DNA from: Vampirovibrionaceae bacterium NZW_1234
Lineage (GTDB): Bacteria > Cyanobacteriota > Vampirovibrionia > Vampirovibrionales > JAGQHJ01
Assembly (NCBI GenBank): GCA_041697335.1
Contig: JBGUGD010000012.1
Span: forward strand, 1 to 64,000
Direction: 5' to 3'
DNA: 64,000 nucleotides
Shown here: positions 1 through 64,000 of the stretch, one piece after another
Layout of the letters: every line of letters starts with the position of its first letter
How positions within the stretch are numbered: position 1 is the stretch's first letter
Program-made: the position numbers and the translations under genes
The notes under the pieces: model-generated
Database searches by the model: none
What the model was told of the DNA's origin: nothing
What the model saw: the letters and a program-made list of their open reading frames with translations, nothing else

Positions 1-376
1 TGGAATGTCCGTTTTTCCGGTTTGTTTCGCCATCACCTTGTCAAAGGTTTCCAAGGATTTTTCTATTTATTTTCCACTAGCAAGTCCTTGCCTTCTACTT
101 TTTCGCAACAGAGGTGAGTAAACAAGATCAAATTCAAATTCGTTCTATGATTCGTTGTAAAGTAAAAACTCATCCAGACCACAACAAAGGCGTTGTAATA
201 GATTATAATTATTCTCATATCGAAGAGGGCTCAGATGTGGCAAGACGAGCAAAAGGGTAACCTACTTTAAGCATTCCAGCATAACAAGGACGCTGGACAT
301 ACCTTGTATCCTCAAAATGAAGAATTAACTAGGCTATCTCATAATCTTTAAAGCCAAATAATGGAGATCTCTACTC

Positions 377-3300
377 TTGTTGATTTCTGCAAACATGATT
401 AGTGAGTGGGCAGCTAAAAACCGCCGACAAACTCAGGATACTTTACCTGAATTAGTAAGGCACATGGTTTTTGAATCCGATCCTAATGTAAGAAGAGCAG
501 ACATTCCCAGCGGTGATTCAGTTGCTTTACCTGGTCTGGATGGTGTGGTGATTTCTCAAAATGGCTTTTGCCCTGAGCAATTTTTACCAGAAGGCGAGTC
601 CGTCTGGGAGTTTGGCTGTGATAAGGGCCATGTGCCCACTAAAGCTGAATCAGACTATCAAAAACGCTCCAAAGATAAAGATCTTATAGATAAGACAACA
701 AAGACCTATATTGCTGTCACACCTTACCCCTGGAAAAAAAAACAAGCGTGGATTTCGGCCAAGCAGGCAGAAGGTCATTGGAAAGATGTTTATGTTCTAA
801 ATGCAGAAGATTTGGCTCAATGGCTTGATCAATGTCCAAAAACAAGAGATTGGTTTGCCTCTAAAGTCCTAGGTTACCCATTAACAGACTTAGCCGTTAA
901 AGTTCTTCCTATATTGTTGCTAACTGGAGGGTGGGATACTCGTTATGAAGCAGATAAAAAAGTTGTCGAAGCCATTTCAGGTCTTTCACATGAATCTGTA
1001 GAAGCGAACTTGCAGCAATTTTCTAGGCATTCAAATGAAATTGGCTCTTCATTTTTCCAAAAAGAAAACAGCCGATGGAACCTCTTAAGACCTGAGTTGG
1101 CCTGGGAATTTGCAGAAGCAACAATAACTGAAGCTACATTTTCTCGTTTTTTCCAACAAGTCGAAGTTATTTTTTCGGAACTGCCGGATAGCTATCTACC
1201 CCCTAGCGAGCAGACTATTCTTCCAATTCATCATATTGGCCAGGGTTTTTCGGACACTCTCAAACAAGGCATGGCTGAATCTTTAGCTCGTATTGCTTCG
1301 ACATCTAACCCCTTAGCCTATGGGTATAGTGGACGCGCTCCTCAGAAGTTAGTCAATTTCCACTTAGAACAAATATTCAATGATGATCGCAGGTATAATC
1401 CTGCTTTTTGGGTATATATTGCTTCTTATTTACCAACTATAGCCGAAGCCTGGGACGGTGGTTTCCTCGATTGTGTAGAAAATGTCTTATCGCAGCAGCC
1501 ATCGGCATTCACTCATTTGTTTCAAACTCCACAATATACCTTAGGTTCCCGTAGTCTCTCTGGATTGTTATTTGCTTTACAAAGGCTTGCATGGTTTCCA
1601 CCACACTTGAGCCGTGTTGCAGACATACTCTTAGCACTTCGCCCGTATGATATACGGCCAAGTAATGAATGGGGAACAATTTCAGCCTTTCAAGAATTGT
1701 TTACTGCTTGGCATGCAAACACAGCAGCTACTTTAGAAGAGCAGAGAATGATTTTAACTAGGTTAATGTCATCTTCACCTGAAGATGGATGGCCTTTGCT
1801 GATGACTACACTACCAAGACCTCATACTCTTATTATTTCTCGTTCAACACCAAGATTTCGCAAACTCGTTGGTCCAATTAACCGAGAGCCAAATCCTCAA
1901 GAATACTATTCTCATGTAGCTGCTCTCTGGGATTTGGCACTTTCACATGCAGGCTCTTCTGCAAAGCGCTGGGGCGATCTACTTGAGTATTTACCCGAAG
2001 TTAAAGGCTCAGATTTATTTAAAAATTTTATTCAGGTTCTGGAGAAAGAGATTCTGCACTTAGATGGCAATACTGCCAAGCTGTGGAACCAAGGTATTCA
2101 ACTATTAGCTCATCATAAGCAATACTCTCAGACATCTTGGTCATTTAGCTCTGTTGAAATAAATCATTTAGAAGAACTGATCCAAAGATTACAACCTTCT
2201 GATTGTAGAGAGCTTTTTAAACCCTTGTTTACAAAAGATTCTATGGATTTATATGATTTCGCCATTAGCGAAGAATCTTCTGAATTTGAAACTATAGATG
2301 GCGTTATCCGAGAGCGCAGAAAAACGGCTGCCCAACGTTTATTGACAGAGTTAAACCGAGAAGAGTTTGCAAATTATATTTTAGAGTTACATGATATAAG
2401 TTCAATAGCTGTCCACAACTTGTCTTTTAGTCTAGCAGATGTAATAGAGGTGAGCAAAAATGCAGATACTCAATTTTTAATATTCTTGCTCAACAACGAG
2501 AATAATAAAATTAGATGGGCTGTTCACTCAATATTAACAACGATTTCAAGAAGAGGGGAAATTACCGGATGGGCAGATACTATAACTTCTGAGCTAACAG
2601 TTACAGGTAATGCTACACTATGGAGCGCCTTCCCTGTAACAGAGGAGATATTAAAGCGGGTACAATCTCTAGGGGTTGATATTGAAACTCAGTATTGGAA
2701 AACTTTACGTCCTACACCTCAAGACTATGAAAATGCGGGTGACCAGCTCATTATTAAATTCCTTGAATTTAACCTTCCAGGTAAAGCCCTAGATGGACTA
2801 GGACAGCAGCTATATAACAAAAAACCAATTCCACCATCTTTAATCATGGATACTTTAAATATTTTTGCCACAACAACTCCAGAAAAAGACGACTATACTT
2901 TTCAGATCCGCCCTTATTATATAGAAAAACTGATAAATTACTTGGAAAATACTGACTTGACTAGTACTGAACAAGATCGATTGATCAGATTGGAATGGTT
3001 TTTACTTCCGCTATTAGAGCAAAGGACTGAGCAATTTTCGCTTTCACTCTTCACTCACCTTGCGGATCATCCAGAACTTTTCGTGGAAATGCTAACTTGG
3101 ATATATTATCCAGACAAGGAGCCTGATCACCAACCTCAAAAGAGAGAACCAACGGAAGATCAAAAAGCCCTTGGACTACAGGCACATAAGGCCATTGATA
3201 TGTGGGATGTTTTACCTGGGCAAACAGGGAGTAAAATTGATGAAAATATTCTAATGTCCTGGTATGAAAAAGGACTCATATTGGCAAAAGAAGTTGATAG

Positions 3301-3622
3301 AGAAGACACTTTCAACAGAAAATTTGGTAAAAAGCTTGGCGAGTGTGACTTAATTGGTGATGATGGCCACTGGCCATGCGAAGCTGTGAGAAGTCTCCTT
3401 GAAAAATCTGTAACAACCATGAAGAAAGGCTTTCTTCTTGGCAAATACAATAATATCCATGGCAAAGCGAGATGGGTAGAAGAAGCTAAGCAAAAAGATG
3501 CTTTGTTAGTAAACAGCTTAAGAGCATCCTCAAAGATACTTGCTCCCTCATATCCCAAAACAGCTGGGATACTTTTGCAGTTAGCACAAGATATAGAGGA
3601 ATCAATAAAGCTTTGGAATTAA
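377..3622 (+). CDS. Large hypothetical protein with N-terminal PD-(D/E)xK/restriction-endonuclease-like domain and long helical C-terminus; candidate defence protein
   Basis: 1081-aa ORF, TTG start with GGAG at 363-366; N-terminal LPELVR..GD....GLDG...WEFG...KA..DY.KR...VTP..W..K..W...WKDV....AEDL.QWL pattern; visibly AT-richer than the rest of the window. Confidence 0.6.
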   Translation: MLISANMISEWAAKNRRQTQDTLPELVRHMVFESDPNVRRADIPSGDSVALPGLDGVVISQNGFCPEQFLPEGESVWEFGCDKGHVPTKAESDYQKRSKDKDLIDKTTKTYIAVTPYPWKKKQAWISAKQAEGHWKDVYVLNAEDLAQWLDQCPKTRDWFASKVLGYPLTDLAVKVLPILLLTGGWDTRYEADKKVVEAISGLSHESVEANLQQFSRHSNEIGSSFFQKENSRWNLLRPELAWEFAEATITEATFSRFFQQVEVIFSELPDSYLPPSEQTILPIHHIGQGFSDTLKQGMAESLARIASTSNPLAYGYSGRAPQKLVNFHLEQIFNDDRRYNPAFWVYIASYLPTIAEAWDGGFLDCVENVLSQQPSAFTHLFQTPQYTLGSRSLSGLLFALQRLAWFPPHLSRVADILLALRPYDIRPSNEWGTISAFQELFTAWHANTAATLEEQRMILTRLMSSSPEDGWPLLMTTLPRPHTLIISRSTPRFRKLVGPINREPNPQEYYSHVAALWDLALSHAGSSAKRWGDLLEYLPEVKGSDLFKNFIQVLEKEILHLDGNTAKLWNQGIQLLAHHKQYSQTSWSFSSVEINHLEELIQRLQPSDCRELFKPLFTKDSMDLYDFAISEESSEFETIDGVIRERRKTAAQRLLTELNREEFANYILELHDISSIAVHNLSFSLADVIEVSKNADTQFLIFLLNNENNKIRWAVHSILTTISRRGEITGWADTITSELTVTGNATLWSAFPVTEEILKRVQSLGVDIETQYWKTLRPTPQDYENAGDQLIIKFLEFNLPGKALDGLGQQLYNKKPIPPSLIMDTLNIFATTTPEKDDYTFQIRPYYIEKLINYLENTDLTSTEQDRLIRLEWFLLPLLEQRTEQFSLSLFTHLADHPELFVEMLTWIYYPDKEPDHQPQKREPTEDQKALGLQAHKAIDMWDVLPGQTGSKIDENILMSWYEKGLILAKEVDREDTFNRKFGKKLGECDLIGDDGHWPCEAVRSLLEKSVTTMKKGFLLGKYNNIHGKARWVEEAKQKDALLVNSLRASSKILAPSYPKTAGILLQLAQDIEESIKLWN

Positions 3623-3887
3623 GCAGTATTTTATCTGTTTGATGAAATAAAATTTAAACTCTGTAAAGAATTTATTTATCTGTGGTGACTGTTCCGCAAT
3701 AAAGCATTAAACTCTTTTAAATGGTGTTTCAGGGCTTCTTGCTGCTTAGCAGCTGGAATTAAAAAGAAGACTCGACCTCCTGACGTACTTACTTCTATTG
3801 GGAAAAAGTATCAGGCAAGGGCTTGTTGGTCAAAAATAAAGAGGATATGCCCTCTAAGCCTGGTGTAAGACAAGAGACCAGAGGGCT

Positions 3888-4080
3888 TTGTCAATGAATA
3901 ATGATTTTCATTATTTTGCTTTTTACCTGGTCGCCAAGCATACGGGAGAATTGTGTCAAAATGACAATTCCAAACGACATCCCGATGAAATTTTGATTTT
4001 AGCCTTGCTCAAGCATTTAACAGGTAAGGCTTACCGGCAATTTTGGGGATGGCTGAAGTGGACAGGTCGGTTTCCGAGAA
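3888..4080 (+). mobile_element. Truncated transposase N-terminal remnant (IS982/IS4-superfamily-like)
   Basis: DEILILALLKHLTGKAYRQFWGWLKWTGRFP resembles N-terminal helical regions of DDE transposases; no catalytic domain follows. Confidence 0.4.
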
Positions 4081-4314
4081 TCTTCCGGGTTACTGTCCGC
4101 ACAGTGGACGACAGAGCCGGAGGATTCAACGGCAGACGTGTGAACTCAAAGGACATCAGAAACGTGACGCCATGGTTTTGAAATAAGAGTTAAAATGATA
4201 CCAAAAATATGCATTTGCACCATGACGTATTCACTCCTGCCCTACAAAACCCCCTCAAGCTGGGTTTGTGCTAACGACTGGAGAAAGGGTTTCTAGGCAC
4301 GAATAGCGTGAATT

Positions 4315-6144
4315 CTAAGGTTTGCTGGATGGATATGTGAGTGATAAGCCGTTGCAGCCGCTTAGACGATTTGTAAATTGATCACCCTCGACGGTTTTCA
4401 TGCACGCCAACTGCTTGAGCGGTTGGTTGGAATTGAAGAAAAGTATCGTATCACTGAGGTCCATTCCTTTGGATAGATCTTGGTGGACCAGGTATGACAG
4501 GAAACCTAATATTCGCGCTTGGGCTTTTTTATCCGTCAATTTTTCCAATTCTTCAAGGTGGTCGATAAGAATGACTTTATTCGCAAAAGAGGGTTTATCG
4601 GATACCGTGGGAGTAGGAACTGCGGCACTCAGGAGTTTATCTTCCAAGACCTCCCGGGTCTTCAGCTCACGTAAGTCCAGTGTAATCAGGCTGTTCGGTC
4701 CCATGACTTCATCGGCTAACTTTTGTGCCAAGGGTTTTATGTCACTTCCCCCTTGTGTAACAGCTCTTAATTTATGACCGGGGTTTGATTTTTCGCCGGG
4801 TGGGTATTGTTGCATAGCTTTATAAGATAATATGGTGCTTTGAAGCACTTCCTCTAGATTCTCACTCATATGCATTCCATCGTATCGCAGGGTTTCATCA
4901 ACAGCCCAGCCCTCAGAGAGGCGTTTTGAAATATCAGCCGGATCGATGTGGCGGTAATAGTCGAAGAGTTCTCGTTTGTCGAGAATGTCTTTGATAGAAG
5001 ACTCCAAGGAGACGGAGGACGTGTTGGGATTCGTCGCAACTTCTGTCTTCAGCCGATTATGTAACTGTTCCAAAGCAAGATTTACCTGCCATAGTTTGGC
5101 TTTTTCCTCAGGGTCTAATGGTTTTTTAGAAACAAACAGTGTATTATCATCCATTGTTGCGCCAAAGACACCGAGCGTGGCGAATAAGTTGTTTTTACTG
5201 TAGATTGCAGTTAGCAGCATTCTAAAATAGTCTTGAGTGCGGATATCTGGGAATCTAAGGAATCCGAGTAGCGCTGCGGCTTTGATTTGCGGATGTTCGT
5301 TCTTAAAATATTCTTCGTGAATATTGCGGAGTAACGTATTGAGATGAGGTGTGGATGCTTTTGCCAGTTCTTGTAGGCGAAGAATGGCGGATACTTTCTC
5401 TGGTACAGTGGGTGCTTCTTCAATATCCTTCACCATGATTTCGGCCTGCTTAGCAAAATCAATGGCAATAGTTTTCGTAGGAGTGCTCAGCGTTTTTGAA
5501 TACTGTTCCGGGAACCCCGGGATTTTACTCAGCATTTCCAGAAGCTTTGTCGCTTGAATGCGATTTGTTTTGCTTTTGGCCTGAAGTCCCCTATGGAGGG
5601 CTTTTATTTCGGAATTGGAAAGTGGCAATTTGGGAATGCAGTAGGTCGGGTTGGATGTTTTAATCACATCTTCAATGAAGTCCTGATGTGTTCTGAAACG
5701 CCACTGCAGGTTTGTAACGGTTAGCGTGGGAGGGGAGAGCTTTTTTTCGGCAATGGCATGCAGGTGTTTTCGGATGTAAAGCTCGTTTTTTAGCTGTTTT
5801 AGTCGGTGCTCCAAGCGTGCTTGGGTTGACAGAGGCTTGGGTTGTGGTGGCTTTGAAGACGCTTTGTTTGTGGTTTTGTTGGCTTTTTGCGTGGGCTTGT
5901 TGCCAGTGATTAGATTCCAGAGCCACTGAAAAGGCGAAAATAATTGGGTTAACGCCTGCTTAAGCCAGTTTTTGAGCCGGTCAGAGAGCGAAGGGGGCTT
6001 GGGTTCGCCTGCGGATTTTGATGCGCCAAAGCGAATATCCGGGCCTAGGGTTGCCAAAAGTTGAGTAGGTAAAGTGCTTTTCGAAGTGGCATAACGCGTG
6101 TTTGTTATTCTCGGGGTTACTGGAGAGGGGGCTTCGAGCGGCAT
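4315..6144 (-). CDS. Hypothetical protein with low-complexity IRFG leader and degenerate ClpB-D2-like AAA domain at the C-terminus
   Basis: ORF track 4315..6207; ATG at 6144 has GAGG upstream; C-terminal LAQKLADEVMG..SLITLDL / VILIDHLEE / MDLSDTILFFNSN / FTNRL. Confidence 0.6.
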   Translation of the reverse strand: MPLEAPSPVTPRITNTRYATSKSTLPTQLLATLGPDIRFGASKSAGEPKPPSLSDRLKNWLKQALTQLFSPFQWLWNLITGNKPTQKANKTTNKASSKPPQPKPLSTQARLEHRLKQLKNELYIRKHLHAIAEKKLSPPTLTVTNLQWRFRTHQDFIEDVIKTSNPTYCIPKLPLSNSEIKALHRGLQAKSKTNRIQATKLLEMLSKIPGFPEQYSKTLSTPTKTIAIDFAKQAEIMVKDIEEAPTVPEKVSAILRLQELAKASTPHLNTLLRNIHEEYFKNEHPQIKAAALLGFLRFPDIRTQDYFRMLLTAIYSKNNLFATLGVFGATMDDNTLFVSKKPLDPEEKAKLWQVNLALEQLHNRLKTEVATNPNTSSVSLESSIKDILDKRELFDYYRHIDPADISKRLSEGWAVDETLRYDGMHMSENLEEVLQSTILSYKAMQQYPPGEKSNPGHKLRAVTQGGSDIKPLAQKLADEVMGPNSLITLDLRELKTREVLEDKLLSAAVPTPTVSDKPSFANKVILIDHLEELEKLTDKKAQARILGFLSYLVHQDLSKGMDLSDTILFFNSNQPLKQLACMKTVEGDQFTNRLSGCNGLSLTYPSSKP

Positions 6145-6900
6145 ACACGTAGACCTCGGGTTTTGCTCATCAACTAGGGCAATCATAACAACAACATGCC
6201 AATGCATCTTCCCGATATGTTGCTTGCTTATGAAATGCCCTCAATGTCAAAAATTGCTATGGAGATTTGTCTTTTCAGGAAAACGTCTTTGAATGTCGAG
6301 TGGTTAGCGACAAAACCAGGAATTGCTCGATATTGGGGGGTGAGCCCTTTAACTTTTGTGAAGATGCCCATCAAAACGGGGTTTCAGGCCCTGAATTTGA
6401 AGTTAAGTTTACTTTATGAAATTTTTTGATTCTCTTTAGGGCAGTTGTTACATCTGTTTGCAGAGTGGCAAAAGGCGCTGGGTGCCCCAAAATGGCATCG
6501 GTATATTTTTTATATTAGCTCTCATAATGAAAAGTATGACCGTCAGATCACTAGCAGGCTGAACCAAAAAACGCTAAACTATAAATAGTTGGAAGTGAAT
6601 GAAAGGTGCTACTCCAAACCACCCCGCTGGTGATGGGTGACGTGGTTTGCTTATTTTCGCCGTCGTTTAGGTCATTGAGATAAACGGCTTCCACATGCAT
6701 GGCAATTGAGACGATTAATGGAGGATGATATCGAGAACGGACAATAAATGATGATGATGGTTAGCACGGCCCAATACGGTGTCTGCCCTTGCGAGGGTTG
6801 GGGACTGCTGTAGGGCCGGATGATGATGAACAGGACATGAGACAGTGTCTGCTTCATTTTTAGGTTCGGAACAAATAATACTGAGGAGGACTCACTCGTC

Positions 6901-7065
6901 ATGAAGCAATCCAAGAAAAAATATTCTGCTATTGAGACGACTGGCGGCACCTACAGTGCCCGCAAGGTGCCTCAATGGCGAATTGGAAACAATGAACTCC
7001 TCGAATATCTGGCCGCGTTGGATAAGGATTGGGATGACCTGATCGGGGACTTCAGTCCCGCCTAA
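6901..7065 (+). CDS. Small 54-aa protein MKQSKKKYSAIETTGGTYSARKVPQWRIGNNELLEYLAALDKDWDDLIGDFSPA
   Basis: Translated by hand (below ORF-track cutoff); strong GAGGAGG Shine-Dalgarno just upstream; lies in otherwise non-coding space. Confidence 0.6.
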   Translation: MKQSKKKYSAIETTGGTYSARKVPQWRIGNNELLEYLAALDKDWDDLIGDFSPA

Positions 7066-7296
7066 ATCAGGGTCATTTCCTCCGCTAGGTCTACTTAGTT
7101 AGAGTTTGGTTTTGACCTGTTTTCAGGTTGGTTCTGGCTTTGTTCAAAAAGCCGGACAACGGACTCTGGGTTTTTCATCGAAGCGAGGTGCCTTGTGCGC
7201 CTCGCTTCGACGATTTTAACGGGATCGGAATGTTGATACGTGGCCCAGGCATTCGGCGATTGCGTTTTGGAATAATGTCGTTGCTTTTCGGCTATA

Positions 7297-9150
7297 ATGA
7301 GACCTATGGTCAAAAAAGCGTTTACGGAACTCTGGCGTCGGATTACCCAGTACAATAAAGTGGTTGAGGATTATCGCAAGGCGGCTCAGACCTCTGCGGA
7401 TCCGGCGATGGCCTATGTGAACTGGGGGATTGACCTGGCCAATGAAGGTAACCTGGATGGGGCGCTGGAAAAATTTGAACAGGCCGCTGCCATGGCCCCG
7501 GATCGGCCGGAACCGTTTAACAATTGGGGTGTCGCCCTGGCCAAGTTGGGGCGTCTGGAAGAGGCCATGGACAAGTTTCAGCGGGCGCTTGAAATTGATC
7601 CCGAATCGGTGAATAGCTATATTCTATGGGGGGCGGCCCTTCTGGAACTGGGGGATGTGGATGCCGCCCAGGAGAAGTATGAAAAAGCCGTCCGTTTAAA
7701 CCCGTCCAACCCGGAACCTTACGTCAATTGGGGCATTGCCCTTTCCCGGATGGGGCAATATCCGGAGGCGATTCGGCATTTTCAGGCGGCCTTGGCCATC
7801 TACAATTACCAGCCCCAGGTCTATTTCCTGTGGGGGGCGGTTTTGGCCGAAATGGAACAGTACGAAGACGCCATTCAAAAGTTCAAGGTCACCCTGCGCC
7901 ATATGCCCAAACACCCGGAAGCCTATTATTTCTGGGCCATTGCCTTAAATCGCCTGGGGCATTATGAGGAGGCTGTCGAAAAATCCCGTAAGGCCCTGGA
8001 ACTCAATCCGGAGAATCCCGAGATTTATCTGAATCTGGGCGATGCCCTGGCGAATCTGGGGAAATTTGAGCTGGCCATCGAGAACTATCGCCAAGCCGAG
8101 CTGATGGACCCCGAGTTGCCGGATACTTACATGAGTTGGGGGATTGCCCTTTGCAAGCTCGGAAATTGCGAAGAAGGCTACCAGTATTTTGCAAAAGCCC
8201 TGGAGATGGACCCGTTTCTGATTCAGGTTCATGCCTACTGGGGGGCTTCCTTGAACGAGAACCGCCGGTTTCAGGATGCCTTGCCGCATTTGGAGAAGGT
8301 TCACGAGGATGACCCGGAGAACCTGGATAACCTGCTGAATTACGGGCTGGCGAAGATTCATACCGGTGAAGTCGAAGCGGGTTATCAAATGCTGAAGGAG
8401 GCTGAAAAACTGGATCCCTGGAACCCTCAGGTTCATTTTCTTCTGGGGACCCAGCAACTGGCCTTGGGCAATACCAAGGTGGCCCTTGAGCACCTGCAAC
8501 GCTCCTTAGACTCGCAAAAGGACTTTACGGATGCCGCCATTAACCTGAGTTTGGCCCTGTGCGAATTAGGCAACACCGAAGAAGCCGTGCGAACCTTGCG
8601 TCCCTTTATGCGACAGCAGCAGGATTCCCCGGAAGTGACTTTTTTCAATGGCATGATCCTGTATCGGCATGGGGATTTGCGAGAAGCGGTCGCGAAGTTT
8701 GAAAAGGCCGTGACATTGAGGCCGGGCTATCCGGAAGCCTTGTTGGGGCTGGCCGAGATTGCCGTCAAGCAAGAGCAACTGGACAAAGCTCAAGGGCATT
8801 TGGAGGCCATTTTGGCCACTCATCCCGAGTTTATTCCGGCCTTGTTTTTGAGCGGTATTGTGAAGGCAAAACAGGCAGAAGCCCAGGGCGACCTTGAGTT
8901 GTATCGGCAAGCTCAAGCTCAGTATGCAACAGCGTTTCGGCTTGACCCGCATCACCTGGAGGCTCGGGTCAATCATGCCTACCTGTTTGGGAAGTTGGGA
9001 GAAGTCGAGGCGATGAACGAGGCCTTTACAGCGCTGGCTGCTGAGGGGCCTTATTCCAGGGAGACGATTCATCGTTATTGGGCAACAGCCCTGGAAGAAC
9101 TGGGCTTTCTTGACAAGGCCGCCGAAAAACGGAATGAGCTTTCTCTTTAA
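7297..9150 (+). CDS. Tetratricopeptide-repeat protein (TPR units over nearly the whole length)
   Basis: Repeated ~34-aa units with WGxAL..LG..EEA...F..AL...P spacing; start may be ATG 7306. Confidence 0.9.
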   Translation: MRPMVKKAFTELWRRITQYNKVVEDYRKAAQTSADPAMAYVNWGIDLANEGNLDGALEKFEQAAAMAPDRPEPFNNWGVALAKLGRLEEAMDKFQRALEIDPESVNSYILWGAALLELGDVDAAQEKYEKAVRLNPSNPEPYVNWGIALSRMGQYPEAIRHFQAALAIYNYQPQVYFLWGAVLAEMEQYEDAIQKFKVTLRHMPKHPEAYYFWAIALNRLGHYEEAVEKSRKALELNPENPEIYLNLGDALANLGKFELAIENYRQAELMDPELPDTYMSWGIALCKLGNCEEGYQYFAKALEMDPFLIQVHAYWGASLNENRRFQDALPHLEKVHEDDPENLDNLLNYGLAKIHTGEVEAGYQMLKEAEKLDPWNPQVHFLLGTQQLALGNTKVALEHLQRSLDSQKDFTDAAINLSLALCELGNTEEAVRTLRPFMRQQQDSPEVTFFNGMILYRHGDLREAVAKFEKAVTLRPGYPEALLGLAEIAVKQEQLDKAQGHLEAILATHPEFIPALFLSGIVKAKQAEAQGDLELYRQAQAQYATAFRLDPHHLEARVNHAYLFGKLGEVEAMNEAFTALAAEGPYSRETIHRYWATALEELGFLDKAAEKRNELSL

Positions 9151-9318
9151 TCAGACGATTCAAGAATTTCTTGCCTCGATCAAAATACATGTGCGTTGCC
9201 TACGGTATCGCTCGCTTCTGGCAGGAATTAATCCGGCTGGAATGTAACACCCTCGACAAAATATTCTTGCGCTCCGAGGAGAATATGGTATTTTGGGAGT
9301 CAGTCGAGGTTATAGTTA

Positions 9319-10113
9319 GTGACAAATGAAGAGAGGTTGCCCGTGACTTCCAAGCAATCCCAAGTACTGCAATTGCTCCGTGAGAAGCGATTGGTTAAAG
9401 TCATTTCCGGTATTTCCAATTTCGACTCCGATCATGTGGCTCAGGTTGTTCGTGCTGCCAGTGTGGCTGGTGTTGGGGCTGTGGACGTAGCTGCCCGGCA
9501 CGATATTGTCCAATTGGCGAGCCAAACCACAGATTTGCCTGTTTTTGCCTCATCCATTAATCCCCAGGATTTGGCCATTGCGGCTGCCAACGGTGCGGAT
9601 GTGGCTGAAATCGGAAACTTTGATGCCCTCTACAAAGACGGCTTTTATTTGACGGCAGACGAAGTGCTTCGCCTGACGGAGAAGACGCAAGCTTTGTTGC
9701 CCCAGGAAACCCTGCTTTCCGTGACGATTCCGGGCTACCTCTCCGTAGATGCCCAGGTGCGTTTGGCTGAGCGCCTTCAGGCAATGGGTGTGACCATGCT
9801 TCAAACCGAAGGGGCCTCCCGTGTAGTGACAGTGACACGTACCGTTCAGTTGTTGCCTGCTGAAGAGAAAGCCCGCTTGACCCTTGAAAATACTCAGGCT
9901 CTCTGTGCGGCTGTATCTCTGCCGGTTATGACTGCCAGCGGCATTCATGCGGGCAACGTGGTTGAGGCCTTTGATGCAGGGGCTGCTGCTGTGGGTATTG
10001 GTTCGGTCGTGAATCGCCTTCATGCAGAAGAAGACATGGTGGATGTCTTGCTGGGTATCATGCAGCAGGTTCAAACCCGGATGGCTAAACAATCTGTTGT
10101 TTTGGCTTCTTAA
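9319..10113 (+). CDS. DUF561/Ycf23-family TIM-barrel protein
   Basis: KVISGISNFD, VDVAA, GADVAEIGNFDALY, LSVTIP, QTEG, ASG motifs typical of cyanobacterial/plastid Ycf23. Confidence 0.85.
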   Translation: MTNEERLPVTSKQSQVLQLLREKRLVKVISGISNFDSDHVAQVVRAASVAGVGAVDVAARHDIVQLASQTTDLPVFASSINPQDLAIAAANGADVAEIGNFDALYKDGFYLTADEVLRLTEKTQALLPQETLLSVTIPGYLSVDAQVRLAERLQAMGVTMLQTEGASRVVTVTRTVQLLPAEEKARLTLENTQALCAAVSLPVMTASGIHAGNVVEAFDAGAAAVGIGSVVNRLHAEEDMVDVLLGIMQQVQTRMAKQSVVLAS

Positions 10114-10137
10114 CCCCCCTGTCTTAAAATTACACTC

Positions 10138-10170
10138 AAGGCCCTCTTACTTAAAAGAGGGCCTTTGGTT
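10138..10170 (+). terminator. Intrinsic terminator after DUF561 gene
   Basis: AAGGCCCTCT-loop-AGAGGGCCTT followed by T-rich sequence. Confidence 0.7.
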
Positions 10171-10348
10171 TTGGGGATTGTATCAGTGTAGGTCCTTGAG
10201 CCTTGGGGCTATGCCTTGTGTTGGTGCAAAGAAGTGTAACGAATTGCCGTGAAGGCAGCAACTTAAGATTTTCTTTTGTTTTTGATCTATTAAAGATATC
10301 CTCTTTTCTTTTTTAACGTTACCAAATTTAAGGAATGGCTCTAAGACG

Positions 10349-10675
10349 ATGCTCAAGCAGGTAGGACATATCTCCGGTTTAATTGTGGGCTCCGCACTGT
10401 CGCCCACCTGGGTGCTGCTTAATTTTCTGCTCAAAGATTATTTCAACTTGAAATATGCCATGACCGGTCCTTTTCAAATGCTGGGCGAGTTCAACCGGTT
10501 TATCGCCATTGTGAACGCTCAGCCTCACGAGATTTTGTTTGGCCTTTGTCCAAAGCTGATTTTTGCCTTGTTGGTTGGCAGTCTCTTTGTGATGGGATGC
10601 AGCTATCTTTTTAGCCATGGTTTGTGTTTGCTTGCCGCTCGCTTGAGAGCACCCAAGCCAGTCTCGCAAGTTTAA
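10349..10675 (+). CDS. Small membrane protein of unknown function
   Basis: 108-aa ORF with two hydrophobic stretches; AAGGA upstream. Confidence 0.5.
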   Translation: MLKQVGHISGLIVGSALSPTWVLLNFLLKDYFNLKYAMTGPFQMLGEFNRFIAIVNAQPHEILFGLCPKLIFALLVGSLFVMGCSYLFSHGLCLLAARLRAPKPVSQV

Positions 10676-10775
10676 GCAGGCGTTGATATTGATTTCAAAC
10701 ATTCCCTGAACACACTGTGGTCAGGGCATGTTTACATGAAAAGGGTGCATCAGGCTGTTCTTAAGCAAAGAAAAA

Positions 10776-10857
10776 CGGAAGTGACAGGAGTCGAACCTGC
10801 AACCCCTTGCGGGGCGACCGCTTTCGAGGCGGCTTCCTCACCATTCGGATCACTTCC
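10776..10857 (-). tRNA. tRNA-Ser (anticodon CGA), long variable arm, CCA not encoded
   Basis: Reverse complement GGAAGTGATCCGAATGGTGAGGAAGCCGCCTCGAAAGCGGTCGCCCCGCAAGGGGTTGCAGGTTCGACTCCTGTCACTTCCG: GCCGC/GCGGT anticodon stem, CT-CGA-AA loop, GTTCGA T-loop, G discriminator. Confidence 0.92.
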
Positions 10858-10914
10858 AGAAACGTATTTTTAAGTTAATACCGTTTTCGCTCAAGCGGAA
10901 AACAAACCCAGGGC

Positions 10915-11415
10915 TTAGCCCAGAATGGATTTCACGACGCCATCTTCAATGATGACTTCAGAGCCACGAAGCATTTCGTAAATATTGTCGCCCAATTTGA
11001 CTTCGACAAAGTTTTCCAGGACACCGGTGACTACCATGTCCCCGTTTTGAACCCGGTCGAGGTTGGCGAGATTGGTGGCTACTTGCATTTTGACATTGGC
11101 AAGCTGGTTACGCTTTTCCTGGGCTTCACGGTTGAGTTGCTCAAGGTGCATGCTAACGTTTTGACCCATTTTTGCCATATCTTCAATTTGTTTCAATGTC
11201 GCTTGATATTGATTCTCAAGCTGTTCAAGCTGCGATTCGATGAGCTTCAGTTCATCGGCGAGTTCGCCTTTTGCCTTGGACCGAAAACTCTCAGTAACAA
11301 CACTCTTTACAGTGACTTGACGCTTGAGCTGAATACTGTTGATCTGGGTTTTACCGTTCCCTTTGATCTCATTCTCGCTTTCTGCAACGTTCTTGTCCAT
11401 CATCTTTTCGGCCAT
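10915..11415 (-). CDS. YlqD-family protein
   Basis: LKRQVTVKSVVTE, coiled coil, G..ENFVEVKLGDN...EVIIEDGVV. Confidence 0.8.
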   Translation of the reverse strand: MAEKMMDKNVAESENEIKGNGKTQINSIQLKRQVTVKSVVTESFRSKAKGELADELKLIESQLEQLENQYQATLKQIEDMAKMGQNVSMHLEQLNREAQEKRNQLANVKMQVATNLANLDRVQNGDMVVTGVLENFVEVKLGDNIYEMLRGSEVIIEDGVVKSILG

Positions 11416-11626
11416 GCAATCTTTCCTTTAGTCCGTGGTTTGATAACTAGCAAAATTGTATCACAGCCAAAACCGCCAAACCCGGATTCCCCCATGTTCG
11501 TTATCTCGGAAAGGGGCAAGTTCCTCTGGACAGAGGAGGGACAGCATGTGTAAACCCGTTAAGCTGAAGAGAGAGTGCAGACGACTGTGACCTCCGGGTC
11601 CAAGTGAGAGAGAGTCGAGAATACCG

Positions 11627-12442
11627 ATGGATATTGCAACAATTGCCGGTTTGTTTCTGGGTATTGCCATTTTAATTGTTTCTTTGGTTATGGGTGGGGT
11701 TCCGGTTCAGACTATCTTTCAGCCTGAGGCATTATTGGTTGTGATGGGCGGCACCTTGACGGCCATGTTGGTCAATTTTTCCGGTCGAGAGCTGCTGTCT
11801 GCGATGCGTGCCATGAACCAGGTCTTTTACCTGGAGGATTTGACCCCTCAGGAGGTCATTGACTATATTTCAGATGCTGCCGTTTATATTCGAACCAAGG
11901 GCCTTTTGGCTGTTCAGCCCCTACTCAACGATATTGACATTCCCTTCTTGCAAAAAGGGCTCCAGATGTTGGTGGATAATACGCCACTGGATCATATGCG
12001 TGCTTTGCTCACCACGGAAATGGAGGTCCAGTATACGACAGACAAACAGCATGCCAAGATTTTTGAGACCGCTGGTGGGTTTGCTCCAACCATGGGGATT
12101 ATTGGAGCCATTGTAGGCTTGGTGCAGATTATGAATATGCTTCATTCCCCTGAGCAATTAGGTCACGGGGTCGCCAGTGCTTTTATTGCCACACTGTATG
12201 GGGTGGGTAGTGCAAACCTGTTCTTCCTGCCCGTGGCCGGAAAACTGCAACACCGAGCCAAACATGCCTGGTTACTGCGTTCCATGATTTTGCAGGGCAT
12301 TTTGGCCATCCGCGAAGGCAAGCACCCGACCCTGATTCGAGAGCAGTTGTCGGCCTATCTGTATGCCAACGACGAAACGGCCGGGGTTGATGAGGGTTAC
12401 GAAGGGTATGACACCCAAAGCGATTTGTATGCGGGGGTGTAG
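11627..12442 (+). CDS. motA: Flagellar stator protein MotA
   Basis: MDIATIAG, PEALLVVMGGT, GGFAPTMGIIGAIVGL, AFIATLYGV..ANLFFLP. Confidence 0.95.
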   Translation: MDIATIAGLFLGIAILIVSLVMGGVPVQTIFQPEALLVVMGGTLTAMLVNFSGRELLSAMRAMNQVFYLEDLTPQEVIDYISDAAVYIRTKGLLAVQPLLNDIDIPFLQKGLQMLVDNTPLDHMRALLTTEMEVQYTTDKQHAKIFETAGGFAPTMGIIGAIVGLVQIMNMLHSPEQLGHGVASAFIATLYGVGSANLFFLPVAGKLQHRAKHAWLLRSMILQGILAIREGKHPTLIREQLSAYLYANDETAGVDEGYEGYDTQSDLYAGV

Positions 12443-12445
12443 CTT

Positions 12446-13225
12446 ATGACTGATGCCCATCCGCTTCGGCAGCTTGAGGAACTCGACGATTCACTGGCTC
12501 AACGTTCAGGCTATACGGGGACGGCTCGCTGGATGATTCCCTATGCCGACTTTATGACGTTGCTGATTGGGTTCTTGATTATTCTCTTTGCCATGGTGAG
12601 CGTTGAAAACCAAAAGCTGAAGAGCGAGTTGGCTAAATCACCCCAGGCTTCGTCCCAGGATTTGACGCAAGCTTCTCACGTGTCTGCCCCTACAAAAACC
12701 GTGTCTTCTGACGAAGCTCATCAGCTGGAGGAGCGTCTGGCCAAGGCGTTTGATCTTAAAGGTCAGCAAGTCACGGTGAGCCAAGACGATCGCGGCTTGG
12801 TCATTTCTTTTCAGGAACGCATTTTTTTTGATCCCGGTGCGGCCGAGCTGACACCCAAAGCCCATAGAACGCTGGATTCATTGGCCAAGGTTTTAGGGAC
12901 CCTACATCAACCAATCAGAGTAGAAGGTCACACGGATAACACACCCATCAAGACCGCAATCTTCCCTTCTAACTGGGAACTTTCAACGGCTCGTGCGACT
13001 CGCATTGTGCGTAGCTTGGTGGAGCGTTATCACCTGTCGCCACAACAGTTGTCTGCCGCAGGCTATGGCGAGTTCTCCCCGCTTTCTGATAATTCCACTA
13101 TTGAAGGGAAACAAAAAAACCGAAGAGTGGATATAGTGATATTAAATCCCTTGCCGACTGGCACGACGCGCGCAGATCGGGTGACGGAATCCTCTGTATC
13201 TCCCTCGCGTCCTCTCAAGGAGTAG
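12446..13225 (+). CDS. motB: Flagellar stator protein MotB
   Basis: WMIPYADFMTLL (conserved Asp); OmpA-like VEGHTDN, NWELSTARA, NRRVDI. Confidence 0.95.
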   Translation: MTDAHPLRQLEELDDSLAQRSGYTGTARWMIPYADFMTLLIGFLIILFAMVSVENQKLKSELAKSPQASSQDLTQASHVSAPTKTVSSDEAHQLEERLAKAFDLKGQQVTVSQDDRGLVISFQERIFFDPGAAELTPKAHRTLDSLAKVLGTLHQPIRVEGHTDNTPIKTAIFPSNWELSTARATRIVRSLVERYHLSPQQLSAAGYGEFSPLSDNSTIEGKQKNRRVDIVILNPLPTGTTRADRVTESSVSPSRPLKE

Positions 13226-13231
13226 ACCTGT

Positions 13232-13879
13232 ATGGCACGCCCTACGCAACCGAAAGAAGCAAAGCCCAAAGCTTTAGAAGCTGTGGAAGATGGAATACCG
13301 GTGTCTTCAAAAGAGCCGAATCCAATGATGAATATTATCATTACTGTGGTCGTGATTGTTCTGTCCACTACCTTGTCTTCGGCCGCATCCATGTATTTTC
13401 TGGCCCCCATCATCATGAAACCGATGCTCAGTAGCTTGGCGCCCAAGGGCGAAGGCGAAGAAGGGGGCGAGGGTGAAGGCGAAGAAGGGGGTGAAAAGGG
13501 AGAGGCAGGAGCCATGCCCACTGTTGGTCCTGTGTTGGCCCTGGATGAATTTACGGTGAACCTGAAAGATGCGGATCGTGAGCGTTATCTTCGGGCCTCG
13601 ATTTCGCTGACGGTGACGGCCAACGATCCGAAGTTCGGAAAACTGGCTGGGGAAGAGGCGAAAAAATGGGAAGAAGAGTTTCACATTGAAATGGGGCCCT
13701 ATGTGCCTGCGGTCCGGGATTTAATTATTTCCGCCTTAACGAAACGCACCGCTGCCGAGTTGTCAACGGCTGTAGGGAAAGAAGAAGTAAAAGACGAAGT
13801 GAAAAAAGGGGTTGATGCCCTGTTTCATGGTGAGCGGAAGGTCATACGGGTTAATCTGGAGAACTTTATCATTCAATAA
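13232..13879 (+). CDS. fliL: Flagellar basal-body protein FliL
   Basis: N-terminal TM, G/E-rich linker, FTVNL...RYLR...VRD.II..L...GKEE.K...FIIQ; lies between motB and fliM. Confidence 0.9.
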   Translation: MARPTQPKEAKPKALEAVEDGIPVSSKEPNPMMNIIITVVVIVLSTTLSSAASMYFLAPIIMKPMLSSLAPKGEGEEGGEGEGEEGGEKGEAGAMPTVGPVLALDEFTVNLKDADRERYLRASISLTVTANDPKFGKLAGEEAKKWEEEFHIEMGPYVPAVRDLIISALTKRTAAELSTAVGKEEVKDEVKKGVDALFHGERKVIRVNLENFIIQ

Positions 13880-13950
13880 CAGGTCGTATTGGTCGATACT
13901 TTGTTGTTCGTTTGTGTGAAGCGTGAGTCGAGAGAATCAGAGGAGCATCC

Positions 13951-15021
13951 ATGTCGTCAGAAGCCTTATCCCAAGACGAGATTAATAATCTCCTAGCGGC
14001 GCTGGGCTCAACTGGCGGTGGCGCAACGGCGGCAGCTGAAGAGGCACCCTCGGTTTCGGCAGCCGTGCCTGGTTTTGACGAGTTCGGCGGGGGCACCTCG
14101 GATAAGAAAAACTATAAGCTGTATAACTTCAGGCGCCCGGACAAATTTTCCAAGGATCATCTTCGTGCGCTGCAGACCATTCACGAAGGTTTTGCCCGAC
14201 AATTGGGGCTGCTGCTGACTGCCTACCTGCGGATGAATGTGGAAGTTGAAGTGGTTTCTGTTGATCAGCTAACCTACGATGAATTTATCCGTTCTATGCC
14301 CAGCATCATCATGGTCAGTATTCTTGAAATGACTCCCTTGAGCGGTCAAAGCCTGCTTGGCATTAGCCACGAAATTACGTCCAGTATGATTGATCGGATG
14401 CTGGGTGGGCCTGGTAATGCTGAGGCCAAGCCTCGTGCACTGACAGATATCGAGCAGTCCCTGATGCGGCGGATTATTGATACTGCTTTGGATGCTCTGG
14501 AAGAATCCTGGAACTCTTTTTCGACGGTGTCGATGGGGGTAATTGGGACCGAGGACAGCTATAACCTGATTCAAGTTGCCTCTCCCGGAGAAATTGTGGC
14601 TTTAATTACCTTTGAAGTGACATTGGGCAATCGCGATACGGGCCTGATGAGTTTGTGCATTCCGTTTCCGGTTTTGGAAACGGTGATGGGCCAACTGAGC
14701 GCTCAGCGGATTTTTCACCGCCAAAGTGAAAACGTTCCGGTTGAAGAGCGTGACAAAATTCTGTCGCGTTTACACTATGCCAAAATGCCGGTTCAGGTCT
14801 TTTTGGCGGGTACCCAGTTGACCGTGGGCGAGCTTCTGGAGCTGGCTGTGGGCGATGTCATCAAGCTCGATAGGTTTGCAACCCAAGATGTGTTGGTAAA
14901 TGTCAATCATCGTCCCAAGTTTTATGGCCGGCCTGGTCAGGTTCGCGATAAGTTGGCCATTTATATTTCAGAGGCAATTGATGATGAAGAAAAATTGGAA
15001 GGTTTTGGAATCAATGCATAA
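13951..15021 (+). CDS. fliM: Flagellar switch protein FliM
   Basis: LSQDEINNLL, YNFRRPDKFSKDHLR, VDQLTYDEF, C-terminal SpoA domain. Confidence 0.95.
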   Translation: MSSEALSQDEINNLLAALGSTGGGATAAAEEAPSVSAAVPGFDEFGGGTSDKKNYKLYNFRRPDKFSKDHLRALQTIHEGFARQLGLLLTAYLRMNVEVEVVSVDQLTYDEFIRSMPSIIMVSILEMTPLSGQSLLGISHEITSSMIDRMLGGPGNAEAKPRALTDIEQSLMRRIIDTALDALEESWNSFSTVSMGVIGTEDSYNLIQVASPGEIVALITFEVTLGNRDTGLMSLCIPFPVLETVMGQLSAQRIFHRQSENVPVEERDKILSRLHYAKMPVQVFLAGTQLTVGELLELAVGDVIKLDRFATQDVLVNVNHRPKFYGRPGQVRDKLAIYISEAIDDEEKLEGFGINA

Positions 15022-15036
15022 TCAGGAGATGACGAA

Positions 15037-16113
15037 ATGAGTGGCGCGGCCTCTTTAACGCCCGATGAACGCCAGATTACGATGGAGTTGGCCAACCTGA
15101 CGGGGGGGCCAGCGGCATCGACTTTGGCCATGTTAATCGATCAAACCATCGATTTTGGCCAACCCCAGTTGGAAGAATGGGCGAATGTGGCCGAATTGTC
15201 GGCATCTCCCTTAGTGGCCAATACGGTTGTCGCCTGTGTCAGCTACTCGGGTGGATTTAATTTCCCGGTGGTTTTCGCATTGGACGCCACAGTATGCCAG
15301 AATATGGCCAACATCATGATGGGAGGCTCCTCATCTGAAGGCGCTGAAGGGATTTCAGACATTGAAATGGGTGCCATTGGTGAGGTTATCAGTCAGATGA
15401 TGGCTGTTATTGCCAATAATATGAGCCAGTTCTTGGGAATTTCGGTTGATATCTCACCACCCGACGTCCAGTTATTCAGTCCGGAGGTTATGGCGCAATA
15501 TATGCCCGAAGGCGGTGAGGTGCCTTTGGCTTCGGTTGCCTATCCCATCACCAATTGCCCAACCTTGGGCGATTGTACTCTGACTCAGATTATGCCGGTA
15601 GAAGGGCTTCGTCAGCAGGTTCATGCTGCCCGTATGGCTGCTCCTGCCGCCGATGAGGCTTCTCTTGTTGGTGTCGGCTCTGGAAAAAAAGACGACTTCC
15701 CGGGCTTTGAATATAGCGGGGTCCAAAATTCCGACTATGAATTTCAGGAAGGGGGCGGAACCATTCATGTAAACCGTGCTGGGTCTGATCCGGTGACGGT
15801 GCAGCCCGTAAAATTCCCTTCCTTTGACGCTCATACCTCCAGCTACGGTGCGATGAACACCAACCTGGAGCTGGTGATGGATGTGTGCCTAAACCTAACG
15901 GTGGAATTGGGACGCACCGAGCTATCCATTAAAGAAGTGCTGGAGCTGACCCGTGGATCTGTCATTGAGCTCAATCGTGTGGCTGGGGAGTCGGTTGACT
16001 TGTATGCCAATGGCAAAATGATTGCCAAAGGCGAAGTGGTCGTTATCGAGGACAATTTCGGCCTTCGGATCACCAGTATTGTTTCCCCGGCCGATCGCTT
16101 GCGAGGCCTCTAA
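15037..16113 (+). CDS. fliY: Flagellar switch protein FliY/FliN (CheC-like plus SpoA domain)
   Basis: CheC-like N-terminus (ELAN..G); C-terminal TVELGRT..IKEVLEL..GSVIEL...KGEVVVIEDNFGLRIT. Confidence 0.85.
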   Translation: MSGAASLTPDERQITMELANLTGGPAASTLAMLIDQTIDFGQPQLEEWANVAELSASPLVANTVVACVSYSGGFNFPVVFALDATVCQNMANIMMGGSSSEGAEGISDIEMGAIGEVISQMMAVIANNMSQFLGISVDISPPDVQLFSPEVMAQYMPEGGEVPLASVAYPITNCPTLGDCTLTQIMPVEGLRQQVHAARMAAPAADEASLVGVGSGKKDDFPGFEYSGVQNSDYEFQEGGGTIHVNRAGSDPVTVQPVKFPSFDAHTSSYGAMNTNLELVMDVCLNLTVELGRTELSIKEVLELTRGSVIELNRVAGESVDLYANGKMIAKGEVVVIEDNFGLRITSIVSPADRLRGL

Positions 16114-16410
16114 CGTTATTCACAGCATGTTTTGAGCAAGCACACTTCCTGTATCGTGGTGCTAGCTCCGCTTTTTGGGCCTGCGGTGGATTTGGGGTAT
16201 CCGGCCAACTGTAATGATTTCGTTACATGTCATAATTCTGCCTTAAATTAATTAGACAATGATTTGGCGTGATCCAAAGGGGATTATGCCTGAATGTTCT
16301 TGGATACAGTCGCTTACATGGGTAAGGGCGTGTGCTTGACATGACTGTTATTTCATATTTAAGTAGCGTTTATTAGGATTGTTTTTATCTAGTTTGGGGA
16401 GAAATAGGCG

Positions 16411-17754
16411 ATGGTCGATTTGCTGCGACGCGTGGCGTCGGGGATGCCGCTGCATGGCGTTTCTGGGAAACGAATCCAAAAGAATACCGGCTTTACTGCA
16501 TCGGGGTTATCTCTGAAACCCTTGGGTCAGGATTCAGTCCGATTCTCTGGGAGCCCGAAACAGGATGCCCAGCTGTTAAAGAAATACGGCATTTCTGTGG
16601 ATGCTGTTCAGACCCAACTACCGGAGGGGGTGAGCCTGTCAAAAGCCGCCAAGCGTCGTCTCATTGTTCAAGCTTTGGAAACATACGAGCATGCGGCTAA
16701 AAAGCGTTTGCTCAATGAACAACTGATCAAAATCAAGCCGGATACCAACCATGTGTCCGGGCGGAACTTTTCTTCGACGGTCGTTTTAGAGAATGGAATC
16801 ACCGCAACCGCCGTCAATTCTGAATTCAGTCGGGATGATATCCTTTGTGGCGAGCGCTCTGGAATTGTTTCTGCCTTGAACCAGGCTATCCATAAAGTGT
16901 CTTTAGAAGCATTGAAGTCCGATCCCCAGGCGTTAGAGACGTTACGTCAGGGGATGAAGGTCAAGCATTTGGTTATGTCTGGCGCGCATCGGCATAAGGG
17001 AGAAAACAGCGCAGATGAATCCAAAGACAGCTTGTCGAGTCCGCCTCCCTGCTCGGATTGCCAGGCCTGGATGAACACCAGTGAATATTTCTCACCGGAC
17101 ACCCAGATAGTTACCCTGGATCGCGCCCTGGGACCTACACCCATCCTACAGATGATGCCCTTGAAAAAAATGCTGCCGTTTTGGAATGATTCTGTCGTCA
17201 GTCGACTTAAACCAACTATAGACACCCAAGAACCTTCCGTTGATGCCATGCCGGTTCAGTTTTCGCCACGGGCTTCGGCCATTCAAGGTCTGGGTATTGA
17301 TGAGGTGCGTGTTAAGGCCCTGGTTAAAAAGGCGAAAGAGGCCTATCAAGCAAACTCACTGGCAGAAGTGTCTCGTAAAAATGCAGCTGTCGCCGCATTG
17401 TTAATGCCTATGAATGAGATTGTTACGGCCACTCGATTTGATATCACGGCGCGTTGGTACAATGACCCTGCTAAAACGGTTTTAGAAAAAGGATTTCGAG
17501 AGATGCAGGAGCGAGGTTTTACGACGAACCCTGAAAAAGGAGCGCAGGCGGTTGCCTTTGCCTTCTATAGTGATTATCCACAACCAACAGTCAATACCTT
17601 GGGGTATCTGGCCCAGCTGGAGCGGGGAAATGGCGCGGATAAGACTCTGATTATCCGTATTGAAGACAATGCGATTCAGGTTAGGACCATCCGAGATATG
17701 ATGCCCGAGGTCTATATGTCGGCTCGGGTGCCTCGCGAAGGTGGGAAATCCTAG
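16411..17754 (+). CDS. Cytidine-deaminase-like protein with two CDA-fold units and a VRFSG leader
   Basis: NSE...CGERSGI (C-x-E) and PPCSDC (PCxxC) zinc motifs; second unit lacks them. Confidence 0.7.
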   Translation: MVDLLRRVASGMPLHGVSGKRIQKNTGFTASGLSLKPLGQDSVRFSGSPKQDAQLLKKYGISVDAVQTQLPEGVSLSKAAKRRLIVQALETYEHAAKKRLLNEQLIKIKPDTNHVSGRNFSSTVVLENGITATAVNSEFSRDDILCGERSGIVSALNQAIHKVSLEALKSDPQALETLRQGMKVKHLVMSGAHRHKGENSADESKDSLSSPPPCSDCQAWMNTSEYFSPDTQIVTLDRALGPTPILQMMPLKKMLPFWNDSVVSRLKPTIDTQEPSVDAMPVQFSPRASAIQGLGIDEVRVKALVKKAKEAYQANSLAEVSRKNAAVAALLMPMNEIVTATRFDITARWYNDPAKTVLEKGFREMQERGFTTNPEKGAQAVAFAFYSDYPQPTVNTLGYLAQLERGNGADKTLIIRIEDNAIQVRTIRDMMPEVYMSARVPREGGKS

Positions 17755-17795
17755 CAACCTGACTTTTGGACGTCGCTTTTGAATCTGATTTCAGC

Positions 17796-18080
17796 TTAAT
17801 GCGTATTGGAGGTAGCCCAAACGTTTCGTAAAAGGCTTTTTTCGGCTTCAGACAGATCTGCTCTTGGGGCCATTCGTTCCACATAATCTGCCCAAACCGG
17901 CTTTGTATAGCTCTTGGGCTTGGGTGTGGCATGGCAGGTGCTGCATCGGCTTTGCAGAAGCTGCATTGCTTTTAAGGAGGGTTCCTTAGTTGATGCGGGG
18001 TCTTCTGCACAAGCAGGCCAGGGGCCTCCTATCCAGAGAAGGGAAAAGACAAGAGAAAGAGCAAATAATTGGGGTTTCAT
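17796..18080 (-). CDS. Small exported monoheme c-type cytochrome (94 aa)
   Basis: Signal peptide MKPQLFALSLVFSLLW...ACA, CSTCH heme motif, W..YVERM distal Met; nested in the 233-aa ORF-track frame. Confidence 0.8.
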   Translation of the reverse strand: MKPQLFALSLVFSLLWIGGPWPACAEDPASTKEPSLKAMQLLQSRCSTCHATPKPKSYTKPVWADYVERMAPRADLSEAEKSLLRNVWATSNTH

Positions 18081-18242
18081 GGACGGGTTATCCTGAACGC
18101 GATGTTGGCTGAATACAAGATAACTATAGCAGGACCATTGGCATCGTAGAGCAGGATTTGCAACGAGATCCTGTTGACGCAGTTTTTGCCGTATACTGAA
18201 TGACAAGCCCCGTTTTAGGCAATCAGGAGGCCTGTTTTCACA

Positions 18243-19202
18243 ATGGACCCCATTCGTCCTATCTCCGAATTTGAAGAGCATCTTCATGCGGCGGCCCAGA
18301 TTACGGTCAGTCAGCCCGAGAAATCTACGGGTCCTTCGGGTGTTTCGGGCCCTCCCGGCTTTACTGGGCCAATTGACGTTCGGCGTTTGCAAACCGATCA
18401 GCCTTATCTCATCTCTGCTTTGGATTACATGTTGTATCGGGCTCGCACGGAGTACTTTCAATTTCGCTATGCCAATGCGCAACCAATGTATGAACAATAT
18501 TTTCGCTTCCTGCGTTATTACCGGGGAGGTGTGTATTCTCCAATCGCTCGAGAATATTACCCCTCGGTTTATCAGTATATGATTACCAAGAATGTGGTTG
18601 AACGACGCTCAGAAGCCGAAAAGTTTTTTAATGCTCAGCTTCTGGAGCATCTGAAACCGGCTTTGGAGAAGAAAGAACCTGTATTTCGTCCTGTATTGGA
18701 GCGAATACAGCAGTTACAGCAACAGCAATTGTTCCCTGTCATTCCCGAGTCCCCGGTGGCGGTAAAGCCTGAAGTCCTGGTGAGTTTGGCAGAGGAGTTT
18801 ACTCACATCCAACAGCCTCAGGTCGCATTATATTTGTTGGGTATGGCAGAAGTTCGCCATATGTTTGAGGTTTCCCAGATTCATCGCCAAGCGTTGAACC
18901 TTCAACCGGGGACCAAAAACTTGCCCCGACTGACCGAGCTTTATCGACCTAAGTTTTATGAGCACTATGGACTGCCCTATCTGGCAGGGCACATCGCAGA
19001 GCCGCCTCCTTTGCATCAATTTGCTTCCAAGTCTGTTGAGCTTCCTTATGAGGTTGAATCGGTGCATATGGTTGCGCCCATTCCGGAGGACCCTACGCGT
19101 CGGCAGGGACGCTCTCCTCGGCAAAAGCGGCAACAGCAGAATCAATCTCGTAAAGGCCGCTCTGCTCGCAAAGGCCGGGTAAGTCCCCACATTACGATTT
19201 AG
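18243..19202 (+). CDS. Hypothetical protein with basic/Gln-rich C-terminus
   Basis: 319-aa ORF, AGGAGG RBS upstream. Confidence 0.7.
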   Translation: MDPIRPISEFEEHLHAAAQITVSQPEKSTGPSGVSGPPGFTGPIDVRRLQTDQPYLISALDYMLYRARTEYFQFRYANAQPMYEQYFRFLRYYRGGVYSPIAREYYPSVYQYMITKNVVERRSEAEKFFNAQLLEHLKPALEKKEPVFRPVLERIQQLQQQQLFPVIPESPVAVKPEVLVSLAEEFTHIQQPQVALYLLGMAEVRHMFEVSQIHRQALNLQPGTKNLPRLTELYRPKFYEHYGLPYLAGHIAEPPPLHQFASKSVELPYEVESVHMVAPIPEDPTRRQGRSPRQKRQQQNQSRKGRSARKGRVSPHITI

Positions 19203-19340
19203 TTGGTTTCCTCGATAATAAACATCCCCTAAGCGACTCTTGGCAAGGTGGTTTCATAACGTTACGCCATTGGCCAATTCTCAGGTGCTTGGGTTTTTTT
19301 GCATAATGAAGCCACTCCAACTCTTCTAATGTTAGTTGCC

Positions 19341-19370
19341 TGGCCTCACATTTCTGTCGAGGCCATTTTT
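19341..19370 (+). terminator. Probable intrinsic terminator between convergent genes
   Basis: TGGCCTC-loop-GAGGCCA-TTTTT. Confidence 0.55.
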
Positions 19371-19409
19371 ATTTCCTGAGGGGTCTCGGCAGAGCAGAAG
19401 ATTTGAAGG

Positions 19410-20462
19410 TTAAGACTGGGTTGTCGGGTGTGATTCTGCAACCGCGGCCCGTGAGGACACGTTGTCATAAATGTCTTTTGAAATTTGTTGAATCAGATCC
19501 TTGGCCCCGTAGTTGTTGAAAGGGCGCTCGACCTGTATGGCCAGAATATACTTGGCACCATTGGGCAGGGTGATGAGACCCGAATTGCCCAGAGATGTCC
19601 CAATGTCTCCTGTCTTATGGGCCACTTGGGTCCCTTTGGGCAGTAGGGCAGGGATCAAGCCTCTGTTATGCGTGCCTGTTAAAATGTCCAGTGCCCGGGT
19701 TTTGGATTCTTCGGTCAACATCTCTGACTGATCAATGTTGTAAAGCACCATCGCCATATCTTGCATGGAAATCACGTTGGTACCACCCAGGTCTGGCAGC
19801 CAGTTTCCTAGGTGGGTTCGCTGGAGTCCAAGCTCTTTAAACTGGGAGTTTAGTGCGTCAACACCCCCTAAATGATAAATCAGCATATTGGTGCAACTGT
19901 TGTCACTGGTTTGAATCATTTGCCGAGCGACTTCAATGGCAGGCAAAGGCTGGCCGGTGGCTTTGAATTGGAGTGAGCCGGAACCGGCGGCTTGTTCGAA
20001 ATCCTGGTAAAGCAAGTGCTGATATGGGGTTAAGTTTCCGGCGTCCACGTCGCGAAAAAAGGCCATCAAAATGGGCAGTTTGATGACACTGGCGGCAGCC
20101 ACCGCATCGGTGCCTCGAACGCTGACATAGCTTTGATCTTGCAAATTGTAATAAAAGAGGTGAGGGACCAGGTTGGTCGGATAGGCGGCCAAACGCTGTT
20201 CAATTATCGCCTTTAATGAGGTGTCTTCCTGGCGTAAGGGCAATGTTGCCAAACTTGGGTGATTGACCTTGTCAAACCGGTCCACAATCTCGGGACGGTA
20301 AAACTGCTCAGGAGTTTTAATGTCTTGATTCTTGGGACCATAGCCGGCGGCAATGTTCCAAACGAGCACAGAGGAAAAAAGCAACCCCCCCAGGCCCATC
20401 ATCATAAGGCGCTGGCGGTGTCGTTGCCTGGCGAGGCGTTGTTGTCTCGAACGTGCTTGCAT
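19410..20462 (-). CDS. Membrane-anchored serine hydrolase, class A beta-lactamase-like family
   Basis: AASVIK (SxxK), SDN, HKTG; N-terminal TM helix. Confidence 0.9.
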   Translation of the reverse strand: MQARSRQQRLARQRHRQRLMMMGLGGLLFSSVLVWNIAAGYGPKNQDIKTPEQFYRPEIVDRFDKVNHPSLATLPLRQEDTSLKAIIEQRLAAYPTNLVPHLFYYNLQDQSYVSVRGTDAVAAASVIKLPILMAFFRDVDAGNLTPYQHLLYQDFEQAAGSGSLQFKATGQPLPAIEVARQMIQTSDNSCTNMLIYHLGGVDALNSQFKELGLQRTHLGNWLPDLGGTNVISMQDMAMVLYNIDQSEMLTEESKTRALDILTGTHNRGLIPALLPKGTQVAHKTGDIGTSLGNSGLITLPNGAKYILAIQVERPFNNYGAKDLIQQISKDIYDNVSSRAAVAESHPTTQS

Positions 20463-20602
20463 ATTTTTACTATAGCAGTTTTTTTCAGACTTTTGACTCC
20501 CTCTGGCGAATCAATCTCAACTGGCCGCGAGGAGTCATATTATTACTATAGTAGGGGGCATGACCTTGGCCGCAAAGATCCAGATGGCGGATGGCAAGGG
20601 CG

Positions 20603-21979
20603 TTATTTCTGATGCAAGTTTTTAATCTGATCCGTAATTTCCTGAACCTGTTGTTTCAGTGTCAGGTCTTCAGCCAGAAGCTCTTTCATTTTTTCGTAGG
20701 AGTAAAGCATGGTGGTGTGGCGACGTCCGCCAAAGAGTTGGCCAATCTGGGGGAAGCTGGCCTCGGCCAGTTCTCGCACGATATAGACGCCGACCTGACG
20801 AGCTGCTGCAATGTGCTTGGTCCGCAAGGGGCTTTGTAAATCGGTGCGCTTAAGGTGATAGTAATGGGCTACCACATCCAGCATATCCTCAAGGGAAATC
20901 CGGGAGGGATCGAAGCGCTTGCCAAGAAGGGCCTGGGCTTGAGGCAAATCAATGTCACAGTGGGTGAGCATCCGATAGGCGGAAATTTTGTTGAGTGCCC
21001 CTTCCAATTCCCGGATGTTGGTGGGAAAACTTTCGGCCACGTATTGGACCACGTCGCCGGGTAAGTGCAGTTCCAACTGTTGGGCTTTTCGTTGCAGAAT
21101 AGCGACCCGGGTTTCAAAGTCTGGTGGCTGAATATCGGCAATAAGGCCCCAGGAGAACCGGCTTCTTAAACGATCTTCCAGGCGAGAAAGTCGGTCGGGT
21201 GCCCGATCGCTGGAAATCACAATCTGCTTTCCGGCTTGGTGTAAGGCGTTAAAGGTATGGAATATCTCTTCTTGCGTGCGATCCTTGCCTTCAAGAAATT
21301 GGATATCGTCAATAATCAACAGATCAATGCGCCGGTAGCGATCCCGGAAACTTTTCATGTCCTGGTTTCCCAGGGCTGTAATGAGATCGTTGGTAAACTG
21401 CTCGGTAGTGACGTATTTGACCTTGCATTCCGGACGATGGTGTTGAATAAAGTGACCAATAGCTTGCATGAGGTGGGTTTTGCCTAAACCGACACCGCCA
21501 TAAAGGAATAAGGGGTTATAACTTTGAGCCGGTGACTCTGCCACGGCCAGAGCAGCGGCATGGCAAAATCGGTTGTGGTTTCCGACGACAAACTGATCAA
21601 AGGTGTACTTGGGATTTAATTGGCTGCGGTTGGCTTTGGGGGTCCAGGTGTTTTTACGGGTTGTTTCTTCGATTAAAATGGCCTGACTTTCCGGAGAGTC
21701 TTGCACATCCTGGGCGTTAATCTCAATCTCGATTTGAGGCAAAGCGGGCAAATCCAAGACACTGGCAAAGGCCCGAGTCAGTTGATCCCGGTAGTTCTTT
21801 AAAATCCAATCTCGGTTAAAACTGCTGGTGGTGGCCAGGGTAATTTTCTCCGATTGCACATGGACAACATGCAAGGGTGCAATCCAGGTTTCAAAGCTCG
21901 GGGCAGTTAACTGGCCTTTAAGAACTTCCTGGACGGCCTCCCACGCAGTGAGCCGTTGTTGCTCTGTCATTGATTCCAT
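20603..21979 (-). CDS. dnaA: Chromosomal replication initiator DnaA
   Basis: LNPKYTFDQFVVG, YNPLFLYGGVGLGKTHL, IDDIQF, NIRELEGAL, FGGRRHTT; start placed at ATG 21979 (AGGAG upstream); ORF track extends to 22042. Confidence 0.97.
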   Translation of the reverse strand: MESMTEQQRLTAWEAVQEVLKGQLTAPSFETWIAPLHVVHVQSEKITLATTSSFNRDWILKNYRDQLTRAFASVLDLPALPQIEIEINAQDVQDSPESQAILIEETTRKNTWTPKANRSQLNPKYTFDQFVVGNHNRFCHAAALAVAESPAQSYNPLFLYGGVGLGKTHLMQAIGHFIQHHRPECKVKYVTTEQFTNDLITALGNQDMKSFRDRYRRIDLLIIDDIQFLEGKDRTQEEIFHTFNALHQAGKQIVISSDRAPDRLSRLEDRLRSRFSWGLIADIQPPDFETRVAILQRKAQQLELHLPGDVVQYVAESFPTNIRELEGALNKISAYRMLTHCDIDLPQAQALLGKRFDPSRISLEDMLDVVAHYYHLKRTDLQSPLRTKHIAAARQVGVYIVRELAEASFPQIGQLFGGRRHTTMLYSYEKMKELLAEDLTLKQQVQEITDQIKNLHQK

Positions 21980-22266
21980 GGTGCTGAACACTCCTTCTCT
22001 CATCAGGACGCGGCGTAACCCCGTTCCAATAAACCAAGCCAAGCCAAAACGAGGTGTTTCCTAAACATCTTTCTTGAATGTTACAATGTATAAACTGTTT
22101 TGACGGTTATCTCCAACAGAACCGTTGCTGTCTGTCCTCCTCATTTGGACCGACTGCTTGGTTAGTGTATCATGCCCGTATTCGAAAAAAAGATTTCGTA
22201 TCAATTGTTTTACATGGTAACCTTGTAGCAATACCGGTATTCACAGACAAAGGAGTCATTCCCCTT

Positions 22267-22401
22267 ATGAAACGTACGCTTGAAGGAACGAAATACAAAA
22301 GAAGAAGAGTCAGCGGGTTTCGTGCACGCATGGCAACCGTGGGTGGCCGTAAAACATTGAATCGCCGCCGGGCCAAGGGGCGTCATAAAATCGCTATTTA
22401 A
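22267..22401 (+). CDS. rpmH: 50S ribosomal protein L34
   Basis: [50 protein letters not shown] upstream. Confidence 0.97.
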
Positions 22402-22769
22402 TGCTTCCCAAGGCATTTCGACTCACCCATCGCGTTCTTTTTAAAAAGACCATGGGGGCTGGTCGGTCACTCTGCCAGAACCCCTATTTTCTGGTGCTTG
22501 GATTGCCTCGTGTTACAGAGGCCCCATCCCCAACGCGCTATGGCTTTGTTGTGAGCAAGAAAGTTAGTAACAGAGCGGTGCATCGTAATACCGTCAAACG
22601 ACGGCTGCGTGAAATTGTTCGCCAAGACGTTCTTGTGCGTCACCCAGAGGTTTTTCAGCCTTATGTCGCTATTGTCGTGATTGCCAGGAAGGATGCGCTC
22701 ACGGCATCCTATCAACAGATGCAACACGCCATGATGAAGTGCCTTCAGAAACAGGGGCCACAAAATTAG
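22401..22769 (+). CDS. rnpA: Ribonuclease P protein component
   Basis: RYGFVVSKKVSNRAVHRNTVKRRLRE; follows rpmH. Confidence 0.95.
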   Translation: MLPKAFRLTHRVLFKKTMGAGRSLCQNPYFLVLGLPRVTEAPSPTRYGFVVSKKVSNRAVHRNTVKRRLREIVRQDVLVRHPEVFQPYVAIVVIARKDALTASYQQMQHAMMKCLQKQGPQN

Positions 22770-23024
22770 ATGTTGAAAACCTGTGTTCTTGGTTTAATTA
22801 AGATCTATCAGATGGGGTCCCGGCTGTTTCCGCCAAAATGTCGGTTTTACCCCTCCTGTTCTACTTATACGGCACAAGCCGTCGAACGCCACGGTGTCCT
22901 GATAGGAGCTGTTCTGGCTATCGGGCGTCTGAGCCGTTGTCATCCTTTACACCCTGGTGGCCTTGATCCGGTCCCTGCCCAACCGCCGGGCTTTTTCAAG
23001 AAGATGAAGAAAAGGAGCGCCTAA
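22770..23024 (+). CDS. yidD: Membrane protein insertion efficiency factor YidD
   Basis: CRFYPSCSTY...RCHPLHPGGLDPVP. Confidence 0.95.
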   Translation: MLKTCVLGLIKIYQMGSRLFPPKCRFYPSCSTYTAQAVERHGVLIGAVLAIGRLSRCHPLHPGGLDPVPAQPPGFFKKMKKRSA

Positions 23025-23029
23025 GACCC

Positions 23030-24133
23030 GTGTTTGACCTTATTACCCAAAGCATGCTCTTCCTGTTGGAAACCCTGAAGTCTCTGGTTGGAGACTATGG
23101 ATGGGCCATTATTGCCTTGACCGTGCTGGTTCGCTTGGCTCTGTGGCCATTGTCCAAGTCTCAAATGAAGTCCATGAAGATGATGCAGGAACTGCAACCC
23201 AAGATGAAAATGTTGCAGGAACGCTACAAGGCAGATCCACAGACACTGCAAGTGGAAATGATGAAGCTCTACAAGGACTACAAGTTTAATCCTCTGGGGG
23301 GCTGCTTGCCGATGCTCGTGCAGTTGCCCTTGTTTATCGGGTTGTATTGGGCCATCTCCAGTCCGCATTTTATGACGGATCAGGATCCGACCTTCATGAA
23401 CATCATTCACTTGAAGCATACCGGTGTCGTCAGCCACAGTGGCGATTCCTTTGATGGAAAGATGAGTCTTGGCGAAAATGGCGGTGGGTTTCTCGGCGTG
23501 GGCAAGGATAAGCTTGAGGCTGGCGCCGATATGACCATCAGCTTGAATGACGGGAAAAGTTTCGAGCAGAAGTTACAACATGCGAACAAGGCTCTGGTTA
23601 TTCTGCCGAAAGAGCCTCGCCCGGGCGTGCCGTTGACCATTACAACCACCTTTGAGAAATTGGGGTTGGAAGGATACGAAAGCGTTGCCAAAACCATTAC
23701 CCTGCCTGTGGTGAATACGGGCACGAAAGAAACGGAGCGCATTACCTTTACGTCGAAAGGCAAAGGCCAGCCCCTGGAAACCACGTTGGAGTCGACTCCA
23801 GGTAAAACGGTCCCTCACTACGATGTACTCGTGTTGGTTATCCTCTTTGCTATTACCATGATCTGGTCTCAACGTATGATGACCAGCCAGGCGGCCTCCA
23901 CGGCAAGCGATCAGCAACAGCAATTGATGAAGTTTATGCCGATAATGTTTTCGGTCTTTCTCTTCATCTTTCCCATTCCGGCGGGGGTACTCCTTTATAT
24001 GGACACCAACAGCTTGTTCCAGATCTTCCAGACCTGGATGTTTCAGCGAGAGTCGAGTACACCAGCGGATTCTAAGGCAAACCCGCCTTCCCAACGGGTA
24101 TTAGACATTAAGCCCGATACCCCGCAAGCATAA
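23030..24133 (+). CDS. yidC: Membrane protein insertase YidC with cyanobacterial-type soluble insert
   Basis: YGWAIIALTVLVRLAL.PL, NPLGGCLPMLVQLP, PAGVLLY. Confidence 0.95.
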   Translation: MFDLITQSMLFLLETLKSLVGDYGWAIIALTVLVRLALWPLSKSQMKSMKMMQELQPKMKMLQERYKADPQTLQVEMMKLYKDYKFNPLGGCLPMLVQLPLFIGLYWAISSPHFMTDQDPTFMNIIHLKHTGVVSHSGDSFDGKMSLGENGGGFLGVGKDKLEAGADMTISLNDGKSFEQKLQHANKALVILPKEPRPGVPLTITTTFEKLGLEGYESVAKTITLPVVNTGTKETERITFTSKGKGQPLETTLESTPGKTVPHYDVLVLVILFAITMIWSQRMMTSQAASTASDQQQQLMKFMPIMFSVFLFIFPIPAGVLLYMDTNSLFQIFQTWMFQRESSTPADSKANPPSQRVLDIKPDTPQA

Positions 24134-24163
24134 TCCTGGAAAGAACAACGCACAACAGCATTT

Positions 24164-24205
24164 CACTCCGGCTTTGGGATTAACCTGGCCGGAGTGGTGT
24201 TTTTT
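24164..24205 (+). terminator. Terminator of the rpmH-yidC operon
   Basis: CACTCCGGC-loop-GCCGGAGTG followed by a T run. Confidence 0.7.
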
Positions 24206-24314
24206 GTGACTAAATGTAACAATTTTACGAGGTACTCTTGTTGAAACGGTGTTTCCGGTCGATAACAGAGTTATATATTTATTCGTGAATTTAGAAGAAG
24301 GCCAACCACCCTCG

Positions 24315-24920
24315 ATGAGACGACCCTCTGCCCAACCCGGCTTTACCCTGAGTAAGCTTTTAGTTGCCACCGTTCTTGTGGCCGGCATTGGCGTCAGCAT
24401 TTATCCGACACTCCAATCGGCAACAACCCAGCGGGTCAATTCCGTGGTCATGGACTCGGTCTCCCACGTGTCAAATGCTTACCAAGCTTATCGCAACAGG
24501 TACGATGCCGGTGGCCATACCCGGATGCAGGATTTAGTCCAGTTTATGGGGGCTTCTCAAAAAGATACGGTTTCTGAAATTGACGGCTATCCCAACATTA
24601 GTTCTGGACAGCAGACGCTTTCATGCAGCAACAAAGATGTGACCTGTCTGCGGTTTTCCAATGGGGCCGTGGTCCTGTTCCCCACTCAGGCGGCTTTTGG
24701 CCAGACGAACGAAAACAATGCCTTGCCTTTTCTGGTGGATCCGGATGGTATGGTTAGTTCCGTCAAATCCGTCGGCTTTGCCCTATACTATTCCGGCCAG
24801 TTTCGCTCAGGTGGTACCTATTTGCCCGATACGGTCTACTATGAAAATGGTCAGGAGGCGAAGCCTCATTTAAACCCCAATCCGCAGTACGATCCCCATT
24901 GGTTTACCTGGGATCAGTAG
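24315..24920 (+). CDS. Type IV pilin/pseudopilin-like protein
   Basis: MRRPSAQPG|FTLSKLLVATVLVAGIG class III signal-like N-terminus; two Cys in the globular part. Confidence 0.7.
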   Translation: MRRPSAQPGFTLSKLLVATVLVAGIGVSIYPTLQSATTQRVNSVVMDSVSHVSNAYQAYRNRYDAGGHTRMQDLVQFMGASQKDTVSEIDGYPNISSGQQTLSCSNKDVTCLRFSNGAVVLFPTQAAFGQTNENNALPFLVDPDGMVSSVKSVGFALYYSGQFRSGGTYLPDTVYYENGQEAKPHLNPNPQYDPHWFTWDQ

Positions 24921-25096
24921 CGAACACTTGAATGCTGTGTTCAGCGGCAACAACTCTTTTACTCATGAGTACCGCATCAACCAACGTTTTCAGGCATAGC
25001 CCATGAGGCGTCGATAAATGACGCCGACAGGCCAACACCTGTTGTGGGGTTCACGAAAGAACACCAAAGGCCACTGAAGCAGATGATTTCGCTGAA

Positions 25097-26821
25097 TTAG
25101 AGGCCGAGGAAGTCCGGGCCCGAGCCTTGTTCAGTGGGCTTTACACGTAAGTTGGCTTCAGGGCAGACGATCTCACAGGTCCGGCACTGAATACAGTTTT
25201 CCAAGGACATGCCGTGAGTGCGGGTGCCTTCGAGAATATCCACTCGGTGAACTTCTGCCGTACAGTCAGACACACAGGGCGTATCTTTACCCAGGGAATC
25301 GTAGTGACGAATACAGGACACGCAGGTGGTGGCCTCAAACTCGTCAATATGACGGTTCTCTTCGTGGTATTTCGTGTAGGCGTAGAAAACCGCATCTTCC
25401 CGGGAGTAGACAGTATCCTTGGTAAACTGCGGGTTGGTCACCGACACCGGGGCCTTGAAGTCCGGATGAATGTATTCCCGACAATTCTTATAGCTCACCG
25501 GTCCCATGTCTTTTTTGCCGCTAAACATGGTCAGGACACGTAAGCCATCAAAGGGAGCGTTAAACGGGCGGCTAAGACCGGCCTGGACGGCTCCCATAAT
25601 CGGATTTCCGGCATCGACCCCTTTGGCAACCGTCGGCAGGTACTCGCCCAGCAATCTGGGGTTTTCCATAAAGGTCTGGCGGAAGTAGCGGCTCTCGTAC
25701 AAATCCTTCATAACAAAGGTATTTTGCATTCGCTGCTGATAATTGCTCAGCTTGGACTGGCTGAAGTCCTTGGCTTGAAGGGCGTCATGAATGGTGTGTG
25801 CGGCTTGGTAACCACACTCCATAGCCATATCAACCCCGGCCAGACGACGCGGGTTCAAAGTCCCCAGAGCATCACCTACCAAGAGCGCCCCGTCAACGGC
25901 AAATTTCTCGGGTAACGAGTAGTAGCCGCCTTCGGGCAGCAGCGCCGCGCCATACTTCACGAGGCGTCCTTCCTGGATCATGTTCTGAATCCAGGGGTGT
26001 TTTTTCATATCCTGCAGGCGTTGCTGTGGATTGATGTTCGGGTTATGGCTGTCCAAACTGATAATCAAGCCAATGGTCAGCCGGTTGTTCTTCATCCCGT
26101 AAACAAAGCCGCCACCGAAGGTGCCATCCAAAATGGGGTAGCCCATGGTGTGCCACACTTTGTTGCTGAAGTCACCAGGAATTTCCCAGAGTTCTTTAAC
26201 ACCCACAGACCAGAGCTGGGGGTTTTTCCGGAGATTGAATTTCTTGATCAGGTCTTGGGACAGAAAACCCTTGTCCCCAAAGACTGTGACATCGGCATAA
26301 ACATAGTCATCCATGGGGTTTTCGGTATGGCTGACCCGGACACCGACAACCTTATCCCCTTCATACATGATTTCATGAGCCGAGAAGCCCGGGAAGAAAT
26401 CGATGGTGATATGGGGAACCTCTTTAATGGTTTCTTTCAGGTGGTTTACCATCCAGTTGATCACGTGACTCAAGGTCAGAATCAGATACCCTTCTTTCTT
26501 AAACTCGTCGGGCATCAAGGGACGGGGGACATCCCATTTCTTTTGGGTGCCCATCACCGTGAAAAAGCTTTCCGAACAGACACCTTCAATGGGAAAACCA
26601 ATGTTTTCGTAGTCCGGGAAGAGCTTCTTGATCACGTGCGGATTGGAGACGGCACCACTGACAATGTGGCCGCCAAACTCACGGGCCTTTTCCAAAATGG
26701 CGATCGACAGCGGTTGACCGCTTTGTTTGGCCAAGGTAACCAGTTGATTTGCCAAAGCGAGGTTGGAGGAACTGCCGCCAACCAGAAGGACATCATATTT
26801 AATACGATCTGCGTCAGACAA
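25097..26821 (-). CDS. ETF:quinone oxidoreductase (FixC-like flavoprotein fused to FixX-like Fe-S domain)
   Basis: ILEKA...GGHIVSGA, GVKELW, GGGFVY, PEGG, LVGDA; C-terminal CIQCRTCEIVCP. Confidence 0.9.
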   Translation of the reverse strand: MSDADRIKYDVLLVGGSSSNLALANQLVTLAKQSGQPLSIAILEKAREFGGHIVSGAVSNPHVIKKLFPDYENIGFPIEGVCSESFFTVMGTQKKWDVPRPLMPDEFKKEGYLILTLSHVINWMVNHLKETIKEVPHITIDFFPGFSAHEIMYEGDKVVGVRVSHTENPMDDYVYADVTVFGDKGFLSQDLIKKFNLRKNPQLWSVGVKELWEIPGDFSNKVWHTMGYPILDGTFGGGFVYGMKNNRLTIGLIISLDSHNPNINPQQRLQDMKKHPWIQNMIQEGRLVKYGAALLPEGGYYSLPEKFAVDGALLVGDALGTLNPRRLAGVDMAMECGYQAAHTIHDALQAKDFSQSKLSNYQQRMQNTFVMKDLYESRYFRQTFMENPRLLGEYLPTVAKGVDAGNPIMGAVQAGLSRPFNAPFDGLRVLTMFSGKKDMGPVSYKNCREYIHPDFKAPVSVTNPQFTKDTVYSREDAVFYAYTKYHEENRHIDEFEATTCVSCIRHYDSLGKDTPCVSDCTAEVHRVDILEGTRTHGMSLENCIQCRTCEIVCPEANLRVKPTEQGSGPDFLGL

Positions 26822-27962
26822 CGGAACTTACCTCTTTTTGAGTGGATGATTGATTTTGTTTCAGTTGGCGAATCATTTCAGGAATCACCTGATAGACATC
26901 GCCAACAATGCCATGATGGGCAAACTTGAAGATCGGCGCATCAGCATCTTTATTAATGGCAATGATTAAATCGGCATTTTGCATTCCGACCCGGTGTTGA
27001 ATGGCCCCAGAAATGCCGCATGCAATGTACACTTTGGGACGAACCGTTTTACCGGTTTGACCGACTTGGTGATTATAGCCAATCCAGCCAGCATCCACCA
27101 CCTTGCGAGAGGCGCCAATGGTTGCGTTTTCGAAGCAGGAGGCCAATTCCTTCAGCAACGCAAAGCCGTCCGCATTACCCAAACCGTAGCCTCCGGCAAT
27201 AATCACATCGGCGTCGGTGAGCTTAATACCTTGGTTGACTTCCTTGAAGGTTTCAATGACGGCCAGTCGGTAGTCAGAGGGCTCCAGATTAACGGGCACC
27301 TGAACCACATTGCCTTCCCGCTGCCAATCGGGCTTAAGCGGAATCATGACACCAGGACGGGTGGTTGCCATCTGGGGATTCTTCCAAGGGCCTAAAATAC
27401 GGGCCTTTAAGCTCTCGCCGAAGCTGGGACGGATGGCGTATAGACAGTTCGCGTAAAGGCCGATTTTACTGGGGTCCGAACCGCCTTTGTGGTCATAAGG
27501 ACCGATATCCAACTCGGTGGTATCGGCGGTTAAGCCGGTTTTAAAGTGGGCCGCAATTCGGGGGGCCAAGTCTCGGCCGGTTGTCGTCGAGCCCAGGAGC
27601 ATGGTATGCGGCTCAACCTGCATTTGTTCCAGCCAGCTACAAATTACTCGGCGGTAGGGGAGGGTCCGATATTGCTCCAAATCCGGATGATCGGCAATAT
27701 AGACAATGTCTGCGCCATATGCAATCAGGGTCTTGGGTAATTCATTAATATTATGACCCAGAACAATGGCGCTGAGTGGACGTTGCAATTTATCGGCCAA
27801 TTTCCGACCGGCCCCTAGCAGTTCCAGGGCGACCGGTTGAATTTCACCAAAGCTTTGCTCGACAAAGACCAACACCTCGCCAATGGGTTGATTGGCATTT
27901 AAGGGCACGCGCTCTTCTTCGGGCTGCGGGGTGTTTTGTTGTTCGGGGGCTGTATCGCTCAT
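26814..27962 (-). CDS. etfA: Electron transfer flavoprotein alpha subunit (FixB-like)
   Basis: GRDLAPRIAA, GASRKVVDAGW, QVGQTGKTVRP, GISGAIQH..GM, AINKD. Confidence 0.95.
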   Translation of the reverse strand: MSDTAPEQQNTPQPEEERVPLNANQPIGEVLVFVEQSFGEIQPVALELLGAGRKLADKLQRPLSAIVLGHNINELPKTLIAYGADIVYIADHPDLEQYRTLPYRRVICSWLEQMQVEPHTMLLGSTTTGRDLAPRIAAHFKTGLTADTTELDIGPYDHKGGSDPSKIGLYANCLYAIRPSFGESLKARILGPWKNPQMATTRPGVMIPLKPDWQREGNVVQVPVNLEPSDYRLAVIETFKEVNQGIKLTDADVIIAGGYGLGNADGFALLKELASCFENATIGASRKVVDAGWIGYNHQVGQTGKTVRPKVYIACGISGAIQHRVGMQNADLIIAINKDADAPIFKFAHHGIVGDVYQVIPEMIRQLKQNQSSTQKEVSSVV

Positions 27963-28792
27963 GCTTTTGCGAACTCCTTCACGTTGGTGGATTCCATCAG
28001 CTCTTGAATCAGGGCATCAACAGATTTGCCTTGGTGCATGGTGCACTGACCGCCAATTTGGCCCACTTTGTCGGTGTGGGCAACGATGGTGGGTGACCCT
28101 TTCAAGCCACAAAGCTCGGGATCTGCACCTACATCGTCCAGGGTGATTGTATGAATGTATTGATTTTTCAAGTCTTCGTTGCGCATCAGCTCTTGTACCA
28201 GTCGGGCACCCCGGATGGTCTTGTACTCCAGGGGATGGTAGGCGTTGGCAACAGTAACCATGGCAGGCAGTTCGCTCATCACATCCTGGTGACCCCCTTC
28301 TACAATCCGACGGGCATGAAGCTTTCCGTCTTTAATCGAGAAGTCTTCACAGTAGGTGACCTGGGGCAAGTCCAGGCGCTCAGCAATCTGAGGGCCCACC
28401 TGGGCGGTGTCGCCATCGGTGGTTTGAAGGCCGCTAAAAATCAGATTGAAGTTGCCGATGTGTAAGATGCACTTATGCAATGCATATGCTGTTGCCAAGG
28501 TATCAGAGGCAGCCAGGCGACGGTCGGAGAGTAGGTACGCCTGATCGGCTCCATGCTCGATGGCTTCCAATAAAATCTCTACAGCTGGCGGTGGACCCAT
28601 GCTAAGGGCCGTAACTTTACCACCATACATCTTTTTGGTATGCAACGCAGCTTGCAAGGCAAACCGGTCGAACGGATTAAGCATCCGTTTTGCTTTGGCC
28701 CGGTCAATGGTACCATCCGGGTTCAGGCCCGCTTTGGAACTTGTATCGGGCACTTGTTTAATCAAGACAATAATGTCAGTTATTCCTGACAC
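27959..28792 (-). CDS. etfB: Electron transfer flavoprotein beta subunit (FixA-like)
   Basis: IKQVPDT, NPFD, SMGPP, DTLATAYAL, DGDTAQVGP, GSPT. Confidence 0.95.
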   Translation of the reverse strand: MSGITDIIVLIKQVPDTSSKAGLNPDGTIDRAKAKRMLNPFDRFALQAALHTKKMYGGKVTALSMGPPPAVEILLEAIEHGADQAYLLSDRRLAASDTLATAYALHKCILHIGNFNLIFSGLQTTDGDTAQVGPQIAERLDLPQVTYCEDFSIKDGKLHARRIVEGGHQDVMSELPAMVTVANAYHPLEYKTIRGARLVQELMRNEDLKNQYIHTITLDDVGADPELCGLKGSPTIVAHTDKVGQIGGQCTMHQGKSVDALIQELMESTNVKEFAKA

Positions 28793-29022
28793 AAGGCAGA
28801 TCCTCCAGATTCTCAGCGAGGGAACTTATCAATAGTCGTTTAATCACGGGGCTCGCATCATCTCGACCATAGACACAGGGGTATTATAACGACATTTGTC
28901 ATTAATAACCAGCCTAATACAAATTTAGGAGAGCAACACCGAATGATCAAGCAAAACTTTTATCAAGATTGTCATGGGACGGCGAGGATGCTTTGCGGAC
29001 TCATCCTGAAGAAGGATTTAAA

Positions 29023-29718
29023 TTAATGGTTCTGGTTGTCCGGATTCCAATACAGCCTGTCCACTAAGCCTTCTTTAGCTATTTGTCGTCCTTTTTCTGT
29101 CAGTTTTAGGGTCTTTAGGGAAAAGCTCGATAGGATATAGGGCATGAGAATGTATTCATCGATGAGTCCGACATTGTAAAGCCCTTGTAATGCTTTATAG
29201 ACACTTTTTACTTTAGGCGTAATGCGATAGTCCGGGTCCTGATCCGGAAGCTGTCGGAGTGGGGGATCGGCTATGTCAAGAACAATATCGAGGACAGGCA
29301 CTTCCGGTTCTGGATACTGCGGCTCTTTGGGTGCTCTGGTGAGCTTTTTAAGGAGCCAAAATCGTTCTTCGTAGCGGGAAAGACGTTGGTCATAATGTTC
29401 TTTTGCCCTCTTATAAGCTTCCTCCTGAGCGGGACTGACCTCACCTCTTAGTGCCAGGAAGCTCCGCATCACGATCCAGCCGGTTATGTCCTCGTCGTAA
29501 GATTTTCGAAGTGCTTCAAGAGTGGCTTTTCGATTCTGCAGTGCAGTTGTGCCAAAGGTCACCTCAGTGAAGGGAGGTTTGGCTCCCGTTGCCGAAAGCT
29601 GGCTCACTGTCCCATGCCCATAAGAGAGGTGCTCAGGCCGATAGGGCAGAAAGCTGCGTTGTTGACTTGATAGGGGGATGATTGGTTTTAAGGTTGTTCT
29701 CGACAGGTTTACGTGCAT
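29023..29718 (-). CDS. Hypothetical protein with low-complexity VTFG leader
   Basis: 231-aa ORF; C-terminal LTEKG winged-helix-like tail. Confidence 0.6.
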   Translation of the reverse strand: MHVNLSRTTLKPIIPLSSQQRSFLPYRPEHLSYGHGTVSQLSATGAKPPFTEVTFGTTALQNRKATLEALRKSYDEDITGWIVMRSFLALRGEVSPAQEEAYKRAKEHYDQRLSRYEERFWLLKKLTRAPKEPQYPEPEVPVLDIVLDIADPPLRQLPDQDPDYRITPKVKSVYKALQGLYNVGLIDEYILMPYILSSFSLKTLKLTEKGRQIAKEGLVDRLYWNPDNQNH

Positions 29719-29924
29719 TGTCCCTTACCCCGCAACACTCCTTTGCTCGAATCCCGGTATTTATCGGGATTAATAATGATGCTGATGCGATTCCCCAACC
29801 CAGATGGTTTTGATGCGGATTGTCTCGCACCCACCTTCTATTTATAGATTTGTTTCTATAAATAAATGAATGGTATCTGAATAGCAAGCTATGATTCTTG
29901 ATTGATTTCTTCGAGGGGCTGCTA

Positions 29925-30347
29925 TTAGGCCGACAGGTTGATACGCCGTTGATTGGCTAATGCAATCAACGGCTCTACAAATATCGATCGGGCTTTGGGA
30001 CTCAGGGGAAGTTGACTCAAATGGTTGACCAGGAATCGAACCTTCTGACCTGCTGTGTGGTTTTGCGCCCCTGGGCCCGAGAGTTCTTTTTCCAGAATTT
30101 GTCCGTTAACCCGATGTTCAGCATAAAAAACATCCTCTCCGAGACTTTCGTATTCCTGTTCTCGGCGTGTGAATTCCAATACGGGCGAATGAGCAACGAG
30201 TCCGAGCGTCTTTGCTTCTTTGAGAGAATCATCATCCAAAGCTAAGGCAATCACGTGGTCTTTTGTATTTAATGTTCCTGGCACGGGTTGTCCATAATCC
30301 AAGCGATCCAGGTAACCCCGGCCAAAGCGTAGATTCAAAGTCATCAT
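29925..30347 (-). CDS. Hypothetical protein starting MMTLNLRFG
   Basis: 140-aa ORF filling the gap. Confidence 0.55.
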   Translation of the reverse strand: MMTLNLRFGRGYLDRLDYGQPVPGTLNTKDHVIALALDDDSLKEAKTLGLVAHSPVLEFTRREQEYESLGEDVFYAEHRVNGQILEKELSGPGAQNHTAGQKVRFLVNHLSQLPLSPKARSIFVEPLIALANQRRINLSA

Positions 30348-30478
30348 CCTGTATTACCCCAATTACATCACTTCCAACACGGACACGTCATCCTACGTGT
30401 ATACACGTGATGGTATCAGCATGGATAGCCCGACGCCAAGAGTGAGTTGGCGGGTTGTTACATATTTCGTTACGCATT

Positions 30479-31222
30479 TTAATGGGAGTGAGGAATAGGG
30501 GCCTCGTTTAAAAGGGCTTTCATTTCGGCGACGGCAGGACCGATTCCGGTAAAGATTGTCTTGGCAATGATATTGTGGCCGATATTCAGTTCTACCAGCC
30601 CTGGAATGGCCAGAACCGGGCGGACATTATCATACGTTAATCCATGTCCGGCATTGACTTCCAGTCCGATTTCCTGACAAATACGCCCTGCTTCCAGGAG
30701 TGCATTTAACGCTACGTCGGCTTTAACACTGTCCTCAATGCACGCTTCCGCATATTCTCCGGTGTGGAGTTCAACAATGCTTGCCCCCACTGCTTTTGAT
30801 GCCTGGAGCTGCACTGGATCCGGATCGACAAAAAGACTGACGCGAATATTGGCCTCGTGAAGTTTTGCAATGGCAATTTTTAAGGTTTCCTGATGATTGA
30901 CGACGTCTAAGCCACCCTCTGTGGTCAATTCTTCTCGACGCTCGGGCACAAGGGTTGCCATATACGGTTTCACCTGACAGGCAATGGCCACCATTTCCTC
31001 GGTTGCCGCCATTTCGAGATTGAGACGGGTTTTAATTTTGGCTTTTAGGTGGTGGATATCGGCATCGCGAATATGTCGGCGATCTTCTCGAAGATGGGCA
31101 GTAATACCATCTGCGCCATGGGCTTCGGCTATAAGAGCTGCCAGGACCGGATCGGGCTCATTTCCGCCACGAGCATTTCTTACTGTGGCAACGTGATCGA
31201 TGTTAACACCAAGAAATACCAT
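30479..31222 (-). CDS. pdxJ: Pyridoxine 5'-phosphate synthase
   Basis: LGVNIDHVAT.RNAR, HLREDRRHI, TTEGGLDV, ELHTG, NAGHGL, ELNIGH. Confidence 0.97.
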   Translation of the reverse strand: MVFLGVNIDHVATVRNARGGNEPDPVLAALIAEAHGADGITAHLREDRRHIRDADIHHLKAKIKTRLNLEMAATEEMVAIACQVKPYMATLVPERREELTTEGGLDVVNHQETLKIAIAKLHEANIRVSLFVDPDPVQLQASKAVGASIVELHTGEYAEACIEDSVKADVALNALLEAGRICQEIGLEVNAGHGLTYDNVRPVLAIPGLVELNIGHNIIAKTIFTGIGPAVAEMKALLNEAPIPHSH

Positions 31223-31434
31223 AAATAGTTGTCGTCCAATCTAAAATCGTCGTATACAATGTTAAGAACATGTAAAGATATTGAATCCATCATGTCCCGT
31301 TCTGGGGTTAAGCATACCGTTAACACCATAAAACGCAATATTAAAAGGAAGTTTAAAAACGATGAAAGAAGGGTTGTTGCGTTCTATTTTCCGGGTCCTT
31401 GAAGGAAGTAAAAGGTTGAGTTAGTGAAAGGTTT

Positions 31435-32385
31435 TTGTTACACTCGCTGAACGTGAAAGTTAGCCTAGGAGATAGCCGAGTGAATGCACGGATATCGCAA
31501 GGGCAAGAACGTTGCAGCTGCCATTTGGTCCTAAATCTAGTGAAAGTAATTGGAGAAGAGGTAGTGAGTTGGAAGCGGATTCTCGAGAGTTGGATTATTT
31601 CTCAAAGCAGCCTGGTTAAATTTAACTTGTCCTTGATGACCTTGTCGGTTTGTACTATGGGAGGTCTTGCCCTGGCTGGCGTTGGACATCCTCCGGAAAG
31701 CAGTTTTGAAGTTTATCAATCGATTCGTACCGCTGAAGCAGTGGTGAAGGGTGTTCCTGGTGTGTCGCAACCCGACACGGCAATGATTGCCGCCTCGGCT
31801 TTCGATACGGCAGATGATTATGTTCGGGAAATTTTTGGTACGCCTGTTCCTAACCACATCTCTGCTGCAGAAGAGGCTGTGCGCCAGCCTTTAAAGTCTC
31901 CTTTGCCAGATGACATCAAAGTGGATGTTGTTGATAATGGTCCCCCGCCAGTACCAGGAGTTGCTGTGGCAGCCGCTCCTGCGAACCTTGGCTCACCTTT
32001 TATGAGTAGCCGCCGCCTTATGTGGCCGATGCGTAGTGGCTATGTCTCCTCCCGTTTTGGTATGCGTTGGGGGCGTATGCACCATGGCACTGATATTGCT
32101 GCTCCTATGGGCACACCAATTATGGCTGCTGCTGATGGCAAGGTCATTTTCTCAGGCTGGGAAAGCGGCTATGGCCAGTTGATTGTGGTTGATCACGGTA
32201 ATGGGGTTAAAACCAAGTATGGTCATTGTTCCTCACGATCCGTAAGTGTCGGACAAACAGTCAAGCAAGGGACCGTTATTGGGCGTGTAGGTACGACCGG
32301 TCATGCAACAGGGCCGCACTTGCACTATGAGGTGGTCCGTGAAGGCGTTGCCCGCAACCCGGAACAGTTTACGCGTCGCCGTTAA
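31435..32385 (+). CDS. M23-family metallopeptidase
   Basis: HHGTD and GPHLHYEV motifs; true start probably downstream of the ORF-track start. Confidence 0.9.
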   Translation: MLHSLNVKVSLGDSRVNARISQGQERCSCHLVLNLVKVIGEEVVSWKRILESWIISQSSLVKFNLSLMTLSVCTMGGLALAGVGHPPESSFEVYQSIRTAEAVVKGVPGVSQPDTAMIAASAFDTADDYVREIFGTPVPNHISAAEEAVRQPLKSPLPDDIKVDVVDNGPPPVPGVAVAAAPANLGSPFMSSRRLMWPMRSGYVSSRFGMRWGRMHHGTDIAAPMGTPIMAAADGKVIFSGWESGYGQLIVVDHGNGVKTKYGHCSSRSVSVGQTVKQGTVIGRVGTTGHATGPHLHYEVVREGVARNPEQFTRRR

Positions 32386-32518
32386 GAGAATGGCATTTTC
32401 AGGGTAAATAACCTAAACTCAGGTTTGGGTGCTACTCTCCTGCTTGGCGTTATTCTTTCTGGAGCTTGGTGGTGAGGGTGAGGCCGGATTTACCCGAAAC
32501 ACACTGAGAGGACAAGTT

Positions 32519-32974
32519 ATGCGTTTTCCTTGGCAGTCTGCACCATGTTCGCCTGACCCTTATACGCTACTCAGTGTCACACCTCAGGCCAGTCCAGAAG
32601 AAATTCTTCAGGCTTATCTTCGCCAGCGTCAACAGGTTCGGCCCGAGGCCTATCATTCTCGCTATAAACAGTATGCTTCCCAGTACGTACGCCGCTTGGA
32701 TGATGCCTATCATGTGCTATCGGATCCCTCACTTCGTCGTCGGTTAGACCGGCAACGATCGAAAGTGAATCCTCGTTCTTCAGATGCTTCGCAGTTAAAA
32801 GGGCTGGCCATGATTCGCATTATTTCAGTTGCCTTTGGAGTCTATCTTGTTTTGACTGGCCTGGGTGCGCTATTGCGATCAGGACAGGTTCATCTATCTG
32901 TTGTCGCCTTGGGCTTATTAGTGGTACTCTATGGTGCCATGCGCTTCTTCAGGAAGTGGTATTTGAAGCATTAA
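32519..32974 (+). CDS. J-domain-like membrane protein
   Basis: DPYTLLSV...AS.EEI..AY...RPE...AY.VLSDP..R..D followed by two TM helices; GAGAGGA RBS. Confidence 0.75.
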   Translation: MRFPWQSAPCSPDPYTLLSVTPQASPEEILQAYLRQRQQVRPEAYHSRYKQYASQYVRRLDDAYHVLSDPSLRRRLDRQRSKVNPRSSDASQLKGLAMIRIISVAFGVYLVLTGLGALLRSGQVHLSVVALGLLVVLYGAMRFFRKWYLKH

Positions 32975-33000
32975 GCCCCCTTGTGTAGGATTTTTGATTA

Positions 33001-34050
33001 ATGCCACGCTTGTTACCAGCCCACCCTAAGCGGATTCTTGTAGCCCCGTTACGGTTTATTGGTGATGGGGTTCTGACCGTACCTTTACTGCGTGCCCTTC
33101 ATTTGACTTATCCGGAGGCTCAGATCGATCTCCTGCTACCTAAATCTATGATGAATTTGTTTGAGCTCTGTCCCTATGTTCATCGCGTATTGACCTGGCC
33201 GAAATCTCGCATGGAGTTGTTTCGCCAGGTCCAATCTCAGGACTATGATATTGGTATTGTGATGCGACGGAGCTGGTCTGATGCTTTCATATTTCGCCAA
33301 GCCGGAGTCCGTTACTTGGTGGGCTATGATGAACAGCGTTTTCCGATGCCCCTGGGTTACAAGCGATTTGGGCTGTTTTTGGATAAAGCTGTGCCCTTTC
33401 CTCCTCTGAATACCGATGTGCCTCAAGTAAAGACCTATCTGGAACTTTTATATTCTATTTGCCCTAAAGCAGCACCAGCAACTGAATCCCTTGAACTTTG
33501 GGCTGATGAGCTGGATGAAGTTAGTGTGGAGCAGTTATTGGATCATTACCGTATTGATCCGGCTGATCCGATAGCCGTGATTCATGGGACCAGCGCGTCT
33601 CGGGAGAAAGCCCTGGCTTTTGATAAATTTATCCCGGGGCTTCGGGCTCTAGAACACCATGGCTATGCCTTGGTGGCCTTTGGGACGCAGTCGGACCGGG
33701 CTTTTTATGATGAGCTGGCTCGATTGGCCGGTGTGTCCCTGGTTAATGTTTGTGGTGAAACCACATTGCGTCAGAGTTTTGTTCTGCTACGTCGTACAAA
33801 GATTTTGTTCAGCCTTGACTCTGCGCCCATACATATGGCGGTTGCAGCAGATGTTCCTAGCATTGTTGGTATCTATGGACCCACGAATGAGAAACAATGG
33901 CGTCCTTACCCGTATTCCGGAAATTTTACCCCTGTTTTTAATCGGGATTTGTCTTGTCGTCCGTGTGTTCCGAAGCTGTGCAGCCATAATCGGTGCCGGG
34001 TGGATTTAAACCCGCTAGATATTTCCCAGGCCATTGAAAACCACCTGTAG
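33001..34050 (+). CDS. Glycosyltransferase family 9 (LPS heptosyltransferase-like)
   Basis: RFIGD.VL..P, LDSAPIHMA.A, IYGPT, C.PC...C. Confidence 0.9.
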   Translation: MPRLLPAHPKRILVAPLRFIGDGVLTVPLLRALHLTYPEAQIDLLLPKSMMNLFELCPYVHRVLTWPKSRMELFRQVQSQDYDIGIVMRRSWSDAFIFRQAGVRYLVGYDEQRFPMPLGYKRFGLFLDKAVPFPPLNTDVPQVKTYLELLYSICPKAAPATESLELWADELDEVSVEQLLDHYRIDPADPIAVIHGTSASREKALAFDKFIPGLRALEHHGYALVAFGTQSDRAFYDELARLAGVSLVNVCGETTLRQSFVLLRRTKILFSLDSAPIHMAVAADVPSIVGIYGPTNEKQWRPYPYSGNFTPVFNRDLSCRPCVPKLCSHNRCRVDLNPLDISQAIENHL

Positions 34051-34064
34051 ATGATGCCTCTGGT

Positions 34065-34919
34065 ATGATTCTTACAGAATTAAAGCTATGGTTAGATGAA
34101 AAACTCTCTCAGGTGGTATCGGATCGTCTCCAAAGACAGGCCGAGCGCAATTTAATCCTTAAGCATTTTTGGGCCATCACTCCTGAGATGCTGCTGACAA
34201 GCCCTGAACTTGAAATTCCAGAGGATGCCACATGGCTTGAGCTCCAAGCTCTGATTGTTCGGCGTCTGGATGAACGAATGCCCATTCAGTATTTATTGGG
34301 TCAAGCGTACTTTTATGGTCATGTATTTTCCGTCTCTCCCGCAGTTTTGATTCCTCGGCCAGAAACTGAGCTGCTGGTTTCTGAGGTGCTTTCCGAGATA
34401 AACGCCCAACGCTACCACTCTGTATTGGACCTGGGAACGGGCTCTGGGTGTATTGCGATTTCACTCAAGCTGGCTTGTCCGGAACTTAGCGTCAAGGCCG
34501 TCGATGTTTCTCCTGAGGCATTGAAGGTAGCCCGTAAGAATGCTGAGGCCCTTGGGGCAGATGTTTGCTTTGTCGGTGGGTCCTGGTATGAGCCGGTTGC
34601 TTCGGAAACGTTTGATGTTATTGTTTCTAATCCGCCCTATATTGACATGAGCGATCGAAACACCTTAGCTCCTGAGGTTCTTCAAGAACCCGAGGCTGCC
34701 TTGTTTCCCCTGGTAAAGCCTCTTCGCCTTTACCAGTATCTGATGGCGCGCGCTCAATATTATCTAAACCCGGGTGGGGTCTTTTTGGCAGAAATGGGGA
34801 TGGGGCAACATGACGCGCTGTTGAGCATTGCGAATGAGCTTGGAATGGAAGCCAGGAGTGTGAAAGATTATGGGGGTATCGGGCGCATCCTGGTTGTTCG
34901 CCCTGTAGGAAGTCCATAA
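34065..34919 (+). CDS. prmC: Release factor glutamine methyltransferase
   Basis: VLIPRPETELLV, LDLGTGSGCIA, VSNPPY. Confidence 0.95.
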   Translation: MILTELKLWLDEKLSQVVSDRLQRQAERNLILKHFWAITPEMLLTSPELEIPEDATWLELQALIVRRLDERMPIQYLLGQAYFYGHVFSVSPAVLIPRPETELLVSEVLSEINAQRYHSVLDLGTGSGCIAISLKLACPELSVKAVDVSPEALKVARKNAEALGADVCFVGGSWYEPVASETFDVIVSNPPYIDMSDRNTLAPEVLQEPEAALFPLVKPLRLYQYLMARAQYYLNPGGVFLAEMGMGQHDALLSIANELGMEARSVKDYGGIGRILVVRPVGSP

Positions 34920-34921
34920 TT

Positions 34922-34959
34922 CAGAGAACCCGGCAGCGGATTGCATGTCGGGTTCTCTG
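34922..34959. terminator. Stem-loop between convergent genes (likely terminator)
   Basis: CAGAGAACCCG...CGGGTTCTCTG inverted repeat. Confidence 0.7.
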
Positions 34960-34985
34960 GATAAGTATGGCAGAATAATTTTGTT

Positions 34986-35480
34986 CTACATTGCAGGTGG
35001 CATTTCAGGAATTTGCTGATCTTCTGCAGCAGCCATTTCCGGAGGTGCTGCAGGTGGTTCGACGGGTTGTGCAGCGGCCGCATCATCAGCACCAGCGGCT
35101 GGTGGCTGTCCTGGGGGTGCTCCTGGAGGAGCGCCTTGCGGACCTCCTGGAGGTGCACCTGCCTGACCACCCGGTTGTCCGCCGGGTCGTCCTTGGTTGT
35201 TGGCACCATTTTTACCTTTGTCCCCTTTCAGGGCTTCTAGCAATGCTTCCACGATTGCTTTTGCAACTTCTTTTAAAACCTGGTCTCCACCGGGTTGCCC
35301 ACCTTGCTGTGCGTTTTGACCCGGTTGACCAGTCTGTTGGCGACCCCAATTTCCGACGTCACCAAATTGCTGGGCGCCATCTGTTTGCCCGGCACGTTGC
35401 CCCTGTTGTGCGCCTTGGGCGTTACCAGCTTGACCAAGCTGCTGTGGCCCGCGGACGTTCATATCGTTTCCCATTGCCAT
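34986..35480 (-). CDS. Gly/Gln/Pro-rich low-complexity protein
   Basis: 164-aa ORF with GGGAGG RBS; no Cys; one amphipathic helix. Confidence 0.75.
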   Translation of the reverse strand: MAMGNDMNVRGPQQLGQAGNAQGAQQGQRAGQTDGAQQFGDVGNWGRQQTGQPGQNAQQGGQPGGDQVLKEVAKAIVEALLEALKGDKGKNGANNQGRPGGQPGGQAGAPPGGPQGAPPGAPPGQPPAAGADDAAAAQPVEPPAAPPEMAAAEDQQIPEMPPAM

Positions 35481-35878
35481 AAGATTGAATCCTCCCTTGA
35501 TTTCTCGAATCTAACGAATGTTCCTTCTCGAAGACAGACTGAGAGAACACCCTTTGCAAGGTGCTTTCCTTGACGATGTTGCCTATATGCCCTGAGGTAT
35601 CTTCAACAACAAGTGTCTAAAATTATAAAAACAAAACTTTTTCGTCTTGTGACGCCATTTATGGATTTTTAAGGAATAGGGCTCATACCGCTCACCTGGC
35701 TACTGGTTCAGGTATATGAATCAAAAAAGCCCTGATGTGCAAGGTGTATTTCTATGGAATGAGCCAATGACACTTGCTGCCATTGGCTCAAACAATAATG
35801 TGTTTATGATTTCCTATGATTTTTTAATCATCGGCACACTCTAAGCTGCTTATTAACAGAGCCTTGAAGCGGCCAGCA

Positions 35879-36106
35879 CTAAGTACTTCGCTGGGTGCCC
35901 ATGATTTTCTCCAGAGCGCCTTCAGCATCGCGAATTTGGCCTGTCATTATTCCGCCCATCACGCTGGACAGAATGCCGCCACCACTACTATTACTGTTAT
36001 CTGAGCCGTTGCCTTTTCGGATCACCAATTCGGCCAGATTTGTTTTTTGTCCTTGAGTACCGCCGCGAGGGGTGCTCCCAACATTGACATTAACGGGTGA
36101 AACCAT
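35879..36106 (-). CDS. Small Gly/Ser/Asn-rich protein (75 aa)
   Basis: GGGAGGT RBS upstream of ATG. Confidence 0.7.
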   Translation of the reverse strand: MVSPVNVNVGSTPRGGTQGQKTNLAELVIRKGNGSDNSNSSGGGILSSVMGGIMTGQIRDAEGALEKIMGTQRST

Positions 36107-36311
36107 TATTTTTTACCTCCCACACATAACGTCTTTGAGCCAGCGTTAGAAACATCGGAATCAACCCGCAGAGATCTGGGGAGCCGTGTTTTTAGCCGCC
36201 GAAAGGCATTAAGACGATTTTCACACACTACGAAATAGATACCATGTGTATAAAAACATGCATGAGGGTCTTTGTGACAGACTTTAGATGTTCTTAAGAA
36301 AAAGCCGCAAC

Positions 36312-37088
36312 TTAATCGCCTTCCCCAAAAATGCCGTTGAACAGACCGCCAACGCCGCTGCTAACAGGGTTACTGCCGGCATCGGCTCGACCAAAGTTGG
36401 CTGCAGCCAGAACTTTATCAGCCATTCGGCTGAAAGGCACCGATTGTAAATAGACGCGCCCTGGGCCTTTTAACCGAGCATAGAAAAGACCCTCCCCCCC
36501 AAAAAACATGGTTTTTATGCCGGAGGCCATTTGGATGTCATAATCAACCCCTTCTGTAAAAGCGACTAAACAACCGGTGTCAACCCGTAGAGATTCGCCT
36601 GGGGCTAAATCTCGAGTTAGGATCAATCCGCCAGCATGGATAAATGCATGGCCCTGGCCAGAGAGCTTTTGAAGAATAAAGCCTTCGCCTCCAAAAAAGC
36701 CCGCCCCGATGCGTTGGGTAAAGGCAATGCTAATATCCACTCCCGGTTCGGCACATAGAAAGGCATCGCGTTGACAGAGCAGGGGGCCTGTTTCCTTCAA
36801 GTTACAGTGAATAATCTTACCAGGATAAGAAGCACTAAAAACCACCTCGCCTGGGCTGTGGTTGGCTTCAAACATGGTGACAAAAAAACTTTCTCCGGCT
36901 ACAGCCCGTTTCAGGCCGGACATGATGCCACCCAGCAGTCCACCCTCATCCTTGGTATTCATAGTGGTCTTTAATTGGATGCTGTCTGTCATATAGAGCA
37001 TCGAACCAGCTTCGGCATAGACTTTTTGCCCAGGCTCCAAGGTCATGTGGATGGCCTGCATATCGTCGCCAAGAATTTGGAATTGCAT
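36312..37088 (-). CDS. TIGR00266/AIM24-family protein
   Basis: GDDMQ, AEAGSM, GESFF, CQRDAFL, FGGEGF, VDTGC, GPGRVYLQS. Confidence 0.9.
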   Translation of the reverse strand: MQFQILGDDMQAIHMTLEPGQKVYAEAGSMLYMTDSIQLKTTMNTKDEGGLLGGIMSGLKRAVAGESFFVTMFEANHSPGEVVFSASYPGKIIHCNLKETGPLLCQRDAFLCAEPGVDISIAFTQRIGAGFFGGEGFILQKLSGQGHAFIHAGGLILTRDLAPGESLRVDTGCLVAFTEGVDYDIQMASGIKTMFFGGEGLFYARLKGPGRVYLQSVPFSRMADKVLAAANFGRADAGSNPVSSGVGGLFNGIFGEGD

Positions 37089-37178
37089 TGCGGGTGCCTC
37101 TTTCTCGCTAGGAACTTACAAGGTATTCGCTTTCTAGGGGCATCATAGCGGCTTTGCAAGGACAAGGGAAGTAGATGC

Positions 37179-37985
37179 CTAAGATGGCACAGCCACAATA
37201 GGGCGATTGGTGTCCAGAAGTTCAAAAAGAAAATCAAAGCTCTTGACGGGACGCTCCAGACGATGCGCCCAAAAATAGGCTAAAAAACGATGGGCTCTGA
37301 CGGTATGGGTATACAAGTTCGTATTATGAGGATTAGAAAAGAGCTTTAGTGTTGTTGTGGAGACGTTTACCCGGTCCAGCTCATGGTGCTGATGCATGCA
37401 ATGGTCGCAGACAAAGCCTCCTGCTGTAACAAAGAACGGATGATGTGTCGTATGGTCTAAATCAAGCAAGTTATCGCAAAAAAGGCAGGACGAAAAGGAT
37501 GGAAGATAGCCGGAAAGGCTCAACATGGATTCGTGGAACAAAAGCGATGGCGGAACCCATGATTGTGTGGTGTCGTTGAGTTGGCTCAGGGTAGTGGACA
37601 AAAGTTCGTAAACAGCGGGGCTGTCCGGATCGTTTTCCCGTCCCAGCAGGCGCAAAATATCTGTGCATACAGAGCCTACGGCTAAGCGCTCCAAATCGCT
37701 TCGAAGGGCCTGAAACGAGTCGATTCGTTCATAGTGACATACCGTATGGAGGTTTCTGCCTTGAGCGAGGAACAAATGGTTGAGCGTGAGTGCCTCGCAA
37801 CTACCGGCCAACTTGCTTGTGGGCTTTTTAACCCCTTTAACAATGGCGCGTAATTCTCCATGATCCGGACTGTAGAAGGATGCAATCTGATCGGTTTCAC
37901 GGTAGGGGGTGGATTTGAGGCAAATTGCCATGGTATCAAATTGAATCATATGTCTATTGTAGCGGTCTTGGGGTGGATTGACCAA
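37179..37985 (-). CDS. recO: DNA repair protein RecO
   Basis: YRETD.I..FYS..HG..RA..KG..KP.SKL; GY.P....C..C....GGFVC..C. Confidence 0.9.
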   Translation of the reverse strand: MVNPPQDRYNRHMIQFDTMAICLKSTPYRETDQIASFYSPDHGELRAIVKGVKKPTSKLAGSCEALTLNHLFLAQGRNLHTVCHYERIDSFQALRSDLERLAVGSVCTDILRLLGRENDPDSPAVYELLSTTLSQLNDTTQSWVPPSLLFHESMLSLSGYLPSFSSCLFCDNLLDLDHTTHHPFFVTAGGFVCDHCMHQHHELDRVNVSTTTLKLFSNPHNTNLYTHTVRAHRFLAYFWAHRLERPVKSFDFLFELLDTNRPIVAVPS

Positions 37986-38121
37986 TGGCGTTGCATGTAA
38001 GGCGCCCCTGATGAAATAGTAAGCGCCTTGGAGCTCCTTCGGACAGAGTATCCCGAAATCGGCCAGAGGATTTACAATGGAGCATATGTATGATGACTCG
38101 GATTAGGAGGCTGAATCACCC

Positions 38122-39222
38122 ATGTTGATGGAAGAGCTTCTGGGGGATGCACTGGCCCGTGGTGCCAGTGATATTCATATTTCGGTGGGCTCTTCGCCGG
38201 TGTTTCGAATAAGCGGCAAGCTTGTGCGTGCCGAATATCCGCCTCTGACGAGAGAAGACTCACAAAGACTGATTTTTAGCGTTTTAACCAACGAGCAACG
38301 TCGGACCCTTGAGCAAAACTGGGAATTGGATTTTTCCTACGGCATTCAGGGTTTGGGTCGGTTCCGGGTCAATGTGTATAAGTCCCGAGGCTCCTATGCG
38401 GCCGCCCTTCGATCCATTACATTTAACGTGCCAAGTTTGGAAGATTTGGGTTTGCCCCCGGTTGTGAAAGAGATTGCAGCAAAGCCTCGCGGCTTGGTGT
38501 TGGTTACAGGATCCACCGGTAGCGGGAAGTCCACGACGCTTGCAGCAATGATTAACTGGATTAACCAGAACAAGTCACAGCACATTCTGACCATTGAAGA
38601 CCCCATTGAATTTGTACACACATCCCAAATGAGCATCGTTCACCAGCGCGAGTTGGGGCAGGATACCCGCAGTTTTGCCAATGCCCTGCGATCGGCTCTT
38701 CGGGAAGACCCGGATGTAATCCTTGTCGGTGAGATGCGGGATTTGGAGACCATTTCGCTGGCCATTACGGCGGCTGAAACGGGGCACTTGGTGATGGGTA
38801 CCTTACATACGTCCAGTGCCATTCAGACGGTGGATCGGATGGTCGATGTGTTTCCTCCGGAGCAACAGCATCAGATCCGGATTCAGTTGTCGAACAGTTT
38901 AATTGCCGTCTTCTCCCAGGCCTTGGTTCCGCGTATTAATGAGATGAAAGAGCGGGTAGGGCGTATTATGGCTCAAGAAATTATGATTGTGACTCCGGCT
39001 ATGGCCAATATGATCCGGGAAGGCAAGACGGCCCAAATGTATTCGTCTATTCAAACCGGTAGTGCTCAAGGAATGCAGACCCTGGAGATGGCTCTAAAGG
39101 ATCTCTATCAACAGGGGGTTGTAATGTACGAGGATATTATGGGTAAAACAAGCCGTCCGGATGATTTGAGGCGGATGCTCGATGCGATTGGAGCACCGGT
39201 CAATGCCGCACGACCTTACTAG
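38122..39222 (+). CDS. pilT: Type IV pilus retraction ATPase
   Basis: ASDIHI, GSTGSGKSTT, TIEDPIE, ALREDPDVILVGEMRD, AETGHLV.GTLHT, ANMIRE. Confidence 0.95.
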   Translation: MLMEELLGDALARGASDIHISVGSSPVFRISGKLVRAEYPPLTREDSQRLIFSVLTNEQRRTLEQNWELDFSYGIQGLGRFRVNVYKSRGSYAAALRSITFNVPSLEDLGLPPVVKEIAAKPRGLVLVTGSTGSGKSTTLAAMINWINQNKSQHILTIEDPIEFVHTSQMSIVHQRELGQDTRSFANALRSALREDPDVILVGEMRDLETISLAITAAETGHLVMGTLHTSSAIQTVDRMVDVFPPEQQHQIRIQLSNSLIAVFSQALVPRINEMKERVGRIMAQEIMIVTPAMANMIREGKTAQMYSSIQTGSAQGMQTLEMALKDLYQQGVVMYEDIMGKTSRPDDLRRMLDAIGAPVNAARPY

Positions 39223-40054
39223 TTCACTTTCCCATTACCTTGAGTACCTGGAATTGGAGCGCGGCTATTCCAGCCACACGCTTCAGGCGTATGAGCGAGA
39301 CATTCTCGAGTACCTCGATTATTTAGACACGCAGCCTGATGATAAGGTTTTGCGACGTATTGTGAATGGCTATCTCCGCTATTTACGTGAGAAAGGCAAT
39401 GCGACGACGACCATTATTCGGAAAATCAGCAGCCTTAAAGGGTTTTATGGTTGGCAAGTCATGCAGCGAACGATAATGGAGAACCCTTTTGAGTTTTTGG
39501 ATTTGCCCAAGAAGATGCGGGTGTTGCCCAAGGTCTTGACGGTTCAGGATGTTCAGAAGTTGTTGGCCTCGCCGGACCTGGATATGAGTCAGAAAACCGC
39601 TCTTGAGCTGTTGTATGCCTGCGGACTTCGTGTGTCCGAGTTGGTTGGACTTACAATGAATGATATCTCTTTGGAGGGTGGTTACGTGCGTTGTGTGGGC
39701 AAGGGAGGCAAAGAGCGTCTTATCCCCATTGGCGAGGTGACTCTGGAGGTCCTGCGGCACTACATCGATCAGTTGTCTTTACCGATTGAGGGTGCTTTTT
39801 TAAGGCGGGCTGACGGTAAGCCCTATACACGGATGGATATGTGGCGCTTAATGAAGGCTCTGGGAGGGCAGTTGGGCAAGGCCATTTCGCCCCACACCCT
39901 TCGACACAGTTTTGCCACCCATCTTTTGGAGAATGGGGCGGACTTACGGGTCGTACAAGAACTCTTAGGCCATAGCGACATTTCGACGACCCAGATCTAT
40001 ACCCAGGTCAGTAAGCGCCATATGCGGAGCGCTTACCACAAGGCATTTTCTTAA
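39203..40054 (+). CDS. xerD: Tyrosine recombinase XerD/XerC
   Basis: LYACGLRVSEL, GKGGKERL.P, SPHTLRHSFATHLL, LGHSDISTTQIYT; housekeeping context. Confidence 0.85.
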   Translation: MPHDLTSSLSHYLEYLELERGYSSHTLQAYERDILEYLDYLDTQPDDKVLRRIVNGYLRYLREKGNATTTIIRKISSLKGFYGWQVMQRTIMENPFEFLDLPKKMRVLPKVLTVQDVQKLLASPDLDMSQKTALELLYACGLRVSELVGLTMNDISLEGGYVRCVGKGGKERLIPIGEVTLEVLRHYIDQLSLPIEGAFLRRADGKPYTRMDMWRLMKALGGQLGKAISPHTLRHSFATHLLENGADLRVVQELLGHSDISTTQIYTQVSKRHMRSAYHKAFS

Positions 40055-40066
40055 CGATAAATCGAC

Positions 40067-40903
40067 TTAGTGCGCGACGTTGGCTGGGGTTGTAGCAGGG
40101 TGGTTTAGCTGCCACAGGTGATAAAGTCCCTTCAGTGTCAGATCCGGATCGACCTCAACGTTTCGGATCTCCATGGTCAGCATATCCCTGACAGGTTGTG
40201 CGTAGCCTCCTGTGAAGATAAAGCGGACTTCCGACAAAGGCCATTGGGCTTCTTGAAGAAGATTGCCGAAGATTTCCAACATCAAGCCCTTATAGCCATA
40301 ATAAAGCCCATTTTCCAGGTTGGTTTGAGTCGTTAGGCCCGGTGTTTGCGTGGGCGGCTGGAAAACGTCCACTTCAAACAATTGAGCGGTATGTGCTGAA
40401 TTGACCAAGCTTTGGAATTTTTTGGGGCCGGGACTGATAGCACCACCGATGAAACGCCCGTCCGGATCTATCATGTCAAATGTGGTGGAAGTCCCAATGT
40501 CACAGATCAAGGTCTTATGGTAGGGGAATTGCTCGTGACCGGCAATGATATTGGCAACGCGATCACTGCCCAGCTGTTCAGGGGCGTATTGGGTGATATC
40601 TATGGCACCTAAATTGAGCTTTCCCCAAGCATGACGTTCCAACCAGAGTACCCGCTCAGGGCCAAAAATGGAGGTCAGAGCCGGATAGAAAAGCCCCTTT
40701 ACCTGGGGTACCACTGTCGAAATAATAACCCCTTCCCATTGAGCATCTTTCAGGGCATCCAGAGAGTCCATAAACTCTTCTTGATAGTGATCGATATTGT
40801 CTTTTTCGGTGGGGAACGCTTCAGTTGCCTGTAAGGTGTCTTCGACAAAGCAACCCACTTTGGTGTAGCTATTGCCAATATCGATGGCCAGGGTTTTTTG
40901 CAT
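40067..40903 (-). CDS. coaX: Type III pantothenate kinase
   Basis: LAIDIGNS, LGSDR, DIGTSTTFD, GGAISPG, TGG, DLTLKGL. Confidence 0.93.
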   Translation of the reverse strand: MQKTLAIDIGNSYTKVGCFVEDTLQATEAFPTEKDNIDHYQEEFMDSLDALKDAQWEGVIISTVVPQVKGLFYPALTSIFGPERVLWLERHAWGKLNLGAIDITQYAPEQLGSDRVANIIAGHEQFPYHKTLICDIGTSTTFDMIDPDGRFIGGAISPGPKKFQSLVNSAHTAQLFEVDVFQPPTQTPGLTTQTNLENGLYYGYKGLMLEIFGNLLQEAQWPLSEVRFIFTGGYAQPVRDMLTMEIRNVEVDPDLTLKGLYHLWQLNHPATTPANVAH

Positions 40904-41151
40904 GGCGTCTCCCGTCACAGTCCTTAACCCATCCAGTGTAGCACGGTTTAGGGCGGGGCGCATGGAGGATGTACGGGAAGCAAGTTGTACGTTCGAAGCA
41001 ATCTTATGGTCCGGCTATCATGCTTGGCGGGAGTCCTTATAAAGATTCCCCACTACTGGAGCCCGAGGGGGGAATATGGGGTGGTGTCTTTGGTGTCTTT
41101 CGTGTACAGTGTCAGCATCATCAATTTTTGGTTTTCAGAGGAGGGCAGTCT

Positions 41152-41964
41152 ATGGCAACCGCTTCGACAATCGATATTCCGAAAGAATTACAATCGTATC
41201 AATTTATAATTGCCTCTGTAGAAGGGGCTGTGGGCATTATCCAGTTAAATCGCCCCGATAAACTGAACGCCATTAGTATTCCCCTGATGACCGAGTTGGT
41301 CGAGTGTTTAACTTGGATGGACACTCATGATGACATCCGGTGCATAATTGTTACGGGCAATGAGCGGGCTTTTGCCGCAGGGGCCGACATTGAGCAGATG
41401 GCTGCCTCCGGGCCTATTGATATGTTGCTTTTGGATCAATTTGCCAAATGGGATCAGATCCGTAAGATGCATAAGCCCATCATTGCCGCTGTTAGTGGCT
41501 TTGCGCTGGGGGGTGGGTGTGAGCTTGCCATGACGTGCGATATGATTGTGGCCTCTGAAACCGCAAAGTTTGGTCAGCCTGAAATTAACCTGGGTGTTAT
41601 TCCTGGAGCGGGTGGCACGCAACGCTTGACTCGGGCGGTAGGCAAAGCTCGGGCCATGGAAATCATTTTAACCGGACGCATGTTCTCCGCTCAGGAAGCC
41701 TTGGAGTGGGGTCTGATTAATAAAGTGACTCCGGTGGAATTATACTTGCACGAAGCTAAGAAATTGGCCCATGACATTGCATCCAAACCTGCCGTGGCTG
41801 CCCGACTCGCAAAAGAGTCTGTTTTGAAAGCCTTTGATACCACCATTGAAGGGGGCTTGGACTTTGAACGCAAGGCCTTTTATCTCTTGTTTGCCTCAGC
41901 CGATAAGCAGGAAGGCATGCGGGCGTTTCTGGAAAAACGCAAAGCCGAGTTCCAAGGTCGGTAA
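41152..41964 (+). CDS. paaF: Enoyl-CoA hydratase (PaaF-like)
   Basis: AFAAGADI, ALGGGCELA, FGQPEI.LG..PGAGGTQRL. Confidence 0.8.
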   Translation: MATASTIDIPKELQSYQFIIASVEGAVGIIQLNRPDKLNAISIPLMTELVECLTWMDTHDDIRCIIVTGNERAFAAGADIEQMAASGPIDMLLLDQFAKWDQIRKMHKPIIAAVSGFALGGGCELAMTCDMIVASETAKFGQPEINLGVIPGAGGTQRLTRAVGKARAMEIILTGRMFSAQEALEWGLINKVTPVELYLHEAKKLAHDIASKPAVAARLAKESVLKAFDTTIEGGLDFERKAFYLLFASADKQEGMRAFLEKRKAEFQGR

Positions 41965-41999
41965 TCGGGTAATCGTCTGGATTGAGAGGAGCAAACCCT

Positions 42000-42806
42000 A
42001 TGGCACCCAAAGAATTTGAGAACTTGTTGTATGAAGTGCACGATTCCGGCACGCTCGTCATCACCTTGAATCGCCCCGATAAGCTGAATGCCTTTGATGA
42101 TGCCCTGAGCTTCGAGTTGGTGGATGCTTTGAAACAGGCTGAAAAAGATAAGCAGGTGCGCTGTATTCTGCTGACTGGTGCAGGGCGTGGATTTTGCGCG
42201 GGTCAGGACTTGCAGAGCCGAAGCATTGCTCAAAATGACGGGGAAAGCCCTCATTTGGGCGAATCTATCCGTAATCGCTATTTGCCGATTATTCATAAAC
42301 TACGGACTTTGGAAAAACCCATTGTTTGTGCCATCAATGGTGTCGCTGCCGGGGCTGGTGCCAGTGTGGCCTTTGCTTGTGACTACCGTTTAGCTTCAGA
42401 ACAAGCCAGTTTTATTCAAGCCTTCATTAAAGTAGGGTTGATTCCTGATTCCGGGGCCTGTTTCCTCTTGCCGCGTCTGATCGGATTGGGACGAGCTATG
42501 GACCTGATGATGACCGGACGAAAGGTTGAGGCTCAAGAAGCCCTGGAGATTGGTCTTGTCAGTGAGTTGTGCGCACCAGAACAGCTGATGGAACGAGCGA
42601 TGCAGGTTGCGACCCAGTTCTCCCATGGGCCTACCAAGGCCTTTGGGCTGTTGAAAAGGGCAACCAATCAGGCCATGAATGTGGATTTAGAAACGTACTT
42701 GCATTATGAAGCCGATTTGCAAGAGGTCGCCGGATGGACGCAAGATTATCAAGAAGGGGTCTCGGCCTTTATGGAGAAACGTCCCCCGGCTTTCTGTGGC
42801 CGGTAA
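42000..42806 (+). CDS. paaG: Crotonase-fold isomerase (PaaG-like)
   Basis: GAGRGFCAGQDL, NGVAAGAG, FIQAF.KVGLIPDSG. Confidence 0.85.
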   Translation: MAPKEFENLLYEVHDSGTLVITLNRPDKLNAFDDALSFELVDALKQAEKDKQVRCILLTGAGRGFCAGQDLQSRSIAQNDGESPHLGESIRNRYLPIIHKLRTLEKPIVCAINGVAAGAGASVAFACDYRLASEQASFIQAFIKVGLIPDSGACFLLPRLIGLGRAMDLMMTGRKVEAQEALEIGLVSELCAPEQLMERAMQVATQFSHGPTKAFGLLKRATNQAMNVDLETYLHYEADLQEVAGWTQDYQEGVSAFMEKRPPAFCGR

Positions 42807-42851
42807 CTTGATTCAGATATGATTTAATAACGCTTATGGAGGATATAGACG

Positions 42852-43658
42852 ATGTCGACCAGCGTGATTAGTGAAGAAGAATTTCTCCAACGCATTCAAA
42901 ACGGGGAAAAAATTGAATCCACAGACCCCATGCCAGATGAGTACAAGGAAAACCTGCTGAATCTTCTGGAAATGCAGGCAGATTCTGAATTATCTGGGGC
43001 ATATGGCTATATTCCCTGGATTGAAAAGGCCCCGAATGTTCATGAAAAGCTCCTGGTTGCCCAGATTGTTAAAGACGAAGTGCGCCACGCCTATGCTATA
43101 TACAAGCTCCTGGAAGAGTTGGGTGTTGATACTCAAAAGCGTATTGAAGCTCAGGATTTCGCCTATCGTCTCAGCCAGGATGACGTGAACCTGGGTGCGC
43201 AACGTGCTGCCCAAGACAAACGGGTGAATATTTTTTATTACCCCATCGAGTCTTGGACCGACTTTATCATGTTCAATTTCTGTATGGATCGAGGGGCAGG
43301 ACATCAACTTGAAGACGCTCTGGAATCCAGCTATGCGCCGTGGACTCGGGCCATTAATACCATTTTTAAAGAAGAAATGATGCATGTAAACCATGGCGAT
43401 ACTTGGGTGGAGCGTCTGGCCAGTGACCCTGAGACCAAGGATGAAGTCCAGGCTGCGCTGAACAAGTGGTTTGGTCGCACCATGAATATCTTTGGTCGTC
43501 CTGGTTCTCGTCGCAATAAGATCTATCAGAAATGGGGTCTGAAGAAGCGGGATAACGATCAGGTCCGTGAAGCTTTTCGCAAGGAGATTGAAGAAAAGGT
43601 TGCCCGCTTTGGTCTGACAATGCCGGAATGGGTCCCAGATTACGATGAAAACGTTTAA
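42852..43658 (+). CDS. paaA: PaaA-like di-iron aryl-CoA epoxidase subunit
   Basis: Ferritin-like QADSE, WI.KAP, KDEVRH, MDRG, SSYAPW, KEEMMH. Confidence 0.75.
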   Translation: MSTSVISEEEFLQRIQNGEKIESTDPMPDEYKENLLNLLEMQADSELSGAYGYIPWIEKAPNVHEKLLVAQIVKDEVRHAYAIYKLLEELGVDTQKRIEAQDFAYRLSQDDVNLGAQRAAQDKRVNIFYYPIESWTDFIMFNFCMDRGAGHQLEDALESSYAPWTRAINTIFKEEMMHVNHGDTWVERLASDPETKDEVQAALNKWFGRTMNIFGRPGSRRNKIYQKWGLKKRDNDQVREAFRKEIEEKVARFGLTMPEWVPDYDENV

Positions 43659-44505
43659 TGCCATTGGAGTTGTGGGTGCCGGAACCATGGGGGCCGGCAT
43701 TGCCCAACTGATTGCAGCGTCCGGCGTACGGACGATATTGTACGATGTTAGCGATGATGTTCTGGCTGTCGCACAGGAGCGGATGCGCCAATCTATTGAG
43801 AAAGGCGTTGAACGTAAAAAGCTTCCTGCAGATGCTTGGGCCACGCTTGAGGCCCAGTTGACCATGACCTCAAATTTTGATCAACTGGGGCAGGCCTCGG
43901 ACTTGATTATCGAAGCTATTCCTGAGGACATGGCCCTGAAGTGCCGGTTGTTTGAACGATTGGATGCATTGTGCCCTTTAGAGACGGTCTTTGCTTCAAA
44001 TACGTCCTCTCTTTCCGTCACTGCCATGGCCGCTGCCACTAAACGTCCAGAACGCGTTGCAGGGATGCATTTTTTTAACCCGGTTGCCCAGATGAAGCTG
44101 GTGGAAATCATTCAAGGTAAGTCGACCTCGCAAGAGGTGATGGTCCAGCTATCTGATTTTGCTGTGAAATTAGGAAAAGTACCGGTCCGAGCCAAAGATA
44201 CCCCTGGATTTATCGTCAATCGCGTTGCCCGATCATTTTACGGTGAGGCCTTTCGCCTACTGGATGAAGGGGTTGCCGATGTGGCGACGGTAGACACAAT
44301 AATGCGTTCCGAAGGCGGCTTTCCTATGGGGCCCTTTGAACTCATGGATCTCATTGGCATTGATGTGAACTATGCCGTTACACAATCGGTTTACAATGCC
44401 TATTTTCAGGAAGCTCGCTTTAAGCCTCACCCGCGTCAGCGCCAGATGGTCGAAGCCGGACACTTAGGGCGTAAAACTGGGAAGGGGTTCTACGACTATG
44501 ACTAA
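43645..44505 (+). CDS. paaH: 3-hydroxyacyl-CoA dehydrogenase (PaaH N-terminal unit)
   Basis: GVVGAGTMGAGIA, EAIPE, SNTSS, GMHFFNP, PGFIVNR, GRKTGKGFY. Confidence 0.88.
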   Translation: MKTFNAIGVVGAGTMGAGIAQLIAASGVRTILYDVSDDVLAVAQERMRQSIEKGVERKKLPADAWATLEAQLTMTSNFDQLGQASDLIIEAIPEDMALKCRLFERLDALCPLETVFASNTSSLSVTAMAAATKRPERVAGMHFFNPVAQMKLVEIIQGKSTSQEVMVQLSDFAVKLGKVPVRAKDTPGFIVNRVARSFYGEAFRLLDEGVADVATVDTIMRSEGGFPMGPFELMDLIGIDVNYAVTQSVYNAYFQEARFKPHPRQRQMVEAGHLGRKTGKGFYDYD

Positions 44506-45298
44506 TGGCACTGTAGTTTTTATTACTCGCGATGCTGCCCAAATCCAAGGATGGGCCGATTTGGCGGAACATGCAGGTTACCGGGTTCATGAGTTGTTAT
44601 CGGATGTTGTTACACCCGATGTTCTTGCTGTACTTTCGGGAGCTTCGGTTATTATTGAATGGCTTCCGGCTTATGGAAATAAAAAATCTCTGTTTTGGCA
44701 AGAAGCTGCCTCGTCTTTGCAGGCTGATGTGCTGGTTCTATCTGCTGCCCATGATCAGATGGTCACCACAACGGCCTCAGAATTTAATCAACCTGGCCAG
44801 GTGGTCGGCTTCTCTCCGATGGCAATGTATCGCTCTGAGGGTGCTGTGACGTTGGCTCGGCATCGGCATTTAGGAACCTGGGCCGAGCAGGCTGCTCAGA
44901 ACTTTTTCCTGGCCTTGAAATTGAATGTCTGTTGGATCCAGGACACCCCTGGCATGGTGTTGCCTAGAATTTATGCCATGCTAGCCAATGAAGCCGCCTT
45001 TGCCCTCCAGGAGCAGGTCGCATCAGCCCAGGACATAGATACAGCCATGCGACTTGGAACCAATTACCCACAAGGCCCCTTGACATGGGCCGATCATGTG
45101 GGGCTAGATACGGTGTTGGCCATCTTGGACCTGCTCTGGAAAACGTATCGTGAAGAACGTTACCGGCCGTGCCTGCTCATTCAGCAACTGGTTGAGGCCG
45201 GGCACCTCGGGGTGGTCACAGGGCAGGGATTCTATCATTATTCTCCAGATATCCCATCTCCCTCGTTAGAAGCACAGGCAGGAAAATCGCTGGTATGA
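44498..45298 (+). CDS. 3-hydroxyacyl-CoA dehydrogenase C-terminal-like unit
   Basis: No Rossmann motif; [36 protein letters not shown]. Confidence 0.8.
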
Positions 45299-46518
45299 CA
45301 CCATTGGAATCGGTTGTAATTGTAGATGCCATTCGCACTCCTATTGGGCGTTATGGGGGATGTTTAAGCAATGTGAGAGCGGATGACCTGGCAGCCTTGG
45401 TCCTTCGGGAGCTGTTGGCCCGAAATCCTCAGGTGGCTCATGACAGTATCGAAGACGTACTTTTAGGTTGCGCCAATCAGGCGGGGGAAGATAACCGAAA
45501 TGTGGCTCGAATGGCGTCGTTGTTGGCAGATCTGCCTGTCGCGTTGGCTGGGGGAACTGTAAACCGGCTTTGTGGCTCCGGGTTGATGGCGGTTAATGAG
45601 GCTGCTCATGCATTGGCCTTGGGCCTTGGCGAAGTTTATCTGGCCGGTGGTGTCGAGAGCATGACCCGGGCTCCTTTTGTGATGGCAAAACCGGATTCTG
45701 CCTTCCCTCGAGGGGAACAAACGGTTTTTGATACGACACTAGGATGGCGATTTACGAATCCGGCACTGGCGGAGCGTTATTACCCCTACGCTATGGGCGA
45801 GACAGCTGAGAATGTGGCAGAGCAATATGAAATTTCCCGGGAAGATCAAGATCAATTTGCCTTGGACAGTCAGCAGAAGTACGCTGCTGCTTTAGAGGCA
45901 GGGAAACACGCCGATGAAATTGTTCCTGTGACGATTCCTAAGCGAAAAGGCGATCCGATGGTCATCGATCAAGATGAACATCCACGTCCCGAGACCACGC
46001 TGGAGTCTCTAGCCAAACTGAAACCCGCCTTTCGAGAGGGTGGATCCGTGACTGCAGGAAATAGCTCAGGACTCAATGATGGGGCTTCCGCCTTATTGCT
46101 TATGACAGAGGACAAAGCGCTTGCTCTGGGATTAACGCCTATGGCTCGAATTAAAGCAACGGCAGTTGCGGGTGTTCATCCTTCAGTGATGGGGGTTGGA
46201 CCTGTGCCAGCGACCAAGAAAGCTTTGAAGTATGCCGGGTTGTCTGTGCAAGATTTGGGGCTCATTGAGTTAAATGAAGCGTTTGCAGCCCAAAGCCTGG
46301 CCTGTATTCGTGATTTGGGCCTACCCATGGACAAAGTTAATGTGAATGGTGGTGCAATTGCGCTGGGACATCCGCTTGGGTGTAGTGGCGCCCGGATTTT
46401 AACAACCCTGTTATATGAAATGAAACGTAATTCCGATGTTCGCTTTGGCTTGGCCACCATGTGTATCGGCGTGGGCCAGGGTATTGCTACCATTGTTGAA
46501 CGGTATGAGCCGTCCTAA
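45295..46518 (+). CDS. paaJ: Beta-ketoadipyl-CoA thiolase (PaaJ/PcaF)
   Basis: [49 protein letters not shown]. Confidence 0.9.
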
Positions 46519-46532
46519 GTGATGATATACGC

Positions 46533-47225
46533 ATGACTAAAAGAGAGAGTCCTGAGATGAATCAATCTGCTCCAAAGACCAGTGTTGGGTCTGAACCCTC
46601 ACTCTGGGCATTGTTACCCCTGCTCAAAGCCTTAGTTGTCCGTCCGAAATGGATTTTAACAGATTATTTTGAAGGCAGCGTGTCTAATAGGACCGTATTC
46701 ACCCGTGGTGGGCAATTCTGGCTGATTGCCGGTGTACTCTACGCGATGACCATGGGTGTGGCCGCCTATGTGCATTATGGACGAGTCGATACGAATGTCC
46801 TGGGAATTACGGGTTTGGCTTTGTTAATGGTGTTGGTGGCGACAGCCTGTTTGACTTTGCTATGGGCTGCTTTTCAAAAAACCTCTGCCTGGTTCTGGAA
46901 TGTGCCCTTATCCTTTGTTCAAGTTTTGGCGGTGGCTTCATTGGGTCTTGGCTACTATGTGTGGATGTTTCTATTCAGCTTGCCTGCCTTCTTTTTTGAT
47001 CTTAAGGATTCCATACTACTACAAGGCATTTTGTTCACCTTCAATGTGAGCGCGGCGATTCTCTCGATTCGGTTGTTTTGCATTACCTATGGCTTGCGCA
47101 AGCAGATGTCTTTAGCCAAGGCCATTTGGCTTGCTCTATTTCCTTTACTCTTGGCTCTTCTGGTCTGGGTGGCTTTGCGATTGCTTACGTATTTTGCTGT
47201 TTTACCTTACATTCGGTCCAGTTAA
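46533..47225 (+). CDS. Multi-pass membrane protein (Yip1-like)
   Basis: About five hydrophobic helices. Confidence 0.65.
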   Translation: MTKRESPEMNQSAPKTSVGSEPSLWALLPLLKALVVRPKWILTDYFEGSVSNRTVFTRGGQFWLIAGVLYAMTMGVAAYVHYGRVDTNVLGITGLALLMVLVATACLTLLWAAFQKTSAWFWNVPLSFVQVLAVASLGLGYYVWMFLFSLPAFFFDLKDSILLQGILFTFNVSAAILSIRLFCITYGLRKQMSLAKAIWLALFPLLLALLVWVALRLLTYFAVLPYIRSS

Positions 47226-47273
47226 GCCCTTTCATTACAAGCTCGTATGGTGTTATCAAAAGGAGAATCCATT

Positions 47274-48797
47274 ATGACCACCACTTTTCAATTGTTTATT
47301 AACGGTCAATTTGTTCCTGCCGAAGCCGGTGAGACTTTCGAGAGCCTCAACCCCTACAATGGCGAAGTGGTGGGTACTTTTGCGCGTGCGCGCACTGCCG
47401 ATGTGGATAAAGCCGTTCGAGCCGCACGAGAGGCCTTTGACAACGGTCCTTGGCCTCGAATGACCAAGGAAGAGCGAGCGAAGTTGATTTTGGCTTTGTC
47501 TGAGAAAATCAATGAAAACAGCAAGGCCTTATTGCCTATGGAAGTAGCGGATTCAGGCTCAACCTTCAAAAAAGTACAAGGGGATGTTTGGCTGGCAGCC
47601 AACCAAATGAAGTACTTTAGCCGCTTAGCCTCTGGAAACTGGGATGAGGCAGTTATCGAGCCTCTGTCAAAGCCCGGTGTGAGTAAAAACTATTTGATCC
47701 ATGAGCCCATTGGTGTCTGTGCCCAGATTATTCCCTGGAATTTTCCCTTGATGATGGCCGTTTGGAAATTGGGCCCTGCTTTGGCGGCTGGGTGTACCCT
47801 GGTGTTGAAGCCGGCTGAAGAAACCCCCCTGACCGCAATGATGCTGGCCCAGTTCGTCCAGGAAGTCGGCTTTCCTCCCGGTGTTGTTAACGTGGTGACT
47901 GGTTTTGGCGAAGAGGCTGGCGCCCCATTGGTGAAGCACCCGCTGGTAGATAAAGTGGCCTTTACCGGCTCCACGGAGATCGGGCGTGTGATTATGGCAG
48001 AAGCCGCTCCCAGTATGAAGCGGGTGACCTTGGAATGTGGTGGCAAGTCGGCCAATATTATTCTTGAAGACGCTGATCTGGAAATTGCAATTGATGGTTC
48101 TTTGTACGCAGCCTTCTTCCATGCCGGACAATGCTGTACTGCGGGAAGCCGTTTATTTATCCCCGAATCCAAGAAAGATACAATTCTGGAACAACTCTTG
48201 GCAAAGGCACAGCAAATTCAGCTGGGCGATCCGATGGATAAAAACACGGATCTTGGGCCTTTGGTTTCTAAAAAACAACAAGAGCGGGTTTTGGGCTATA
48301 TCGAAAAGGGCAAGGCCGGAGGGGCCAAGCTGGTTCTGGGTGGACAAGTGCCGACGGATCCGGCGTTGGCCAAAGGCTGCTTTGTGGAGCCGACCGTTTT
48401 TGTGGATGTAGAGAACAGTATGGCCATTGCTCAGGAAGAAATCTTTGGTCCGGTTTTGAGTGTGCTGACGTATAAAACCGAAGCGGACGCAATTCGGATG
48501 GCCAATGATTCGATGTATGGTTTGGCTGGCGCCGTTTGGAGCCGCGATACGGACCGGGCTATGGCCGTAGCCCGGCAGCTTCGGACCGGGACTGTTTGGA
48601 TTAACGAGTACCATCTCATCAGTGAAAAGGCCCCTTTTGGGGGGTACAAGCAGTCTGGCTTGGGCCGTGAGCTTGGGCCGGAAAGCATTAAGGCCTATAC
48701 TGAATCGAAACACATTCATGTGGATGAATTGGGTTCTCGCGAGAAAAAGTTCTGGTATGACGTGCTGGTGAAGCCGGGCAGTCTGGTGAAATCTTGA
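47274..48797 (+). CDS. NAD(P)-dependent aldehyde dehydrogenase
   Basis: IIPWNFP, KPAE, FTGSTE, LECGGKS, GQCC, EEIFGPV, PFGGYKQSG. Confidence 0.95.
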   Translation: MTTTFQLFINGQFVPAEAGETFESLNPYNGEVVGTFARARTADVDKAVRAAREAFDNGPWPRMTKEERAKLILALSEKINENSKALLPMEVADSGSTFKKVQGDVWLAANQMKYFSRLASGNWDEAVIEPLSKPGVSKNYLIHEPIGVCAQIIPWNFPLMMAVWKLGPALAAGCTLVLKPAEETPLTAMMLAQFVQEVGFPPGVVNVVTGFGEEAGAPLVKHPLVDKVAFTGSTEIGRVIMAEAAPSMKRVTLECGGKSANIILEDADLEIAIDGSLYAAFFHAGQCCTAGSRLFIPESKKDTILEQLLAKAQQIQLGDPMDKNTDLGPLVSKKQQERVLGYIEKGKAGGAKLVLGGQVPTDPALAKGCFVEPTVFVDVENSMAIAQEEIFGPVLSVLTYKTEADAIRMANDSMYGLAGAVWSRDTDRAMAVARQLRTGTVWINEYHLISEKAPFGGYKQSGLGRELGPESIKAYTESKHIHVDELGSREKKFWYDVLVKPGSLVKS

Positions 48798-48939
48798 CTG
48801 GCATTGTGGTATCAAGTCCAGTTTGTCCTGAGAAACCGTTAACTTAATCTCAATTACCGCCTGCATCCATTGAACGTGGGCGGTTTGAGTTGTGGGTCCA
48901 AGACACGTAAAATAACAGGATGTCAATTTCCAAGCCTGT

Positions 48940-49800
48940 GTGAAGGAGCTTGATACTGTGACCTTGAGACGTGCCGTATTTTCCTTGTTCAATGAGCCCG
49001 ATGTACGACGCTTTGGGCTGGTAACGGAGGATGAACAATTAGTTGAAGTGCCTGATTTCGAAGCATCAGTGCCGGTCTCGGATACTCGTTACACTCTTGA
49101 TTCTGTTTTCCTCCATCCTCCGATACCGGTTACACCATCCAAGATGATTGCCGTGGGGATGAATTATCCGGCTCATATTGATGAAATGAAGCACGTTAAC
49201 GTGCCGGCTGATCCTGTATTGTTTATGAAGTCGCCTTCCAGTCTCATTGGGCATGGCCAGTCGATTCAGGCAGCAGAGGCTTGGGGACGAGTGGATTATG
49301 AAGGGGAAATTGCCGTTGTAATTGGGGCTCGTTGCAAGAATGTTCCGGAGTCAGATGCCTTGGGTGTGATCTTAGGTTACACCCTTGCAAATGATGTGAC
49401 GGCTCGGACCTTACAGCGTCAGGACAATCAATGGGGCCGTGCCAAAAATTTTGATACTTTTTGCCCCTTGGGACCATTCTTGCGCCTCAGTGAGGGTGTT
49501 GATCCGCAGGTATTCAAGATAACTACGACCGTGGACGGCACTCAGGTCCAGGAAGGCTGGGTGTCGCAGATTCGTTTTTCTATTCCGTTCCTGATTGCCT
49601 ATATTTCCAGCATCATGACACTTGAGCGAGGCGACGTTATCCTGACAGGAACGCCTCATGGTGTTTCTGCGCTGCGGCATGGGCAAGTTGTTGCTGTGAT
49701 AGTGCCAGAGATTGGTACACTGAGAAATCGCTTTGAAGTGATACCAGACGCATCCTCTTTACACCGGGTTCGAGAGGAGGCCAGCCATGGGGTTTCCTAA
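48940..49800 (+). CDS. Fumarylacetoacetate hydrolase-family protein
   Basis: AVGMNY..H, DYEGE, ANDVTAR, KNFDTFCPLGP, GDVILTGTP. Confidence 0.92.
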   Translation: MKELDTVTLRRAVFSLFNEPDVRRFGLVTEDEQLVEVPDFEASVPVSDTRYTLDSVFLHPPIPVTPSKMIAVGMNYPAHIDEMKHVNVPADPVLFMKSPSSLIGHGQSIQAAEAWGRVDYEGEIAVVIGARCKNVPESDALGVILGYTLANDVTARTLQRQDNQWGRAKNFDTFCPLGPFLRLSEGVDPQVFKITTTVDGTQVQEGWVSQIRFSIPFLIAYISSIMTLERGDVILTGTPHGVSALRHGQVVAVIVPEIGTLRNRFEVIPDASSLHRVREEASHGVS

Positions 49801-50491
49801 AATTATTGTTGGCTTTGCGACGACCAATGCCCATAAGCTGCGGGAAACGGAGCAATGTTTTCAGCAACTGGATCCCTCGATTACAGTTATGCCTTTAACA
49901 CCCCTTGAGGATGTCGCGGAAACGGGCAGTAGCTTTGAGGAAAATGCACTGATTAAAGTTCATGCTTCTCTCAGCGAACCTCTCCCTGCAGAGGTCACCC
50001 ATGTCATGGCTGAAGATGCCGGGTTAATTGTTGATGCCTTGTCAGGTTATCTGGGATTTTCGCCGTTCCCAGGGATTTATTCCCATCGCTGGTTTTCGCA
50101 AGAAGTTCAGCAGTCTCTGTATGACAGGACGTTTGAGTCTGTTACGTATGAGCAGATTAATGATGCCTTGCTAAAACTCCTGACGGATAAAGAGAATCGT
50201 TCGGCTCGTTACGAAGCCTGTGTTGCTTGTTGGGAGCGAGCCAGTGGAGCTATTTCTTGCTTCACTGGTACAGTGCCTCTGAGTGTCGCTTATGCTTCAT
50301 CGGGTGAGGGTGGGTTTGGCTATGATCCGATTATGATTCCCGTGACCTATGATCCGAATCGCACCATGGCTCAGTTACGCTCAGAAGAGAAAAATGCCAT
50401 CAGCCATCGATACCAGGCGTTGCAGCAACTGGCGGCGTGGCTGTCGGCTGGTGAGTCCAAGGCAGCGGCACCAGCCAGTGGTTGTTCCTGA
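49787..50491 (+). CDS. rdgB: Non-canonical purine NTP pyrophosphatase (RdgB/HAM1)
   Basis: ATTNAHKLRE, ETG.SFEENA..K, EDAGL, GFGYDP, KNAISHR. Confidence 0.9.
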   Translation: MGFPKIIVGFATTNAHKLRETEQCFQQLDPSITVMPLTPLEDVAETGSSFEENALIKVHASLSEPLPAEVTHVMAEDAGLIVDALSGYLGFSPFPGIYSHRWFSQEVQQSLYDRTFESVTYEQINDALLKLLTDKENRSARYEACVACWERASGAISCFTGTVPLSVAYASSGEGGFGYDPIMIPVTYDPNRTMAQLRSEEKNAISHRYQALQQLAAWLSAGESKAAAPASGCS

Positions 50492-50873
50492 CGATTCGGC
50501 CATTTTCCACATGATAGCGTGTAAAATTGGTCAGAGACTCAATCTTTAGCGTACCATCCTGTTGAATTTTAAACATGGCCTGGCGGGGCGAGTGGGTCAG
50601 CGAAAGTCTGAAATTCCGGTCCACCTGGGCTCCTTTGGGGAAAGACACTTTGGCGGCATTGATGATGTTGTCCGGGTAAATTTGACTGGCGGGGAGATTC
50701 AGCATAGCCATCCCGCGAGATAAGGCGCTCTGTAAGCTGACTTGGACCTGTTCGACTGCTTTGGCATCTCGGGTTTCCTGCATGCCCATTAAGAAAAGTC
50801 CCAAATACGCCAACAACAAACCCAAAACAACCAGCACGCCAATACGCTGTGCTAAAGACCCATATGTCCCCAT
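50400..50873 (-). CDS. Hypothetical protein with N-terminal TM helix
   Basis: 157-aa ORF; hydrophobic N-terminus. Confidence 0.6.
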   Translation of the reverse strand: MGTYGSLAQRIGVLVVLGLLLAYLGLFLMGMQETRDAKAVEQVQVSLQSALSRGMAMLNLPASQIYPDNIINAAKVSFPKGAQVDRNFRLSLTHSPRQAMFKIQQDGTLKIESLTNFTRYHVENGRIVRNNHWLVPLPWTHQPTATPPVAATPGIDG

Positions 50874-51205
50874 TGGCGGTATTCACCCTTTCCATTCAAC
50901 TGTGACGTACGTGCCCAAAGATGCCTGGGTCCGTGCAATACGGATGCAACATCCTCTTCTCTTATACCGATTATTGTAGCAAAAATCCACTTTTACGGGT
51001 GGTGATGATTAGGGTGATTCCTCCGTATCGGGATGGATTGCGGTTAAAGTTTTGCCACGATTTGTCGAAGTGTTTCATGACGATCTGGTGATGAACCAGG
51101 TTGTTGATATCCCCACCTATCGTTACTCCACACGTTGATGACGCATTCAGGGCGATGGCTCTGGAGGCACGTTGGCCCAAGCTGAAATAGTGATATTATC
51201 GAATT

Positions 51206-52072
51206 ATGGCTGTCACTATCGATCAAATCCTCACCAAAATGGATAACATGCCCGAGCCTCCCAAGGCTTCGGTTCAGGCTGTCAACATGCTGGAAGATCC
51301 CAATGTGCCCATCTCTAAGGTGGCCGAATTCATCAGCATGGACGAGTGTTTGACTGCTAAATTGCTGAAGTTGAGTAATTCAGCGTTTTATGGCTATTCC
51401 GGAAAAGTAACCACCATCAAGGAAGCCTTGATGCGCATTGGAACCAATACAGTGAAGTGTTCGCTGTATGCCTCCATGCTTGAGTTGGCTGGGTTTCGCT
51501 CCGATCCGTTTTTTATCGAGATGTGGAAATCGGCGCTTTTTACGGCTTTCGTCTCGAAAGATGTCGGCCAGCGGCTGAACCACCCCAGAGTGGACCTTTG
51601 CTTTACAGGCGGATTGATGTGCGATATCGGCCAGTTGTTGATGAACGAGTTTGCACCGCAGGTCTATGGCAATCTGGTTTCTCAGGTCCGAAAGGGTGGC
51701 TATGATCTCGTGCAGGCTGAAAATCAGGTTTTTGGTTTTACTCATGTTCAGGTGGGTTATAAGATGGCGGATACCTGGAAACTACCCGTTGTGTATCAAA
51801 ATGTGATTCGCTTTCACCATGATCCGATGGCAAGTGTGAACCGGGTATTACCGGACGATTATAAATTGATTGTGGCCATTCACGTGGCCAATAATCTGTC
51901 GCCCTTGTTTGGCGAGCAAAATGGCAAGTACATCAATATGGATGCCATTCAAAAAGCGGGCTTAAGCCTTTCGAAAGAGGTTATCGTCAATAGCTTGTCT
52001 GGAAAATTTGATTTGTATTACCGGGATATCAATAATATTACCAACGCAATGTTTGGTTTAACCAACGCGTAG
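51206..52072 (+). CDS. HDOD-domain protein
   Basis: LLKLSNSAFYG...TIKEA..RIG, DIG.L, E...FGFTH..VG..MA..WKLP....VIRFHH. Confidence 0.9.
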   Translation: MAVTIDQILTKMDNMPEPPKASVQAVNMLEDPNVPISKVAEFISMDECLTAKLLKLSNSAFYGYSGKVTTIKEALMRIGTNTVKCSLYASMLELAGFRSDPFFIEMWKSALFTAFVSKDVGQRLNHPRVDLCFTGGLMCDIGQLLMNEFAPQVYGNLVSQVRKGGYDLVQAENQVFGFTHVQVGYKMADTWKLPVVYQNVIRFHHDPMASVNRVLPDDYKLIVAIHVANNLSPLFGEQNGKYINMDAIQKAGLSLSKEVIVNSLSGKFDLYYRDINNITNAMFGLTNA

Positions 52073-52241
52073 TGTTTTTTCGCACATGGGTCTCTTCTAG
52101 CGCGGACACGGTTATTATTAAATTTGTAGCAATATTTTGCTTAAGCTGGTTTTTATGCTGATAACCAGGAATTGTGTTTGTTGTAGGCTATGACTGAGCC
52201 GTTTGGCTGGATGTCAATACGGAAAGAGAGTGTGGGAGTGT

Positions 52242-53150
52242 ATGAGACCGGAATTATTGCATTCGAAGGAGCGGTCTGAAGGACTGCAAGCCGGAGGGGA
52301 GCCTAAAGGGCTACACCCGAAAGCGCCAGTGGCACAACCTAAGGAACTGGTGTTATTGCAGGGGCCGCAAAATCAACCTCACGCGATACCGGTATTTAAG
52401 CCCGTAAATGGATGGGGTCTTGTGGAAGGCCCAGTTATAGGCCGTCCTGGAATTCCGGCAAGCCCAATGAAACGGGTAGACTTGGATGTGTGTGAGATTA
52501 ATCAAGGAGATACCAATGGGTGTGGCACGACGTCATTAGCCATGTCGTTAAATTGTCTTTCCAATCGGTGTGGCCGAGGCACTCCCTATACTCGAGAACA
52601 ATTGGATTTTAATAACAGGGAGTTGGATTGTTTTAGCTCTCCACTCATGCTGTGTCGTGAGGCGCGTCGGCGTGGGTACCATGCTGAAGCCTATAACAAT
52701 ATGTCTTTTGACGAAGTTCGATACCATCTGGATCGCAATCATCCGGTGATGGCTTTGATTCAGGCGGGTGAAAACTCCCTGCATTATGTGGTCATTCGGG
52801 GCTATGAAGTTGATCCGGCCCATCCCAATGACCTGAGCCGAGCCCGCTACCATATCAGCGATCCTGCTACGGGAAGCAGTCGTTGGCAGTCGGTTGATTC
52901 GTTCCATCAGGAATGGCAAAATCTTCGTTTCAGAGGCTATAACACGCATTTGAATCAGTTTGGGATTGTCCTCTCGGATAAGCCGGATTTGCCGCCCAGC
53001 CGTAGTATTCCTTGGACTGTTTATGCTGCTGATATTGTCAACCGGCTTGTCAATGTCGCCGGGCGAATCAAGCGTGGGTTTGAACAGGTAAAAAATGTGG
53101 CGGTCTCCGTCGCCAAGCGGATTGGTCGATTCTTTCGTTCGCTTTTCTGA
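52242..53150 (+). CDS. C39-like cysteine peptidase
   Basis: QGDTNGCGTTSLAM, LHYVVIRGY, SDPA (Cys-His-Asp). Confidence 0.8.
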   Translation: MRPELLHSKERSEGLQAGGEPKGLHPKAPVAQPKELVLLQGPQNQPHAIPVFKPVNGWGLVEGPVIGRPGIPASPMKRVDLDVCEINQGDTNGCGTTSLAMSLNCLSNRCGRGTPYTREQLDFNNRELDCFSSPLMLCREARRRGYHAEAYNNMSFDEVRYHLDRNHPVMALIQAGENSLHYVVIRGYEVDPAHPNDLSRARYHISDPATGSSRWQSVDSFHQEWQNLRFRGYNTHLNQFGIVLSDKPDLPPSRSIPWTVYAADIVNRLVNVAGRIKRGFEQVKNVAVSVAKRIGRFFRSLF

Positions 53151-53260
53151 CCCAAAGTCATTGATGCTTGGAAAGAGGGGAAGCGTCCTAACGGACGAAT
53201 GAGGTTGGCTTTAGGAATAACCCTCGAAGTTCTCAGCGCTTTCCGTTAAGATATTGCGTT

Positions 53261-55651
53261 ATGAACGTCTTTTTATCCAAGTTGTCCTTTACACCCGATG
53301 ACTTTCAGCTACAGGCGATGGAGGCTATTGCTGAGGGCCATAGCGTTGTGGTCTGCTCACCTACAGGGAGTGGTAAGACGTTAATTGCTGAATTCGCTGC
53401 TCATGAAGCTGTGGAAGGTGGGCGAAAGATATTCTATACGACGCCGCTCAAAGCCCTGAGCAACCAGAAGTTTCAAGATTTTAAAAAAACGTATGGGGAG
53501 GCTACGGTTGGGCTTTTGACCGGGGATACATCCATTAACCGCGAGGCCCAGATTGTTGTGATGACCACGGAAGTGTTTCGCAACATGCTCTATGGGATTC
53601 AGGAAGACAGTCGCCTGTTACGTCAGGTAAGCTGTGTGGTCTTGGATGAATGCCACTTTATGAATGATGCTGAGCGGGGCACGGTATGGGAAGAAAGTAT
53701 TATTTATTGCCCCGATACCATTCAAATCATTGCTCTGAGCGCCACGGTAGCGAACGCGCTAGAGCTGACAGACTGGATTAATGAAGTTCATCATAATACC
53801 GTTTTGGTTTCCAGTGATTTTCGTCCGGTGCCTTTACGTCACTTCTACTTCAACCGAGAAGAGCTGATGCCGCTGTATAAAACCGGCACCAACCAGTTGA
53901 ATTCGAAGTTGAAATTTGATAATCGGGGCAAGAAGCTGGCAAAAAACATACGGGCCTTTGATCCGAATAAGTTGATTCTGGAGTTGGATCGGCGGGATAT
54001 GCTGCCAGCTATCTTTTTCACCTTTAGTCGCAAGGGCTGCGATAAAAATCTCTTTGAGACCCGAAACATCTCCTTGCTGACACCCGATGAAAAGCGACGT
54101 TTGTCTGAAGAGATTGATGCGTATGTAAAGACTCACCCCTTTTTAGAGGGCAATCGGCATCTTCGGCCCATGTATAACGGCTTTGCTAGCCACCATGCGG
54201 GCCTGTTGCCAGCGCTGAAGGGTCTGGTTGAGGCATTATTTCAAAAAGGCTTGATTAAAGTCGTCTTTGCCACCGAGACGCTTGCTGCTGGTATTAATAT
54301 GCCCGCTCGTACGACGGTGATTACCTCTATTTCCAAACGCACAAACGATGGACACCGCCTTTTAACGGCAAGTGAGTTTCTGCAAATGTCGGGCCGTGCC
54401 GGTCGGCGCGGTATGGATGACGTGGGCTATGTCGTGACGGTCAGCTCCCCCTATGAAAGTGCCTATGATGTTGCTTTATTGGCGAGCAGCCCTCCAGACC
54501 CCCTGAACAGTCGGTTCACGCCTACCTATGGGATGGTTTTAAACCTGTTGCAAAAGCATACCCTGGAGGAGGCCGAGTTTCTGATTTCTAAGAGCTTTGG
54601 TGCATTCACGTCGGAGCGCTGTTTGGAGCCCTTGCGGAAAGATATCGAGGCAACCACGATGGAACTTCAGGGAGCGCTATCGTTTGAATGTCCCTATGGG
54701 TTGGTGGATAAAGACTTTCATAGCTATATGCGCTCCAAGGAGATGCTCAAAGAGACGCATAAAATTATCAAAATCTACAAATCTCAGCTCAAACGCCATG
54801 GCAATAGTGCGGACTTGCGTGCTGCGCTTACCAAAGAAGAGGGAAAACGTGATTCGCTGGTCAAAACGGTTCATGGGCTCCCTTGTTACACGTGTGATAT
54901 TTATAACGAGCATACTCGCCTGGAAGATAAGGTCTATCGCTACCAGCGCAAACTGAAACAGTTGAATCGAGAATTCGAGGCCAGACACAATATCTATTGG
55001 CGCCAGTTTTCCAACCATTACAACCTGTTGAAGGAAGTTGGCTTCTTGGATGAGAAAGACATGCCGACGCCCGAAGGGAAAATGACGGCCCAGATCCGGG
55101 CGGAAAACGAATTTTACATGACTCAGATTGTCTTAAATGGCCTGTTCTCAGATTTGACACCCCCTCAGTTGGCTGCAATGGTCTGTAGTGTGGTCAACGA
55201 TTCAACCCGGGACAATCAGTATTCCAGGCTTTTTGTTTCTTCTGAGGTTCGCTCCCGACTGACGGATGTCCAAAAATTGATCAAGCAGATCCACCAGCTT
55301 CAAAAGAAACATGAGATTGATACGCCCATGAATATGAATCCTGTGGCCTCAGGGCTGGTTGAAGCCTGGGCGGACGGGGCGCAGTGGGGCCATTTGATTG
55401 GCTCGACCAATATTGATGAGGGAGATCTGGTCCGCATTGTGCGTCGAACAGCTGATATTCTGCGCCAGCTCTGTCGTTTAGATGGCATTGACTCAGTATT
55501 GGCTGATACGGCCCATTTGGCCTTAAAAGGTCTTTACCGGGATCCGATTCGTGAGGAAGCATTGGAGCCGGAAGAGGAGCCGCCAACACAACTCTTTGCC
55601 GATGAACCGGAGGAATTGGCCGAAGAGCCAGTGCCGGTTGAAGAGTCGTAA
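53261..55651 (+). CDS. Ski2/HelY-like DExH RNA helicase
   Basis: PTGSGKT, PLKALSNQK, DECH, LSAT, HHAGL, ATETLAAGINMPA, QMSGRAGRRG, DEGDLVR. Confidence 0.93.
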   Translation: MNVFLSKLSFTPDDFQLQAMEAIAEGHSVVVCSPTGSGKTLIAEFAAHEAVEGGRKIFYTTPLKALSNQKFQDFKKTYGEATVGLLTGDTSINREAQIVVMTTEVFRNMLYGIQEDSRLLRQVSCVVLDECHFMNDAERGTVWEESIIYCPDTIQIIALSATVANALELTDWINEVHHNTVLVSSDFRPVPLRHFYFNREELMPLYKTGTNQLNSKLKFDNRGKKLAKNIRAFDPNKLILELDRRDMLPAIFFTFSRKGCDKNLFETRNISLLTPDEKRRLSEEIDAYVKTHPFLEGNRHLRPMYNGFASHHAGLLPALKGLVEALFQKGLIKVVFATETLAAGINMPARTTVITSISKRTNDGHRLLTASEFLQMSGRAGRRGMDDVGYVVTVSSPYESAYDVALLASSPPDPLNSRFTPTYGMVLNLLQKHTLEEAEFLISKSFGAFTSERCLEPLRKDIEATTMELQGALSFECPYGLVDKDFHSYMRSKEMLKETHKIIKIYKSQLKRHGNSADLRAALTKEEGKRDSLVKTVHGLPCYTCDIYNEHTRLEDKVYRYQRKLKQLNREFEARHNIYWRQFSNHYNLLKEVGFLDEKDMPTPEGKMTAQIRAENEFYMTQIVLNGLFSDLTPPQLAAMVCSVVNDSTRDNQYSRLFVSSEVRSRLTDVQKLIKQIHQLQKKHEIDTPMNMNPVASGLVEAWADGAQWGHLIGSTNIDEGDLVRIVRRTADILRQLCRLDGIDSVLADTAHLALKGLYRDPIREEALEPEEEPPTQLFADEPEELAEEPVPVEES

Positions 55652-55731
55652 CGATCTTCAGAGAGGCTTGCCTTGGAGGGCAGTCACAAGGCTATAATAG
55701 AAGATAAATGTGTTCTGAGATTTGAGCGGTC

Positions 55732-56409
55732 ATGATTGAGTTCGTCAATGCGACAAAGCGCTATGACAATTGTGTAGCCTTGCAGGATGCCAATTTTCAG
55801 ATTGAAATGGGTGAATTTGTCTTCTTTGTAGGCCCTTCCGGTGCTGGAAAGTCGACGATTATGAAGCTCATCTACCGAGAAGAACGGCTTTCTTCCGGCA
55901 AAGTGCTTGTGGGGCGGATTGATGTAGCCAAGCTTTCCAGTGGCGAGGTGCCGAAACTCCGTCGGCGCATGGGAATTGTGTTTCAAGATTTCAAGTTGCT
56001 TCCTGCACAATCGGCATTTGATAATGTTGCCTATGTCCTTCGGGCATTGGGTGTTAGCCCGACAGAGATCCGAAAGCGGGTTCTGGGTGCGCTTAAAGTG
56101 GTTGGCCTCATTGATAAGGTTGACGCAACACCCGAAGAGCTTTCTGGCGGTGAGCAGCAGCGTGTTGGCATTGCCCGGGCCATCGTGAATGGTCCTGCGA
56201 TTGTTATTGCCGATGAACCTACCGGAAACCTGGATCCGTAAAGTTCGATGGAGATTATGAACCTGTTAGAACAGATCAACCGCCGGGGCACCACTGTTTT
56301 GGTGTCGACACACAACCATCTGATTGTGAATCAAATGCGCAAGCGCGTCATTGCCCTAAGAAACGGCGACATTGTCAGTGATATTCAAGACGGAGCCTAT
56401 TATCAATGA
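55732..56409 (+). pseudogene. ftsE: Cell-division ABC ATPase FtsE interrupted by an in-frame TAA at 56239-56241 (pseudogene or sequencing error)
   Basis: GPSGAGKST, LSGGEQQR, ADEPTGNLDP*; same frame continues SSMEIMNLLEQINRRGTTVLVSTHN...YYQ to TGA 56407-56409. Confidence 0.85.
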
Positions 56410-57278
56410 CCGATGTCATGGGGTCCTTGACCACGGAATTGCGGATAACGGGACGTATCTTTCGTGAAACCGGTTTGGGTTTGCGTCGCACCGGGTGGAT
56501 GAACTTTTTTATTGTCTTGACGATGGCCTCTATTTTAAGCATTTTCGGTGTCTTGATGGCCGTGATTATTCAGATGGGCGGTCTGGTTCGGACCATTGGT
56601 TCCGAGCTGGAGATCTCAGCCTATGTTCAAGACGGGGTCAATGCCAGAGCCATCCGGGATCAGTTGGCCGAACTACCTCATGTGAAAAAGATAACGCTGA
56701 TTTCCAAGGAAAAAGCCTGGGCCGATCTGCAAAAAGATTATCCCTTGCCTGAAATCGAAAATCCGTTACCCGATACCGTCCATTTGCAGATGACCCATGA
56801 AAAATATATCCCCGAAACCGTGGAGAAAATTCGAGGAAACCAGAATATTGCCGCCGTTCAATACCCGAAAAAGGTGCTGGATAAGATCCGAAATATTACT
56901 CGAGGGACCTCCTTTGTTGGGATTGTGGTCTCATTTTTTCTGGGGACGCTGACCCTGTTTATTATCAGCAATACCATTCACTTGTTGATACAGGGGAAAA
57001 GTCGGGAAATCGAAATCTTGCGCATGATGGGTGTGGGCAACTGGTATATTCGATTGCCCTTCTTATTGCAAGGGGCGGTGTATGGGCTTACTGGGGCCTT
57101 GGTGGCGAATATTCCCCTTTCTATTGCGGTGTATTACATCACGCAGTTTTTTAACTATCTCGGGTTCCAGTCCACCCTGATGACGGTTGACTATGTCCTG
57201 ATGATGCTGATTTTGATGGGTATCCTTGTCGGTGCGGGTGGCGCTGCTGTTGCGGTTCGAAAGTATTTGCAGGTCTAA
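56406..57278 (+). CDS. ftsX: Cell-division permease FtsX
   Basis: ENPLPD, IISNTI.L.I....EIEI.R..G....YIRLPFLLQG; ATGA overlap with ftsE. Confidence 0.92.
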   Translation: MTDVMGSLTTELRITGRIFRETGLGLRRTGWMNFFIVLTMASILSIFGVLMAVIIQMGGLVRTIGSELEISAYVQDGVNARAIRDQLAELPHVKKITLISKEKAWADLQKDYPLPEIENPLPDTVHLQMTHEKYIPETVEKIRGNQNIAAVQYPKKVLDKIRNITRGTSFVGIVVSFFLGTLTLFIISNTIHLLIQGKSREIEILRMMGVGNWYIRLPFLLQGAVYGLTGALVANIPLSIAVYYITQFFNYLGFQSTLMTVDYVLMMLILMGILVGAGGAAVAVRKYLQV

Positions 57279-57408
57279 AAACTCGATTTTCAATCATGCT
57301 GAAGGAAACAGGCTGCCTGATTGCACAAAGAGGCGGCTAACCTTAGAATGAGTCTTGTGACCTTAACGTCATGGTTGAATTGGTTTTTCTGGTCTGGAGC
57401 GATTTCTG

Positions 57409-58386
57409 GTGCCGTTGGATACAGTCTTTGTCCGGGTGGTTTTGCGAATATTCGATGGCTTGATGGCCCCAGTCACCTTTGTGGCCAGCCTCTGGTTTTT
57501 GCTTGTGCGTCGGGTTAACGTCAAGCGGATGCCCGTCAGTAAAGCTATCTTTCAATGGGTTGGGGTCTTGCCGATACGGAATCATTATTATGACCCCTTG
57601 TTTAAGTTTAACCATCTGCAAAAATCTTTAAGCGACGATCGCCATCTGCCTGGAATTGACTGGAATGTGGATGAACAGCGTGCTCTGTTGGAGCAGCTTT
57701 GTTACAGTCATGAAATTGCAGATCTCACCCGAGAACCTAACCATCCATTGGAATATCATTATGACAATACAATGTTCGAGTATGGTGACGCCGATTTTCT
57801 CTATAATGCCATCCGGCATTTTAAACCCCAGCGACTCATTGAGATTGGATGCGGATACTCGACGCGAATTGCTGTGAAAGCCCTACAGATGAACCAGCAG
57901 GACGCTCCAGGGACTCACGTCAGACATGTGTGTATTGAGCCTTATGAAAATCAATGGTTAGAACAGTTGCCGATTGAAATTATTCGTACACCAGTTGAGA
58001 AACTTGATTTGGCTTTTTTTGAGCAACTTGAGGCCAATGATATTTTGTTCATTGATTCGTCCCACATGATTCGGCCTCAGGGCGATGTGTTGTTTGAGTA
58101 TCTTGAGGTTTTACCGACCCTGAAATCAGGTGTTATTGTTCATGTGCATGATATTTTTTCTCCCAAGGATTATCCGAAAGAATGGGTGATGGACTCGTTA
58201 TGGTTTTGGAATGAGCAATATTTGCTGGAGGCATTTCTCTCGCTAAACACGTCCTACAAGATTATTGCGGCGTTAAATTTCTTGTATCACCATTATCCCG
58301 AAGAACTGTTTGACTGTTTGCCCGGCATGAAAAAAGCGCCTGAGGGGACGCCTTATCCGGGGTCGTTCTGGCTTCAAAAATGTTGA
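57409..58386 (+). CDS. Class I SAM-dependent methyltransferase (Methyltransf_24-like)
   Basis: IEIGCGYST, CIEPY, FIDSSH, HVHDIF, WNEQY, SFW. Confidence 0.85.
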   Translation: MPLDTVFVRVVLRIFDGLMAPVTFVASLWFLLVRRVNVKRMPVSKAIFQWVGVLPIRNHYYDPLFKFNHLQKSLSDDRHLPGIDWNVDEQRALLEQLCYSHEIADLTREPNHPLEYHYDNTMFEYGDADFLYNAIRHFKPQRLIEIGCGYSTRIAVKALQMNQQDAPGTHVRHVCIEPYENQWLEQLPIEIIRTPVEKLDLAFFEQLEANDILFIDSSHMIRPQGDVLFEYLEVLPTLKSGVIVHVHDIFSPKDYPKEWVMDSLWFWNEQYLLEAFLSLNTSYKIIAALNFLYHHYPEELFDCLPGMKKAPEGTPYPGSFWLQKC

Positions 58387-58429
58387 TTATTGCTGCTGTG
58401 TCTTTCAGACGTGATGGAAAAGGGTGTGC

Positions 58430-58458
58430 AAAAAAAAACCGGCACAAGTGCCGGGTTT
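58430..58458 (-). terminator. Intrinsic terminator (strong on minus strand, possibly bidirectional)
   Basis: CCGGCA-CAAG-TGCCGG hairpin preceded on + by an A9 tract. Confidence 0.75.
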
Positions 58459-58864
58459 CTCTAAACAATGTGACTGGTCTATCGTAAGGTCCGTTGCTGG
58501 AATTAAAATAGGCGTGCAGATATCATCAGCTAACACCGTGCTGACATTCATTTCAACCCGAAGGTTGGTTTCAGAATGCCTTCCTCGAATCTGACCCATT
58601 TCAGCATAATGCTGTCATCGGTCAGCCAAGGGCAGACGATGGTGATGCGTTGATTTGCAATCCAATGTTAATTCCGGTCCCCGTCAGGATTCCAGGAGAA
58701 TCCCAGTCTTATTTAATGCCATATGTCCCTCGTCCAATTTCTGCTGTCTGTCCACTATAGAATTAATGTTTTCTTAATAATATAAAAACGGTTGTTTGGG
58801 AGTTCGTGTTAGTTTTTATCATTTTGTTAACACCTGGGTTTTCTAACCCACTGGTGGTGCGGAA

Positions 58865-61800
58865 CTAGTTCCCAGAAGGGCCCGTAGTGACGGCGTCAAC
58901 GGCGCGAAAGTATTGGGCAAACTCTTCGAACGTCAGTGTTATTTTGGCGGATTTCATGACCCCATCGTAGTTATGGGGATTAATCAGAGTTATGGTTCTT
59001 GTCTTAGGATCTATTGACTCCACGGTAAAGGCGTGTCGTCCCGGGATTTTACCCTCCGGATCCAAAGTGACCCGATCGCTGGTGCCTTTACTGGATGCCG
59101 TAATATTAAATTTTTGAAGTTCTGCCGGGCTCATTGCGCCGAGTTCTTCCAGGTTGGCAATCAGTTGGGCCTTATTAAACTCCTGAATACGCTGAAGATT
59201 TGCCGCCGCTTTTTGTCGCAGCGCGGCGAGTTCATCCGGTTTTTCCGACCCGGTGTAGCTGATCGGATCCGATTTGGGTCGCGGTAGGTTGATCTTGAAC
59301 TTATATGGGGTTCCGCCGGTCATGCGTTGCAGTGCCACTCCCGGATCGCCGCTTTCCATAATGATTAACGTATCTGTGGAGCTGGCCGTAGAAAGGCGGT
59401 GTTGTTCCACTTCTTTGAGGAGTCTTCCATAGGCCCGTTCCAAAATACTGATCCCCGGGTTACCCATATCTTGGGCCAAGCGTTTTTCGCCTTGGCTTTT
59501 ATGCTTTCCATCGGCTTCCACAAAGATTTTATAAGGTTCTCCCGTTTTCGGGTTGATTTCTCCAGGGAAGGTTACTTCATAGCCGCGTCGTCCTCCGGGT
59601 TCGTTCACCGGTTTGATTAACGACCGTAAGTGATCAATCCCGCCAGGCTTCTTGGCAATTGCACCAATGGCGGCCAGGACATAACAGTCTCCCGTATTAC
59701 CCTGTTGAAAGATCAGGCCTTCATGGCTGGGGAAAAGTTTTTCCGGGCTCAGCACGGGGGGCTGACTGGGGGAGGCGGGTCTGGTGGTCAGACGAGCCAG
59801 GCGATCATTGACATCTGCGCCCACGTCTTTCGTGGGTGTGAGTGCTTCCAGTAATTCGTATAACTGCTTTTCCGCCACGAGCGTCTTTGCAGCATCGCTG
59901 TCTGGGTGCAAGGTTTTTAATGCTGCCTGGCGTTTGGCAATTTCACCTTGTAATGCTTGTGGTTCCATAGGCATACCCACAAGCTCGCCATAGGCTTTTA
60001 TGGCCCGGGTGGTTTTATTGATGTCCCCATTGGCATTGTCCAGCGCTTTGTTCAGGCTTTCAACCACGGTTTTTAATTCCAGGGGTTTATCACCGGGGTT
60101 GAATTTCAAATCCAGTTCCTTCAGGGCGTCAGCCTGTTTCGGTGTTGGACGGATACTGTTTTTAACGGGTAGGGCCTGGAATAATTTAATGGCGACGGTT
60201 TGCCAGGCCAAGGTTTTCAAGGCTTCGGGAGAGGTCGATTCGGAAAAGATTTTATTGAGCCTCTGATTTAATGGGATCTGACTGTTGCTTGGGTAAATGA
60301 CTTCGGTGAGGAGGGCTGCTCCCAAGTTTGAGCCGAAGAGGGAGTTGGCTTGCGTTGCGGAGCCCATCAAGAATTTACTGATGACATGGTTGGGGACCGC
60401 TTTATTGACGCCGTTTATTGTAATTCGCTGAAATCCAGGAAGCAGGCCTCTGCTATTAGCGATGTTGGCAATCCCGCCAATGGCCTTGTTGCCAATGGCG
60501 CCAATCACCGGCATCAACGCTCCCTGCAGGGCGCCTTGGATGCCTGCTCCAAGGGTTGATTGCTGCAGTTGATCCGTTACATTTTTTAATTCAGGATGGG
60601 CGCGACCCACACCGTCAACATAGCGATTGGTTGCGTCGGTGGTGAGACTATTGGTTATGGCCATCTGGGTTCCGAAAACCAGACTTTTGGTGCCCATTTC
60701 TTTTAAGGCTGAGCCCGTAATGCCTTGGACCACACTGCCCCCTCCTGTTGCATAGAGCGGTAAGCTTTGGATAAACGTTACAGTATGAATAAAATCGCTG
60801 ATAAGTTTTTGTTGCCCTTTTAGCATGGCAATAATTTTAGGATCTTTACCTTCGCCTGGGCTTTTGACGTACTTATCAATTTCCTGGAGCAGCTCTTTGG
60901 CAATGGCGTAGGTTTTCGGCAGGTCCTTTGCCTGTCGGGCCTCATCCAGTTTTTGCCGAAGTTCGACCAATTTTCGGCTTTCCTGGACAGCCTTACTGTA
61001 ATTGGAATTGAACAGGACATTTAAGCCCACTTGCAGCTTGGTGGGGGTGGTTGCTCCCCAAGAGTGGGAGCCCTTGAGATCGCCCACTTGATGCTTTTCC
61101 AAGGCGCGATTCACTGCCGCATCATTGACGTTGAGGGCTTGGGTCACATTGTTTTCCCCATGGATATCGGCCAGCATCTGCATCAACTGGTCTACGGCCT
61201 CACCCAAACTGTCAAACTTTCGAAGTTCTTCTTCGGGTGTTTTCGCCACCAAGGCCAGTTTTTCAACCCGATCATCCCGAGTTTGGTTGGCTGCGTTTAA
61301 CCCATTCTTGAGGCGAGCCAGGTGTTGTTCTTTTTGTAAACGCAGTTTATCTTCCAATGCCATGAGTTCGGCAATGGTTTGAATGTCCGATGTGTCGGTA
61401 TCTTGAATCTGCTGGCTTACGTCCTTGATGAGTTTGTCCCAGTCCGCAGTGGCTTGAGCAATTGTTTGTTCTGCCCGAGCATTATCGGTTGCTTCAAGTG
61501 CCAATTTAAGTTCTTGCTTTAAGGGGCCGCCCAAGGAGTCTTGTTTCTCTGTCAGTGCTTTGACCTTTTTCTTTAAGGCTTCCTGGGCTTGGGCTTCTTC
61601 TTTTTGCAAGGCGGACAGTTTCTCCACCAGATTGTTGGGTAAGCCTTTGAGTTCATGAAACGTGGCAACAAGACCGTTAATTTGACGGACTCGGTCTTGA
61701 CGCTTGGGATCGGCATTGAATTGTTGATACAGCGCCTCAATTTCGCGATTGATTTGAGCGCTGGCGTCCAGGCTTTTCTTGAGTGGAGCAATGACCTCTG

Positions 61801-63124
61801 GGGAAAGATTATTGATGCTGACCGCATCTGGGATGGGTCTTGTTGCAATGTCGGAAGCACGTTCTTGAAAGCCTTGCTTGATTTGGCTGAGCGAGGGTTG
61901 CTTTCGTTTCTTTTCGGCTTTTTCGGCTTGTGCCGCTTCTGCACGACGCGCTTCCTCGGCTTCCACGGACGCTAATTTTTTTTCGGCCTCTTCCAGCGAC
62001 ATGCCCAGTTTTTGCTCCAATTTGCTTCGCATAGCGTTCAGGGTCTTTTGAGCGTCTGTATTGACGTTACCCATCTCTTGCATGATATTTGGGGCAATTT
62101 GGTTCTGGCTGATGTCATCGAGAATGGCCTTTAAGGTGGGGCGACCTTGAATATCGTTATTGGCGCCTTCCATATCGTTTTGAATCAGTGTTTCCAGCGT
62201 GGTTCCTGGCGGCGCTTGCTGATTTTTTATGGCATCCTTCAACTCCGTCAGGCGGGATTCCACTTGTTGTACTTGTGCCGGGTTCAGGGTGACTTCTACG
62301 CCATTGGGGAGCATAATAGCCTTCTGAGGGCTGTTGTCCCAATTCGAGACCAAGTCCTGTAATGCCGGATTGACCAGATAGTTGGCTACATCCATTTGTG
62401 TTCGGGCGGTAATCAACGCGTTAACATCATCTTGGGTGTTTAAAAAACCGTCATTCTGTTTGATGATTTTTTCCAGCTCTTGAAAGCGGGTGGTGAGTTG
62501 TCGAAATTTGGCACGGTTTTTAAGTGCGTTCGGCCCTTCACTGAATAACCGTTTAACCCGATCGATGGGATTGTCCGGCACCGCGCTGATCAGATCATCC
62601 ACGTCTGATTGCAGGGATTTGGGCGGGTTGGCCTCCGGGTCCAGACCCTGTTGCAAGAGGCCCATGATGGCTGTTAAATCCCGAAGTCTCCCCATGGCAC
62701 GATAGGCGCCCCATTCAGGGCCAATATCCTGAGCGTCTACGGGGACACCTTTGACGGCATTGGCATCCAGATTCACGGGAGGCACATTGCCTGGAGGTGG
62801 TAATGGATCAGGGAGGGGCAGGGGCATTGCAATGCCTGTAGCCGGATTGATTGACAGTGGTCCCATCGGAGGCTGTTGCAGCCCTGGTCGTGCTGCAGCA
62901 AACCGTTGGGGGGCACCCGGCGTATTCTGTGGGATGCCCATCATATTATTAAATTGGGGTAATTCGCTCGTGGAGGTCACCGGCAAGGGTGTTTGTAGAG
63001 AGGCTGGCGCTGTCATACCCTGACGTTTCGCCGCAAATCCATTGGCCGGAACACCACTCAATGGTGTTGTCGGTAGCGGATTATTTCCGTTTGGAGTCAC
63101 CATAGCACTGCCATACCCACGCAC
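58865..63124 (-). CDS. 1419-aa protein: Pro-rich N-terminus, coiled coils, Gly-rich hydrophobic region, C-terminal calpain-like (peptidase C2) domain
   Basis: QQGNTGDCYVLAAI, LERAYG, GD...AL..MTG, RHAFTV, LINPH. Confidence 0.85.
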   Translation of the reverse strand: MRGYGSAMVTPNGNNPLPTTPLSGVPANGFAAKRQGMTAPASLQTPLPVTSTSELPQFNNMMGIPQNTPGAPQRFAAARPGLQQPPMGPLSINPATGIAMPLPLPDPLPPPGNVPPVNLDANAVKGVPVDAQDIGPEWGAYRAMGRLRDLTAIMGLLQQGLDPEANPPKSLQSDVDDLISAVPDNPIDRVKRLFSEGPNALKNRAKFRQLTTRFQELEKIIKQNDGFLNTQDDVNALITARTQMDVANYLVNPALQDLVSNWDNSPQKAIMLPNGVEVTLNPAQVQQVESRLTELKDAIKNQQAPPGTTLETLIQNDMEGANNDIQGRPTLKAILDDISQNQIAPNIMQEMGNVNTDAQKTLNAMRSKLEQKLGMSLEEAEKKLASVEAEEARRAEAAQAEKAEKKRKQPSLSQIKQGFQERASDIATRPIPDAVSINNLSPEVIAPLKKSLDASAQINREIEALYQQFNADPKRQDRVRQINGLVATFHELKGLPNNLVEKLSALQKEEAQAQEALKKKVKALTEKQDSLGGPLKQELKLALEATDNARAEQTIAQATADWDKLIKDVSQQIQDTDTSDIQTIAELMALEDKLRLQKEQHLARLKNGLNAANQTRDDRVEKLALVAKTPEEELRKFDSLGEAVDQLMQMLADIHGENNVTQALNVNDAAVNRALEKHQVGDLKGSHSWGATTPTKLQVGLNVLFNSNYSKAVQESRKLVELRQKLDEARQAKDLPKTYAIAKELLQEIDKYVKSPGEGKDPKIIAMLKGQQKLISDFIHTVTFIQSLPLYATGGGSVVQGITGSALKEMGTKSLVFGTQMAITNSLTTDATNRYVDGVGRAHPELKNVTDQLQQSTLGAGIQGALQGALMPVIGAIGNKAIGGIANIANSRGLLPGFQRITINGVNKAVPNHVISKFLMGSATQANSLFGSNLGAALLTEVIYPSNSQIPLNQRLNKIFSESTSPEALKTLAWQTVAIKLFQALPVKNSIRPTPKQADALKELDLKFNPGDKPLELKTVVESLNKALDNANGDINKTTRAIKAYGELVGMPMEPQALQGEIAKRQAALKTLHPDSDAAKTLVAEKQLYELLEALTPTKDVGADVNDRLARLTTRPASPSQPPVLSPEKLFPSHEGLIFQQGNTGDCYVLAAIGAIAKKPGGIDHLRSLIKPVNEPGGRRGYEVTFPGEINPKTGEPYKIFVEADGKHKSQGEKRLAQDMGNPGISILERAYGRLLKEVEQHRLSTASSTDTLIIMESGDPGVALQRMTGGTPYKFKINLPRPKSDPISYTGSEKPDELAALRQKAAANLQRIQEFNKAQLIANLEELGAMSPAELQKFNITASSKGTSDRVTLDPEGKIPGRHAFTVESIDPKTRTITLINPHNYDGVMKSAKITLTFEEFAQYFRAVDAVTTGPSGN

Positions 63125-63204
63125 AGACCCGTCACATGTATATATAAAACCAATATTTGTTTTAAGGATGATATGGCAATCCCAAAGTTTTCCTTAAAAA
63201 TTGC

Positions 63205-63250
63205 CCCCTGGAGAAAGATCCTCTACGGGAGCGGATCCTTTTCCAGGGGG
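63205..63250. terminator. Stem-loop downstream of the tandem-Tudor gene
   Basis: CCCCTGGAGAAAGATCC...GGATCCTTTTCCAGGGG imperfect inverted repeat. Confidence 0.6.
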
Positions 63251-63270
63251 CACACAAATTCGAGAATAGA

Positions 63271-63675
63271 CTAGCGAACCCGGTTCGGGGTAACCCATTC
63301 GTCCCAGGACTTCTCATAGCCTTCGTAGTGGATGAAATAAGTGTCTTTACCAACACTGACAATGGTGGCAGGGTACCATTTATCTTGCCAGAGCACTTCA
63401 ACTTTATTGCCAACACGCCATTTGGGGGCCGCATGGGTAATCCGGATGCGATCCCCCTTTACCCATTCGTCCCAGGACTTATCATACCCTTCGTAATGGA
63501 TGTAGCATTGGGTTTTATCCGGGCTAACGTCCTGGACAGTGGCTTTATACCAATTGTTCTGCCACAAGACCTCAGCTTCATCGCCGATTCGGCACAGCTC
63601 GGCATAGGCCGACGAAACACACATCCAAACCGTAAACAATGCCATGAAAAGACTGGCTTTAAGGCGGGGTATCAT
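63271..63675 (-). CDS. Exported protein with two tandem Agenet/Tudor-knot-like domains
   Basis: Signal peptide ending SSAYA; two repeats G..[AV]EVLW...WY.AT......IHYEGY..SWDEWV...R.R; AAGGAG RBS before ATG 63675. Confidence 0.85.
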   Translation of the reverse strand: MIPRLKASLFMALFTVWMCVSSAYAELCRIGDEAEVLWQNNWYKATVQDVSPDKTQCYIHYEGYDKSWDEWVKGDRIRITHAAPKWRVGNKVEVLWQDKWYPATIVSVGKDTYFIHYEGYEKSWDEWVTPNRVR

Positions 63676-63834
63676 TGTGCAAGCTCCTTCATAAAACACC
63701 AACCCGGGTATTGATTCAGTCTAACAATGGTATACGCAAAGGGGCAAGCCCTTGGCTGAATCCTGTTTGAAGCAATTTGTCTTTTGGAGATGTTTTTTGT
63801 GAATATCACCCAGAGACTAACTTGGAGTCGGCCG

Positions 63835-64000
63835 GTGCCCATTTCCATCACCCCACAGCCTATGCATCGAATACCCCTTGTGCCGCGGGTCAGGGTTGCA
63901 CAACCTTCTGCTGTTCGCTTTTCCTCGGATTCCGGTATCTTTCGGGACTGGATGAATGGGTACTCCGTTAATGCCGAACGCCTGGAACGGGAAAAACACA
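63835..64000 (+). CDS. Partial ORF running off the window, with AVRFSS leader
   Basis: GTG with GGAG upstream; hand translation MPISITPQPMHRIPLVPRVRVAQPSAVRFSSDSGIFRDWMNGYSVNAERLEREKH, no stop. Confidence 0.55.
   Translation, partial: MPISITPQPMHRIPLVPRVRVAQPSAVRFSSDSGIFRDWMNGYSVNAERLEREKH

Follow-up and report, generated by a model that had tools for sequence, protein, structure and literature searches.

The window, by which we mean the whole 64,000-nucleotide stretch analyzed here, encodes six proteins for which the first-pass annotation had quoted a shared N-terminal peptide, and all six peptides were found in the sequence where it had placed them. Matrix scores refer to a 10-residue matrix of the motif from the window's own genome (G000), and residue numbers count from the longest ORF because longest-ORF starts were used in the gene calls. 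The features are as follows:

4315..6207, minus strand: carrier ORF, 630 aa from the longest start, no Pfam family, matrix score 14.2
6240..6257, minus strand: promoter-like GCAATTT-N6-TTGAG, 33-50 nt ahead of the longest start of carrier 4315-6207
16411..17754, plus strand: carrier ORF, 447 aa, two-domain, cytidine-deaminase fold, matrix score 16.7
29023..29718, minus strand: orphan ORF, 231 aa, weak motif variant VTFG (EVTFGT) at 29551-29562, matrix score 5.9
29925..30347, minus strand: carrier ORF, 140 aa, no Pfam family, LRFG (NLRFGR) at 30321-30332 (residues 6-9), matrix score 11.7
58865..63124, minus strand: 1419-aa ORF with QRFAA at 62894-62908, matrix score 5.3
63772..63789, plus strand: promoter-like GCAATTT-N6-TTGGAG, overlapping the earliest start codon available to the 63784 carrier
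63784..64000, plus strand: 5' part of a carrier ORF (376 aa from the longest start, ending at 64914 of the contig, beyond the window), no Pfam family, matrix score 18.1

Four of the six instances were strong (AVRFSS, SVRFSG, DIRFGA and NLRFGR), but EVTFGT (5.9) and QRFAA (5.3) were weak. The IRFG of DIRFGA lies at 6025-6036, which is residue 58 from the longest start and residue 37 from the start used in the first-pass annotation; the VRFS of AVRFSS lies at 63913-63924, with possible starts at 63784, 63835 and 63862. The membership of ORF 29023-29718 in the motif set is doubtful, and this ORF had no homologue among 5.8 billion proteins of similar length. The membership of the 1419-aa ORF is also doubtful because QRFAA is a weak match. 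The other 48 ORFs scored on the contig (46 of them in the window) all stayed below a matrix score of 8. No Pfam family was matched at E <= 1e-5 by the six window proteins, and their maximum Kyte-Doolittle 17-mer of 0.93 or less leaves them no hydrophobic N-terminal segment.

The cargo had been described as effector-like, comprising a deaminase, a dead AAA protein and a protease. The deaminase was upheld by its fold, but the protease showed just a weak calpain-like match around the catalytic Cys, close to residue 1145 of the 1419-aa ORF (Peptidase_C2, E = 0.036, below the family cut-off), and the dead AAA protein was unconfirmed (E = 0.15). The product of ORF 16411-17754 had no match in Pfam itself, and Foldseek aligned its predicted structure with cytidine deaminases at a probability of 1.00 and a target TM-score of up to 0.78. 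Members of the cytidine deaminase superfamily carry CxE and PCxxC zinc-ligand motifs, and both were invariant in 11 sequences of this family (C146, E138, C214 and C217). By predicted fold and zinc-ligand motifs, the protein is therefore a member of the superfamily. The pLDDT is below 50 for residues 1-47, and VRFS (SVRFSG, 16537-16548, residues 43-46) ends this predicted disordered leader; the RF column was retained in 8 of 11 family members, the leader being otherwise unalignable.

The motif extends far beyond the window. G000 (3.7 Mb, 94.75% complete) yielded 2,898 ORFs from a crude caller with longest-ORF starts, and gene starts are uncertain. Its consensus for the motif, hereafter the RFG motif, is S-S-[V/I/L/P]-R-F-[G>S,A]-[S/G/A]. 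The motif proved commoner in N-termini than in internal segments or shuffled controls: a matrix score of at least 12 bits was reached within the first 90 residues of 232/2898 N-termini (8%), in 4/2031 internal windows and in 9/2898 shuffled N-termini, and about 9 of the 232 carriers are expected by chance. In the scoring of the six window instances, 0.5% of shuffled N-termini scored at least 12, 1.2% at least 10 and 4.3% at least 6. An unbiased scan of approximately 7,900 tripeptides returned RFG as the most N-terminally enriched (193 occurrences within residues 1-80 and 159 elsewhere, p = 2e-37). The pattern originally proposed, [IVL][RT]F[GS], occurred 55, 36, 28 and 16 times in residues 1-20, 21-40, 41-60 and 61-80 (approximately 7.5 expected per bin) and 92 times past residue 80 (approximately 99 expected); among the 53 ORFs called in the window, residues 1-80 contained it 5 times against 0.55 expected (Poisson p = 2.7e-4). 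The N-terminal enrichment of this pattern was thus real, but T at position 2 was not clearly enriched ([IVL]TFG, 13 vs 16; [IVL]TFS, 6 vs 28), and the pattern missed P, which is as frequent before R as V/I/L, and A, which is tolerated after F. Core position 2 is R in 271/295 sites, and the residue before it is P/V/I/L, not R.

Within the first 240 nt of the ORFs, sequences coding for [IVL]RFG matched the ORF frame in 90 cases and fell into the two alternative phases in 12 and 8. Every CGN and every GGN codon was used, AGR codons were scarce (7 seen, 20 expected), and TTT exceeded TTC at the Phe position (167 vs 36; expected 136 vs 67). The carriers are mostly unrelated to each other, the 112 strict carriers forming 107 BLAST components and the 232 matrix carriers 205 families, and as a rule each protein has one motif. 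The claim that unrelated proteins share an N-terminal motif therefore holds for a translated and selected sequence. The RFG motif is a peptide-level, N-terminal element found from residue 3 to about residue 80, and G000 contains some 230-290 carriers, or 8-10% of its predicted ORFs, four to six of them within the window. The original observation was thus confirmed on a far larger scale than had been noticed, and its interpretation was partly supported. Our literature searches found no description of the motif.

The motif sits within a disordered, acid-poor, Ser/Pro/Thr/Arg-rich stretch, approximately 8-25 residues ahead of the first folded element. Genome-wide leader composition (S 11.6%, P 8.7%, D 2.8% and E 2.0%, vs 6.3, 5.5, 5.1 and 5.8% in the whole proteome) agrees with the first-pass description. 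The RF core is followed by small residues, G and then S/G/A. The distance from the start varies from 2 to approximately 70 residues, pre-motif leaders are often just 2-10 residues long, and the earliest motifs begin at residue 3 (e.g., MH-LRFG); therefore, the motif does not always end a leader, although in some proteins it does so as proposed. Only 8/232 carriers had a hydrophobic 17-mer (KD >= 1.9) in the 70 residues downstream of the motif, vs 522/2588 non-carriers (first 100 residues; p = 6e-13), in line with the reported lack of a Sec signal, and 5/232 carriers had one ahead of the motif. Membrane-like segments at any place were found in 16/232 carriers vs 537/2588 non-carriers. The RFG motif is nearly exclusive of hydrophobic signals or membrane segments.

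Part of the carrier set also shares a promoter-like element. GCAATTT was present upstream of 34/231 carriers vs 78/2647 other genes in G000 (p = 1e-12), and the bipartite form GCAATTT-N4-8-T[TG]GA[GT] preceded 16 genes, of which 11 are carriers (odds ratio 26, p = 2e-9), against 5 genes when the opposite strand was used as a control. The element covers approximately 5-15% of carriers, and both window copies of the bipartite form precede carriers. Since the copy at 63772-63789 overlaps the first possible start of its carrier, the real start is probably GTG 63835 or ATG 63862, which places the motif at residue 27 or 18. In relatives, the element lay upstream of 4/10 carriers vs 24/215 other genes in G003, 3/7 vs 42/367 in G020, 1/14 carriers in G023 and 1/5 in G024, numbers that do not establish a link to carriers there.

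Carriers had been characterized as orphan, non-housekeeping and lineage-specific proteins. An excess without a Pfam family was found (35/55 strict carriers vs 24/66 neighboring non-carriers, p = 0.0035, among 144 proteins from 20 windows picked for carrier density and covering 55/112 strict carriers), but extra copies of metabolic and housekeeping-type enzymes are tagged as well. These bear the tag on an N-terminal extension and include malate, isocitrate and aldehyde dehydrogenases, enoyl-CoA hydratase, adenosine deaminase, and FtsH-like and M16 peptidases; a DeoC-like aldolase, assigned by eye from sequence, is also tagged. Untagged paralogues exist for most enzyme carriers. An Obg-like GTPase, the sole one found in the ORF set, is tagged on a 24-residue extension, and FtsH-like proteases have the motif ahead of the first membrane segment. 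The scarcity of the pattern in core genes was corroborated: carriers made up 15/1054 of the G000 genes with homologues in the samples of five relatives vs 8.0% of all ORFs (p = 3e-21), an approximately 6-fold depletion among shared genes, and 12/37 carriers of the relatives vs 1061/1540 non-carriers had a G000 homologue. Carriers range from 90 to 1400 aa and are clustered (42 adjacent pairs vs 18.4 +/- 3.8 expected). A 1088-aa M16 enzyme, itself a carrier, is located among carriers, and 12 C39-like paralogues in G000 recur next to carriers. G000 also encodes unusual proteins in which long Gly/Phe/Pro/Met-rich low-complexity regions are fused to a C39-like domain.

Orthologues retain the motif while the remaining leader diverges, as in the malate dehydrogenase clade, the cytidine-deaminase family and the M16 peptidase. 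LRFG, LQFG, VKFGG or PRFG+TRFGG is kept 8-20 residues ahead of the Rossmann strand in the tagged malate dehydrogenase and in the five homologues closest to it (74-47% identity, 347-380 aa), on an extension that typical homologues (308-309 aa) lack. M16 orthologues have VRFG, LFQG, VMFG, MLFG or LLFG at the equivalent place; across orthologues, the core Arg is replaced by M, L, Q or K.

The motif is present in relatives of all three families of the order, less often than in G000, and one sampled genus is without it. N-terminal matrix matches across the six sampled genomes ranged from 8.0% to 0.3% (G000, 8.0%; G023, 14/284; G003, 10/225; G020, 7/374; G024, 5/352; G005, 1/342). The only N-terminal-signal system found that might provide the route was one of the two flagellar-type type III export gates, which is not specific to motif-bearing genomes: G000 has two FHIPEP (FlhA) genes in flagellar-type clusters, plus two FliP and two FliI, and two FlhA paralogues were present in 31/31 genomes searched, including the motif-poor genus g6. 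An SLT-domain protein in flagellar cluster 2 begins with TRFSAG and is without a Sec signal. VirB4, TssC and a phage-type sheath were not found in G000 (94.75% complete), and no machinery that tracks the motif was found across the genomes searched. C39_2 was matched 7 times in G000 and once in G003, but not in G020, G023 or G024; true orthologues of the M16 enzyme were not found in G023 or genus g20.

Among known systems, the closest in form are eukaryotic. PEXEL (Plasmodium) and RxLR (oomycete) are 4-5 residue motifs in the first ~100 residues of hundreds of fast-evolving, lineage-specific proteins, amounting to several percent of the proteome; in these eukaryotic pathogens, a classical ER signal peptide precedes the motif, and a known protease cuts PEXEL. 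The RFG motif is likewise short, N-terminal and shared by many unrelated lineage-specific proteins, but its host is a bacterium, its sequence is different and its carriers have no hydrophobic signal peptide upstream. The Tat signal S/T-R-R-x-F-L-K is also N-terminal and bacterial, contains Ser, Arg and Phe, and marks a protein subset for a non-Sec route; however, it needs twin Arg followed by a hydrophobic stretch, and RFG carriers have a single Arg and such a stretch in only 8/232 cases. Nor do they have the hydrophobic core of approximately 10-20 residues within the first ~40 that defines Sec and lipoprotein signal peptides. Type III signals are N-terminal, disordered, Ser-rich, acid-poor and non-cleaved, without a strict consensus, in the first ~20-25 residues, and early flagellar subunits carry an F-x-x-x-PHI gate-recognition motif (PHI, hydrophobic residue). 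RFG leaders resemble them in placement, disorder and composition and in a short Phe-containing motif, and G000 encodes an export apparatus of this type, but the residues after F do not follow F-x-x-x-PHI and the distance from the start is looser than in known type III signals. Double-glycine leaders of C39 peptidase-ABC exporters are acidic, amphipathic stretches (LSxxELxxIxGG) of small peptides. RFG leaders are also non-hydrophobic and end in G-[G/A/S], and C39-like domains abound in G000; however, they are acid-poor, precede far larger cargo and conserve F-G, not G-G, and the C39-like proteins seen stand alone without an ABC fusion, and their distribution does not follow that of the motif. 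MIX, a long N-terminal domain marking polymorphic type VI effectors with diverse toxic domains, is similarly a common marker on diverse proteins, but it is tied to type VI secretion, of which neither TssC nor a sheath was found in G000.

Overall, we infer, with a probability of about 0.45, that the RFG motif is a docking tag that routes signal-peptide-less, fast-evolving, enzyme-rich proteins to a non-Sec export or delivery pathway. A receptor, which may be a secretion-system component, a chaperone or a coupling protein, would bind the PHI-R-F-G core. The tagged set would constitute an arsenal of proteases, nucleases or phosphatases, deaminases, lipase-like hydrolases and extra metabolic-enzyme copies working outside the cytoplasm. 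This arsenal might act in prey, since passages of PMC4451040 describe a cultured member of the order as preying on Chlorella. The Obg-like GTPase and FtsH-like proteases among the carriers resemble cytoplasmic or inner-membrane housekeeping proteins, which is a point against a sorting tag.

That point is easier to accommodate if the motif serves a process inside the cell, such as an endopeptidase that cuts at or near PHI-R-F-G and matures or destroys the regulon, either by removing a pro-peptide or by exposing a destabilizing N-terminal residue (Phe if cut after Arg). Small residues after the core, as at many peptidase sites, the single motif per protein, its place directly ahead of the folded domain and the many candidate peptidases in G000, including the motif-bearing M16 enzyme and the 12 C39-like paralogues near carriers, are consistent with such a processing site or degron. 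However, we consider it unlikely: removal of a leader would be pointless for motifs at residues 3-6 (MH-LRFG), neither the M16 nor the C39 family tracks the motif, and a degron predicts neither the exclusion of membrane proteins nor the excess of lineage-specific orphans. We assign a similarly low likelihood to cytoplasmic docking on a hub (chaperone, scaffold, polar or attachment organelle, or low-complexity condensate) that would co-localize enzymes without export. Docking motifs are typically short linear elements in disordered regions, as here, where the distance from the start also varies. Other points in favor are the metabolic isoenzymes in the tagged set (the malate, isocitrate and aldehyde dehydrogenases, the enoyl-CoA hydratase, the adenosine deaminase and the DeoC-like aldolase) and the low-complexity proteins with a C39-like domain in G000. 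However, no partner was found, the low-complexity family is nearly confined to G000 and the motif is order-wide, and fast turnover and orphan excess fit externally acting proteins better than a metabolic assembly.

Eukaryote-type organelle transit peptides, active after delivery into algal or protist prey, are very improbable. The resemblance raised by the first-pass annotation is one of composition, RFG leaders being acid-poor, Pro-rich, hydroxylated (Ser/Thr-rich) and basic (Arg-rich) N-terminal extensions; R-F|G would be a mitochondrial "R-2" type processing site, several of the tagged enzymes belong to types that function in organelles, and the predation on Chlorella described in passages of PMC4451040 would fit. 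However, a separate bacterial export step would still be required, many pre-motif leaders (2-10 residues) are too short, and nothing in this analysis points to eukaryotic prey for this lineage, which leaves the algal-prey idea without support. Chance, mis-extended ORFs over an untranslated DNA element, a DNA-level signal or post hoc picking can practically be dismissed: the pattern was defined after it had been seen, longest possible starts were used, and TTT is preferred and AGR rare in the motif, but the frame test, the mixed synonymous codons at R and G, the first rank of RFG in the de novo scan, the retention of the motif in independently predicted homologous proteins down to 47% identity, and the low internal and shuffled counts all argue against it.

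Building on the docking-tag reading, we speculate more hesitantly that the order has an undescribed sorting pathway, with a hydrophobic-R-F-G core, no hydrophobic signal and a dedicated promoter class, that sends up to 8-10% of the proteome (fast-turnover hydrolases, deaminases and spare metabolic enzymes) to export or prey injection. If true, this would be a bacterial counterpart of PEXEL and RxLR in eukaryotic parasites. About 1/12 of the predicted proteins of this non-photosynthetic cyanobacterial relative share a short peptide that likely marks a sizeable group of fast-evolving enzymes for export or delivery.

In the genome of Vampirovibrionaceae bacterium NZW_1234 (G000; 3.70 Mb, 41 contigs, 94.75% complete), which belongs to the non-photosynthetic sister class of the cyanobacteria, a poorly known and largely uncultured group, we found that one short peptide is concentrated at protein N-termini. 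The placement rests on DnaA, whose nearest public counterparts (79, 73 and 65% identity) come from metagenome-assembled genomes named Vampirovibrionales bacterium, uncultured cyanobacterium or Cyanobacteria bacterium. The window covers the first 64 kb of contig C4. Genes were called with a crude codon-usage caller, which gave 2,898 ORFs with longest-ORF starts at 80% coding density, and every residue number and count depends on these calls and their uncertain start codons. The pattern proposed by the first-pass annotation, [IVL][RT]F[GS], is expected from composition at 1.3e-4 per residue. Genome-wide, it occurred 55, 36, 28 and 16 times in residues 1-20, 21-40, 41-60 and 61-80, against approximately 7.5 expected per bin, and past residue 80 it was equal to or slightly under expectation; five occurrences were seen in the window, compared with 0.55 expected (p = 2.7e-4). 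A blind scan of approximately 7,900 tripeptides placed RFG first for N-terminal enrichment (193 within the first 80 residues versus 159 elsewhere, p = 2e-37), with PRF, LRF and VRF ranking next; therefore, post hoc choice of the pattern does not explain the enrichment. The proposed enrichment is real, but threonine in place of arginine was not clearly enriched, and the core was refined to [V/I/L/P]-R-F-[G>S,A], with serine-rich positions before it and S, G or A after it.

A matrix 10 residues wide was scanned over the first 90 residues of each ORF; it was trained on the same N-termini that were later counted, and internal windows and shuffles served as controls. At 12 bits or more, 232/2898 N-termini matched, far more than the 4/2031 equal-length internal windows or 9/2898 shuffled N-termini, and the corresponding counts at 10 bits or more were 283, 13 and 30. 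Tandem copies occurred in 3/288 cases versus 2.4 expected, the matrix being blind to motifs in the first four residues. All six peptides quoted for the window were found in the sequence, and their ORFs scored as follows.

Window ORFs bearing the quoted peptides, with matrix scores
4315-6207, minus strand: DIRFGA, 14.2, passes 12 bits
16411-17754, plus strand: SVRFSG, 16.7, passes 12 bits
29023-29718, minus strand: EVTFGT, 5.9, weak
29925-30347, minus strand: NLRFGR, 11.7
58865-63124, minus strand: QRFAA, 5.3, weak
63784-64914, plus strand: AVRFSS, 18.1, passes 12 bits

None of the remaining 48 scored ORFs of the contig (46 in the window) reached 8. A search of 5.8 billion proteins of comparable length gave zero homologues of the EVTFGT ORF, so this instance cannot be judged by homology, and a Protein Data Bank sequence search with three window carriers returned nothing useful. 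The flagged ORFs are interspersed among core genes of the window, which include dnaA, yidC, fliL/fliM/fliN-like genes, motA/motB, ETF, a beta-oxidation and phenylacetate cluster and ftsE/ftsX. Other ORFs of the window also stood out. A 143-aa protein (63271-63702, minus strand) has a hydrophobic signal-like N-terminus (KD 1.72) ahead of two Tudor-knot/Agenet-like domains, folds of eukaryote-type chromatin readers, and bears no RFG motif. A Ski2-like helicase with a DSHCT domain (53261-55651, plus strand) and an AIM24-family protein (36312-37088, minus strand) represent families better known from eukaryotes and archaea. A 1081-aa ORF (377-3622, plus strand) has no Pfam family and lies in a stretch with a GC content of 0.37-0.41, compared with approximately 0.50 in the rest of the window; it was rejected by the codon-usage caller and so may be foreign DNA.

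The signal lies in the peptide. Within the first 240 nt of ORFs, DNA encoding [IVL]RFG occurred 90 times in the ORF frame versus 12 and 8 times in the other phases, whereas beyond those 240 nt the counts for the three phases were similar (24, 36 and 29). The motif codons are mixed for arginine (CGA 33, CGC 76, CGG 37, CGT 50) and glycine (GGA 29, GGC 51, GGG 23, GGT 25), with a mild bias toward TTT and away from AGR. The frame test and codon mix rule out a DNA-level motif or untranslated leader. Common ancestry is likewise ruled out, since BLAST sorts the 112 strict carriers into 107 components and the 232 matrix carriers form 205 families; the motif does sit on unrelated proteins, as had been proposed. 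Measured from Shine-Dalgarno-supported starts, it lies 2 to approximately 60 residues into the protein. Carriers were found on all large contigs, with mild clustering (42 adjacent pairs versus 18.4 +/- 3.8 in 1,000 permutations). In sum, this is a short linear motif that is translated, under selection and placed N-terminally within a disordered segment.

Carriers are largely soluble. A hydrophobic N-terminal segment was found in 8/232 carriers (up to 70 residues after the motif) versus 522/2588 non-carriers (first 100 residues), in agreement with the earlier remark that none has a Sec signal, and any membrane-like segment in 16/232 versus 537/2588. The leader before the motif is high in Ser, Pro, Thr and Arg and low in Asp and Glu, as described in the first-pass annotation. 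Pfam families were assigned in a biased sample of 144 proteins from 20 genome windows picked for carrier density, comprising 55 of the 112 strict carriers, 23 proteins with a looser RF[GSA] and 66 random motif-less neighbours; 35/55, 11/23 and 24/66, respectively, had no family (strict versus neighbours, p = 0.0035). The carriers with a family include an FtsH-like AAA/M41 protein, a 1088-aa M16 peptidase and a ClpB-like AAA protein; an endonuclease/exonuclease/phosphatase, an alpha/beta hydrolase and an adenosine deaminase; EF-hand and HEAT proteins, PrkA, DUF444 and a nucleotidyl transferase; and extra copies of malate/lactate, isocitrate and aldehyde dehydrogenases and enoyl-CoA hydratase. 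For most family-assigned carrier enzymes, the genome also encodes untagged paralogues. Some strict matches probably arose by chance: those of chorismate synthase and ribosomal protein L14 are internal, and one 2-epimerase has a doubtful extension upstream. In a five-gene run on contig C5 (195785-205961; locus L202:786-10962), all five genes carry RF[GSA] near the N-terminus: PrkA, SpoVR, DUF444 (YeaH-like), a second PrkA-like protein and a 426-aa ClpP-like protein with a 100-residue extension.

The cargo predictions for the window fared unevenly. For ORF 16411-17754, sequence searches, including Pfam and the Protein Data Bank, gave no family, and the deaminase assignment was borne out by the predicted fold: with a pTM of 0.72, its AlphaFold model resembles cytidine deaminases (match probability 1.00), and CxE and PCxxC are invariant in an 11-member alignment. 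Its pLDDT is below 50 over residues 1-47, the motif lies within this stretch at 43-46, and the fold begins at residue 49. The protease label of the 1419-aa protein (58865-63124) retains a weak calpain-like match at the catalytic-Cys region (E = 0.036), and the AAA assignment of ORF 4315-6207 was unsupported (E = 0.15).

Carriers are accessory genes. Relatives of the order were covered by samples of 200-400 kb each, and among the best-match NZW_1234 genes of ORFs from five such samples, 15/1,054 (1.4%) were carriers compared with 8.0% of all ORFs (p = 3e-21). Conversely, 12/37 carriers among the relatives' ORFs had a homologue in NZW_1234 versus 1061/1540 non-carriers. Carriers are not confined to orphans, extra copies of metabolic enzymes being tagged as well. 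In leaders that can be compared between orthologues, it is the motif that is retained. For malate dehydrogenase, the tagged protein and the five homologues closest to it (347-380 aa; 74-47% identity) show LRFG, LRFG, LQFG, LRFG, VKFGG and PRFG plus TRFGG, 8-20 residues before the Rossmann strand, whereas typical homologues (308-309 aa) begin directly at that strand. In the deaminase family, [V/I/L/P]-[R/Q]-F is kept in 8/11 members and the rest of the leader is unalignable. The M16 orthologues read VRFG, LFQG, VMFG, MLFG and LLFG at the same position, so the invariant core is hydrophobic-x-F-G, with Arg as the preference of this lineage.

N-terminal matrix matches numbered 10/225 in G003 (own family), 14/284 in G023 (family f2, genus g19), 7/374 in G020 and 5/352 in G024 (both f3) and 1/342 in G005 (f2, genus g6); internal matches in these five samples were absent except in G005 (1/232). 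By these matches, the tag system is order-wide and very uneven in size between genomes, and it is apparently missing from genus g6 as sampled. The matrix was trained on NZW_1234 and therefore undercounts Arg-less variants in other families. A further sample, two contigs of G008 (C1 and C2, 125 and 74 kb; loci L135-L145), was uninformative because just 7/211 ORFs had an NZW_1234 homologue (E < 1e-10), against 60-77% in the other samples; these contigs are probably non-chromosomal (plasmids, phage or mis-binned DNA). A DNA index, TCNVTNCGNTTYGGN, was too noisy across the 31 whole genomes to serve as a motif count: against a backwards-read control it gave 35 versus 11 in NZW_1234, 25 versus 11 in G023 and 24 versus 16 in G003, with most others at control level.

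Part of the set shares a promoter-like element. GCAATTT occurred within 200 nt upstream of 34/231 carriers versus 78/2647 other genes (p = 1e-12), and the aligned sites form a bipartite element, (A)GGCAATTT-N6-TTGAGG-N4-TTTATTG, 50-130 nt ahead of the longest-ORF start, in which GGCAAT and TTTATT stand approximately 17 nt apart, like the boxes of sigma-70-family promoters. A fixed pattern, GCAATTT-N4-8-T[TG]GA[GT], lies upstream of 16 genes, 11 of them carriers (odds ratio 26, p = 2e-9), compared with 5 genes in the opposite-strand control; several of the five non-carrier genes show an Arg-less F-G near the start (PAFGY, PAFGS, GMGFGA). Two copies fall in the window, which alone is not significant (at least two matches in 13/100 shuffles).

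Window copies of the element
6240-6257, minus strand: precedes a carrier
63772-63789, plus strand: precedes a carrier

The second copy overlaps the first start codon of the last window ORF, supporting the later start chosen by the first-pass annotation. An iterated DNA matrix was dropped in favour of the fixed pattern after it had drifted toward generic A/T richness, matching 222 genes (48 of them carriers) and 86 in the opposite-strand control. In the relatives' small samples, the link between element and carriers was weak or absent, and conservation is not established. The Synechocystis SigF promoter has a -32 box TAGGC and a -12 box GGTAA (PMC2532724); the element shares AGGCA alone with the former and differs in the downstream box, and a SigF-type promoter was rejected on that comparison.

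Overall, the motif marks a large, partly co-regulated, clustered and fast-evolving set of soluble proteins without Sec signals, and we infer that it would act as a docking tag for a sorting step. Our leading, still tentative, reading is that the tag is a candidate signal for export or delivery by a non-Sec route (probability approximately 0.45), given the exclusion of signal peptides, the effector-like domain repertoire and the turnover of the set. Also relevant to delivery is that one cultured member of the order has been described as a predator (PMC4451040). As for the route, the NZW_1234 assembly (94.75% complete) gave no match for VirB4, TssC or a phage-type sheath. VirB4-type type IV secretion ATPases were confined, among 31 genomes, to genus g20 (G024 and G026, 2-3 copies each) and thus show no complementary pattern with the motif. 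Two complete type III export gates of flagellar type are encoded in NZW_1234 (FlhA, FliP and FliI in two copies each; C2:99188-101164 and C32:11558-13534, outside the window), one cluster also having FliE/FliF/FliH and rod genes; motA/motB/fliL/fliM/fliN-like genes lie at 11627-16113 of the window. Two FlhA paralogues (approximately 850-890 and 670-716 bits) occur in 31/31 genomes of the order and therefore do not discriminate motif-bearing genomes. In flagellar cluster 2, an SLT-domain protein without a Sec signal starts ...FTRFSAG; its orthologues read TKFSAG (G003), TLFGLSG (G024) and PLFESGG (G023), and those of G005 and G020 show nothing comparable. If it behaves like rod-cap muramidases, this protein would exit via the type III gate, a single anecdote pointing in that direction.

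A processing site or degron is an unlikely alternative: the motif can occupy residues 3-6, which argues against pure pro-peptide removal, and neither candidate peptidase tracks the motif. C39_2-like peptidases gave 7 matches in NZW_1234 and 0-2 in other motif-bearing genomes, and orthologues of the tagged M16 peptidase (37-47% identity) occur in G003, G012, G020, G022 and G028 only; the former were rejected as the universal partner and the latter as a partner. We also noted a 12-member family of stand-alone C39-like peptidase domains, comprising ORF 52203-53150 (plus strand) of the window and 11 paralogues. Many members have long N-terminal low-complexity regions rich in Gly/Phe/Pro/Met/Asn (e.g., GFGMNPGWG repeats), and the family often adjoins motif carriers and is nearly confined to NZW_1234 among the 31 genomes. 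A cytoplasmic docking motif, by which the tagged proteins would be gathered without leaving the cell, is comparably improbable. That the leader is a transit peptide for prey organelles is very improbable, and an artefact is barely conceivable given the controls.

Returning to export or delivery, the carriers do not show the defining features of Sec, Tat, double-glycine or PEXEL/RxLR signals. A type III signal is a candidate; the apparatus is present in NZW_1234, and two FlhA paralogues occur in all 31 genomes. In titles and abstracts, we found no bacterial parallel for an N-terminal signal that has a consensus, is not hydrophobic and marks 8% of a proteome, and no description of an RFG-type motif in work on secretion or effectors of Vampirovibrio, Vampirovibrionales or Melainabacteria. 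The tag may belong among N-terminal linear sorting motifs and may represent a new pathway altogether. Should it serve in export or delivery, the complete effector repertoire of the group could be listed with one regular expression, effector sets would become comparable between genomes, and the leader peptide would serve as bait for a secretion route missed by sequence homology. If it is a degron or docking motif instead, it would still be a proteome-scale regulatory device that is directly testable.
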